Below, one piece after another: positions 1-64,000 of a stretch of 64,000 nt of DNA (positions within the stretch are counted from its first letter, which is position 1; each line of letters begins with the position of its first letter). The stretch covers positions 4,568,588 to 4,632,587 of the forward strand of contig JBNZDD010013698.1 in assembly GCA_050575255.1 (NCBI GenBank). Direction: 5' to 3'. The notes beneath the pieces are model-generated. The model saw nothing but the letters and a program-made list of their open reading frames with translations. It was not told the DNA's origin and made no database searches. The DNA is from Harriotta raleighana (lineage: Eukaryota). Made by a program: the position numbers and the translations under genes.

Positions 1-215
1 TCGATTGGTGGATCGGGAGGTAAAGATTCCTTCAAAAAATATAATAGTGAATTGGTCACTATAATCTACGACTGTTTGTGGGACACTGCTGTGCACAATT
101 GGCTGCCACATTTTGCCCATAAAATATACACTTTACAGTGCATTCTGTGAAGAGCTTCAAGACATCTCGAGGACGTGATAAAGCGCTATATCGCTTCAAG
201 GATGATTACTATCAT
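1..215 (+). mobile_element. SINE 3' half; further partial copies at about 29030-29230(+), 30545-30700(-), 33140-33420, 35490-35685(+), 37045-37250(-), 46172-46355(-)
   Basis: tgtgggacactgctgtgc..ctgtgaagcgcttt..gcgctatatcaaatgcaagg(att)n. Confidence 0.85.
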
Positions 216-935
216 TAAACCTACATCTGCCTGTTCTTTCTTGATGCATCCAAAAATTGTGATTTGGGTTTACTTTTTCAATCGCATTTAAAATGGTAGA
301 TACCTCAACGAGATCCCAGCTCGTTTAATTGCTGCTCATAGCCTGGATCGATAGAGAAGTGCAGAAACATTTGCCAAAACTTGCAGGAAAATTTGAACAT
401 TTCACAGAAAATCACTGAATCACAACAGCGGGGCCTCCGAGTTGAATGAAGCCCATTTCCCACTTGCGCTGCACATCTGGAGCCACTCCGCCCACAGTGA
501 CGTTGGATAAACAGCACACAGGTCCAGGGCCAGAAACGATATTTGTAGCAGATTTGCAGCCGAGGGGGTGTTAATAATGGATTCCGCGGAAAAAGTGTGG
601 CCACATATTTCTATTGGCCCAGCTCATAGCTCATTCTTCTAACACTGGGGATCCTTCTCGTTGCTCTCTTAAAGTGCTTTGAGACGCTGTCTGGCATAGA
701 GGAGGCTATATAAATCGAAGTTGTTGTTGCTCTCCTCTGCCTTTAGGGCCCTTATGGTGACAAGAATTAGATGTAGTATCAAGGTATAGTTACCAGAGTA
801 TTGAGCTTGAGTATGACATCTGGGGATCTAAACTCAACTAATAGCAAAGGAAATTGTTTGGTCTACTTGATTTATCTTTCCAGAATACAAATCCTACCGT
901 ATTTCTACTTTAGCATCAAGCAGTATCTTAAATAC

Positions 936-1052
936 CCTGCTCGGTAACCTGTTGCAGCTGCTGATCACCCTCTGTGTAGATAAATATTACTCGTTCTCTG
1001 TCCTGAAATTGCTCTTCACAACCTTGAACTTGAGTCACATCACAAAGATTTA
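936..1052 (-). CDS. Candidate exon NLCDVTQVQGCEEQFQDRERVIFIYTEGDQQLQQ(VTEQ)
   Basis: tttccgttgccag acceptor, open frame within ORF 928-1110, donors gttacc or gtattt. Confidence 0.5.
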
Positions 1053-1133
1053 CTGGCAACGGAAATATAAATGTCCTTGTTTTTTTCTTCACACTTTTAT
1101 GTTTTACCAACAGACCTGAAACATCACATTTAC

Positions 1134-1170
1134 TGATATTCCAGAAGGCGTTACATTCACTGTGAATCTC
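1134..1170 (-). CDS. Candidate exon EIHSECNAFWNI
   Basis: aattctttcag acceptor; gtaaat donor (alternative gtctgt at 1115, same phase). Confidence 0.45.
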
Positions 1171-1789
1171 CTGAAAGAATTTGAGGAGCTATTAAAAAAG
1201 TAGGAAACACAGCAAAACCAAACCCAATAGATTCAAGATGGTTTTCTGTTTCGCTGCCTTAGCTATATTATACCCAGGATGGTCTATGTCACTAATCCCA
1301 ATAGCTATCATACTACACCGATTGAAGCAAAGACATGCTATTAAACAAACCAACCTGAATTGAATGGAATCAAGTAAGGTCCATACATCTTAGCCAAAAG
1401 AGTACTTTCATCAATCTATTATGCATTGCAGTGAAGTGGTTTAAATGAGACTGATTTGATTGAAGTGATTCAAATTAGTTTACTTCAAACTTCATTTCAC
1501 TTTACATTATTGCCACTCTCCAAGGATCACAGGTAATTAATCGATTCAAAACAGACCACGATTATCAAAGATTGTGTTGAGTTTCCGGTTTCAAAAACAT
1601 TTAAGGGATATGCAACTCTTTACCTTCAGTGAATCTTTAATAATAAATATTCCTTACATTTGATATAGCAACTTTCACATTATGAAGATATCTCAATGCG
1701 CTTCATAGCATTTAATGTGAAGTTCAGTGCCTTCGTATTTCTAGGGTCTACAGCCAATTTTGTGTATAGCACAGTCCCACAAATAGTCA

Positions 1790-2080
1790 TGAGGTGAAGA
1801 ATGACAAATTTTATCTGGGTGATTGTTGGCCAGGACACAGAGAGAAATTCCCTTCTGTTTTCAAATAGTGCCATGGAATATTTAACATCCATCTGAACAC
1901 GCAGACAAGACCTGGGTTTAATATCTTATATCTTATAATATCTTATAGATATCTTAATATCTTAGTAGGTGGCACCCCTAACAATGCAGCACATCCCCTG
2001 GCACTGCACTAATGCTAGGCTATGAGTTCAAAATCCTGATGTGGGGCTTGAAACTACATTCTTCTGATTCACAGACAGTA
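1790..2080 (-). mobile_element. Old Deu-domain-like SINE (SacSINE1/AmnSINE1-type)
   Basis: Reverse complement matches my recollection of the Deu domain (ccatggcactatttgaa, gtgtcctggccaa); a second copy lies at about 49070-49420. Confidence 0.7.
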
Positions 2081-2116
2081 TCCTTTATACCATTACAAAG
2101 GGCATAAAGGAGTTGT

Positions 2117-2340
2117 GGAGTCCTATAGTTTAGTGGTTAGAGCACTCGCCTCACAAGTGAGATAAGTTTCCTTACTCCCTAGATCCCTGTTCACCTAGTA
2201 ATAAATAGGAACACCTCCATCTCCTGTTGTTAGTCAATTGGCAGATCACTTTTCTGGGAATAATAATCCCTTCAAAAAAATGAAATGATAATTTTGTTAC
2301 TCAATCCACGACTGATTGAGAGACAATGCTGCATGCAGTT
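2117..2340 (+). mobile_element. tRNA-headed SINE variant with an extra central segment
   Basis: Head plus cctgttcacctagtaataaatagg segment absent from the other full-length copies. Confidence 0.75.
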
Positions 2341-2522
2341 ACTGAGCCCATAGTCTGGGTACTGATGAAAAGGTACTTTAGTTTATCAGAATAAAATCTA
2401 CTTTTCCCTCCATTAGTCTTCTTTAACATGTTTATTGGATTATAGGGTCAATTTTCCTCAATCAAGAAATCCATGTTAGAACTTCTGATAACTTTGAAGT
2501 ATATCATACACATCATGCGGAC

Positions 2523-2584
2523 TTGAGGGATGTTTGATCCAAAAAGATTGTGTTGGGAGCATTTTTTTTTGATCATCTGGGTGT
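2523..2584 (-). CDS. Candidate exon DTQMIKKKCSQHNLFGSNIPQ
   Basis: tttctgtgtgtgtcag acceptor; same 5' end as the exon starting at 4126; donor uncertain. Confidence 0.35.
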
Positions 2585-4064
2585 CTGACACACACAGAAA
2601 CACATTATTATTTAAGAGCATCCAAACCAGATTTACTATATGAATATGAATTTCCCTTATACTGTACATGAAAACTTCCCATGTTCGAGAATGGAATGTG
2701 CAATCTCTCCTGTGTGTTAATAATGTTGGAGCAGTGTTTCTGTAAGTCAGCCTCACAGACTTGAATTCTGCTCCTTTAAACTGTCGCTCTATTTCATTTT
2801 TGCAATGCAAAGAAATTCTGCAAATGAATATTCGATCATCACAGTCACCCTGTGATTTTAACAAGGATGGTGATGATGAAACTGCTCTTTAAGTCATAGA
2901 ATTGTAAAAAAAAACAGAATGAAGTGCAAGCTTTCTGCTCTGCTCAGGGGAGAAACATAAAAGGAAAAACGTACACATCTAACTCTGAAGTAAGCTTCAG
3001 CACGAACTAATACTGGCATTAAAAAAGCATAAGAGAGTTAACGGGCCGCTTGTGTGATGTCCATATGCTAGCCAAATATTGCACAGCCAGACGAACGAAG
3101 GAGGAAATGAGATCGAAATAGCAGTGGAATGTGCCATTCTTTTTCTATCAGTCATGGCTCTTCTATCTCTGATGTTAGAATAGGCTACATACCACAATGG
3201 GTCAACTACAATATTTTTAACGTTTGATTGACAAAAAGTCAGTTTTGTTTGAAATTCCAATCTTAAAATATTTCACACACTGAATTCCATCCATATAATT
3301 AAGGTACAACAGTTACTAATCTCAATGAATATGCACACACACAATACCATAACTGTACAGTAGCAGTGAATCTCCCTAGGTATTCGTTATTCAGAAAGGA
3401 ATTGGCCTTTTGTTCCGTCATTTAAGTCACTGCGCAGATACAGAACAACTGTCAATCACCATAAATTTAAGACTATTCCAGATAGATATATCCTCACCCT
3501 GAGGTATGGCCTGGACTTGAAACAGTTCAGAAAATCTAATTGTCCGCACGCATTGCAGCAACACAGAGGCAAATCCTGCAAGTAAACACCAGCAGCTGGA
3601 TAATACTTCATTTAATGGATATATACTTCAGAAAGATTAATGCAGTTTATTGAAATATTTACATTTACATCAAAAATAACCAATGATGCTTTCCACCAAA
3701 TTATACACATACGTTCTTGGCTGAACTTGACTTTCCAGTGTAATGACTACAAGTATTCTAAATGAAGGAATGTTAAGTGCTAAGTTGTAAGAATGTGGAA
3801 AAAGCTTCTGAATCAATGCCATATCATTTTAAGTGTAGGCTGTTTTCAACTGTTTTATCTGGGTACTATGTACAACGTTGTTAATCTACCAAAGACTAAA
3901 ATCTTCTCATTAGTGGCTAAAGTAATATAGCTGTTCTTCGTCGTACAATATTTAAATCAGTGTATGTTATTGATATCCTTATTTAATTTTTCAATGAATG
4001 TTCCCTTGGGTCTATTAAATGTTCTCCTTAATTAATCTCAAGACATTAACGTTTTGACAGGCAC

Positions 4065-4126
4065 CTCGACAAAGTTCTTCTGCATTGACAGTATGGGGAC
4101 TGATTTTTCTTGGGTCAGCTGGGTGT
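4065..4126 (-). CDS. Candidate exon DTQLTQEKSVPILSMQKNFVE
   Basis: ttttatttgtgtcag acceptor; donor uncertain; paralogous to the exon starting at 2584. Confidence 0.4.
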
Positions 4127-5574
4127 CTGACACAAATAAAATCCATCACCATGTTTCAGAGTATCCAAACCAGACAGAGTCTCACCTACATATGGAAATG
4201 TCTGTGTATGTGGAATGGAGCGTGCACTCTCTCCCTGGAGGGACTTATCCTGCTTACCTCATTCTGGAAAGTAATTAACGCAAAGCTTGGTGACTTTACA
4301 ATTCTGCCCCAAGCATCTCCATTCAAACAAATTCAGCCTTCACTTCAAATCTATGCAAATTTTGAACTGTAACAGAGATTACTGCTGTTCCGTTTTTGGA
4401 GTAAAAAAGGAAACCAGGCTGTTTTTTGAAATAATGGTAAGAGGGTCTTAAAAGCATGTTGTAAAAAGGCAGAAATTGACCCAAGAAGGTTGCGTTGACT
4501 ATTTGTAAGATTATAATCAAGTTTTAGAAATAACATCGGATTTTCCAAACACTACTGGAATTTAAATAGTGCTCATGAAATAATTTGATAAAACAAATGT
4601 CTACAATATGTAGATACATATTTTGCATGGTATGAATGACACAATCCACTTGCATCTAACAGTGAATGAACAAGTTTCAAAGGAAAAAAGAATGACAGTA
4701 TATGAAGAATCATACAAATAATTTAAATATTGCTTTCACTTGTTGCACATTGTTCTTTTGCAGGTTAGTTTACTTTGCTTACGTTTGTGCATATTGCCCA
4801 AATCACTGAATGTTCATTGTGGAGCAAACCTGTATGCAACACAATAATTAATATTTTTAATATTTGATTTATTGGTGCAAAACCAAGAAGTATGTTATGT
4901 AGTGACTCATATAGAGTACGCGCATGACAGGTTAAGCTTCTGGACCATGATCTGAGTTAGAGCTGTGGTAATTAACTACATTACCTCAGTTCCCTGCGCA
5001 AAGACATGAAAAAATCAGCAAAAATTTTTTGCTCCTGTTCACTATCCAATCACTTCTTTTGGAGAGTGTTCAAGTGTGGAAGCTTAATAAAAACAGGTTT
5101 GTTCCTGGAGTGTTGCTGGTGATAGAGGCAGTATCTCAATAAATATCAATCTCTTCAAGAAGGAAAGCAAAACAGTTTTTGCCTTGATTACCAGCTATCG
5201 CATAATAGATGCTAAATCAAATGTAAGAATTATTGTTCAGCCACATTTAAAAGAATTTAATTAATGATTGGAGCATTTCAGCTTTGATCTTTTTTCAGGA
5301 GAAATATGTGGACTGGTAGGAAAATCATTTCAGTAAAAGTGTCGTAAATGAAAACAATTGGATACTTACAATATATTAAAATACAATACAAATTTTCATT
5401 AATATAGCACGTTTCAGGTTGGGAGGACAATTGGATACTTACAATCTATTAATATACATTATACAATATATTAATATATTAAAATACAATACAAATTTAC
5501 ATTAATATAGCACACAAGGCACTTAACGATACCATTCCTATCCCTCAGTTCAGTCTTAAATGGAGATATACTGT

Positions 5575-5880
5575 AGTAGTGGGGACCTTATAGAGATATA
5601 CAAGATTTTAAATGTTATTGACAAAGTAAACACAAAACAATACTTTCAAAAGCACCAAGAAAGTAAAACTATAGGACACAGGTTTAGAGTAGCAACGGCC
5701 AATTTCAGGACAGCTACTTGAAGTATTTCTGGATTTGTAGACCTAGAGGGTAATTAATAACTGGAGCAGGTTATCAGTAAGGGTGCTTCAGGCCAGAACA
5801 CTGTACTCATTATAAAACAGCTTGATGTTGTGGTTAGAAAAAGTGGTGTGGGTATTCTGGAAGGATGAGATCAAATGCCA
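5575..5880 (+). mobile_element. Old CR1 3' fragment
   Basis: ggggaccttatagag..ggacaca sequence (GDLIE..YKI; T.GH motifs). Confidence 0.7.
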
Positions 5881-6419
5881 AAGGGAATTCTGCTGTTGTG
5901 ATGTGGTGGTGTGCATCAGTTATGCTGGATGAATGCTGATCAGAAGAGATATTGGATAAAGAAAACTTTATTCCATTTGTTCTTATTTACCAGAATATCA
6001 ACCGTATCATATTCTCATTATAGCATCAAGCCACTTCTTAACTGAATCCAATCTTCTGATTCAAGCACCACATATACAGAATGACCAAAAGGTTGTGATA
6101 TTACAATGCCTAATAAGTCTTAAACAAATAATTATTTTTAGATAATTGGGTAACTGAAATTTAAGATTTTGGGGTCACCTTGTGGTACTATCTAACCACC
6201 AACCTCTGTGCTATTATTGTGAATTGAATCATATTCTATCATCAGAATAACTTTGATGTGGTCTTTAATAAGAGCTCAGTGGTGAGCAGATTAGATCCAA
6301 ACTCTCCTGTCTATCATTCCCTGTCTCCCAATGGATTGGTTTCAAGTTTTTCAACTCAAACAACTTTCATTTTATACACTGTTCTTCATGTTTGGGTAAC
6401 ATTTAATAGCTGCTTGGTT

Positions 6420-6900
6420 TGATGCCAAATCAGGGTGGGGAAGAAAGTGGGGTGGGATTAATTGAAGGCATGGATTAATCCTCAAGTGTAATTGGAAGAT
6501 GGGCAGAGAGGGGGTAAAACGGAGGAATTGAGGCAAGGAGTTCCAGTGATTTAGGGCGGAGGAGCTGAATGCAAGTCCCCAATTAGGGAGAGGAGGGCAT
6601 GAGGGACCAGCTGAGCAAAGTTAGTGGGTAGATGAATGGAGTGTGAGAGGATTGGAGAGGTAGGGAGATGTGAGGGCATGAAGAAATTTGAAAGTGAGAA
6701 TGTAAGTGAGAAAGTAAAATTGATCTGATCTGTAATAGGGAGCCAGTGGAGTTTAGCAAGAATTGGGGTAATGGTCTTAGACAATCTGGTACAGGTGAGA
6801 ACATGGTGATTTTGAATGAGATGTGCCTTGTTAATGGTGGATTTTAGGAAAAATTGAGGTGGGAAGTGATGAAAGCATGAACGAAGGTTTCAGCAGCATA
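6420..6900 (-). mobile_element. Degraded L2 fragment
   Basis: ITPILAKLHWLPI motif. Confidence 0.75.
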
Positions 6901-7439
6901 AAAGTAAGATTTGTAAGTAACTTCAAATTTCTTCCCATCCTATCACTTCTTTAAATGACCTCTTCAATCGTGCTTACAGTCACCTTTCCACTTGCCCTTT
7001 CCTCAGCGCCGAAACCATTCTTATGAAGTGCTCCAAGCTGTTATCCTATGTGAAGGGCACAGTATAGATGCAAGTAGCTGTTTTTTTGGAATGACAAGGG
7101 TCCTTTAGCCAAGTTGTTCTGACAACATTTTTCTTCTATTATGTACCTTTTCAGATGCAAGAATAAAACTAAGAAAAGGCAGTCAGCCCACAGAATGCCA
7201 ATGCCACTGGAACAGGTGCAGCACTGATCAGTGCCAGCACTTTTAAGAGACACAGCTCTTGACTGTTATTTTGCAGTTTAACAATATCCAATGAAACTCA
7301 GATCATTTTGATCATATAATTATTCTTCAGTCCAATTAGAGCTGCTACAAACTTGAGTTAAGGATTTCAATTCTCTTGAATGACATGAAGAATATTAAAG
7401 GCGGTATACAAATCATCTCTGCACCTCCACAATAGAGGT

Positions 7440-8260
7440 GCTGATAGCATCAGCATCCACAGTTGCACACTCCACTTTATGAAGCCAGTCAGGAACCTGG
7501 GTGTCTTGTTTGACCCTGAATTATCCTTTCTTCCCCCACACCCGTTCCAGGACGAGCACTGCCTTCCACCACCTCCATAACATTGCCAGACTCCGCCACT
7601 GCTTCACCCCCTCAGGCTACCGAAACCCTTACCCATGCATTCGTCACATCAAAGCTTGACGACAGAAAATTCCTCCTCATTGGCATTCCCAACTCTTTCC
7701 CTTCACAAGCAGCAAATCATCCAATACTCTGCAGCTTGTATCCTCTCTCACACCAGGCTCCCCAGCCCCACCACTCTGAACCTCGCCCTGCTCCATTGGC
7801 TCTCTATCCACCGGAGGATAGAATTTAAGATCCTCGAACCCACTATCAAGGCCATCCATGGCCTTGCCCCTTCCTATCTCTCCAACCTGCTGACTCCCTT
7901 TCAACCTGCCTGTTCCCTCCATTCAGAGAGCTCTGGTCTGCTCCATGTCTCACACCCGACCCGCCCTACCATCGGCGGCTGGGCTCCGCCAGAGAAGCTC
8001 TGGGCAGCTTCTCTGCCCCTACCATCTGGAACTCAATCCCGCAGTCCCTCTGCATTGCTTACCTCCTTCAAGGCCGATCTCAAGACCAGCCTTTTCGACT
8101 GTGCCTTCAGCTGCCCTTCCACCTTTCTGTCTCCCCTCACTCTGCTCCGCCCTTACCCCATGCTCGGGTCCTGACCCCTGACTGCTCAGTGCCTTGGGAC
8201 GTCCTCCCTATGTGAAAGGTGCTATATAAGTGTAATTTTGTTGTTGTTTTGTTGTTGTTA
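7440..8260 (+). mobile_element. L2 LINE 3' fragment
   Basis: ORF2 C-terminal motifs (LHWL..RIEFKIL, LAPSYLS), 3' stem-loop and (ttg)n tail. Confidence 0.9.
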
Positions 8261-8483
8261 GGATACTCTTAATCATGGTGATGAATTACCACGTGTGTAA
8301 GACTGACACAAATTGAAGTTTGCAAAAGATTCCTTTAACGCACCTATCTCACCACCTAATAACCCTGAATCATTTGAATTTCCAGGAATGTGTCTCATTT
8401 CTTTTTAAGTTTTCTTGTTCCTCCATTTTTACACAATGGCGTCCAACACCATAGCATCGACCAGCACATTTTACAGGTCTCAC

Positions 8484-8531
8484 CTTTCACAGGAAATTCC
8501 ATCATAGAATTGCTAGATTGCATCTTGTATC
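8484..8531 (-). CDS. Candidate exon GYKMQSSNSMMEFPVK (phase 1 to 1)
   Basis: aatatcag acceptor, AAG|gtgaga donor, in phase with the previous exon. Confidence 0.45.
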
Positions 8532-9117
8532 CTGATATTTATGAACAAATGGACACTTGCAATCCTGATAGATGATGGTGTGTAATGAACTTGTAGTTCT
8601 TGTATAAGAAAAATGGGAAGCATACATGGAGGAGGCTTGAACTCCATTGAATTATCTCATGTGCCTCAGAATCTAGCTATCTTTCCTAAATGATTTCTCA
8701 GTGAAAGAGACCTATTCACCTGCCAACCGACTGAAAAGAAGAGCCAAATTTAACAATGAGGAACTTAGAGAAAATGTTAACATGATTCCGGAGCAGCAGA
8801 GCATTCAATGTCAATAGAACACTGTCTGGAAACTTTTACATTGAGACAAAGATGATCATATTCTGCCACAGACTACATTGGTTATTATGCATTATTTTAA
8901 TTTTCTACATCATTTTAACTTGCAGAATTCAACTAATAAGAAAATAATGTCTTATGTTATCATTAATATTTATATCTAGCGCAAAAAATACAAAGGAATT
9001 CTTGGGATAACATTGCAAAATAATTTGGATTAATCAATTTAGATATGTTCAATTCTCTAACACAGTTCAAGGACAACTGAGTTTGATTCCCTCCCTCCCA
9101 TTATACTATTTTCTTGC

Positions 9118-9148
9118 CTCGACTGAAGGATTCTGTTGGTGAAAGTCT
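9118..9148 (-). CDS. Candidate exon RLSPTESFSR with GC donor
   Basis: Strong tttcttctttccgcag acceptor, GAG|gcaaga donor. Confidence 0.45.
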
Positions 9149-9759
9149 CTGCGGAAAGAAGAAACATAATAAAAAGGACTGAATAGAATATAAATTATAC
9201 TGACAGTAATCGGGGAAAAATTCACTTATTCTGCCCAATAAAACCTGAGGCAAAAGTACAGTAACACAGTTATTCCCATTAGTCTTGTTTATGAAACACA
9301 TTAGCTTCCCTCAATTCATACTCTGCTTCTTTTCACACTTAAGAAACTTCCTTAACCACAGCTCATTTCAAGACCTACCAGCAAAGTGCTTTCATATTGG
9401 TAGAGCTTTCCTCAGGGGTGCTGTTATACATTCACCCAGGTCCCATGAGGCATTTAGCCCTTGGCATGGCTGTCAAATTTAAATAAATTATGCTCTAAAG
9501 CTTGTTCCACTTAAGTATATTCCATTTCTATTACAACAATAATTTGTCAGTTGTGCCCGGCCAGGTACAGTACCTGTCTTGCTAAATACCGCATCTAGCT
9601 TTCAAAGTACGATAGGTCCTTCTTCCGAGCAGAAAAACTGGTGGTTTATATTTGTGAAGGAGTCTTTAAAAGGGTATTTTGTAAAGCTTCACTGCTAAAC
9701 AGCACCAATTGGATTCACTTTAAGATCCTTAATGTTAAATTGAAATCCTTTCACACCTA

Positions 9760-10205
9760 ACTCTATCTCTCAGCTTCCAATCTCAATTACCGGCATCCTG
9801 ACTGCCAGCCTGTGTGACATCGAGTCCTGGACGAGGAACAACTTTATCCAGCTGAACATCAGCAAGCTGAGGCCCTCCTGATTGTCTTGCGTCAGCGCCT
9901 CCGCAGGATTAGCATCCATGGTTGCACACGAAGACAGTCAGGAACCTGGGTGCCTTGTTTGACCTTGAACTGTCCTTTCTCTCCACATCCGTGCCATGAC
10001 CAGCACTGCTTTCCACCACCTCCACAACATTGCCAGACTCCACCTCTGCTTCACCACTCAGGCTGCTGAAACCCTCACCTATGCATTCATCAAATCAAGG
10101 CTTGACTATGGAAGCTCCTTTCTCATCGGCGTTCCCAGCTCTTCCCTTCCTCTCCTGCACCAGGCTCCGCGACCCCATCACTCCCACCCTCGCCCGGCTC
10201 CATTC
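9760..10205 (+). mobile_element. L2 fragment
   Basis: AFHHLHNIARL..SRLDYG motifs. Confidence 0.85.
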
Positions 10206-10326
10206 GATTATTATTATTATTTTACCGTATATCCTGTGAATGTGCTTTGGGATAGACCTCTCCCCAAGTGAAATGTACCATGCCAAATGTAACGATTATC
10301 TATTCATTTATATTAGTAGAGCTTAC

Positions 10327-10358
10327 CTCAGGGATGTTGTTATACATATAGAATATAA
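10327..10358 (-). CDS. Candidate exon VIFYMYNNIPE (phase 1 to 0)
   Basis: Strong GAG|gtaagc donor; AT-rich weak acceptor. Confidence 0.4.
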
Positions 10359-11330
10359 CTTATAATTAAAATATTATTATTTATTTGCTCGTTGTTTGTT
10401 TACTGACATATTTATTAGTTTTAAGAGCAGAAAAATATCAAAGAGCTATAGTAGTTTGACACAACACACTGTCATGAATGATAGTCTTCTCACTCATAGC
10501 AGCCCCTCAAAAATATCCCTCATGACAGCACAGATTCAGTGTGCCACATTTCTGCAATGTCAAGCAGGCACTTTGTTGATATGGATCATGATCTTGTGAC
10601 TCAATTCATAAATGCTTTGGCCTCATCATCCTGTACCACCAAATAAAACAATCATTTCCCTATTTAGAAAAGCCAATTAGCACTAAAGAAAATTAAATGT
10701 GCAGACTGCATCAAATTTGTGAGTCAAGCCTTTCACTTCTTTACAACTGGATCTCTTCAAATCTAGGCAGTGTGAATATTTATTTGGCGCTCAGTGAATT
10801 ATGGAAGAAGCTCCATTGAAAATGCCATAGTGCTTTCACTCATGATGATTTGAAGAGAGCAAGAAAAGGGAAAGGTGGAATGAGAGCAAAAGTTATACCT
10901 ATTAACTATCATACACCACACTTCTAGAAGGCTTTCAGACATACTTGAGTCTGATTTGCAGGTTGTGTTAACAACCTATGTGAAAATTAAGGGGTGGATT
11001 AACTGTTTATTGAGGAGTTTTTACAGGTATCCCTAGATATCAAATGAACAATGAAAAGGTGCTAGGTAATTTGTGAATTTTTCTCAGTGATTTTTAATAA
11101 TGTAATTAGGAGAAGCTTTATGCATTTGCACATTTTCACAATCATTGCTAACTTGACCCGCAAATTAGACTCCATTATCTGCTCTAATAGTGCTTTCAAA
11201 AAAAAATTAAGAGTCAAAAAAATTGTTCAATATCAAGATAAAAGAAGTCAGCGGATATTAAACAATATCTTTGACTATAATTATTTTAAAAATAGTATTT
11301 TCTTTCAAGCACTGTTAGGTCATATTATTA

Positions 11331-12140
11331 CAACAACAACAACAAAATTAGACTTGTATAGCGCCTTTCACGTCGGGAGGATGTCCCAAAGCGCTGAATA
11401 GTCAGGTCGAGACCTGAGCATGGGGGGTACTATTGGGGGTAGGAGGAGGGGGAAGGAGAGTGGGAAGAGTTAGGGGGGAACCGAAGGCGCGGTCAAAGAG
11501 GAAGGTCTTGAGACCGGCCTTGAAGGAGGAAAAGGAGGAAGCAAGGCGGAGGGACTGCAGGTTGGAGTTCCAAAGTTTGGGGGCAGAGAGGCTGAAAGCC
11601 CGGCCACTGATGGATGGGTGGTTAGGGCGGTGGACGCGGAGCAGGCCTGAGTCTGCTGAACGAAGGATGCGGGCAGGATGATAGGGAGACAGCAGGTCAG
11701 AGAGATAGGCGGGAGCAAGGCCGTGAATGGCCTTGAAGGTGAAGACAAGGATCTTGAAGTTGATCCGCTGGGGGATGGGAAGCCAGTGGAGGCGGGCGAG
11801 GGTGGGAGTGATGTGGTCGCGGAGTCTAGTGCAGGAGAGTACACGGGCTGCAGAATTCTGAATGATCTGCAGCCTGTGAAGGGAGGAGTTGGGAAGGTCA
11901 ACGAGAAGAGAGTTCCCATAGTCAAGCCTGGAAGTGATGAAGGCGTGAATTAGGGTTTTGGCGGCATGGCGGTTGAGGTAGTGGCGGAGTCTGGCGATGT
12001 TGTGGAGGTGATGGAAGGCTGTGCCAGTCATGGAGCGGATGTGGGGCAGGAAGGATAGTTCAGAGTCGAACAAGATGCCCAAATTCCTGTTTGGCTTTGA
12101 GAGGTGGAGTGAACAGCCTTGGACGCTTACGTCATTGAAT
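11331..12140 (-). mobile_element. Young 5'-truncated L2 with uninterrupted ORF2 C-terminus
   Basis: 226-aa open frame (11402-12082), 3' tail (aac)n on the + strand. Confidence 0.95.
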
Positions 12141-13781
12141 CTGAGACTATTTTAATTTGTGCTGCAGCTTGAATGTTATGGGATGAAGGGACCAAAGGAT
12201 CTGCATTTTTATATTGCTGTATCATGTCAGATCATCTCAAGGAGTTTCACACACATTCACTAGGAACTGTTAGGAATGCTTGCAGCAAATGCAGCAGCCA
12301 TTTTTTTCCACAAGCTGTGTTTAAACATAGCTTAATTCCTCCAACTTTACTAGCTTTGCTAGGCCTGCTTACAAATAGATAGTCACTGTACAAAAAAAGT
12401 CTAATTTGTTCCAACTCATATTGTCTTATAATTTCTGTCATGGAGAGAAAAAAAGAGAGAAAAAAGAAATTGACTCAAAAGTATAGATGAATTGTACATG
12501 GGGTAAATAGATATGTTGAAAAGGTAGAAAAGTGAGATTAAAGGCACCAAAAAGGGTGTACAATTGTTGAGCTAATTTAATAATATTAAGAATCCGTGCA
12601 TTTCATATGGCACTTTTCATATCTTCTAGATATCTCCNAAAGAGGAAGGTCTTGAGACCGGCCTTGAAGGAGGAAAAGGAGGAAGCAAGGCGGAGGGACT
12701 GCAGGTTGGAGTTCCAAAGTTTGGGGGCAGAGAGGCTGAAAGCCCGGCCACTGATGGATGGGTGGTTAGGGCGGTGGACGCGGAGCAGGCCTGAGTCTGC
12801 TGAACGAAGGATGCGGGCAGGATGATAGGGAGACAGCAGGTCAGAGAGATAGGCGGGAGCAAGGCCGTGAATGGCCTTGAAGGTGAAGACAAGGATCTTG
12901 AAGTTGATCCGCTGGGGGATGGGAAGCCAGTGGAGGCGGGCGAGGGTGGGAGTGATGTGGTCGCGGAGTCTAGTGCAGGAGAGTACACGGGCTGCAGAAT
13001 TCTGAATGATCTGCAGCCTGTGAAGGGAGGAGTTGGGAAGGTCAACGAGAAGAGAGTTCCCATAGTCAAGCCTGGAAGTGATGAAGGCGTGAATTAGGGT
13101 TTTGGCGGCATGGCGGTTGAGGTAGTGGCGGAGTCTGGCGATGTTGTGGAGGTGATGGAAGGCTGTGCCAGTCATGGAGCGGATGTGGGGCAGGAAGGAT
13201 AGTTCAGAGTCGAACAAGATGCCCAAATTCCTGTTTGGCTTTGAGAGGTGGAGTGAACAGCCTTGGACGCTTACGTCATTGAATCTGAGACTATTTTAAT
13301 TTGTGCTGCAGCTTGAATGTTATGGGATGAAGGGACCAAAGGATCTGCATTTTTATATTGCTGTATCATGTCAGATCATCTCAAGGAGTTTCACACACAT
13401 TCACTAGGAACTGTTAGGAATGCTTGCAGCAAATGCAGCAGCCATTTTTTTCCACAAGCTGTGTTTAAACATAGCTTAATTCCTCCAACTTTACTAGCTT
13501 TGCTAGGCCTGCTTACAAATAGATAGTCACTGTACAAAAAAAGTCTAATTTGTTCCAACTCATATTGTCTTATAATTTCTGTCATGGAGAGAAAAAAAGA
13601 GAGAAAAAAGAAATTGACTCAAAAGTATAGATGAATTGTACATGGGGTAAATAGATATGTTGAAAAGGTAGAAAAGTGAGATTAAAGGCACCAAAAAGGG
13701 TGTACAATTGTTGAGCTAATTTAATAATATTAAGAATCCGTGCATTTCATATGGCACTTTTCATATCTTCTAGATATCTCC
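11495..13781. repeat. Exact tandem duplication of 1143 bp (11495-12637 and 12639-13781) separated by one N
   Basis: Identical ORFs at offset 1144; N at 12638. Confidence 0.95.
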
Positions 13782-14022
13782 AAGTGCTTCACAGAATATG
13801 CTGTAAAGTGAATTGACTGTATATATGTGGGCAGAATGTGGCAGCCAATTGCACACAACAGTGTTTCACAAACAGTTGTGGATTGAAATTTTTTTTTTTT
13901 TTGAGCGTTTATTATCAGGCCTGTAGAGTAAGGAAACTGGTTCAAGGAACTGCCCTGTCTGGAATTGAACCCAGGTCTCTTGTGATAAAGCGATTGCTCT
14001 AACCACTGAGCTTCAGGACTCC
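13735..14022 (-). mobile_element. tRNA-headed SINE
   Basis: Same family. Confidence 0.9.
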
Positions 14023-14792
14023 ACACATTTCCTGTTAATAATAATCCCCTAATTTCCCTTAGCCTTTTTTTTTGCAAAACTTTCAAAATTTGTCCCTCTC
14101 TCTTGTGTGCCTTTTTCTCTTTTAGTGTACAACTTTACACTTAAAACAGACTTTAAATCTCTATGTGGGTGAATGGGCGATTGCAGGAGAAGGATTTAAA
14201 AACTGCAGAAAATCATCAAGAGAACTGGATGCGGGCTTCTCGTAAACTGCGTGAAAAGTATCACCATTTCTAAAACACTCCTTTGAAGGCTTTATTCTAT
14301 TTCTAAATGAAAACATAATTTATCATTAATAGCACAACAAACCAGTTTGGTAAAAGAATTTCTACAACATGCTATGTCAATTTCAAATCCCAAGCGATCC
14401 CTGGGCTGAATAAGGCTGTCAAGTGTAACTACGCAATGGGTTCAATGCTGCCCAATGGGTTCCCTTCTTCGCACAGTGCCTGACAACTAGTTGTAATTGA
14501 TCCAGTCAAGTCAAGCTTCAATGACATTATTTATATCAAAGAGAGCACATTGTTGAAAAATAGGTCATTGAGTGGCAACATTCCATGTAATCCAACGAAT
14601 GAAAGTTACAGAAATATACCCACCCTATAAAAATGTATACCTAATGTAAATCATTTAAAGCAGGGAATGGTTGTGCAAAGCTGGGATCAGTGACCATCAG
14701 ATAGTAATAATAATAATATGACTCAGATGGCTCAGTGAAAGGCATGCTGCAATGGGACTGCTTGAGTAAAGCAAAAGGTCAATGTCATTTAC

Positions 14793-14816
14793 CTGTGACT
14801 TTTGTGAGGCATTCAG
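14793..14816 (-). CDS. Candidate microexon PECLTKVT (phase 1 to 1)
   Basis: cttccttcag acceptor, CAG|gtaaat donor; TKVT matches the START C-terminal beta-strand. Confidence 0.55.
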
Positions 14817-16056
14817 CTGAAGGAAGTTTTATGAATTATTAATTGTTTTAATATTACATTTCGGCAATAATTTTAAAGGCATACATTAAATTGGTTGGGC
14901 ATGGGACAGATGCGACATTGCTATGGTTTATGAGGTTGAGGATGAGTTACAGTTGGTCTGAAATGTCACCTGCATCATCAACATCTATAAGCAGGGACCA
15001 AATAACACGATATGGCAGTCACAGATGATTTATCTGTGTGTTGTGCTCCTGAGACCCTTCTGAAACCGGTGTCCAAATGTACGGTTGTTTTGGCTGAAAT
15101 TGTACGATTTTCCCCCAAAAGGCCCAATTTTACCCATTTAATAGGAACACTTGAATTGTACAGAAGAAAAAAACACGTTGGAAAGGCAGCTGTGCACATC
15201 GGGTTAGAACTGGTGTAAGTGAGTGTGGGAAAAAGATGAAGCAGTGAAGTGAACAGTGCAGGTGAGATTCTGCTCCACTGCCCAAGTATAGGACCATTAG
15301 TTGGTACTTTTAAATCAGGACATTTTCACGGACAATTTATTTTCAGCTGCAGCAGCAGAAGAAGAGGAAACCAGTATCGAGGGATTGCTAGCCACAGCAC
15401 TCAAGCAGGTTTCCTGGGAGAGAAACATATTAAGAATACATTTTTACTTCAGATTTGGAAGGTTCAGAGTGCAGACCATCCAGATGTGAAGTGTAAATGT
15501 AAAACTTGAGTGTGAAGCTACAGGAAAAGATTCACATCTGCTTAAAGGGATCTGCAAAACGCTACCACCTTGATCTCCCATCATCTGGGGGGTGCTGAGT
15601 GTCTACTGCAAAATGGAGAGTTGTAATTTCAGGAAAATGCAGAGAAAGGAGCAAAGTTCATTAGAGCAGATGGTGGTGGCTTCTGCCGGGCTTCAAGGTG
15701 GAATATTTCATGGTCGGCCAGAAAGTGGCAGAGACTGCAACTGAAACACTGGAAAAGGAGAAAGTGCCAAGCTCCACTAGATTGTACAACAGACACCAGA
15801 TGTAGCTTTTCTGAAATTAAACAGTTGTGTGCAAATTAACTAAAATCTGTTGGTTTCTGTCATTATTTACTGTACTTGCATATTATTATTAACTATTATC
15901 AGCCAAGTCTTTCCTATAACTAAAGTACACAACAAAAACAAAATTATATTTGTATAGCGCCTTTCACATCGGGATGATGTTCCAAGGCTCTGGACAGTCA
16001 GCGTAAACACGTCTATGAGCCAACAATAAAGCAATACATGCTGTGTAAAGGCTTAC

Positions 16057-16144
16057 GTTTAGGTTTGACAACCAGAAATGAGCCAGCAAGAATCATACGG
16101 GTTCTTGTTGGGTTCCACCTTGCTACCTCATCAGGGAGAAAGTA
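16057..16144 (-). CDS. Candidate exon YFLPDEVARWNPTRTRMILAGSFLVVKPK (phase 0 to 1)
   Basis: cccattacag acceptor, gtaagc donor, 88 nt open. Confidence 0.65.
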
Positions 16145-16959
16145 CTGTAATGGGTATACTTGGTCAGTCCATAAGAGACATAAAGCTATTCCCTATCAAC
16201 ATAATGGAACGGGGGGTGAAAATGACATATTTTGTAAATAAGCACACTGGTTTTGTTGGCCATTTTACGGCACAATAATTTCCACATTACAGGAGTAAAA
16301 TCCTTAATTGGTCCTTATTAGCAAATGGAGTTCAGAGCAGTTATTTTCCTAATCAAATTCCGGTTCATAAGGTCGGTATAGATGAAGAACACCTTTTGGC
16401 CCATTTAGTCTTATTCCTCCAGAACACCACTCCTGCGGATTCATGGTTTTTACTATGTTGATAATTTGCAGATACTAATCTTGAAAGTGTTGCTCTAAGG
16501 CTATCATTATTTTCATTCTTTATAATGCCTACAATCACTTTTAGGGCACATATATATCCCTGTGTATCTCTTTAGCATGTATGCACTTGACTGCTTTGTA
16601 AATGATGTAATTATTGTAATAATGGCATTATTTACTGTACTTTCAATCAACCAACAACATAATAATAATCCCCTTATAGCTGGCAAAATGTCTTTTCAGT
16701 CAGAATGAACATCCCAAAGCACTCCACAGGATTTATTGTGAAGGGAGTGGCTGCGTGTTTTGGGGCAAAATACTGTCGAATGTACAACATCAACAATAAG
16801 CGGCAGTTGAGCAATTTGAACGTCCTCTCGATGTAAAATGTGTTATACAAATGTAAATTTATAATTTGCATGGCATATTTTTCACTAATTATATTTGCTA
16901 AAACTGCCTTTAATGAATTGACCCCATTATCAGAGTCTATGTTTTCAACCATCTTGTAC

Positions 16960-17005
16960 TGATTGACAATCGGGTAAACTCTCATGAAGCAACACAGTGA
17001 AATTC
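16960..17005 (-). CDS. Candidate exon (R)NFTVLLHESLPDCQS
   Basis: tttcccttggagagcag acceptor; RNFTV resembles the START RDFV motif; donor weak and uncertain. Confidence 0.45.
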
Positions 17006-17155
17006 CTGCTCTCCAAGGGAAATAGCTCAAATGACTAACAGAGTTGATTAGCAATTGTAAATCCAAATTTGTTTGTTATGTGTGCCGCATCGCAATAGGA
17101 TAAAAAGACGATGAGTTACCCAGTGTAACGAGTAGCAGAGGATTATAATTTGTTG

Positions 17156-17460
17156 AGTCCTGTAGATCAATGTTTAGAGCACTCACCTTGCAAGCGATAG
17201 GCCTGGGTTCGATTCCAGGCAGAGTGAAACCGTGGGCAAGTTTCCTTACCCCACATGCCTGATAATAATCCCTCAAAAAACAAATAATTAAGTGGTCATT
17301 TCATTCGACAGCTGTTTGTGAGTCACTGCTGTGCACAATTGGCCATCATGTTTCACCCACATAATATATAGTCAAATCACTTCACAATATATTCTGTGAA
17401 GCACATTAAGACGTCTATAAGACATGCACTATATCAAATGCAAGAATTATTATTATTAAC
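17156..17460 (+). mobile_element. tRNA-headed SINE
   Basis: Same family, with A/B boxes and tail. Confidence 0.9.
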
Positions 17461-17519
17461 ATTTCTAATGGGGAAATAGCCATGATATTGAAGGAGTGGC
17501 TAGTTTGACAACTTATCCA

Positions 17520-18290
17520 AGCAAGCACACTCTATCTCACCAAGCCAGTCAGAAACCTAGTTGTCTTGTTCAACCCTCAACTGTCCTTCCTCCCTCACAT
17601 CCGTGCCATGATCCACTCTGCCTTCCCCCACCTCTACAATATTGCTCGACTCCGCCACTGCCTCACCCCTCAGGCTGACCAAATCGTCACACTATGCCTT
17701 CAATATATCCAGGCTTGACTTGACTGTGCCAACACCCTGCTTGTCGGCCTTCCCAACTCCTCCATCCACAAGCTGCAGAACATTCAGAGTTATCCCGATT
17801 GTGCTCTCTCCTGTACCAGGCTCTGTGATCATATCACACCCACCCTCGCCCAATTCCACTGACTCCCCAGAGGATTGAGTTCAAAATTCTCGTGCTCATC
17901 TTCAAGGCCCTCCATGGTCTTGGCCCCTCCTCACTCTCTGCCCTGCTCACCCATTATCAACCTGTCTACTCCTTCCACTCGGCAGGCTCTGGCCTGTTTC
18001 ATGTTCCCTGCCTGGACTCTCCCACCATCGGCGGTCAGGCTTTCAGCCTCTCTGCCTCCACCCTCTGGAACTCCATCCCACATTCCCTTTGCCTCACTCT
18101 CTCTCTTGCTTCCTTCAAGACATGTCTCAAAACCCTCCTCTTCAATCGTGTCTTCGACCACCCTATCTACCATCATCCCTGATCCCAACTCCCCACCCCT
18201 ACCCATCCCATTTGAGTCCTAACCTCTGACTGTTCAGTACCTTGGGACATCATCTCGATGTGAAAGGCGATTTACAAATGTAATTTTACA
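17520..18290 (+). mobile_element. L2 3' fragment
   Basis: FKALHGL..SFKTCLKTLLF motifs and 3' tail. Confidence 0.9.
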
Positions 18291-18590
18291 TTGTATTTAT
18301 ATTGTATCCTAGGGGTGAATTATCAGCGTTTCACTGTACACAGAGTAAAGGAAAGCATGAATTCTGAAGGCAACATGGCATGCCCAAGTCAAAAGTTGCT
18401 AGTTATTGGTTGGTTGAATGACCCTATCCTCCAGTCTTGGGTGCTAAGTAACCAGAGTTCCTTGCAATGTTGTTCAGTGACGAGAACTCTTAATCTCTCC
18501 AAGGAGGTAGTCTAAGGTTCCCATACATGCCCAGCTGTGACTGGCTGAGTCACTTCCCACTAGCTGGAAGTTTCCAAGCAAGATGCTCAC

Positions 18591-18615
18591 CTCGTCAGGA
18601 ACATACGAGTACAAA
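18591..18615 (-). CDS. Candidate 25-nt microexon VCTRMFLT(R) (phase 1 to 2)
   Basis: cctgttcag acceptor, strong GAG|gtgagc donor. Confidence 0.5.
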
Positions 18616-19769
18616 CTGAACAGGCTCAAAATACAAATGTAAACTTTATAATGTTGGAATTCTGTAATTTCAGGCCATCAGTGTTTGAATAGATACATAA
18701 TGAGCATGAGGCTGAATACATCTCCCACATCGTTGCATCACGATGATAGTTCATTCCCAGCAAGAAAAAAACTTTTGCTTTGCTGGTTATAATGAAGTAG
18801 AAACTTGACCATGCTGGAGGGAGCGGGGAAGGCAGAAGCAAGAAAAAATATGGTGTTAAATAAGAGGAAAGTGTTCTACTGATTTAATACTTGGCTGCTC
18901 TCAACAAGATGTGCATTCATATCAGTGGAATTTAATAGGATGTTACACTCAGTGCACTTATGCTCTTAGTACTCGAGATAAATTTCAAAACCGCAACAAA
19001 GTGAGACATTGCTTTTACACTCTTGTTCCAGAGCTCTAATCAAGTAGAGTACTAAGTAGGCTGCACACTGATAGTCCTTATGGGAATTAGAAAAACAAGA
19101 ATGGAGGCATATAAACTTCATACTGTAGTACTCTCCAGATCATTTTAAGCACATTCAACAGAGTTTAAATCACAAACATACGAGTATATTATGCAACATG
19201 TGCAAACATGTGGGTTGGCTATTAATTCCATAATTAAGGGCACCTTTAATTCCCCTTAATTGTGAGCAAGCGATCGGGAAAAAACAGAGCAGCAGTGATC
19301 TGAAAGTAAGTACTGTACCTCACAGGAATATAGCTGATGTTTAGATCTGTCCAACCAATGGATACAAATGTTGTAGATTTGGATGATTTTGCAGTACTGT
19401 TTTTACAGGGTTCAAGCTATCAATAATTTTAATGGAGCAGAAACAATTGATGGGAAATACAATACAATGATTTCTTAGGAATTGCAATACATCATTAAAT
19501 CGGTACTACACTCCCATAAGGATTACAGTAATTTGTTTCGAGTTTTATTGATTTTTAAGCCTACTTCTTCAGACTCTTTCATAAATCAGGTACTTGCTAT
19601 TTTATGTCTGATGGAATTTGCTACCACTCAGTGTATCATAACAAGAAGGAAGTATGAAAATTTTTAATCGGGTCCAATTGCTACACCGCATTTGCAAACT
19701 GGGTTTGAAAGTGATTGCAATTTCCCATAAGCAATTTCTGCTTTGCAAAATTTGCTTTGAAATTCATAG

Positions 19770-20615
19770 CATGTAAATGGCGAAAAGAGATTTAGGTATC
19801 CAAGTACACAAATCACTAACACTTAGCAGAGGTACAAAAAATAATCACAAAGGCTAATGGGATGTTGACCTTTATCTCATGGGGGTTGAAAGACAAAAGT
19901 GAGGAGGTGATTCTTGAGTTCTACAGAGCCTTGATCAGACACCCACCTTTTACATTGGGCTGGGACGGAGTACAGTGCAGATTTGCCAAAATGATACTGG
20001 TGTTGAAATGGTTAAATTATGAAGATAAGTTGCCTAAACTTGGAGTCCTGTAACTCGGTGGTTAGAGCACTCGCCTTACAAGCGAGAGACCTGGGTTCAA
20101 TTCCAGGCAGGGTGAAACATTGGGCAAGTTTCCTTACTCCACTTGCCTGAAAATAATCCCTCAAATAACAATAGTGAATTGGTCATTTCAATCCACAGCT
20201 GTTTATGGGACACTGCTGTGCGCAATTGGCTGCTGCGTTTTGCCCACAAATAAAGTCAATTTACTTTACAGTATATTCTGTGAAGGAAATGCAAATGCAA
20301 GGATTATTATTATAAACTTGGTTTGTATTCCCTGGAGTTCAGAAGGTTGAGAGATGATCTTGTTAAGGTGTTTAAAATGATAAAGGAATTTAACAGGGAG
20401 GATTTAGAGAAACTATTTCCTCTGGTGAAAGAATCATGTATAAGGGGATCTTAAGAGTCTTAAAATTAGAGCTAGGCCAGGTAGAAGTGAAACCAGGATG
20501 AATTTTTCATACAAAAGGTTGTAGAAATCTATGATTCTCTCCCACAAAAGGCTGTGGATACTGAGTCAATGGGAATTTTCTAGTCCGATGTTGATAGATA
20601 CAGTAGACACTCGCC
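19770..20615 (+). mobile_element. CR1 3' fragment interrupted by a SINE
   Basis: EEVILEFYRALIR and LNYEDKL.KLG motifs; resumes after 20312. Confidence 0.85.
20042..20312 (+). mobile_element. Full-length tRNA-headed SINE with L2-like tail
   Basis: A box taactcggtgg, B box ggttcaattcc, body gggacactgctgtgcgcaattggctg, (tta)n tail. Confidence 0.9.
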
Positions 20616-20679
20616 GAACGATGGGGTTCGTTCCTGGAAAACAGCGCACTTGGTAAAATCGTATTCGGTAAGCGAACTG

Positions 20680-22312
20680 AACCACCTCCCTCCCACACTT
20701 CGTCTCCCTACCTAACATGCCTTCCACACCTTCGATCCCATCTCCCTATCCTCTGTCACAAAATCTATCTCCTCTATGAAGCTCACCACCTGCTCCCTGG
20801 ACCCCATCCCCACCCCTCTCCTCACCATCCAGCTCCACCTTCTAGCCCCATTAATCGGCATCACCATCAACCTGTCCCTTTCATCCGGCACCGTTCCCAC
20901 TCCCCTCAAAACTATCACTATCACCCCCATCCTAAAGAAACCTTCCCTTCATGCGTAGCAGCTCTCAAGCTACCAGCCCATCTCCAACCTCAGCGCCTTG
21001 GGACGTCCTCCTGACATGAAACGCGCTCTATAAGTGTAATTTTGTTGTTGTTGTTGTTGTTGTTCCTGTCCAAGGTTCCTGTCCAGTGGTTGCCTCCCAG
21101 CTCCATTCTTTCCTCACAACCCACTCACTCCATGAACATCTCCAATCGGGTTTCCATGCTGCCCACAGCACGGAGACTGCTCTGGTCACAAAAACATCCT
21201 GACCATTTGCGACCAGGGCTCTCTATGCCTCCTCTTCCTCCTCGAACTATCCTCTGCCTTTGACACTATGGAACATGCAATCCTCCACCACTGCCTCTCC
21301 TCCCTCCTCAACCTTCAAGGCTCTGACCTTGATTGGTTCCAGTGGTACACCTCACACTGCCTTCACGTTGTCTCCTCCAACGGCTTTTCCAGTCCCCGCA
21401 CAGTCACATGTGACATTCCCCAAGGCTCTGTCCTTGGCCCCCTCCTCTTCAACCTCTACATGTTTCCCCTCAGTGACATCATCCGCAGACATGGGGTAAA
21501 TTTCACATGTACGCGGATGACACCCAACTCCAGGACTACTGACTGCATAACTGTCCAACATTGAGTCCTGGACGAGAGATAACTTCCTCCAACTAAACGT
21601 CAACAAAACGGAGGCCCTCCTGATTGGCTTGCATCAAGCACTTTCGCACTTCCGCACCTCAGGCGCTGGCGACATCAGCATCCAAGGCTGCACTCTCAAA
21701 GCCAGTCAGAAATCTGGGCATCTTGTTTGACCCTGAACTGTCCTTCCTCTCCCAAATCCTCGCCATGACCTGTACTGCCTTCCACCACCTCCGCAACATA
21801 AACGCTCCTCTATGGGAACTCTCTCCTCGTCGGCCTTCCCAGCTCCTCCCTTCACAAGCTGCAGATTATTCAGAACTCTGCAGCTGGTGTACTCTACCGC
21901 ACTAGGCTCCGTGACCACATCACTCCCACCCTCGCCCGTCTTCACTGGCTCCCAATTCCCCAGAGGATCGGATTCATTTTCCTCATCCTCACTTTCAAAG
22001 GCCATTCACGGCCTTAACCCCAACTCTCTTTGACCTGCTGTCTCCCTATCAGCCTTCCAGTCCACTCCGCTCAGTGGCCTCTGGCCTGCTCCATGTCCCC
22101 TGCCCGAACTGCGCTATCATCGGTGGCCAGGATTTCAGCCTCTGCCCCCACACTCTGCTGCCCTCCTAACTATCCCCCGTTTCCTACTCTCCTTCCCCCC
22201 GCTCCTATACAGACCCTTCCCCATCTGCTCAGGTCCTGACCTAACTGTTCAGCACCTTGGGACATCCTCCCGACGTGAAAGGCGCTCTACAAATGTAATT
22301 TTGTTGTTGTTG
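20680..22312 (+). mobile_element. Longer degraded L2 (RT domain to 3' end) with a nested short L2 tail at about 20991-21062
   Basis: TTCSLDPIPT, PQGSVLGPLLF and LHWL motifs; (ttg)n tails. Confidence 0.9.
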
Positions 22313-23818
22313 CAATTGTTATAGCAAACAACAACAACAAAATTACACTTGTATAGCTCCTTTCATATCAGCAGGATGTCCCAAGGCGTATATCATAAAG
22401 AATTGGAAACGGATTGTACAGTACTGTGTATAACTTGCCCTTAAATGGAATGGCTGGGATAGGAACAGCTCTATGCATATGTCAAATGTTTTTGGAAACT
22501 AGGACTAGAAGCTGGTTAGTTTTTAGAAATGTATTGAATAGCCAGTTGTGCCATCAGCTTTTTACAACATTAAACACGGTCCCTCAAAGTTCTTGGCTGA
22601 TCTGAACTTTTAAAGGACCATTTTTGTGTAGCGACAGGATCGATTTGCCCAGTCTGCAAGTATACTGTGGATGGATTTCCTGGCAAAACATCCCCTTCAT
22701 CAGCACATACCTCAAGATCGCAAACTGCAGGCAGGATTTATATCATGTTTTAGAGTAATTTCAATGCTATTTTCCCAATTGAATTGATGCAAAAAGTGCA
22801 GTATTAAATAAGGTAAAAGACATCTCCATTATAAAAGCCTTTGTGAGTTATATTTGTCATCAGTTTAATGAGATTGAATGCTAACTCATGTAAAAGGATA
22901 ACTCTGCATAATGATGAATGAAAATCAAATGGTCCCGAATATCCTTTGCTGTCCTTTCAATAGAAAGATTCCTAGTGAATCACTGCAATGGAGCCACGTT
23001 GCGCTTTCTAAAAATGGCTAATTTGGGGATACTTCAATCTAATGTTGCAAGTAAAATGTAATACAGTAAAGTGTATTCAGGTGGGGTAATCTGGTCTGAA
23101 TAAAACAACCCAAAGGTAGGGAACAGTAAAAAAAATGAAGGCACTAAAAATAAATTGAGCTGGAGAAGTATTAAAAAGATCTTGAAAATAGTGTCTAATA
23201 GAAACAACAACATCAAAATTGCATTTTGTGTCAGTAAGATGTCCCTAGGTGCTATTAGGTACCTTGGATTGTCCTCTCAACTGCAGACAACTAAATCTAC
23301 CACTAAACCTATACATACAAAGGGCTAGATTTCCCCTGGATACTGTAGTACAGGCAGTTGTATCTTGGTTTTCCTATTGTCAGTCTTTCAATTCTCCCTC
23401 TCTGAGCAGCAGCATTTAGAGACAGGTGCCAGAATGGCTGAGTTACCAGTACATGTCTCTGGATCAGAAGGTTACGGGTTCAAACCCCACATCAGTGTGA
23501 AACTGGGTGTGTGCTGTATATCATGTTTTTTCGCAAGATCACAGCTCTGACCCGAGATCTTCTCAGGGTCAAGGGCTTACAAGTCAGAGTGACACTACAG
23601 AGGCTTCCCTGCAGAAAATGCAGTTTAAGCGCAAATGCAATCTCTCTCATGGCAAGGTACTAGGGTAATTTTATCAGTGGCTCTTTTTCAAACCCATTCA
23701 ATTAAAAACACATAACAAAGGGAAATCCTCCTATAGTGCTCAATAGGTTAACAGTAATCATGCGGGTTCTTGGCAGACAGTTATAACATTGGCATGTTTT
23801 ATAGCTGATGTGTGGTAC

Positions 23819-23834
23819 CTATAGTCAGCATATT
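23819..23834 (-). CDS. Candidate 16-nt microexon NMLTI (phase 0 to 1)
   Basis: ttcatgtttccag acceptor, TAG|gtacca donor; restores START-like spacing. Confidence 0.4.
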
Positions 23835-24534
23835 CTGGAAACATGAAGCTGAATGTGTCTTTGTTTTGCTGTAAGCACAACAAGCGGCCACAATACCCAC
23901 ATAATCACAAAATTCCATTAAAGAGGCTTATTTATCTGAAAATGTTTTCAGTCGAGGCAGCATCTAAGCATTCAGAGAGTGTCTTTCTCACATTCTGAGA
24001 GTGTGAAAGGATCTGGAAGCATTCTGCAGCATTCTTTTATCACAAGTGAGGTATGGGTCCTCAGACTGCAGTGACCTTTCTCTGTGCCTGTAATTGCATT
24101 TGCTAATGAAACCAAGAATAGATATAACGCCATGTTACACAAATTAAATCTGTTAAATTATTAAACACACAGGGAGGATTCTGATCTCAAAGAATTTGTG
24201 ATTTCAAACCAAACTAATGGCCCTTGGGGGTAATATGTGGCACATGATTATGAAAAGTACAGAAAACATTTTGTCTTCTGAGAAAATCTGTGCTTAACAG
24301 AGCTTTGAGGTTGAACATATGGAGAACGGTGTCTTTTCTCGCTGTTCAGATTGTATTGATTTGTTGTTTTCCTAGTTGCTAAAACAATTTTTTTAAAAAC
24401 TTTTTTGCTTTATAAATTAATTTTAGAGCACGTTCTGGCGAGGAAAAGTAAATCTGTGTTTTCCGCTTCTTAGCAACAGAATTTCCTGGCCTGGCAAGTT
24501 TGAAGATTCCTCCTAAGACAAATTTAAAACAGAC

Positions 24535-24661
24535 CTCACTCATACTATCAATAGGCTCAATGCCTTTGTCAAAAGTAGTCTGTCTCTCCTTGAAAGGTGT
24601 AAGGGGTAGGGGGTCCATTATCAAGGTAACATCAATTGATTTCAAATATTTACAGACACTG
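24535..24661 (-). CDS. Candidate exon SVCKYLKSIDVTLIMDPLPLTPFKERQTTFDKGIEPIDSMSE (phase 2 to 0)
   Basis: Strong ttgtttgtttcctcccag acceptor (NAGNAG), GAG|gtctgt donor, lies within ORF 24379-24723. Confidence 0.65.
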
Positions 24662-25599
24662 CTGGGAGGAAACAAACAACAAACGACAATAGTCATGGAT
24701 TTCACAACAGTATAAGTCAACATACTTAATCCAAACTATGTACAGGCAATATTTTCATTTGCAAAGAAAAAATCCTAATTGTGTGATAAGAGAAAGAATC
24801 TGCATTTATTCATCTTCACAACAAGCTGCTGTATTCAGAGCAATATCAACACTCACTCGTAACCTCATGTGAGAAATCAGAATGATGGTTACTATTGATG
24901 TAGTTCATTGCAACACCTACAAGAATGCCAAGCAGAAAATGGCAAACTGCTGGAGGTGGCCACTTAACTGATAAAATGTCTGCAAACTTCTTTATATTGA
25001 TTTTCTGCTCATCAGGCCATCAAAAGCACACCAGTGAACACATCCAAAACACCCTTGGCTATAAGAAGTGAGTGCTCATGCACACAAAGCATGGCAATAT
25101 CACATAAACTATACCAATAGAAATATACAACACAGAGTAGTATAATTGCTGGATATGGTGGCGAAAAGAGGCTTGGCTACTTTGATCAGCTATCTGAAGG
25201 GCAGTTTACAGTGGAGCTTGCACCTTCCTCAGATAAGTCACGTCTTCCACAGTACATTATCACTATGTTTCTGCCATCTTCACAGTATTTCAGAACTCAT
25301 CATTCATGCCACGGGTATTCAGTTTAACATGTTTACTCAAGATCTATGAAACTGACTTTCTATCTCTAATAATCATAATACTGTACTTCAAAGAGTCCTA
25401 ATTATCCAAGTTAATGCATTGTAATGAATCACACAACTACTGATAACTTATTGTCCAACCAGAATTCAGTGCTCAAAATATACAGGTTACATAGCATTGC
25501 GCATAGCATTGTCCCTCGTCATGGAATGAATGACCAAATATTATTATTTTTTCAAGGAATCAGTACCAGCATGAACTAATCCGGCAATATTGTCAACTT

Positions 25600-26460
25600 C
25601 CATATATATGCAGTAGATATCAAACTCTATCTTTCTGCCTCCACCCTTGATTCCAGTACCACTACTATTCAAACAGACTGACTGTCGGACATCAAGTCCT
25701 GGATGAGAGCTAAGTTTCTACAATTGAATGTCAACAAGACAGAGGCCCTATTGATTGGCTCACTCCAGCGCCTCCGCACCTCAGGCACTGGCAGCATCAA
25801 CCTCCATGGTTGCACACTCCACCTCACCAAGCCAGTCAGGCACCCAGGTGTCTTGTTCGATCCTCCATTGTCTTTTCTCCCCACATCAATGCCATGACCT
25901 GCTCTGCTTTCCCTCACCTCCACAATTGCTCAACTCCAGCACTACCTCACCGCTCAGGCCGTTTGTAGTCTCATTCATGCCTTCATCACATACACGCTCG
26001 ACTATGTCAATTCCCTGCTTGTCAGCCTTCCCAACTCCTTCCTTCATAGGGTACAGATCATCCATAACTCTGCAGCCTGTGTCCTCTCCTGCACCAAGCT
26101 CTGCAATTCCATCTCCCCCATTCTCACCACGTACCACTGAATTCCCATCATTCGGAGGATTCAATTCAAGATACTGGTCCTCACCTTTAAAACCCTCCAT
26201 GGTCTTGCCTCACCGTATCTCTGTGACCTCCTAACCCCCAACCAACCTGTCCACTCCCTCCACTCAGCGGACTCTGGCCTGATCCTCGTCCCCTGACCAC
26301 CTGCCTCACCATCGGTGGGCAAACCTCCAACCACTCTCCCCTTCCCCTCCTTCCACCTTCCCAGATCCCTACCTCAGTTCGAGTCTGAAATACTGAATGT
26401 TGAGTTCCTTGGAACATCCTCCCTATATAAAAGGCACTATACAAATATTGTTGAATTATT
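25600..26460 (+). mobile_element. L2 3' fragment
   Basis: FLQLNVNKTEALLIG motif and 3' tail. Confidence 0.9.
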
Positions 26461-29400
26461 ATTTGTATCCTCTAACCACAATGCTGCAGAGGTGGTGTAA
26501 AGCCATGGTCATGGCGCAGAAATGGGTTTGAGAAACGATAGCTTTGGGTCAAACAAGACACCCAAGTTCCTGACTGGCTTGGTTAGGTGGAGTGTGGATA
26601 CACTTCTGATACCTGAAATTTCTCTTTGTTTTAGCCATAGCACCACTGTTTTAAAATATAAGATTAAACAGAATTTTAAAAATTCTTAAATTCATTTTTA
26701 ATTTGGAATAAAAAAAATCCAAATTGCATTTATATAGCGCTTTTCACGTCAGGAGGAAGTCCCATTGCCCTGTACAATCAAGTAGGGATCAGAGTGGGGG
26801 TGGGGGGTGGATTGGGGAAGGCAGATTTGCTAAAAAAAAACTATGGAAACCTCTCAAATTAAATTTTCCGATGTGCACAATCTTAAATTTTATGACAGTG
26901 ATCATTATTAATGAGAAACATTGCCATCCTTTGGATGAAACATTACTACTGAAATCCTGTCTTCCGGTTCAGACAATTAGAAAATTTTGAAGCATATTAG
27001 AAACAAAAAGATAAGTTTTTCCCCGTTGTCCTGGCAACAGTCCTCCAGATAAAATTAGTCATTCACTTCATGGCTATTAGTAGGACATTGCTGTACACAA
27101 TTGTGACTGTTGCATTTACTTAAAAAATACAGTCGCTACACTTATAGAGTAAATTCTGTGAAGCTTTTTGAGATGTTTTGCCTATATAAATGGTCAAATT
27201 AAAGGATTCTTAATTTAGGGATCGAATATTATGGTTTTAGAAACCCAGTCTTCCCTTTAGTGACAACTCAGTCAATTCAATAGTACAGATATTTTCTATC
27301 CTTTTATTTTGTATTACTGTATATGGAAGCTGCGTTGATAATATTACCACGAATGTTGCTTTGACTGGCAGGAGTTACTAAACCATATAATGCAATGGGC
27401 CTAAATTAACATACCTAGAATAGAAATTACAAGAACACTGGAGCTTTATAAATTAATTATTATATCTACGCATAATAATTAATCTCCTGGATACTGGCTA
27501 GCAGGAATTACTTAACCTGACAGTGTCAGAGATCTGATTGACAACAGTGCAGCTGCTGCTGTCTGATAATCTTAAATGCTTCAGCAATTGTGTTCATTTT
27601 GTTCTCTACCACTGTCAGGTTTCAACTCAACTATCCCACAAGGTTCATAATATTATTAGTGAAAAATATTCCAATAATCAGCAAAGAAAAATAATTTAAA
27701 GTCAAGGTTTGCATTGTTTAATTTAAGATTAATGTTAACCAGATTAAACCAGATAGATTTTCTCTGGAGTAACATGCAGTGTACTTATAACAAAAAAAAC
27801 TAGATAAGATCTGATATTCTGTATCATACCCCTATCCCTGTGGCGTTAACACATCAAAGCTATCAGCCTTGAAAATATTACCAGTTGATTTAAGAAAAAA
27901 CAGTATTAACCTGCATCTAACAATTATTAGATTGCTGACAGTTACAGCGAGTAATCCAATCTCTGTTTTTAGCTGACAAAGATGTCATCTGAATCCCTCA
28001 AATGGATTACTGTCACATAATGCATGGGCAGCATTACATAGCTTTGTACTCCTGAGACAAGACACTTTTGTAGGATCAATAGCAGTCACTGCCTCACTTT
28101 CTGCTACACTGAGAACAGGAAAACTCCATTTGTGAACCATCTTGCACCTGGGTTGTTTACTTTGATTTGAGATTAAACACTTCTGATTATTATGCTAAAT
28201 TATTACTCTACAGCATTACGTTAACACATATATTAGGTTAACTAGAAATATAGCATCCCATTAAATCAAAATCAGTTTTTGCTGCTTTGGATGAACATAA
28301 TATATAATATCTTAAATCATAGTAATTTCTATTGCATTCTATTAAGACAAAAATGACTTTCTGAACACAAATACAATAAGTTATATTATAAGTCTGTTAT
28401 ATAGGCATTGTACTGTACCAGGTTGAATTTCTTTTTAAATGGAAAGTACTATGCAGTATATTGATTTCCTGCATCAACTATTAGTCTTTATAACTTGAAC
28501 TTCATATCACTAAAATCATTGTGCTACTATCCCTTATTAATGCTGATATTTCCTTCTAATGACTTCTGGCAGATCTAAGTCACACTTTCTTATCAACGGA
28601 CTCAAAAGCAGGTCGCTGTCATGATGAGAAACCTGCTAATTAAAAAGAAGCTTCACGAGAGATCACAGTCGCCATAGAAACGATTGGCAAGAAAAACAGA
28701 GAGGTCTAGATTGTAAGGAACAAGAATACGGAGCATTTAAAAATATATCATATCAAAGTTGATTTTTGCGAGAGAAAAAAAATATTGTTGTCTTCTTTTT
28801 GAGAGTATAATCTCCTGGTAACACATCAGCAAATCCATGAAAGAATTTGTGCTTTAAAGAAAATATATAAGCAACAGAACTTTGTGGACACACTCTTGTT
28901 ATCTGGCTGTCTTTTCAACTCAAATAGAATCATGTGATGTGATGCCTCTCAGAGTCTGGTTAGTCTGAGGCTCGAAGCCAACACTGATCACCATCCAGCA
29001 AACAGAATGAGGGGTGAGCTCCAATTGGTACTGTATTTACCCAGCAGTAAGAAGGACTAATTTGGTTACTCGATCCATGACAGTTTGTGGGACACTGCTG
29101 TGCAATTGGCTGACGCGTTTCGCCCACAAAATATAGTCAATTCACTTTACAGTATATTCTGTGTAGTGGTTTGAGATGACTCGAAGACATGATAAGACGC
29201 TATATCAAATCCAAAGATTTTTATTGTTTTTATTTGACAATATTCTTTCATAGTCATTATTCTCATCTTTGGAACAGTCTGCAAGGTATTCAATGCAGAA
29301 CTCAAGAAATATCTAGGAACAAATGCCTCGGTATCCTAAGAGGCTGTGCCATTGAATAGTAAGATACTCAAAATTCCCCACAATCTTTTCATGTACCATC

Positions 29401-29535
29401 AAGAGAGAAACACCATGAGGATTTCCCACACAGAGAGAAGGAAATGGCAAGTGGGAGCATCCCCAGAAGAGAGATACACAGTAGATCCATATTGGTAAAA
29501 GGGCAGCATTGCAACAGGTTAAAGAAGCAAAAAAN

Positions 29536-29569
<34 letters not shown>

Positions 29570-29789
29570 GTCTCCTCAGGTTAGAAAGAACTAAAACTGT
29601 TCCCACTGCCAATACATATTTATTGTTCTGTGAATCAAACTGTAAAATATTGTGAGAAAGTCACAACTGAGCATAGGCTGGTCTTTCAATTTACGATTCG
29701 TTTAATAACAACTCCAATAAATCAGGCTGATAATATAAAGTCACTGAGCTATATTTATTGTATAGAAGTATAGTAGTGTAAGTACATAC

Positions 29790-29846
29790 TGAGATATTTT
29801 ATGAATGGGTTTCACACGGCTCCCGACTGTATCAGCATAATATAGC
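29790..29846 (-). CDS. Candidate exon LYYADTVGSRVKPIHKIS (phase 2 to 2)
   Basis: ttatttacacag acceptor, gtatgt donor, single open frame over the full 57 nt. Confidence 0.45.
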
Positions 29847-30445
29847 CTGTGTAAATAAGATTCAGTTGAAGAACACACAGAAGCAATGTGAAGTTAGCTT
29901 AGAATCCATCGTAAAAATATTTTATTAAATTTGTTTGTTTTGGTAATTACTATAATTAGAGCCATTTTTATTCAGTTTAACTAGATATACTGAGATATTT
30001 AATCAACACTTCCAATCCAAATTCTTTGCAGATCTGCTAAATGTCAAGTGTAATAATGATAATTAAAAAGGATTATTAAGCAGTACATAACTATTCTTTT
30101 CTGAAGCTCCCCCAAAAATCTCTATAGAGTTTGGTTTGCTGATAGCATGTACTCTGTTTTTCATAAACATTAAATGTGAACGAGATTAAGTATTGTCACA
30201 AAAGTTGATGAATAATTGCTCCCCTTTCTCTTCTCCCATGTGATTGATGTCTATTCAATGGTAATGGAAGCAGAGAGTAATTTATTTTGAAAGTGAAGGA
30301 ATGTAACGTATTACAGTATTATGTATAAAGTTTATTCAATAATGGTTGATTCCCTAAATTTTAATAAAACACAAATTTGCAATGCTTCACCATACATCCG
30401 ATGTGCACATCAGAGCTGCTTAATTGGCTATTTTGTTTTACATAC

Positions 30446-30483
30446 AAATGACATATCCAGTCCGGGCACATAAGAGCAGTTAC
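30446..30483 (-). CDS. Candidate exon VTALMCPDWICH (phase 0 to 2)
   Basis: aactttatag acceptor, gtatgt donor; phase bridges its neighbours. Confidence 0.35.
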
Positions 30484-31938
30484 CTATAAAGTTCTTTGAC
30501 ATACTTCAACGTTAAAGACGCTATATTAATTACACGGATAACACTAATAATCCTTGCATTTGATATAGTGCAGAAATTTGAAATGCGGCAGCCAATTGTG
30601 CATAGCAGTGTCCCACAAACAGTGGTGGATTAATAATGACCAATTAATTATTGATTTTTTCAAGGGATTATTATCTGGCGTGTGGAGTAAGAAAACTTGC
30701 TCATTCTGCCTGAAATTCCTGTGATCTTATGGTTTCTGAAATATTCTATGAATTTGCTGTACTTCCCTTGAAAATTATCTTCAAAGCTATTTGGAGTTTT
30801 CCGTTTGAAAATGCAAAACAAGATGCAAATATAACTGTGTCACTCCATCTAACTACCACATGTAACTGATCAAAAATATCTTAACAGTTCAAAATCAGGC
30901 TGCTTTTATATTTCCTGCCTTATCTTAGTGGGATGTTTTAAACTACTCCAGTTAATTCTCTGAATGGCATGAAACTCATTTGTAAACCTGAGAGAAAGTG
31001 ATTATCAAATATACAGTTGGTTTTCCTGCTCTCTTCCCCCTACCCCTCCCCTTAAGCCCTTTCCCCCCTTTTATCCCTGGCCCCCTCACTTCCACGACTG
31101 TTTGTGGGACACTGCTGTGCGCAATTTGGCTGCCGCATTTCACCCACAAATATACAGTCAATTTTCCTACTCTCCTTCCCCCTACCCCTCCCCCACTGCT
31201 CTGGCCCCTACCCTTTTCCCCCCTTTCTTCCCTCTGGCCCCTACCCTTTTCCCCACTTTCTTCCCTCTTCTTTTCTCCCTACCCCGACCCCTCCCCCACC
31301 CTGCTCTGGTCCCGACTTGGGACATTGTCGTATTCTGTAAAGCGCTTTGGGACGTTGATAAGATGTGGAAAGCGCTATATAAATGTAAGGATTATTATTA
31401 TTATTATCTAACTGACATGGGTTTCAGGAGTTGAGGGAATAATATTCCAATCACATGGCAAAATGATTTAAATTAAATCTTAGGCTGTTCAGTGAATCTC
31501 CACAGCAGTGTTTTAGCTGTGAGCGGATTTGGAAAGATTGGGTGCTAACTTGTGGCATATCTGAATGGTGTTTCTAAATCTTAAAAAAAGCAGGTGGGAA
31601 AAGCCAGTATTGGAAGTAGATGTGACAGTGGGGAAGAAAAAGATGTAGGAAGTCTTAGAAGAGAAAGAGGAGTTAACAGTAGGGCATATGATGGAGGAGA
31701 CTAGGGATGACTAGGATTACTTTATTACAAATGGGGAAATAACTTGCTGAACAATTAAAAATGTCACTGTAACTGTCATCCCCTAAATGATGTTACAGAT
31801 TCATTGCTCAGTTTAGCCAGCCATGACAGTGTTCCTAATTACAAGCAAATTATATTAGAATGTGAAAATAAAGTCATCAAGGTTATTCCTTATAAAAACA
31901 GCAAGAGCAGACAATCTGGAGCTGCAAAGCCTATTTAC

Positions 31939-31999
31939 CCCTCGAATTTCTGTAAGTCGATGAAATGATTGGATGTCCTCCCTCTCATGGTTGTCTATG
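31939..31999 (-). CDS. Candidate exon IDNHEREDIQSFHRLTEIRG (phase 2 to 0)
   Basis: ttctgtaccacag acceptor, GGG|gtaaat donor; the only open frame matches the previous exon's phase. Confidence 0.6.
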
Positions 32000-33717
32000 C
32001 TGTGGTACAGAAATTCAGACATTGGAGCGAAAATTATACAATTACAGTTTGAAAGTGATAAGTGCCGCAATACCCAGAAGGTTCCAGTATATGGTGTGAA
32101 ATAGGGCTCCATTTTCCGAGCCGCACCTTTTTGCACACAAAAATCTTTTTAAACAATCATTTGGAGTGAGCATAAAACATTGTTCACGTGACACATAATT
32201 GTACAATTACCCCTCTCCGCATCACTTGCCATTAGCTCAGGCATTCTGAAATCTTAGGTTGAAGGAAGGGATCAGATGCAATCAAGGCAGATTACTGTCC
32301 AGTTTCGTAACAACCTATTTTTCAATCCAATGGCTACAAATTAGGCCAAAAAAGGTGCATGTTATCGCTAACCAACCAGATATGTGTTAGTAATATTAAA
32401 GGAACACATTCTTTCCTGTTCTCTCTTTGCTCATTACTGTTCCCGTATATGACAACAAACAGGTGAGCGTAAGAATTCAAAATGATTAATCTGGTTATTG
32501 TGAATTTTCATCATTTTGCAGAGCAAGTCAGCCATAGAAACAAATTATACTGTCTTGAAAGATATATATATATATATAAACAACAACAAAATTCCACTTG
32601 GATAGCTCCTTTCACGTCAGATGAATGTCCCAAGGCATCACTTATATAAATATATATACAAGTGAAGAAAGTCAGCTACCAGTAAAGACTAGATTGCTGA
32701 CTAGCACAGAATTAGTGTTAAATTAACTGTTTATAAGTTCCTTGATATCCTAGTGTGTACAAGTCAAACCCAGCATTAGGCTAAACAGAAGACTACAGCA
32801 TCAAATCCCTATCTGTGAGGAGTTAATCAATCTCAGTTTGGGCAGAATATTTAGCTTGACTGCCGTGGATTAGGAAGGAATAAGTCGAGTAGGTTCCCAC
32901 TCCTGATCAACAGAGAGGATTGAATAAAGCAGGCCCTTCAATAGATTTCATTCCAGAATCTTCATATACCAGCTTCACATTATAACACCAAGCTGTTCTG
33001 AAAATGAGTCCAATGACTTGACTTGTACAAATCCTTCTAGTAACCCAGTGCAGCTGTTAATTAGTGGTTGTGAAATACTTCTTGGTGTCTGTCTTGAAAT
33101 TGATTACCATAAACCTGAACTTGGACTCTCTTAGCTTGCTTAGGCATATTTTCTGCATTTCATCCACAAAATATTCACTGTACGGTATATTTTGTGAAGC
33201 GCTTTGAGATATCTCAATGACGTGATGAGGCATTGTATCGAATGTAAGGATTATTGATAGTAATAATCATCCTTCCATTTGATGCAGTGTTTTACACGTC
33301 TTCTAGATGTCTCAAAGCGCTTCACAGAATACTGTCTACTGTAAAGTGAATTCACTGTACATATGTGGGTGAAACACGGCAGCCAATTACGCACAGCAGT
33401 GTCCCAAAAACAATCATTATTATATCAGAATCAGCTAGTTCATGAGCAGGTCGCCAGCCCTGTGAGCTGGGCAAAAAGGAACACAAGTCCATGACAGTGA
33501 AAAATAAAACAAATAGAATGAAAATTATGAATGACAGAAATGAAGAAGGAAGCAAATAAACCACATTTTTCAAAAATCATTTGGAATCACTCCACAAAAT
33601 ACAAAGGAAGAATTAGTATTGTACATCCATATCTACCACACACTAGCCATCTGCTTCCCAAACAATGTGGAGGAGTTTAGTTTCACATTTGACTGCCTAC
33701 GATAAACACAATCTTAC

Positions 33718-33752
33718 ATGCTTTTTACAAAGTGTAACGCTGCCCCCACATC
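33718..33752 (-). CDS. Candidate exon DVGAALHFVKS (phase 0 to 2)
   Basis: tttttttctcag acceptor, CAT|gtaaga donor. Confidence 0.6.
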
Positions 33753-35258
33753 CTGAGAAAAAAAATCTTATGTGAGCTGAAGACACCAGCAGAGCAAACT
33801 GGCAGCAATTTGCAGCCTTTGCCAGATCTTCTCTCATTATTTATTGCAACTGACTCAATAAATCTCACAGACTCTGGTAAATCTGGTAACACCTCTAAAC
33901 ATCAGAACAATTTACAATATATGTATTGTCATCTTGATCCCTGTATAACCATTAGTTCAACTGTTTAAAAGAAATTATTTTGAGCCATTACAGCTCGCTG
34001 TTTAACACTGCATTTTTTGTTGAAAAAATATACTGTACATTGTACTATTTATTTCTAGTAATAAATAATAATAGTAGTAATGGCAGAGAAATACTTTTGC
34101 GACCTCTCGCTATATATAACAATAGTAGAACCCTAACCTAACCAGATCTTCTTTCTAACAGATCAGCTGTTAGAAGCAGATGCCATAGTGAGCCTGTCTT
34201 GTCTGGCCACACATTGCCTGGGAAAACTGCTTTGTGGGAGATAGGTGGGAACCATCAGGTACCCTCTCTTCAGCCCATCTGTTTTGTCAATACAGGTTTC
34301 TAAAAAGAGCAGCAGAAACACACTATAATATCAAACATTCTGTGCTTGAATTCTATATTTGAATTTGCAAAACGCTGGCTATAGAAATTGTGTATCAACA
34401 ATTCTACTACAGTATTAAGAATTGTACCACAATTGTACCAAAATAAAAATTTACAACCAGTCAGATGGACCACAATGGTCTTTTTCAGTCCTTTACATTT
34501 TCATTTGTTGCTTTATAGAATGTGTTAAGCCAATGCCCAATAAAATCTTCAATACTACATTACCAATAGTTTAAAAAAGGGTTTTAAATGCAGTATGGTC
34601 AAGTAATAAGCAACTGACACTGGTTCTAAGTCAGAACTGAAAGCTTGTGAAGTATTGCTTCAATAATAACACTGACGTAGATGGCTCAACATTCAGCATG
34701 CCACTTTGATGCAAGCTTTAAACTGTACCATTATGTCAGCCACTTCATTTTATGTGCCATAAATACTGAACATATACATTTCTGGGATTCTTATATCAAA
34801 TGTGAAAATGAGAGATTTGGCTTCTCACTTCAAAGCACATTCACTGAATGTTTTAAAGTCCATTCTGTCTCCAGTTAGAGGTTTTAGTAACTCAATAACA
34901 ATCTGCTAACTGGTCTGAGCATAGACTCCTGATGCATTAAATCACTTCCTCTTCACTCTTATTATTTGGAATTTGTGATCCAACCACAACTACTTAATGG
35001 AAAATCACAATCCTGGGGATTGTTATGTATTTTAATATTCAGCAGTACTGAACGATAGGCAGAACTATAAAATTTGATCCAAGATATTTGTGTAAAACAT
35101 TTGGTAAAAATATTTCAGAGAGCACACTCAGTAGTAAATCTCCTCAGCTTGATTATTTGTGAATCAGGATGCAGGCTGGCCTGAAGTGTTGATTTCCAGT
35201 GCTCTCAATGGAATTGCTTCTGGATGCACCTGTAACTCACATCATCAAAATAACTCAC

Positions 35259-35287
35259 TAGTCCATAAGATCCAAAATTGTGGGAAT
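35259..35287 (-). CDS. Candidate microexon DSHNFGSYGL (phase 1 to 0)
   Basis: cttccctcatag acceptor; two in-frame gtgagt donors 18 nt apart. Confidence 0.5.
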
Positions 35288-35719
35288 CTATGAGGGAAGA
35301 TTCTATGATTCTATGATAAAAGCTGTGATATTTTCTCCCAGGAATGAAATCAGGGTTGCATTGTCTCTGGAATGAATGGCCCATCACTCAGTTCTGTTGA
35401 TACTGTGTCACAAGTCAGTGGGGTGCTTGCTTTGGACAAGTCATTTAACATCCTGAGGTGCTGTTTTCTGAGACAAGATACCATATACCATAATAAAATT
35501 GGTCATTTTGATCCACAACTGCTTGTGGGACACTGCTGTGTGCAATTGGCTGCCGGGTTTTACCCACAAATATACAGTCAATTCAAATTACAGTATTTTC
35601 TGTGAAACGCTTTGAGAAGTTTAGAAGACGTGAAAAGCGCTACATCAAAATGCAAGGATTATTATTTATTATTACTATTATTAGCATAGACAGCATTACT
35701 TCAACCCATTATTGGATCA

Positions 35720-36410
35720 GGTATAATTCACTGCTTTCCCTTCTCCCCCACACCCGTTCCCTGACCAGTACCACCTGTTTCCACCGACACCATATTACTA
35801 CGTCCGTGCCTCCCATCAATAGCAGTCAAAACTCTTCTCCATACCTTTGTCACTTCCTGGCTGGACTTTTCAAATGCCCTCCTCGCTGGTCTCTCCTGTT
35901 CCACCAAATGCAAAATTCAATTAATTCAGAATTCTGCTCCCTGGTTACTACCTCACACAAAACTCTGTATCCCCATCACACAAGTCCTTGCCAGGCTCCA
36001 CTGGCTCCCAATTACCAAATGGATCGACTGAAAGATCCTCTCACTTGTTTTCAAATCCTTTCATGCCCTCACAGCTCCCAACCTATCCAATTTGCTTACC
36101 CCCCACTACAACACCCGCAACTTCCGCTCGGCTTACTTCAGCTTCCTGTTCATTCCTTGCCCACTCCACTTCCGCATTGCCGGCCGTGCCACTATGCCGC
36201 AAAACTCTTGAACTCCCTCCCTCATTCCCTCCGCTTTGCCCTTCCCGCTTTCAAATCCCAACCAAAGAACCTACTTTTTGATCACCCTTAGGGTCCCCCA
36301 CCCTCTCTCTCCCCCTGGCTTGGAGTCAGACTCTGCCACTGTCAAGCACTCCAGGACACTACAATGCATGAAGGGAACTATATACAGTAACTGCAAATTG
36401 TTGTTGCTTT
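35720..36410 (+). mobile_element. Old L2 3' fragment
   Basis: Degenerate ORF2 C-terminus (FKSQPKNLLFD) and tail. Confidence 0.8.
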
Positions 36411-37254
36411 ATAATTGCCTTCTGGAATGGCAGAATAAGCTTGCAGCAACTACTGATCTGATGTTCTCACTCCTTTCAGTCTCCTCTAAACTGGGATCAA
36501 ACCTGCCACTAAGAAAATCACAGGCATGAATCTGAAATTGCACTAATTTGTGGCACAATATAACTGGTCTGCCCTTGTATTGAGTTTATTTTTCAAGAAA
36601 CATGAAAAGAATATGTTTGTGAACTTAAATTCAGATCCTTTTGAAAAGTCACCTGGCCCTTGAGGACATTAAATGTCTAATGATGGTAAATTAGTTTGCA
36701 TATATTCATTTATTCTGAAAACAAAATTATAAATTTGTTCAATTTAGCGCATCTGCTATTATTATCAGTGTCACAGCTAATTAGAGATTCTTGAAATCCA
36801 GGACAGATTTCCTGACACCAAACAATGCGTAATAAATTACTATATTTTGTCATTTAACATACCGTAAATTTAAATACTTTATACTAATTTGTGGGAAATG
36901 TAAAATACAATGCAATTCCAATTTACATTACAGAGAGTTTTTCACATAAGGCCACTTTTCAAGGCACTGGACAATCTAAGAAGGAGATGGGGAATGAGCG
37001 AGTTAAAGGGATTCTAGGACAGAATGGGGGCAAAAATGCTGAGATAATAATAATAATCCTTGCATTTGATATAGCGCTTTTCACATCTTATCGACGTCCC
37101 AAAGCGTTTCACAGAATATACTGTAAAGTGAACTGATTGTATATTTGTAGGTGGAATGCGGCAGCCAATTGCGCACACTGTCCCACAAACAGTCATGGAT
37201 TGAAATGACCAATTTTATTATTTTGTTTTTTTTCGAGGGATTATTATTAGTCTG

Positions 37255-38610
37255 ACTGATATCTGGCACATGAAGCAGGCCAGAGCAACTGAATGGATTC
37301 AGCAGCCTGGTTTGTAGGTTATAAAGAGGTTTGAAAAGTAGGATGGGCAAGACCATGGAGAGATTTAAAGGTTAGGATGAGGATATTTAACTCGATCCAC
37401 TGAAGGATGGGAAGCTAGTGGAGCCGAGCGAGGGTGGGAAGATAGATTTACGGAGCTTAGTGCAGAAAAGTACACAAGGTACATAGTTTAAGATTGAGAG
37501 CTTGAGAAGGAAAGAGGCAAGTTGTCTGAGAGGCAAACTGAAAGGTGATGTAATATATGAGAGATCTACATAGACGTGATGAATATGTGTATTAAGGTTG
37601 CAGTGACCCAAAACAGAAGTAGTAGCAGATGCAGGAAATTTTACAGAGCTGAGGGAAAGCTTAATGGGTAGATCATGGATACGGTGTTTGAAGGAGAGTT
37701 GAGATAAGACAACAACAGCAAAATTACATTTGTATAGCGCCTTTCATGGCAGGAGGACAGTCTATGGACAGTCAGTGTTTCGGATCCGAGCTGGGGTCGG
37801 GATCGGGAAAGGTGGAGAGAAGTGGGGGGGAGCAAGGGGTGTAACTGATTGCACAGTCAAAGTGGTGGGTCTTGAGGTGGGACTTGAAGGAGGCTAGGGA
37901 GTGGTCAAAGTGGAGGGATTCCAGAGGTTGTGGGCAGAGTGGCTGAAGGCTCACCCACCGATAGTGAGGTGGGTGGGACAGGGGACAACATCCAACAACA
38001 AAATTACATTTGTATAGCGCCTTTCACTTCAGGAGGATGTCCTAAGGTGATGGATAGTTACTGTGGGGTGGGGGGTGGAAGAGGATAAGGAGTTGCCGAT
38101 GAGTCCATTGAAGAGGAGAGTCTTGGAGCGAGACTTGAAGGAGGTCAGGGAGGGGGAAAGGTGGAGGGACTTCGGGATGGAGTTCCAGAGATTGGGGGCA
38201 GAGTGACTCAAGGCTCGCCCGGCAATAGTTGGACGGGTGGATTGGGGGACGTGGAGCAGGCCAGAGCCTGCTGAACGGGGGAGCAGTTAGGTTGGTAGGA
38301 AATTAGGAGGATGCAGAGGTGGGGGTAAGGCCATGGAGGGCTTTGAAGTTGAGGACCAGCATCTTGAATTGAATCCTCTGTGTGACGGGAAGCCAGTGGA
38401 GTCGGGCGAGAATGGGGTTGATAGGTTCGTGGATCTTGGTGCAGGAGAGGTCACTGACTGCAGAGTTCTGGATGATCTGCAGTTTATGGAGGCAGGAACT
38501 GGGTAGGCTGACAAGCAGGGCATTGGCATAATCGAGCCACCGAGATTCTGCATAGGCTCCAGGAGAAGAAGAGTGCATCCAGGTAGTTTGATGCTGTCAG
38601 TGTTATGTAA
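37255..38610 (-). mobile_element. Cluster of nested or stacked L2 3' fragments
   Basis: Tails at about 37710 and 37995; ILARLHWLPVTQRIQFK motif. Confidence 0.85.
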
Positions 38611-38871
38611 TTTGTTCATTTAAGTAGAAGTAAATCAGAAATGATCCATGTGCATGGTATCAATTTTTCTTCAAATCTATTTGCTAATTCTTTGTAGGGA
38701 TTGATGGATTACATTTGTTGTCTGAAATTATACTAGAATCACAAAAAAATTCCGTCATTAAACCATCGGTGATTTTAAGGGATTTCCAGGCTCTTTTATT
38801 TTTCTTGCTATCTGTACCAATTAGTTACAAAATCATTTTGTATGTTTTCTGATTTACAAAACAATTATAGG

Positions 38872-38946
38872 TCAAGATAGAGCTCAGCTCAACACAATCC
38901 ACTCCTTGTTACTGAGAAGATTGTGTTGAGTTGAGCTCTATTTTGA
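38872..38946 (+). repeat. 75-nt inverted repeat (28-bp stem)
   Basis: tcaagatagagctcagctcaacacaatc ... gattgtgttgagttgagctctattttga. Confidence 0.9.
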
Positions 38947-39199
38947 GTTTGGAACAGCAAATTGAGAGGAACAGAGCTGAATTTTTTTTGTGTTGGACTT
39001 TGCATTTCTAGTGTTTCTGGATTATCATAGTCCATCATCGGGTCACATTTGTGGTAGTTTCAAATGGGATTTTTTAACAAGGAATCGTAAAATGGGAGAC
39101 TCCTTCTATTAACCAGAGTTTGGGAACTTCGCCTGACATGATCTACTTCAAAAATGATTCATCGGGAATTCTGACAGAATTCTTTATCAAAATCCTACT

Positions 39200-39415
39200 A
39201 TGGGCGACCAGGCTTTCAGCCTCTCTGCTCCCACTCTTTGGAACTCCATCCCATAATACCTTCAGTGCCTCCAGCCTCCCTCCTACCCCTCGGCCCTCCA
39301 TCATTCCAATCCTGCCCCTCCCATGCTCGGGTTTTGATGTCTGACTGTTCAGCACATTGGGATATCCTCCCAATGTAAATAGGACTTTACAAATGTAATT
39401 TGGTTGTTGTTGTTT
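39200..39415 (+). mobile_element. Short L2 3' end
   Basis: ctttcagcctctctgc..ggaactcc segment and (ttg)n tail. Confidence 0.8.
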
Positions 39416-40360
39416 AATAAGAAATTAAGTTAAGAAACACCAGAAATAAGACAGTTTATGGGTTAAAATACTGTGTATTGATTATATACTGCCAAGACAA
39501 TATGATGAAAATATACTAACTCCATTAAAAAAAAACACACCTGTATGGTCACGATGTCACTTGCTAATAAATGAATGACAGGAAACTGAACTTGTATGGC
39601 AGCCCTGGGCAACAATTTTCACCATTATAGAAAACAGTATCGGTACTGGCCAAAGGTTGTGCTGTTCCTGCTAAGCATTCAATTACATAATGTCTGGAGT
39701 AACTTGCTTTGGAGGCCACTTTCGTCAGTTGTCACCAGTGAACAAAAACACATACTGCCACATCTGTGGTAATCCTGTCACCAATGCCATCTGTCCAAGA
39801 TAAAAATATACGTCTAAAATGATACATATAAAACCAGGATCCTACATCAACAGAATAAAAATATTAACAACTGTATTTCATCAATGAACTTAAAGTTCAA
39901 ACTCAATTGTTAAAGCATTTGGCTTTCCTTTTTGGAACCTTCCGTAATCTTATATGCAAACCCTCTGCAATTCATTTTAGTTTTTCTAGTCATGTATGTG
40001 TTTATCACGTTTCTTTCATAATTTTCGTTCATCATTTCACAAATGGTGGTTGCATTAATGTTTCAGACATTCATGTCTGGTAAAGAAATCAAGGTTTTCT
40101 ATGTTTGATTAGTTAATTGGTCTTGTCAAAAGCATCACATATTTAGTAGCTAGTGTAATTTGGGTTTATTGGGCCTGGAGACTTGCAGAGAACTACTATA
40201 CATCTCAATTCAGATTGATTTCCTTTGAGGAAAGTCAATTTTCCTGGTTCAGATCTACCTCAGAGTTCAGATCAAAACAATGTACTGAATATATACTGTG
40301 TATATGTATTAATAAATATATAAACACAATGCGTTTGTTGCAAATGTATGCATTTCTCAC

Positions 40361-40386
40361 CTTCAGTTCTTCAAGTGAAAAATTTC
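40361..40386 (-). CDS. Candidate microexon GNFSLEELK
   Basis: Strong AAG|gtgaga donor; acceptor weak and ambiguous (exon start 40386 or 40394). Confidence 0.4.
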
Positions 40387-40989
40387 CTTTGTAGCTTTTA
40401 AAGTATGTACAGGATACTATCAATAACAAGCAAGCCTACATTGTGGGTTCTCTATGCAGCCTCAATTTATTTTATCTCTTTCATAGTTTCTTCTCAGCAA
40501 AAGTCCTTTGTCTCTTTTACTACCTAATATTTCTTTTTCATTACCATAATTCTTTTGCTTTTTACCACTTCCATTTGCTCTCATCTCTTCACATCTTTTT
40601 GAGACTCTTGTTTTACTTATTTTCCTTTACTTTTCACAGTCTCCACGATCCGCAGTTTACTTCTCCACTATCACTATTTTTCTAACGTCACCTCTCAGTT
40701 TATTTGTGTTTTCCGTTTACTTCAATTTTCCCATTTCATCCTCTACTTTCAGTTCTCTCTCCTCCATTTTTCTCACCAATGCATATGGCAATTAACAAAG
40801 AAAAATACCCAGTTTTCTAAAGCCAAATTTAATAAGAAACATTTTGTGAGTTGGACTTTCTGTTGCCTCAGTGGAGAGGAGATATAATGGTGTGATACAA
40901 AAGTCATTAATGGAACGATATGACCGTATGCTGTTGCAAATATACCATAATGAAGACAGAGGCCTCACAAAAAAACATTAGAGCTTTAT

Positions 40990-41258
40990 GATAATAATAA
41001 TCTTTACATTAGTTATAGAGATTTTCATGTATACTAGACGAGATTCTCAAAGTGCTTTATAAAATATACTGTAAAGTGAGTGAATTGCACACAGCTTTGG
41101 CCCACAAACAGTCATGGATTGAAGTGACTAATTGTTTTTGAGGGATTATTATCAGGCGGTGGAGTAAGGAAACTTGCCCAAGGTTTTGCCCTATGGGGAA
41201 TTGAACCCAGGTCTCTCGCTTATAAGGCGAGTGCTCTAACAACCGAGCTACAGGATTC
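40990..41258 (-). mobile_element. tRNA-headed SINE
   Basis: Same family. Confidence 0.9.
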
Positions 41259-41302
41259 CTGTACCTTTACATGAAAGCAGAACAGAAGACTGGTAGCACC
41301 GG

Positions 41303-41615
41303 CAGAGGCGTTTTTAAGTCTTCAAACTACTTGGTGCAATTTTCTGAGGGGGCGCGTCACTGACAGTAAGTTTAATAAGTGTGCATGCGCAATTTTATCT
41401 TATGCAAAAATTAACTTTCGGTGGGCAAATTGCCTCTTTAGGCAGATCGCCTGCTCCGCCGGGCTGGGGAGAGCTCTGGTTTTCGGTATATTTAACAAAA
41501 GAAAGAGCACAGCACACTCAAATCCTCCCATTTCAATGATTTTTTGCATTACTTTGGGGGTCCGCAACATGAGAGGTGCGTTGCACTGATTGCACCAACG
41601 TTAAAAACGCCTCTG
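41303..41615. mobile_element. hAT-like MITE
   Basis: Perfect 15-bp TIR cagaggcgtttttaa; 8-bp TSD agcaccgg/agcactgg. Confidence 0.85.
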
Positions 41616-41819
41616 AGCACTGGTAACACCTGATATCTTTGCGCATCTCGTAACTCCCACTGTCATTATTTTAGAAGCAGATCATGGAAATATATTTATA
41701 ATGTTGTACATATCAGAGGGTTCAACATATGTCACGTGATCTGAATGTTAGTTTGCTACAAGCATTTTCCTGACATAGGAGGCAATGTAAAATGGGGAAT
41801 ACTTAAAAATCAGCATCAC

Positions 41820-41846
41820 CTCCATTTGGTACTGTGTTGCAAACCT
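41820..41846 (-). CDS. Candidate microexon EVCNTVPNG (phase 1 to 1)
   Basis: ttgtgtttccag acceptor, GAG|gtgatg donor, 91-nt intron from the previous exon. Confidence 0.4.
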
Positions 41847-41937
41847 CTGGAAACACAATAGAACAGCATGAAGCTACGTTTAAGTGCCATTTGTCAATCC
41901 AAACAATGTGCTTTAGTTTCATTCTCAGCACAGCTAC

Positions 41938-41992
41938 CTTTGTTGCATAGTGAGAGATTTCCATTTCTGAAATCAGCATTTTTGTGTCCTCT
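41938..41992 (-). CDS. Candidate exon RGHKNADFRNGNLSLCNK (phase 0 to 1)
   Basis: ttctattcag acceptor, AAG|gtagct donor, 55 nt open in phase with exon 1. Confidence 0.45.
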
Positions 41993-42469
41993 CTGAATAG
42001 AATTGACAATGTTGTGCCAAATTCCTGTGCGTTCTACTACAAGGTACTGTTTGACAATCCTTTGTGTATTTCCTAGTCTATAATTATGAAAGTAATTGAC
42101 ATGCAGCTAACCCTCGCCGAAGGCGACTTTTTCGATTGCGAATTCAAGTATACGCGACGAAACAAAAGCATCACTTTTTTGTGCACCGCGAGTAAAACTT
42201 GTGGATACGCGCTGGCTGGCCCCCGTGCGCATGCACACGGGTGAAGATGCCGATAGCTCCTGACTAGATCCGATGATTCCTCAGCTGGCTGGTTACACGT
42301 GCATTTTTAACGAGGCCGGCAGATCCCGACTAAAGCCGAAGCCCTGCGCGCAATGCATTCTGGGTAAATAGAATAACGCTTCGGCCTCGGAGAATCTTAT
42401 TGTGTTGCATGGTAAACAGAAGAGACAGAGAGAGAGACAGGAATCGTACAGCAATGTAGGCAAATCTAC

Positions 42470-42481
42470 CTGTTGTTTCAT
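42470..42481 (-). CDS. Candidate first coding exon segment (MKQQ)
   Basis: GCA ATG AAA CAA CAG|gtagat inside the CpG island. Confidence 0.5.
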
Positions 42482-42504
42482 TGCTTTTTTTTTATTGCTT
42501 TACT

Positions 42505-42547
42505 GCTTTGTTATCACTTTATTATAGCAATAAAGCGATAACAAAGC
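42505..42547 (-). repeat. 19-bp stem-loop in the putative 5' UTR
   Basis: gctttgttatc-a-ctttatt atagc aataaag-c-gataacaaagc on the + strand. Confidence 0.85.
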
Positions 42548-42729
42548 CGCTGTAACTTTTCTATGTCCCCAGTATTCGGCTTTCCGAGCGGCTCGCTGAG
42601 TCTCCCTGCGCCTCCAAGTGGTTCTTTGTTCCCTCCCCCACCGGCCGCCCGACCGCTGCTCTCCCCGATTTCTCTCTGCCTCCCTCCTGGGCTGCCCTGA
42701 TTTGCCCACTTCCTGGGTGGTAGGAGAGA

Positions 42730-42865
42730 CGAGCGCAAGAAGAGTGGGGGGTTGGGGAGGGGAGGAGCAACAAGAGTGGGGAGAGGCGGGCGGAGCGAGG
42801 AGCAGGCCAGTGAGCTAGAGCTTGCCTCAGTAGGTACCTTGCATCGGGTGAGCTGGAGGCTTGAG
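42730..42865 (+). other. Candidate non-coding first exon of a divergent plus-strand transcript
   Basis: Consensus donor GAG|gtgagt at 42866 at the island edge; 5' end unknown. Confidence 0.5.
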
Positions 42866-45819
42866 GTGAGTAGCCTGCGACTGGATTCCCCTAATCCCCT
42901 TTTCCCATTACTTTTGAAGCTTCTCTAACACGAACTTGTTGAGTGCGCAGTTTTCCTGGAACATAACCCCCACAATCGACGAGGGTTAACTGTATTGTAT
43001 GGATGGGATGATCTATGATGCAGCTTAATATATCTTTTCTTGCTTCATTTGAAAAGTTTTTCAGTAAGTTTCACATTTATGTAATATTTACCAAAATTGT
43101 AATTTTTTCTATTTTTTTTCATTCAAATGTACAGTATTTTTATTTTTGCAATTGATTTTTTTTCCATTTTTCCCTTCGGTTTCCAATAAAACTCACTATG
43201 TTTTCCCCAGTAGGAAAAAAATACATCCATCACAAACTTCTGGTTGCTGTTTCTCCCAGGCAGCTTGGCTGATTTAGAGACACTCCACTATATACTGTAA
43301 TGAATGGAAGAGGAAAAGTGCTGAGAGGCTTGTGTTACCAGAGGCACATTCATTTACTCAGCGATGCTGAGAACTTTGTGCTTCTTTGTAGCTTTCAAAG
43401 AAAGGAGGAGGGGAAGAAACTGAAACAAATGCTTTAAAAACTGGTTGGACTCAAACTTAACAACCTCAAAATGTTCTACAAAAGACAATAGCTCCATGAA
43501 GCCACAGCCAACAGCAGAATGAATAAAAGCCCAACAAAACTCAAGCTAATGGTCGTGCAACTTCACTCTGTGTGTAAATGTCAGGCATACAGAGGCTATA
43601 AGATCGTTCCATTTGGGTGTCTTACGTTTACTGGAGGAAATCAGATCAGGAGCATTTTTCAACTGTCAGCCGACACATTTGCACTTCGATAATTATTAAC
43701 CCTTAGCGGGCTGCTCGTAAATTTCCAGCCTGTACTCTAAGGAATGATTAGGCTTTTGTAAGGATAATGAAAACTAATAGCTGTGCATAGCATAAATAAA
43801 TCAATTTGAATATTCATCATCACAGTAAGCACAGCTATCACATAGAAAGCTGCCTATCCTGAAAGGCACCATTTTCACCATAGGTTTCTGACACCATTTT
43901 GAATAAGATAAGGTAAATCGTAAAGGATCTTATTCCCCAATGTACTGCACAAATTCTTAATCATAAGGACATTTAATATACAATAATAATGATGCATTTA
44001 ATTAATTAAATTGGTACTGCCCCAAGAAACTGTGGTTTGCTCCAGAATATGTGTCATTCGATAATAAAGTAACATTGAAATGTTGAATATGTATTTAAAT
44101 AAGACAAAAATAATTAATCACCATTACAATCAAAAAAATTCAGTTTCAGCTTGCAAAATATTTATCGCCTGATAGTTTAGTTTGCAATCTGCTCTGTTTA
44201 GAAATTGTCTTACATTACAATATTCGTACCTGCCAATTGGGCCTCAATGCTTTAGTACAAGCTACTAGTACTGCCTCATCTGTTCATCCTATGTTTTATA
44301 CTCACAGATAGAGGCTCCTATAACTAGGGCATTCGACTATGATTCAACAACAACATTTATATAGCACCCTTCACACGGGGCAGTGTCCCAGGATGCTTTG
44401 ATTCATGTTCAACTCTAGTAGTGCAGAACTCAACTGCAATAAGTTACTTCCATTCCTAAAGCCCATGGAAAGGCTTAACAGTGTGCTTGGTGGCGTTTGT
44501 CAACAGAAAGAAAACCTGGAAACACCAGAGACCCCCAATTTCTCATGATATTAGCCTAAAGACCATTGTTTAGAATGTAAGATTGTGTAGAATTTGGGAT
44601 TTTAAAAAAATTCAGTCTTAATTTGGAAATGGGTTTACTGCAGCCTTAAGAACTGCAGTAAACTCACTGCCAAACTAGGACTGAAATGAATAATTTTTCA
44701 AAGTTCTGCAGAATCTTAAATTTTAGGACAATGTCTCCAGGCTGTGAACAAGAAGTACCAGGTTTTGGTTCTTAAAAAAAAATCATAAATAAGCCCCCAT
44801 TTTGGTATATTACAGTATATTCAGTATATACAGTAGACATGTGCTATATCAAATGTAAGGATTATTTTGTGAAGCACTTTGAGGCATCAAAAATATATGA
44901 TAAGGCACTATATCAAATGCAAGAATAATTATTCTTTCAAACTAAAATGAACTAGAATCATTAGCAACAGTCTTTGATTTTGCTCTACCTATTGCCGATC
45001 ATTTTGTTCTGAATATTTTATCTTACATTAAATGCAAAATCATCAGGGGATTTGATCTGAAAAAGCTATTGACTCCAAACAGCTTAAGTGAGCTGATTAA
45101 CATGCTTGGCTGAAATGGCAATATTATTCAAGTATACCCTCTACACACTGCAGGGCTCAATATTTTCTTCAAATAAGTTCTGTAGATGATATATAACAGG
45201 CTTACAGTGAGTGATGACATTACAGAAAATAAAAAGGTGGTCAAGCATAAAGAATCAGGGGAGAGAGGCATTCATGATGGATTTGGGACTCAAACCTCTT
45301 TTTACTTCAAAAAACTCAGTTGGGTGAAATGTACTTCTATGATCATAGTTCTCCATTTTCATTTTATAATAAACTAGCTTGTACCTGTTGCAGCTACGCC
45401 TTGCAACCAAAGGTTCCAACATGGAATGTCATTGACATACAGACGGGCACACATCTTTATCTATACTCATTTGGGTGGAAATCTGTGGGAGGACTCCTTT
45501 TGGGAGGAATCAGTGGGAGGACTCATCACTTTAAAAATTTAATTTTGCTGTTGCCACAGTGGCCTAGTTTGAACTGTGTTCTTTATTTTGTTCCTGCAGC
45601 TTGGCACCATGTGTGCTCTGTGACACTAGATGTCACAACGCGAGTCAGCCATGGTGGCCATCAGATGTAACTGCAACGTGTATGTATATACTGTACAGTA
45701 CATAGGTGCTCTGTGACACACAGTGCCAGTTTGCCTAGATGGCCACGAGTATGACTGTAGCTAAAACGCAAAAAGGAACATACCTTATGCAGGATAGAAA
45801 ATACCTGAAAATAAATATA

Positions 45820-46817
45820 CAGGTATCCCCGATTTATTATGTCTCTATTTACACGTTTTCGATTGAACAAACAAGATTTTTTAACTCCTTTTTATCGATT
45901 TACAATATTTTGTTTTGTTTTAATGACAAAAAATGTTGCGCTTTTTTTTGCACATGCACAGTATATAGTGTATTTTGCAGTAAAATCCTAGTCGTATACT
46001 GTATCCAAGCATTTGAACTGGCTAATAGCATGTCGCTAAGTTAGTGGTTCCCAACCTTTTTTTGCTGAGACCCAAATTAGCCTCCCACCACTAGAGGGCG
46101 ATATCGCGATTGACATTCAGCTCAGCCAAAACGTTTTCTCTGTCTGTTTTGTGGACTCAGCTCTTTTGTAAGTAATAATAATAATAATCCTTGCATTTGA
46201 TATAGCGCTTTTCACATCTTATCAACGTCCCAAAGCGCTTCACAGAATATACTGTAAAGTGAATTGACTGTATATTTGTGGGCGGAACGCGGCAGCCAAT
46301 TGCGCACAGCAGTGTCCCACAAACAGTCATAGATTGAAATGACCAATTTTATTATTACGCTCTTTATACAAATTGGTTGGCGGAGTTGCATTTTTTTTAG
46401 CGTTGAAAAGCTTTTTTTTTTAGCAGTAATAGCTTTTTTTTTAGCGTTAAAAGCTTTTTTTTGTGTTTTAAAAGCCAGCTTCTTTTGAAGCGCAATTTCA
46501 AGCGATTTACAGCCTCTACCGCATTTCTACAATGTCAGAAAAGAGACCGGTAAGTGAAATGAGCAGCAGTAATACCGCTAGTGCTAAGAAACCCCGCAAA
46601 GTCATTACTTTAGATACTAAATCTTTCCAATGTGTGTTATTTTGTATGTTATCTTGTGTGTTATTTTAGTGGGTTTAAGGTCCAAAAATTTTGTCAAAAG
46701 AATGCATCTAGGGTTATATAATGGGACCGCATGGAAAACCGCTTTCAAATTTATGACATTTCGATTTGTGTGACGTTTTTTAGGAACGCAAACCTGTCAT
46801 AAATCAGGTGATACCTG
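45820..46817 (+). mobile_element. Internally deleted Tigger/pogo-like DNA transposon with a nested SINE
   Basis: TA-flanked TIRs caggtatccccgattta / taaatcaggtgatacctg; transposase N-terminus MSEKRP..KKPRKVITLDTK at 46532-46621. Confidence 0.85.
46088..46101 (+). promoter_or_regulatory. CTCF motif
   Basis: ccactagagggcga matches the CCACYAGRGGGCR core. Confidence 0.6.
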
Positions 46818-46949
46818 TACTCTTGTCACTCCCAATTGCTAGACCTTTCCAATGAGGTACAAATCATATCACTAATCAATCGGTTATTGATATCCTTCTT
46901 GAAGCACAGACAGATATTATTGTTTCATTAGTATGTCATACTGTATATA

Positions 46950-47900
46950 CAACAACTTGCACTTACCTAGTGCCTTCCATTCTGGATAGAGCACGTAAGA
47001 GTGGTGAAGCCTGACTCTGAGCTGGGGGGAGTTCGGGATGGTGGGAGGTAGCCATAAGCACGGTTGAAGAGGAAAGTTTTCATGCGAGAGTTGAATAGGG
47101 GGAGTGAGGAGGCAAGGTAGAGGGATTGAGGAAGAGTGTTTTGGAGCATGGTGTCTGAAATCACGACCTACGATGGTGGGGCAGAGGGTGCGAGGGAGAA
47201 GAAGGAAGCCTGTGCCAGTTGAGTGGAGGCCCAAGGGGGATGAATTGGGGAGTAAGGAAGCCGGAGTGGTAGGAAGCTGCATGGGAGTGAGTTGATTTGA
47301 ACATGAGTGGAGAGTGAGTGGATTTGAACTTCTATATATACATATACTGTATATATACATGTATAGATATATAAAGATAGATTCCTAGCACAAGAAAACA
47401 AGAATTATTCCTCATCATGTATTTGTATTGTTTAACAGGATGTGCAATGAAACTGCTGATGCAGTTCCCATGATGCTGTTTAGAATGTAGACAGATTATT
47501 TTTATTGGGTCAAACTATCATTTAGCTGGGTGCATCCCAGTGAGAAACAAGCAGAAGACCAGAAGCAGAAGAGTGGAGGTTACAGGCACGGAAACAACAG
47601 TAAATTACATTTTTCATATTGGGATAATGCCCCAAAGACAGTCAAGGATTACACCTGAGCTGGGGGTTGGGATCAGGAGGTAGTGACCGAATGCACAGTT
47701 CAAGGGAGGTAGAGCGAAAGCACGGTGGAGGCAATGAGTTAGAGTTTGGTGTTATCTGCATATATGTGGAAATAAACTCCATATCTGCAGAAGATATCAC
47801 CATGCAGGAACATGTAGATATTGAAGAGGTGAGGACCAAGGACAGAGCGCTGAGGTTCGCTGCATGAAGTGAGAATGGCAAGGGGGAAGCAATTTGCAGG
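46950..47900 (-). mobile_element. Two old L2 fragments (about 46950-47330 and 47590-47900)
   Basis: KTFLFNRAY motif; degenerate RT core; tails. Confidence 0.75.
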
Positions 47901-48744
47901 CTAGGACGAGGAACTTCAACTTGATTGACTGGGGTCTGGGAGCTTTTGCAGCCTGGTGATGATGGGGATAATTGTTGTGCAGAGCCTTGAGCTAGGCCCA
48001 GAGCTAGAATCAGATCAACCCTGTTTCTCACATCAATCTGCTGATCCCTGAGGACATACAAGGCATCACCATTGTATATTTTTGTACAATACCACTGTGC
48101 AGTAAAAAAATGTGAAACACTTTGAAACAACATAATAAGGTGCCATATCAATAGCAAGCACTATTATTATTATTATGTTGATGTTTTAGTAGAGACTGGA
48201 ATTTCTGCCTCATCCTATGCTTTTTACTCACGGGTAGTGAGTAGGGTAGGCTCTTGAAACTTAAGAATTCTGCTATGATTCATGCTCAACTATAGCAAAA
48301 TAGAAAATAATAACCCACTGTCTTCATTCACTGTCAATTGATCATGTTCTGGTTAAGCTTTTCCCGTCAGCAACATAGTCTATGAGTTGCATATAAAATT
48401 AAAAGGCAAAATTCCAGCTATTAAATAAGCCATACTTAAAAAGAGATGAGATGTGTTTTCTATGCATCTGGGCATGAAATTGTACTAGTTCCCAGCTAAT
48501 TTCTTTGCAAATTTATATATACTAATATTATTGTTGGAACAATTTGCTTATAGTAAATTCACTTATCCCTGAACATCCATAGCAAATATTCTTTAGCATA
48601 GTTTTCATTTGGAACCAAATGAGCCAGCAAGTACTCATGCTCCGTGGATCCTTTATTCCAAATATTTCAAAACACATGTGCAGGCTTCCCCACATAAATT
48701 GGCTGGTTTAGGCAATACTCATTGTAGAACTAAGACAATATTTT

Positions 48745-49065
48745 GTGTCAGCCTTGCTCAGTTGACTCGGGAGCTAATCTTAGGTAAGGCATCACAAGTG
48801 GCCTCGATAGTCTTCAGCTCGGGAGGGAAACCAAAGTCAGCCAGACTTCAAGTACCATACATCTTGTGGAAAGTGTATGTGAGGACATTATGTTGAGGAC
48901 AAGAACAGTTTGGGCATTGTGGTCCCACAAGCATTCCAATGGTCCCAAAGCTCTCCAGCATTCACTGCTTAAGGTCACACTAGAAGAATGAGCACCTTCA
49001 TAAGGTACCAGTAAGGTACCACCAGAGAAACACTACTCCAGCAAGAGCCACTGCTTTCAGCAAAG
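48745..49065 (+). mobile_element. Old LF-SINE-like element
   Basis: Ordered matches to my recollection of the LF-SINE consensus (tggcctc, gggagggaaa..tcagcca, ggaaagtgt, gaggaca, tcactg..gtcacac, gaagaatg). Confidence 0.65.
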
Positions 49066-49589
49066 AAAAAAATAACCTGCATTTTTAACAGCATCTCTCA
49101 CATTGAAACATCTCAATACAGTTTACAGTAATTGATTTGTAAGTATAATAACAGTTTTGTAGGCAACCGCCATGAGCTCAATACCTAACTTATATAATTT
49201 ATTTATATATTTAGAGAGGACAACGGGAGAAGCTTCCTTCTCTTTGCAAATACGTAGTGTCATTGGATCCTTAAATTTCTGGCTAAAGAATAAGTGGATA
49301 AGTCTTCATGTGACAATAAGGCTCCCCAGTACTGTACAAGGGTATCATGCTAGATTAAGAACTCAAATCCCAACATGAGGCTTAAATCCACAATCTTCTG
49401 ACCCAAAGGCAGTAGCAAGTTAACACCTAAGAAGATGCAGAGATGGGTGTGGGGGGAAGGAACAAGAGGAGATGTGAACTGAACAAGTACACAATCTAGT
49501 TTAAGTATTTATTTAAAATATGTTGAGGCTTTACAAGTAAAATATGTTGAGGCTTTACAAGAATTCTTCCTGATTGCAAATTAAATAAA

Positions 49590-49860
49590 TAAAAGCTGGG
49601 CCATTTAGGCGTGAAATCAGGAAGGGCTTTTTCACACAAAAGGGAGTTGAAATCTAGAACTCTCTTCCCCAAAAGGCTGTGGATGTCGTATCCATTAAAA
49701 TGTTCAAGCCTGAGGTGGAAAGATTTTTGTTAGGCAAGGTATCAAAGTATATGGGGAAAGATGGGTAATTGGAGTTGAGGTACAGATCTACCATGATCTA
49801 GTAGAATGGTGGAACAGACTTGAGAGACTGAATGGTCTACTCATGTTCTTATGTTCCTAT
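49590..49860 (+). mobile_element. CR1 3' end
   Basis: ttttcacacaaaagggagttgaaatctagaactctct segment and ttcttatgttcctat tail. Confidence 0.85.
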
Positions 49861-51957
49861 GATTGATACCTGGAATAATACACTTGGGCGAACTACAGAA
49901 TGAGGATGTGTTCTGCACATCTGAATCTGAAGCATTGTACAGGGACTTTGTAAGACAGTTTATCTTCCTAGTGAGCATGTAAACTATCATATACCAGTAC
50001 CTTTTTTTAAATTTTATGCATTGATAAACATGTGCAATTCCCATGTGTAATTCTTTAATCTGTTGTTTTGTTTCCTTTGTCACAATCCACCTCCTTCCTT
50101 CTTCACAAAATCAATTCTCACATGAATGTGCTCAACTAAACATTCAAGAAAAGTAATTTCAAACACCTGGTGATAATTTAATTGTCTATTTTATTCAATT
50201 GCTATTTCAGTTGATTTGTTCAAATGTACCCATTACAGAAAATTGTTCAAATAGCCTTAACTGAGCAAGCAAAGGGACGTTTTGCTTTGCATTTGATTCC
50301 TTGCCACACCTTCCTTGCCGTGGTCACCCCACGACATGAAAAATATGTTCCATTCCCTCAGCCAGTGTGCGATAATTTGACAGATTCACAAAATAGTTAT
50401 AACTGGTAAACCTGAATGTGTTCAAGGTCAATCTGCTGAAACTCCAATCTCAGTGAAGTCTGTTGGCTTGTGGCCAAAGGAGCAGCAGGAAATGACTCTC
50501 ATTGGCTACCCGTTAGCCAGTTCTGGTACTTCTGATACATAGACAATTTGCCAGTTATGAATATTTTGCTTGTTTCACAGATTAGACCTCAGTTAAAAAA
50601 AACACACATGAGCATAAAAGGCATTTGTGCTGCCTTTGCTTGGCTGAGGCTGCAGACCAGCCATAGACATTGTTTCACTGTCTATGCATTAGATTTACAG
50701 ATATTTTTTGAATTCATATTATAATGACTCAGCAAGAATGATGAATTGTTCAATAACATTGGCAGTAAACCTGTAATTGAGACCCTGGTTGGCATTTCTG
50801 CACTGGTAAAGCATCACTGGGTACATTGTAAGGTACTTAGCTAAAGAGATAATGGTTACAGTTGTGAAAACCCAAATATCCAAAAGAGTCAAGTAGACTA
50901 AAATTGACAGCTTTTGTTAATGTTGAAAATCTGATTTACTGAAATTTTATTTACAATTTATTTTGTAATAAAACAAATAGGATAACCATGTGAAAATGGC
51001 TAAAGAATTAAATCAAGAGTTGCTGAGTGAAGCTGTCAAATCCCTTGTGGCTTGACATGCACACCAGAATTTCAACTATCAAATCTACACACATCTACTT
51101 TCAGCAGTCAGAAACTGGAACAAAAATCCACAGATACTCCAAGCATTTGTACGATCTTTCTTTTTTTTTGAAGGGTATCATAGGGATGAATGTACAGTAT
51201 TTGATATAAATTAGTTTTCACAAACATGGGATGTTCTTTATATTATATGATTTGTGTTTGCGATACACTGAGAATTATTCTTTCTTTGAAAAGACAATTT
51301 GATTAGCACAAGATTGTTACAGGTCCTGCACTTCAGAGGGCTAATATATGTTGTGTTGAAAAGCTGAAAGCTGGATGTTTGAATGCATTGAGTAAGTGTG
51401 AATCAATCATACATGGCAACCCTTAGTTATGAATATCAGCAAATAGTCTAATGCTCATGAAGCAATTTAATTTTTTAATAGGTACAAACTCCTGTATTCT
51501 TATATGGAATTGTGGAATTGTGTACTATTCGCTTTGGTAAGAATAGATTAAACTAACTAAACTAACTCAGCGCTCAATTTCTTAAAAAAGATGTGTAAAC
51601 ATTGGAAAACGTGTGAACAACATTAGCTGGTCAGCTCACTAAAATCTATTCATTGCAGAGTCGCAAGTCTTTTTTAATATATAAATGTTGTACCTTGTTG
51701 CTTGGTTTTCAGTTTCGGATCTATGTTTAAGTGTCCTCCCGACGTGAAAGGCGCTCAATAAATGTGATTGTGTTTGTTGTTGTTGTTGTTGTCGGAAACA
51801 TGGTGGCTAGAATTTAATTTCAAATGTATGTCTATTTTTACGATTTAAGATCTATTAACAGGAATGTAAGGCAAAATGACCATGGCTCTTAAAGGTGATC
51901 ACTGATTATTAGTGATGACAGAGGGGGATTTTTGTGACAGTTAATCAAAAGAATGGA

Positions 51958-51971
51958 CCACTAGGGGGAAC
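51958..51971 (+). promoter_or_regulatory. CTCF-like motif
   Basis: ccactagggggaac in unique AT-rich DNA. Confidence 0.45.
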
Positions 51972-52688
51972 TGTAGTGTTACTTCACTAAGCGTTCATAT
52001 TTGTAATGATTTCTAAACAAATGTAAGGAATTCTCACAGTCTAATTATTTTTGTTTAAAATTGGTAATTGTGAATTGGTATCCACTGTCAGCGAATACAT
52101 TAGGTTCTAGTTGAACTAGAGTTAGTCAGCCTGCTCCAATTGATCCCATGAATTAAAGTCTATATACAGTATACATACGGGTGTCTGAACCATTTCTCTC
52201 TCAAGTATAACCTTATCCCCAATTGCATCATATATTATACACATCTTAACTTCTGATCATTTGATTGCAATAAATGTTGTTGGTAATAATTGCCAAAACC
52301 TTTAAATATATTTTGATCCTTGGGACTAAATGATTGTATATTAAAATGTTTAAAAAGATATTCATTGCTCACTAAATCTAACATTAATCAATGAAATTTT
52401 GCCAGTGTATGAATATGTTCCAGTCTGCTCCTTCCATTTATATGGCTTTTCTAACTTAACAATTTTCAGTATTTTGCAAATTACACAATTAGCACATCAA
52501 ATATGGTTTCAGATATTGCATGTAATTTTCAACTTAAATTTATACATATCAGATAATATCATAAGAATCATCAACCCAGAGGACAGCTGACAAAGAAAGA
52601 TTTTAGTCAAGTTCATTGTGTAGGGTGAAAGCATTTGAAACAAGAGCATTTTTAAAAGCTGCTATCAATGCTAATCTTTGCATTTCAG

Positions 52689-52728
52689 TGTCAAGAAACC
52701 AGTACTGGAACAAAATAAGATGCAAAAG
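52689..52728 (+). other. Weak candidate plus-strand exon (VKKPVLEQNKMQK)
   Basis: tctttgcatttcag acceptor, AAG|gttaaa donor. Confidence 0.2.
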
Positions 52729-53269
52729 GTTAAAGCAAAGGAAATAGCCATTAAGCAGAGATGCATCCTGAAATAGATGTTCTTCAATTTGCTGAAATTA
52801 TAATTCTCTTGCATTTTTATATCTTTTTTCTGGGTGTAACATGGTACAATACAGCCTTATACTGTATTGTGCCTTTGTCAGTATCAACAGTCATAAACTC
52901 TCTCCAGAGACTTGCTCTCTGGCAGCATACACATTCTAGGTCTTGTCTCTGACAGTGTAAGGAGTATCAGAAGATAATATCCAGCAACAATATTAGCAAC
53001 AGTAAAAAAACAGAATTACACTTGCACAACACCTTTTATATCAGGAGGACGTCCCAAGGTTCTGGCATGCGTACCATCTGCAGGATTCATTCTTCTTCCG
53101 TTTTTATTCATTTTATTTCACTTATTTGAATAATAGTAATGTATTGAGCACCAATTTGGGTTTTGGTTTTTGGAAACTAATTCCTGAGGATTTCAAATTT
53201 TTCTACTCTCTTAAACCCTTAAACAGTTTATGTTAATAAAATAAGACTCAAACCTCACAAACCGCCGGC

Positions 53270-53530
53270 AGTACATCTCAACAAACGGTTTTCCCTCCTG
53301 CTCTCACCCAGTTACCTGCGGGGTTCCCCAAGGATCCATCCTTAGCCCCCTCCTCTTCCTCATCTGTATGCTCCCTCTTGGTGATGTCATCCGCAGACAT
53401 GGCGTACACTTCCACATGTATGTGAATGACACCCAACTCTATTTCTCCACCTCATTTTGCGACCCCCAGTTCCCTGATGTTCTGTCAGTCTGTCTGTCAG
53501 ACATCAGGAGCTGGATGAGCGCAAACTTCA
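53270..53530 (+). mobile_element. L2 RT-core fragment
   Basis: GVPQGSIL.PLLF-coding sequence, very similar to 57660-57910. Confidence 0.85.
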
Positions 53531-53734
53531 TTTGAACATAAATCATTCCGAATAAATGCATCAAATCTAATTCCAGGACGTAAGAAAAACTAGACATGTT
53601 TTGCATTTTAAAAGATTATGTTTTTCACAAACTGAATATTATGCTTGGGTACAAACGGAAACAATCACTGCCCTTTATAGTAAGTCCAGTGAAGCTTTGA
53701 GACATCTTCGTGATGTGAAAGCCATTATACCAAA

Positions 53735-53970
53735 ACAACAACAACAACAACAAAATTACACTTATAGAGCGCGTTTCACGTCAGGAGGACGTCCCAAGGC
53801 GCTGGACAGATTGGTTCAGGACCCGAGCAAGGGAAAATGTTCAGGGCGAGGGGGGGGAAGGGTGGGAGCAAGGAGTGGGTAGAGACTCGAGAGGGGCGTT
53901 GAAGGCACGGTCGAAAAGAAAGGTCTTGAGACCGGCCTTGAAAGAGGAAAGGGAGGAAGCGAGGCGGGCA
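53735..53970 (-). mobile_element. Young short L2 3' end
   Basis: (aac)n tail; CpG-rich copy similar to 11331-11550. Confidence 0.9.
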
Positions 53971-55739
53971 AGTACTGTATTACTGTATCATTATTTTATA
54001 TGATTGAACAACATTTAATGTGAAAAAAAATCCTTATTTAGTATATGAAATACACCGTTTCAATTTAGAAGTCCCTAATGTATCGAATCGTAATTATCCA
54101 GATATGTTGGTGGTAGCTCCCAGCCTCAATACTGACTTTCCTAAAGCTAATTCCAGTTGAATTTTAACTGCCAGTTAATGGGATCATGACTCTTTGCCAA
54201 ACGAGAAACTCAAAACTTGTGATTCGTCTAACTGGCCAAAGAATCCCTCGATTCAAACGAATAATCAGCAAATCCAATGTATCCCTCTGGCACCAGGAGC
54301 AATACTACTACAAATGGTGTGTGGCCATTGGCAAAGAAAATAGTGTCAGCATGGGGTAAATGCTTTAGGATTTCTTTGAAGCTCCCATTCATGTGGAATA
54401 CAGTATTAATCAATAATTATGCAGAGGATGTGACTTCAATATGTCTAGACCTCAACAACATAATATAAATGGTGAATATTTCAAAATGTGTATTTTTTTT
54501 TACCATGTGCAAGACAAAACTCCAAATGCGATGAAACTAAGCATACACTTTTTGTTTAATTTTTATATTTAATATTAAAACCATACACCACTTTACTGTA
54601 CAAACATATTTCCTCTGCGACTGGAACAAGCAAATCGTTTCTGCAAAATTAAATTAAAAAAATAACTTAGCTTAGTTGGATGACAAAAATGAATGTGTTG
54701 TGTGGGGGTGGGGGGTGTGGTGATTAATATGAAGCCAGGTTCTGCCTGAGTGGGACAAATTTGAATCCTCAATTTCCTGGGGCACTACTCAACAATGACA
54801 CTTGCAGTAGTTCTTTATTCCACACACATTGGGCTTGAACAGGCCTATTGAAATGAAGAATCGTGACATGCTGTACCCAGGCTGACCTGATATTGTTCTG
54901 CTGTGCAGGTGTGAACCTCACAGTGCTTCTAGCATCAGTGATGTTAATGAGTTTCTGAAGGTCATAACTTGGCAATGGAAAAGCAAACTGACTGTGCTTA
55001 CTGGCTCACTATTCAAGGATAACATTGCTATTTATCATGTGTTTGTTACACAGCTGAAAAGCTGTTGTTCGCTCAAGTGCTTTTCACAAAGAAAGAAATG
55101 TGTAATGTTATAACAGGGTTAACATTCACGGCTCGTGTGGTCACATGACTTGCTAATCTGTTAATGCAGTTAATCTTACCAGGTTTCCAATTCTATTGGC
55201 ATTAATGAAACTGCAGCTACAATCAGGAAATAAATATTTTATAGCCTGAGGCAGAATTTTACTCCCATTGTACAAGCCACCTTAGTTGTGATAGAGAGCT
55301 GCCCATTACTGTGTTTGCTTTCCTGGCTTTAGCCTATACCCTCAAGGAGTTTTAAACATTTCCATTTATTATAATCTTTCTTTTTCAGGATGTTGAATAA
55401 TTGGGGAATGTATTCCCTCTAATTCCCACTGCAGTGATTGACTATTCATCTCCAGTCTTGCATCACAGCAACTTTGCTGAGGCAAATCCTTGCCAGAACA
55501 ACAATTAGTGTAGGATTTAAAGACTAAATAATCTGTTATTGTATAAATATTAGTTGTGCCTAAGAAAAAACAAACCACTTTAGTATTGCAAATGTTTATA
55601 AGCATCAGCAGCAGGGGTGCAAATACAGTAAACTCCTTATAACTTGACCCTATATTAATTTGGATTAACAGCATGATTTTACCACTTAAATCATCATGCT
55701 GTCAATATCCAGGCTGCATTTGTTTATGTGTTTATATAT

Positions 55740-56047
55740 GAATAATAATAATCCTTACATTTGATATAGCGCTTTTCACATGTTCAAAGTCTCAACGCGC
55801 TTCACAGAATATACTATACAGCGAATTGACTGTATATTTATGGGTGAAACACGGCAGCCAATTGTACACAGTAGTGTTCCACAAACAGTCGTGAATTAAA
55901 ATGACCAATTTATTATTGGTTTTTTTCTTGAGGGATTTTTATCAGGCATGTGGAGCAAAGAACTTGCCCAAGGTTTTGCTCTGCCAAAAATCAAACCCAA
56001 GCTCTCGCTTATGAGGCGAGTGCTCCAACCACTGAGCTACAGGACTC
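55740..56047 (-). mobile_element. tRNA-headed SINE
   Basis: Same family, full length. Confidence 0.9.
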
Positions 56048-57579
56048 GGTACGTATGCTTAACTCATCCCCGAGCCCTTTTTCCTTCGAGTGACAAATTA
56101 TTAGGAGTTTGCTGTTTTAAAACCTTAATGTTTATAGCACTATTTTTTGAAACATTGAGCATATAATTGATATTCTTTAAAACAAAGGCTGTTTGGGTTT
56201 TCTGTGTTACACATGGCTCTGAAATACTTGACGACAATGCGTGACACAAACACTAAGCGTAATATTAATCATTTTGGGAAGTGTGCTGCTGATCGCTGTG
56301 CTCGAGTATAGTGATTGTTCCCTGGGGACAGTAGGACCCAGAGGAAGCTGCTATTAATACTCAGTGCCAGCAATTAAAGCTATTAATCAATGAATTATAG
56401 GTCTTGAAAATGGCAGCAAATAAAATCTGCAGGAAATTTCAACAATTGCTGTGATTGATATACAAAATTTATTTTGAGGACATACTGTAATATTGATATG
56501 CTATTTTGAGGTTTCAGTGACATATTGCAAAAGATCTCTTGTTTGCATGAAATTTAAAATGCAATCAATCCCATGGATTCATAAATTATAGAATATGTTA
56601 ATTTTTTACCAGGATTATGTCTGACCTATAATTGCTGTGTCAAAGGGATTCATTCATTTCTCCAGAGACAGGTGTCAGTTAGTGCATGCTGAAGTCTTCA
56701 CTTAAAAATGGAATGACAAGATCATTGTATTTGCACTGAATTATAGAGATATACACTATTGCAGGAAAGTAATCTCATCCAGCAATTCAGACGAGATTAT
56801 AAACTACTAGAATAGAACTATGAGGATTATAGTCACTCCAAGAAGAGATTACTTTAACTGTAACCATTCTCGGATACATTTTTTTTAAAAACCAAGAGAT
56901 CGAGCATTTATATGTTCTTATTTCTAAAAGATTATGTTTTTAATGTCATTGCTGCAAGAATCACCAGGTCATTGCAAATCAACTATATATAATCCTATCT
57001 GTTTTTTGATATGACACATGTACCAGCAAAGCAAAAAAGACTAATTAGAGCAGCACACAACTCCCTACATATGTGGTGAAAATTGAAATGTAACAATTCC
57101 AATAGTGTGCATTTACGCATTGTTGGGCAAAAGGATTCAGTGTGTGAATTAATGACTGATCCAGATGTGTGCTGGAGAAAGGACAATTCTGTACATCCAG
57201 CATTTATGTATTTTTCCTATGTTCTGTTTTATTGTGTGAGACCGGATTTGTCATCAGGAGGTCAAAAGTACGAGCCGGGAAAATGGTAGTGGCCTCTGCT
57301 TGTTCCTCACTTCCTACCTCTGATTATCAATGGCAGAAACTTAAGGCACCACAGCTTTACTCTCTGAAACTCACTCCAGAAACTCTTTTGCATTCTCTCC
57401 TCATATTTAAAACCCTCTTAATAAACTAATTTATTTGGCTGTGTACAATATTTGGTCTGCATCCTCTAATTACTCCTCCTTTCCTCCCTGCTGAGTGATC
57501 CCAAACTCTATTGTGAAGTTCTCCAAGAGGTTCTTCCTTCAAGAAAGATGTTGCATAAGTACACATTGTTGATGTTCCT

Positions 57580-58745
57580 CCACTACCTGTCCTCCGTCAT
57601 CCACTTCAGTGGGATCGCACTCGCCTGGTTCGAGTCCTACCTCAAATACCGTCAGCAGTACATCGCCACAAACGGTTTTATCTGCTGCTCTCACCCGGTT
57701 ACCTGTGGGGTACCCCAGGAATCCATCCTTGGCCCCCTCCTCTTCCTCATCTAGATGCTCCCTCTTAGGGATGTCATCCGCAGACATGGGGCACACTTCC
57801 ACACGTATGCGGATGACACCCAACTCTATTTCTCCACTTCACTTTGCAACCCCAGTCCCCTGATGTTCTGTCAGCTTTCCTGTCAGACATCAGGAGCTGG
57901 ATGAGCATGAACTTCTGAATGTTGACCAGACGGAGGCCATACTCTTTGGTTCTCATCAACGTCTCCATTTGCAAGGCTCTCACTTTCTCCACCTTCCCGG
58001 TCTGCCCCTAAAACTCTCCGAAACTGTGCGTAACCTAGGAGTCAGGTTTGACCCCCAACTGTCCTTCCTCCCTCACATCCAGTCCCTCACTAGCACCACC
58101 TTCTTCCACCTCTGACGGATCGCCCGTCTCCAGCAATACCTCACCCCAAAAGCCGCTGAAACCCTGGTCCACGCCTTTGTCACCTCTCGGCTGGACTATT
58201 CCAATACCCTCCTCGCCAGTCTCCCCTCCTCCACAATATCCAGCTGATTCAGGACTCTGCCGCCCGCATTCTGACCCGCACCAAACTTCGCTCCCCCATT
58301 ACCCCAGTCCTTGCCAGAGTTCACTGTTTCCCTATTCCTGAGAGGATCGATTTCAAGATCCTCACCCTTGTCTTCAATTCCCTCCAGTCCTCTGCACCCT
58401 CCAAAATCACTAGCCTCCTCTCTCCTTAAACCAGCACCCGTTGTCTTCTCTCCACCGGGTCTGGCCTCCTCGATGACCCCCAAATCCTCTGCTCCACCCT
58501 CGGCAGCCGTGCCTTCAGGCACTACGCCCCGAGGCTCTGGAACTCCCTTCCTCACTCCCTTCACCTCGCTCCCTCTCTTCCCAGTTTCAGGTCCCAGCTA
58601 AAGACCTTTCTCTTCAACCACGCCTTTGGTCACTTTTCTACCCCTGCCCCTGGCTCGGTCCAGGGATCCAGTACTGTAAAGAGCTCTGAGATGCCATCTG
58701 GTGTAGAGGGCATTATATAAATCAAAGTTGTTGTTGTTGATGATG
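57580..58745 (+). mobile_element. L2 fragment (second subfamily), RT core to 3' end
   Basis: CGVPQESILGPLLF, YADD-coding tatgcggatgac, tail. Confidence 0.9.
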
Positions 58746-60741
58746 TTGTTTCTCTGCCCTGTATAGCTAGCAATTTTATTCCTACCTCCCTATCGCTGCT
58801 CTAAAACTGATTGTACTGGGATTGCAGCATTTTACTGGTTTACTCCATCTGAATTTCTGGCTGTAACATTGAAACAGCAGTTGTTTCCAAGTCATGACAC
58901 ATTTTTCAGCTGAGGACATTCGCTGATCTATGAAAGAAAGCCCATCAAACTAGCAATGTCAAGGCTGCATTACTGGTCTGCTCAGCTTTCTTTCTGCTAG
59001 TAAAACATGGCAGCCTTTCAGAAGAACTGATAATCGAATGATTTCACATGCATACATTTCCAGTGGTGGGATGAAGTCCCACCATGAGAGGAAGTGGGAA
59101 TCTCTTCCTGAGAGAGCGGCGGTATTTTATTCAAAACACAGATGCCCTAAAATCAAAACACAGTATAGATCAGGTTTTATCATATACTTTTGTGATTTAT
59201 ATAGCATTTATCTTGCAACAGAGCTGTAGCTTTAACTCTGACAGCATCACTGCAAGTTAAGTAAAACAATGTCCTTGCATCCAAAGGTAAAGTGATCATT
59301 TTTGACACTTCCGGGGATACTAAGTGTGTGCAGAGCGGCTAACTGCTCAGCCCATCCACTGGGCCAGGAAATATAGTTTTATATCAATTAAAGAAATCAG
59401 GGAGATCGAACTGTCAGAATTGAAAGTTGCAATCATGACCAAAACAAATGGACTTGTGCAATCTTGTGTATGCCTAGTGTTTTGTCTGTGCTGCAGTCCT
59501 ATGGAATTTCCTCCATGTAAACAAGCAGTTGCCACAACACCAGCAGCCTAGGATATTTCAAAGCTTTTTTTGCTTATAGCCAATCTGAAATATAAATACT
59601 GCATGAGATTTATTCCTGTAGATTTTCAATTCAAATAGGGCATACTAAAGTTTACCACATTGTGATTTCAATCACTTTCTCTCTGGAGTGAAATGTCTGA
59701 ACGTCTGTCACACATGCACTCTATATTTCAGGAGGAAATCCTTAGCATTTGATTATTCGGATTTAATACTCTCAAAGAACCAATTTATCATTTATAATGC
59801 ATCCAATTCCAATAAAATTTTATTTTAAAAAATCTGGTTTATACTAAGCTCGTATTATCCTGATGTAGTTCCTTAATCCTTACTTTGAATTAACCTTACA
59901 TGCTGTGCAGAACCTATGTAAACCACCAAATTGTAATACTTAGGAGGAAGTAAGCCCCAAAGATGGTATTTTGATTTATATAAAATCATATATTTTATTT
60001 TAATCATTATGTACTGTGACTCTTCTACATTTCAGTGGATTTCTACTTTATAATATTTAGGTGATAGATGTCAAAATTGCTTAGTTTATGAGGCAATAAA
60101 TGGATTCCATGCTAAATAAATTACGAAGCAGTAGCAAGCTGAACCATTTATGACCAGAGTGGGAGTCAGAAACCTGGAAAATCCAATGTAAGCATTATGT
60201 CTATTAATTGCAGGTCTTCGAAAGTTGGAGTAGATAAAAATGATCATTCGATGGTTATACATACACAACACTTTTTCTGATGAATTCCTCTCTTCCCCTC
60301 CTTCAGGGATTGACTCCCTTTAGTGAAGTGGGGTGGGGGTGGGGGTGGGAGGGGAGAAAAAGAGAAGAGATTCGACCACACCACTTTACCTTACCCAAAA
60401 CATTTTCACTATTTATGTGTTAGTAGTGGCAGCCAATTTCAAAGTGCCAAGCATCATAGCCATGCCTGAATTGATCCTTGTCAAAAGTCCACACAAACAC
60501 ACCTCAGGTAGAAGTTGCTGGATTCAAAAAGATTAAACCCTGGCTGTTTTTCTCCTTTTCCTTACCGTTGGGGCTGAGGCCAATTGTAACAACTCAGGGC
60601 TCATCCTCACATCTGATATGAGAATTGCATGTTACAGCACAGAACTGGGTCATTTCTATGCTGGTGCAAAACACCAACAGCCACTTAGCCTAATTTGATC
60701 TTCCGGATCACTCCCCATCTATTTTGTCATCATTCTATGTA

Positions 60742-61324
60742 CAGTAAAAGTCTGTTTATCTGTGACTCGATGAACCAGAACTTACGTTTAACCGGAACAT
60801 CAAAAAAAGTCCCCGTCCGATAAACCCGGAAATTATCCGTCAGAATAGTGATGGCGCATTTAATGAATCGATTGTCGCACCAGTGTACTGTAAAGGTATT
60901 TCAGCTTGCCGCTAGTAGGGCCTTAAAGTCGGGCTGCTGTTTTTTTCTCTCACGTGGCGTCCTCCATTGCGGAAATTATCATAGACTGTACTCCTCTACC
61001 CCAGCATCATGGCTTCAAACCAGATTTGTTTAAGTACAAATAATAAAGTACTAATACAATATTCTGTTATTATAGTATTACTATATTCAGTCTATTATTT
61101 ATATGGTACAGTGTACAACATTTACAATAAAGTACCCATACAATATTCTGTTTTTATCTGCTATTAATTAGTCTATTAATAATATGGTATGTGTTAAAAT
61201 AATTTTTAATAATTTAAAAAAAATTGTGTTGGGTTTTCGGATTCGGATCCGACCATTTAACCGGCAAGCCATTTAATCGGCACTGGCCAGGTCCCGCAGG
61301 TGCTGAATAAACGGGCTTTTACTG
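60742..61324. mobile_element. Tc1/mariner-superfamily (Tigger-like) MITE
   Basis: TA TSD; TIRs cagtaaaagtctgtttat / ataaacgggcttttactg. Confidence 0.85.
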
Positions 61325-61367
61325 TAATTCACTTTTAAATGGATTTATGTACTCCTTTAGTTTTCAG

Positions 61368-61422
61368 ATTGGAAGAACAAACATAAGGCAACAATGGCAA
61401 TGGACAATCTACAAAGATCAAG
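61368..61422 (+). other. Candidate plus-strand exon, possibly containing a start (MAMDNLQRS)
   Basis: ctcctttagttttcag acceptor, AAG|gtaatc donor, ACAATGG Kozak-like ATG at 61394. Confidence 0.4.
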
Positions 61423-61439
61423 GTAATCAATAATTAAGA

Positions 61440-62690
61440 AAATAAGAACATAAGAATTCGGAGCAGGAGTAGGGCATTCAGCCCTTTAAGCCTGCCCTGC
61501 CATTCAATAAGATCATGGCTGATCTTTTGACCTAATTCTAATTACCTGCCCTATCCCCATATCCCCTAATCCCTCTATTTTTTGAAAAAATCTATCAGTC
61601 TCAGCCGTGAAAATGTTCAAGGATCAGCATCCACAGTCTTCTGGGTTGGTGAATTCCATAAATTCACTACCCTCTGAGTGATAAAATGTTTTCTCAACTC
61701 TGTTCTAAAATCCTGAACCTTAATTTTAAAACTGTGACCCCTGGTTATAGATTCTCCCACCTGGGGAAACAGTCCCTCAGTGTCTACTTTATGCAGCCCT
61801 TTAAGAATCTTACATGTTTCAATAAGATCCCCCCTTAATTCTTCTGTACTCTAGAGAATCCAGCCCTAGTTTATTCAACCTATCCTCACAGGTCAGTACC
61901 CTTATCCCAGGAACTAACCTAGTGAATCTACGCTGCACCCCCTGTAAGGCAAGTATGTCCTTTTTTAAATAAGGAGACTAAAACTGCACACAATACTCTG
62001 GGTGCAGTCTCACCAAAGCTCTATACAGTTGCAGCAAGACTTCCCTACTCTTGTACCCTAAACCTTTTGAAATGAACGCTAGCATGTTGTTCGCCTTCTT
62101 AGTTGCTTGCTGCATCTGCAAACCAACTTTTTGAGACTGGTGTACAAGGACACCCAAACCTCTTTGAATACTAACGCTATCTAACCTCTCCTCCTCTAGA
62201 AAATAATCAATTTTTTTTATTTTTGCTACCTAGGTGAATAATTTCACATTAAATTTAATCTGCCACCTATTTGCCCACTCCCCTACCCTATCTATATCTT
62301 GTTGCAATTTTTTTGCATCATCCTCAGAGCTCACTTTTCTACCTAATTTTGTGTCATCCGCGAATTTAGACACTTTACATTCAATGTCCTCGTCTAGATC
62401 ATTGATGTAAATTGTAAATAGCTGAGGCCCAAGCCCTGATCCTTGTAGCACTCCACTAGTTACATCCTCCCAATTCGAGAATAACCCGTTTATTCCTACT
62501 CTCTGTTTTCTACCCGTTAGCCACTCTTCTATCCATGTTAATATGTTCCCATTAATCCCGTGGGCTTTAATCTTGAGTAACAGCCTTTTGTGTAGCACTT
62601 TATCAAATGCCTTCTTAAAATATAAATATACCACATCTACTGGCTCCCCCTATCCAACCTGCTGGATACATCTTCAAAAAACTCTAAAAG
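61440..62690 (-). mobile_element. CR1 LINE fragment (RT domain to 3' end, internally deleted)
   Basis: KAFDKV.H..L, SGVLQGSGLGPQLFTIYINDL, KFADDTKL motifs; (ttcttatg)-type tail. Confidence 0.95.
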
Positions 62691-62756
62691 ATTAAATATT
62701 AATTAGTCAATAATCACTATTCATTAAAATTATCTAACTAATGTAATATGATGATT

Positions 62757-63100
62757 AACAACAACAATAACAAAATTACACTTGTATAGCGCTTTTCAAG
62801 TCAGGAGGACATAGACTATGTCCCCAGGTGCTGGACACTCAGGGATTTGGGGATCAGGGAGGGTGGAGGGCAGGGAAGGTGGTTGAAGGCACAGTCAAAG
62901 AGGAGGTTCTTGAGATGCACCATGAAGGAGGCAAAGTAGGGAAGGGAGCAAAGGGAATGTGGCGGGGGAGAGAGGCTGAATGCCAGACTGGCAATGGTGG
63001 TGCGCGCCAGGCATAGGACTTGGAGCAGCACGGAACATGTTGGGTGAAGGGAGCGGATAGGTTGAAATGGGTTTAGCAGGTCACAGAGGTAGGAAGGTGA
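62757..63100 (-). mobile_element. L2 3' fragment
   Basis: PSYLCDLL..LKNLLFD motifs and (aac)n tail. Confidence 0.85.
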
Positions 63101-63404
63101 ATCATTAATCATGTACTGAGATATGTCTCAAAGGACTGCCGTTGTCCTAAATATAGATTCCAAAGATAACTTGTTTCTTGGTAAAAAAAAAGTAGAATGA
63201 GATGAGGAATAATGGAAGTTTGTAAAATGGATGAATGAATAATTTAGATGCAAACAAGTTATTTAAATTAGATTGAGAATTTAACAGGCTATTCATGCAA
63301 CTTCAAATGAGAAAAGAATATCTGTTTCTTTCTCTTTCCTGATCCCCACCCAGAACTGATTGCAATATCCAGTTAGCAACCACAGATAATAACCTCCTCA
63401 TGTG

Positions 63405-63720
63405 AATAATAATAATAGTCCTTGCATTTGATATAGCGCTTTTCATATAGTCTTCTAGATGTCTCAAAGTGCATCACAGAATATACTAAAATGAATTGAT
63501 CGTATATTTGTGGGTGAAGCGTGGCAACCAATTGCGCACAGCAGTGTCCCACAAACAGTCATGGATTGAAAATGACCAATTTATTATCGGTATTTTTGGA
63601 GGGATTATTATTAGGCATGTGGAGTAAGGAAACTTGCCCAAGGTTTCGCCCTGACCTGCCTGGATTCGAACACAGGTCTCATGCTTGTAAGGCAAGTGCT
63701 CTAATCATTGAGCTATAGGA
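63405..63720 (-). mobile_element. tRNA-headed SINE
   Basis: Same family, full length. Confidence 0.9.
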
Positions 63721-64000
63721 AGTAACTACTAACTGGAAGTATTTGAGAATTATCAAAAGAAAAGAACATAGTTTGAGACTGGTGGAACTTTGACATAAAA
63801 CGAACACAAGCATGCACACCATGACAAATAACACTAAATAAATGTTTTGTTCTTATATTCTTAAATGCAGCCAGGAATATTGTGTGGGTTTAACTTTGCG
63901 TACATTTTTGAACATTTATCATACTGAAAATTGTATATTGAGATTATAGTTATTTTATAAGTTTGCCTGTAAAAAAAATTCCACCACATAATCATTTTTC

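Follow-up and report, generated by a model that had tools for sequence, protein, structure and literature searches.

The window, by which we mean the whole 64,000-nucleotide stretch of Harriotta raleighana DNA analyzed here, lies (1..64000, minus strand) within the roughly 296-kb intron 1 of an EXT1-type host gene, with some 187 kb separating the window's right end from the end of host exon 1 and some 45 kb separating its left end from the start of host exon 2. Against human EXT1, host exon 1 gives a match at E 1.7e-139; it joins exon 2 as in EXT1, and the host shares with EXT1 a long first exon, a first intron in phase 2 and downstream GT64 exons. Three EXT1-type genes occur here, and exon 1 of the host is 63-67% identical to those of the other two; these adjoin MED30, whereas a ZNF512-family exon lies downstream of the host instead. 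The window also holds a chain of twelve small exons, which sits on the host's strand and wholly within this one intron, between host exons 1 and 2, and no second exon-1 copy was found between those two host exons in 664 kb. Exon 12 and host exon 2 are on gap-free sequence; the link to exons 1-11 crosses single-N joins at 12638 and 29535, within the span of the chain, and further exons could be missing at these joins. The nesting was invisible to the earlier note on this DNA. The exons, an alternative boundary and candidate flanking exons are as follows.

35259..35287, minus strand: exon 1, 29 nt, phase 1 to 0
35366, minus strand: alternative acceptor for exon 1, which would give 108 nt, phase 0 to 0
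33718..33752, minus strand: exon 2, 35 nt, phase 0 to 2, strong sites
31939..31999, minus strand: exon 3, 61 nt, phase 2 to 0
30446..30483, minus strand: exon 4, 38 nt, phase 0 to 2, weak in the splice-plus-coding model
29790..29846, minus strand: exon 5, 57 nt, phase 2 to 2
24535..24661, minus strand: exon 6, 127 nt, phase 2 to 0, the largest exon
23819..23834, minus strand: exon 7, 16 nt, phase 0 to 1
18591..18615, minus strand: exon 8, 25 nt, phase 1 to 2
16960..17005, minus strand: exon 9, 46 nt, phase 2 to 0, the weakest link, its donor locally third of four
16057..16144, minus strand: exon 10, 88 nt, phase 0 to 1
14793..14816, minus strand: exon 11, 24 nt, phase 1 to 1
10327..10358, minus strand: exon 12, 32 nt, phase 1 to 0, weak acceptor, strong donor
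6984..9244, minus strand: hand-picked candidate continuation exons (9244-9226, 9148-9107, 8531-8484, or 7045-6984)
39541..40416, minus strand: candidate upstream exons (40416-40361, 39841-, 39604-39541)

The earlier note had described twelve minus-strand GT-AG exons that join in phase, and these are present: all twelve are preceded by AG and followed by GT, and joining them by coordinates reproduces its peptide (578 nt, 192 codons). One frame of the joined chain has no stop, against 14 and 17 in the other two. The chain has neither a start nor a stop codon and is therefore an internal fragment. Its introns measure 599-5203 nt. Self-BLAST masks 39% of the region as repeats, and none of the exons overlaps them. 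The description "microexon-built" was overstated; at the customary cut-offs for microexons, 3 of the 12 exons are at most 27 nt long and 8 are shorter than 51 nt.

The chain lies on the host's strand and may instead represent alternative exons of the host, with EXT exon 1 (which ends in phase 2) splicing into the chain to give a truncated exostosin anchor with a new domain. The candidate exon at 39604-39541 runs from phase 2 to 0 and so matches the 35366 acceptor, and the chain has no separate CpG island, which would also suit this arrangement. Such a phase match arises one time in three, however, and the intervening stretch has 211 kb of intron and a 2,259-N gap. An isoform of this kind is not known for EXT1, and we consider this explanation very improbable.

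Several coding statistics of the chain exceed those of random open segments and of AG..GT pseudo-exon sets. Among 3000 random open segments 6 had an amino-acid composition score as high, and among 3000 pseudo-exon sets 70 did; for Asp+Glu content the counts were 22 and 42 of 3000, for CpG retention 83 and 162 of 3000, and purine asymmetry by codon position was equaled in 40 of 2000 nulls, all of these being mutually non-independent statistics on exons that had been picked in the earlier note. All but one of the 12 chosen acceptors and all but two of the 12 chosen donors are the best sites locally, so the phase was mostly not tuned by shifting exon ends. When the chain was optimized freely, 6 of the 12 exons were recovered, 5 of them in the same frame.

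Other measures are closer to background. The Markov coding score was matched by 167 of 2000 nulls (-0.02 per codon, versus 0.18 for real AT-rich exons), synonymous codon use by 500 of 3000 and GC by 963 of 3000. Branch points were found for 7 of the 12 exons against a background of 52%, and median splice scores fell below those of dynein exons (0.8 versus 2.9 and 2.4 versus 3.2), controls that are biased upward. In a crude splice-plus-coding model the chain totals 26, compared with 41-188 for the best 12-exon chains arising by chance in 25-kb windows. That the chain exceeds chance is thus shown only in part.

These results bear on two ways in which the chain may fall short of a working gene. 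The first is that some or all of it is no gene but a chain of pseudo-exons, in-phase AG..GT stretches of ordinary intron chosen partly under the guidance of a START template. Exon-like candidates are dense in the span and symmetric between strands (32 on the plus strand, 35 on the minus), and chance chains outscore the one described here. On the other side, composition, acidic residues and CpG retention exceed the pseudo-exon nulls and the boundaries are the best locally; moreover, weak exons belong to the chain and stronger pseudo-exons do not, a choice not expected of a search for the best-looking sites. We regard this explanation as doubtful, if a serious contender. The second is a decayed relic of a once-functional gene that keeps its coding flavor while drifting and has lost some neighboring exons. 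Coding scores intermediate between intron and real exons, several weak splice sites and terminal exons that are not fixed are consistent with a relic, as is the lack of a match in annotated shark proteomes; the run of 192 codons over 12 exons with no stop or frameshift argues against it, and we find it improbable.

Homologues of the chain were sought widely. None of its pieces had one in protein collections that include many cartilaginous-fish proteomes; conserved proteins of this genome are 87-95% identical to those of Callorhinchus. The large searches took pieces of only 20-42 residues and were therefore of low sensitivity. A protein word search with exon 6 yielded no candidate, and its three matches among 1.84 billion representatives were rejected as repeat-rich bacterial Ig-like proteins sharing 4-6 short stretches; atlas matches to exon 6, at 0.77-0.78 only, were also set aside. 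Seven exon pieces stacked as one alignment, which made a poor profile and hence a weak search, gave 240 candidates with none at E up to 10, and metagenome scans gave 487 and 602 pattern matches, none confirmed. In the PDB, exon 10 had one WD-repeat match at E 0.27, which we rejected, and exon 6 had none. Within the genome, exons 6 and 10 each have a single match, no second copy or internal repeat of the chain was found in 464 kb, and no paralogue turned up in the 200 kb surrounding the other two EXT1-type genes (23.5 bits at best, versus 22.7-28.5 for shuffles). An atlas search with the 146-codon frame at 2451-2888 gave no usable match. Pfam searches of flanking open frames (samples of 251 of 567, 92 of the 105 listed, with 13 frames at the host 5' end omitted, and 145 of 181 tested) yielded exostosin domains, a C2H2 finger and a retroelement endonuclease, besides five hits below threshold, and nothing else. 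Among 88 SAM-domain matches there was no neighbor on the contig, and our literature search found no paper on this locus.

The lack of a homologue in any search run agrees with pseudo-exons. It would also fit the orthologue of a named, fast-evolving, small-exon vertebrate gene, for instance of a meiotic, sperm or ciliary family, that is too divergent to be found with exon-sized queries. The low sensitivity of short pieces speaks for this idea, but Pfam returned no family for 15 single exon pieces at E up to 10 and the PDB no noteworthy match, and we think it quite unlikely.

The earlier note had also assigned the chain to a divergent START-like domain, and here the sequence tests of the joined peptide gave no signal at all. 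A StAR/RhoGAP profile scored it at -2.5 bits; a bacterial and eukaryotic START profile did not match it (hhalign probability 0.1); and a START profile that included this genome's STARD10-, ACOT- and STARD9-like pieces gave -1.2 bits, a score reached by 173 of 1000 shuffles. An hhalign result for this last profile had one aligned column and was ignored as an artefact. Our own START profiles pick up all the other START genes that were sampled in this genome, and held-out START exons, 33-68 aa long, score 11-27 bits. Against 81 START sequences the mean pairwise z of the joined peptide was 0.09. The locus is not among the 19 START matches across the genome, and START profiles run on 18,944 open frames of the region gave nothing above E 1.2.

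Chance chains match the argument from motifs in START order. By eye, the C-terminal half has an Arg, a Gly-aromatic strand, a 'kv' strand and an Ile-Pro in the order of START (PF01852; STARD1-15; SRPBCC/helix-grip), a forced alignment brings these features into register, and the fragment length fits (about 190-230 aa). Unlike START, the chain does not keep the tryptophans and the RDF motif and has, by eye, about 15-18 extra residues in its middle; its exon pattern also differs, by eye, from those of the STARD10-, ACOT- and STARD9-like genes of this genome. On START columns 116-192, 34 of 60 shuffles scored as high as the twelve exons in forced alignment, and 2 and 4 of 60 did so once hand-picked extra exons were added. 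Template-driven pseudo-exon chains, picked to fit START, outscored the chain in 12 of 12 control windows, reaching 0.3-15.3 bits on the C-terminal START columns versus -3.5 for the best variant here, which favors a pseudo-exon origin. The chain encodes 192 residues, compared with about 200-210 for START, which ends in a long helix; the chain may have either of two different helix-like continuations.

START domains form a helix-grip fold, a curved nine-stranded sheet around a C-terminal helix, and retain it at low identity (PMC13525633), so the sequence results do not refute the START reading. We regard a START fold for the chain product as unlikely. Were a fold to be named, our best guess would be a helix-grip (START-like) carrier of a hydrophobic ligand, and a highly divergent one; this is a minority expectation even given a real gene, and it is without statistical support. 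It is similarly doubtful that the chain would represent a profile-invisible helix-grip lipid-carrier subfamily, unannotated, encoded by a dozen or more tiny same-strand exons in intron 1 of an EXT1 paralogue kept in cartilaginous fishes, a subfamily lost from mammals together with its host.

Our preferred reading, held at about even confidence, is that the chain is probably real and forms the middle part of a live protein-coding gene, a fast-evolving orphan nested in its host. The open frame, protein-like composition, locally best sites, repeat-free exons and nesting count for a live gene; the chance chains, Markov score, codon use, GC, branch points, splice scores and want of a homologue count against it, as does a start or stop exon that is not fixed. 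The earlier note's wider claim of an unannotated gene is thus favored by composition, open frame and splice sites but weakened by chance chains from control intron windows that score as well, and we consider an unannotated multi-exon coding gene with no known relative to be moderately supported by these sequence features. A same-strand coding gene with at least 12 small exons over 25 kb is less usual among nested genes. In mammals, nested genes favor long 5' introns and occur in either orientation, show less conservation than their hosts and are often expressed in testis (PMC11694760). The chain resembles vertebrate intron-nested genes in occupying the largest, first intron of a long host, in its same orientation, which is common, in its apparently poor conservation and in having no CpG island of its own; it differs from the catalogues, which are mammalian and rich in non-coding RNAs (PMC11694760). 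Outside repeats, CpG islands occur only at the host 5' end, with none unmasked between the chain and the host promoter.

Such a nested gene would have its own promoter, active in restricted tissues, and its transcript would be assembled from very small exons. The promoter may be a non-CpG element within the host intron, firing where the host is quiet or where the host's first intron has already been removed; testis is the usual site of nested-gene expression. Host transcripts would skip the small, moderately weak exons, and the nested transcript would include them. The product may be a soluble alpha/beta globular domain.

The current value of the chain is that of a well-specified lead, with expression and fold both putative. 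If real, it would encode a vertebrate protein for which billions of sequences offer no detectable relative, and it would exemplify a type of gene that annotation misses, with tiny exons, on the host's strand and with no CpG island. It would also pose a splicing question that can be tested, namely by what means host transcripts leave out twelve in-phase exons that are included in the nested transcript. If the product were START-folded as well, it would extend the closed set of 15 mammalian START proteins.

The twelve minus-strand exons of the proposed gene (window 35287 to 10327, exon 1 rightmost) measure, in order, 29, 35, 61, 38, 57, 127, 16, 25, 46, 88, 24, and 32 nt. Each is preceded by AG and followed by GT, and the introns between them range from 599 to 5203 nt. 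Every peptide piece of the earlier note was found by six-frame translation of the window. Joined by their coordinates, the exons form 578 nt with one open frame (14 and 17 stops in the other two). Neither a start nor a stop codon was found in the twelve-exon chain, and extra candidate exons lie on either side without a unique order among them. Two minus-strand open frames outside repeats just downstream, 2451-2888 (146 codons; no match in Pfam or the atlas) and 931-1188 (86 codons; no Pfam match), may be sites of further exons.

The window holds many decayed LINE and SINE copies (22 direct-repeat families), and self-comparison masks 39% of 264 kb; none of the twelve exons falls in a repeat. 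A perfect 1,143-nt duplicate (11495-12637 and 12639-13781, the copies separated by a single N at 12638), which carries a LINE-like frame twice, is almost certainly an overlap left where scaffolds were joined and not a true tandem repeat.

The chain is nested on the host strand inside an intron of about 296 kb. In the 1.10-Gb source assembly (G000; the window is C13698:4568588-4632587), whose conserved proteins are 87-95% identical to those of Callorhinchus milii and less so to those of sharks and rays, which suggests a chimaera-type species that is not C. milii, an exostosin first exon of 339 codons (E 1.7e-139 to human EXT1) lies on the minus strand 187 kb right of the window, and a second exostosin exon lies on the same strand 45 kb to its left. 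With its phase-2 end, the first exon can be joined in frame to the other, and no second exon-1 copy lies between them; the two exons therefore flank the chain as parts of one gene. Gap-free sequence links exon 12 of the chain (10358-10327) to host exon 2. The chain itself is interrupted by single-N joins at 12638 and 29535, and farther up the intron comes a gap of 2,259 Ns. Elsewhere in this intron (L009:636-1232, minus strand) is a 199-codon open frame outside repeats, without a Pfam match. The assembly has three EXT1-type genes including the host, whose exon 1 is 63-67% identical to those of the other two.

EXT1-type genes and adjoining MED30-like genes in the source assembly
C13698:4.41-4.82 Mb, minus strand: EXT1-type gene (host), first intron ~296 kb, gene spanning >400 kb
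C13608:268-366 kb: EXT1-type gene, first intron ~95 kb
C13665:1.748-1.760 Mb: EXT1-type gene, first intron ~9 kb
C13608:423-457 kb: MED30-like gene, adjoining the EXT1-type gene of C13608
C13665:1.765-1.768 Mb: MED30-like gene, adjoining the EXT1-type gene of C13665

MED30 is a single gene in humans. Because MED30 stands beside the other two EXT1-type genes and the exon found downstream of the host is of the ZNF512 family, the host is probably a third genome-duplication paralogue and not the EXT1 orthologue, in view of the paralogon relationships.

Several properties of the chain resemble those of coding sequence. Its amino-acid composition is protein-like (as high in 6 of 3000 random open segments and 70 of 3000 AG..GT pseudo-exon sets), Asp+Glu reach 11% vs 6% (22 and 42 of 3000), and CpG dinucleotides are preserved (83 and 162 of 3000). 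Codon position 1 shows a purine excess (40 of 2000 nulls; G1-G2, 111 of 2000), and the splice sites used are the best in their vicinity for 11 of the 12 acceptors and 10 of the 12 donors. Other measures speak against a gene. Synonymous codon use is intermediate, with intron at one end and real exons at the other (500 of 3000). Under a Markov coding model trained on the assembly, 184 of 2000 nulls scored as high; with GC matched, the count was 167 of 2000, and the bits per codon were -0.02 for the chain, -0.11 for intron, and 0.18 for a set of 16 real AT-rich exons. Branch-point motifs are about as common as in the background, and the two strands of the span carry exon-like candidates at equal density. 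By dynamic programming, every one of the 50 window-strand controls yielded an in-phase chain of 12 exons, with scores of 41-188. The best such chain in the gene span scored 90 and the one proposed 26; the former takes in six of the proposed exons, five in the same frame. The model is a crude one: windows that contain real host exons score just slightly above others. Its scores thus show that sequence statistics cannot decide the matter, not that the chain is false. We consider the odds of a live gene to be roughly even; a chance chain is a distinctly weaker prospect, and a relic is improbable.

The earlier note had proposed a START-like lipid-binding domain from ordered motifs, and no sequence test supported this identity. 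Three START profiles were built in scripts. Against a StAR/RhoGAP profile (120 sequences), the joined peptide scored -2.5 bits, the shuffle mean. A second profile, built from START domains of bacteria (58) and animals (18), did not match it, while scoring six of six held-out START exons of the assembly at 11-27 bits and detecting START exons at each of the five loci examined. With the addition of pieces from the assembly that we take to be STARD10-, ACOT- and STARD9-like, the score was -1.2 bits (173 of 1000 shuffles as high), and pairwise z against 81 START sequences averaged 0.09. Forced alignment to the C-terminal START columns did place the motifs in register, with 34 of 60 shuffles scoring as high (2 of 60 only with hand-picked extra exons). 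In all 12 control windows, pseudo-exons picked to fit the same columns did better, at 0.3-15.3 bits vs -3.5 here; motif order alone thus carries no weight. START domains are reported to keep their fold despite low identity (PMC13525633), so the joined protein may have a helix-grip fold, at odds well below even given a real gene. The assembly also holds two StAR-like genes (C13732:24.603 Mb, C13471:0.643 Mb) and two that are presumably STARD10-like (C13673:0.921 Mb, C13446:0.318 Mb). Among 301 sampled bacterial genomes of one phylum, 81 carried START genes, which in most cases formed adjacent tandem pairs in small genomes.

Searches for homologues centered on exon 6 (24661-24535), which had no match in a word search of 5.8 billion proteins and no usable match in the atlas; three matches among 1.84 billion representatives were all repeat artefacts. 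A stacked-exon query confirmed none of 240 candidates, and no paralogue of the chain was seen in the assembly. When the same collection was queried with START as a control, it yielded proteins from C. milii as well as from over a dozen sharks and rays. The lineage is thus well covered, and a missing homologue points to fast divergence, missed annotation, or no gene.

The anatomy and nesting of the chain were observed directly. A tissue-restricted transcript may be driven by an intronic, non-CpG promoter; CpG islands outside repeats occur at the host 5' end only. The CpG-rich sequence at 42250-43000 belongs to a repeat and is no promoter island. The host pre-mRNA would skip the small exons with their middling sites, and the nested transcript would include them. 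The encoded domain would be globular and soluble; as a best guess, it may be a divergent carrier of a hydrophobic ligand. In mammals, nested genes are reported to favor long 5' introns, to lie about as often in one orientation as in the other, to be less conserved than their hosts, and often to be expressed in testis (PMC11694760).

No paper on the locus was found in the literature searched, which took in article texts and few subscription journals; an annotation table in a supplement could list it. While the headline START claim is without support, the chain is a well-specified lead that is cheap to test. Nested genes are a known kind, and the chain, if real, would be a nested orphan gene.
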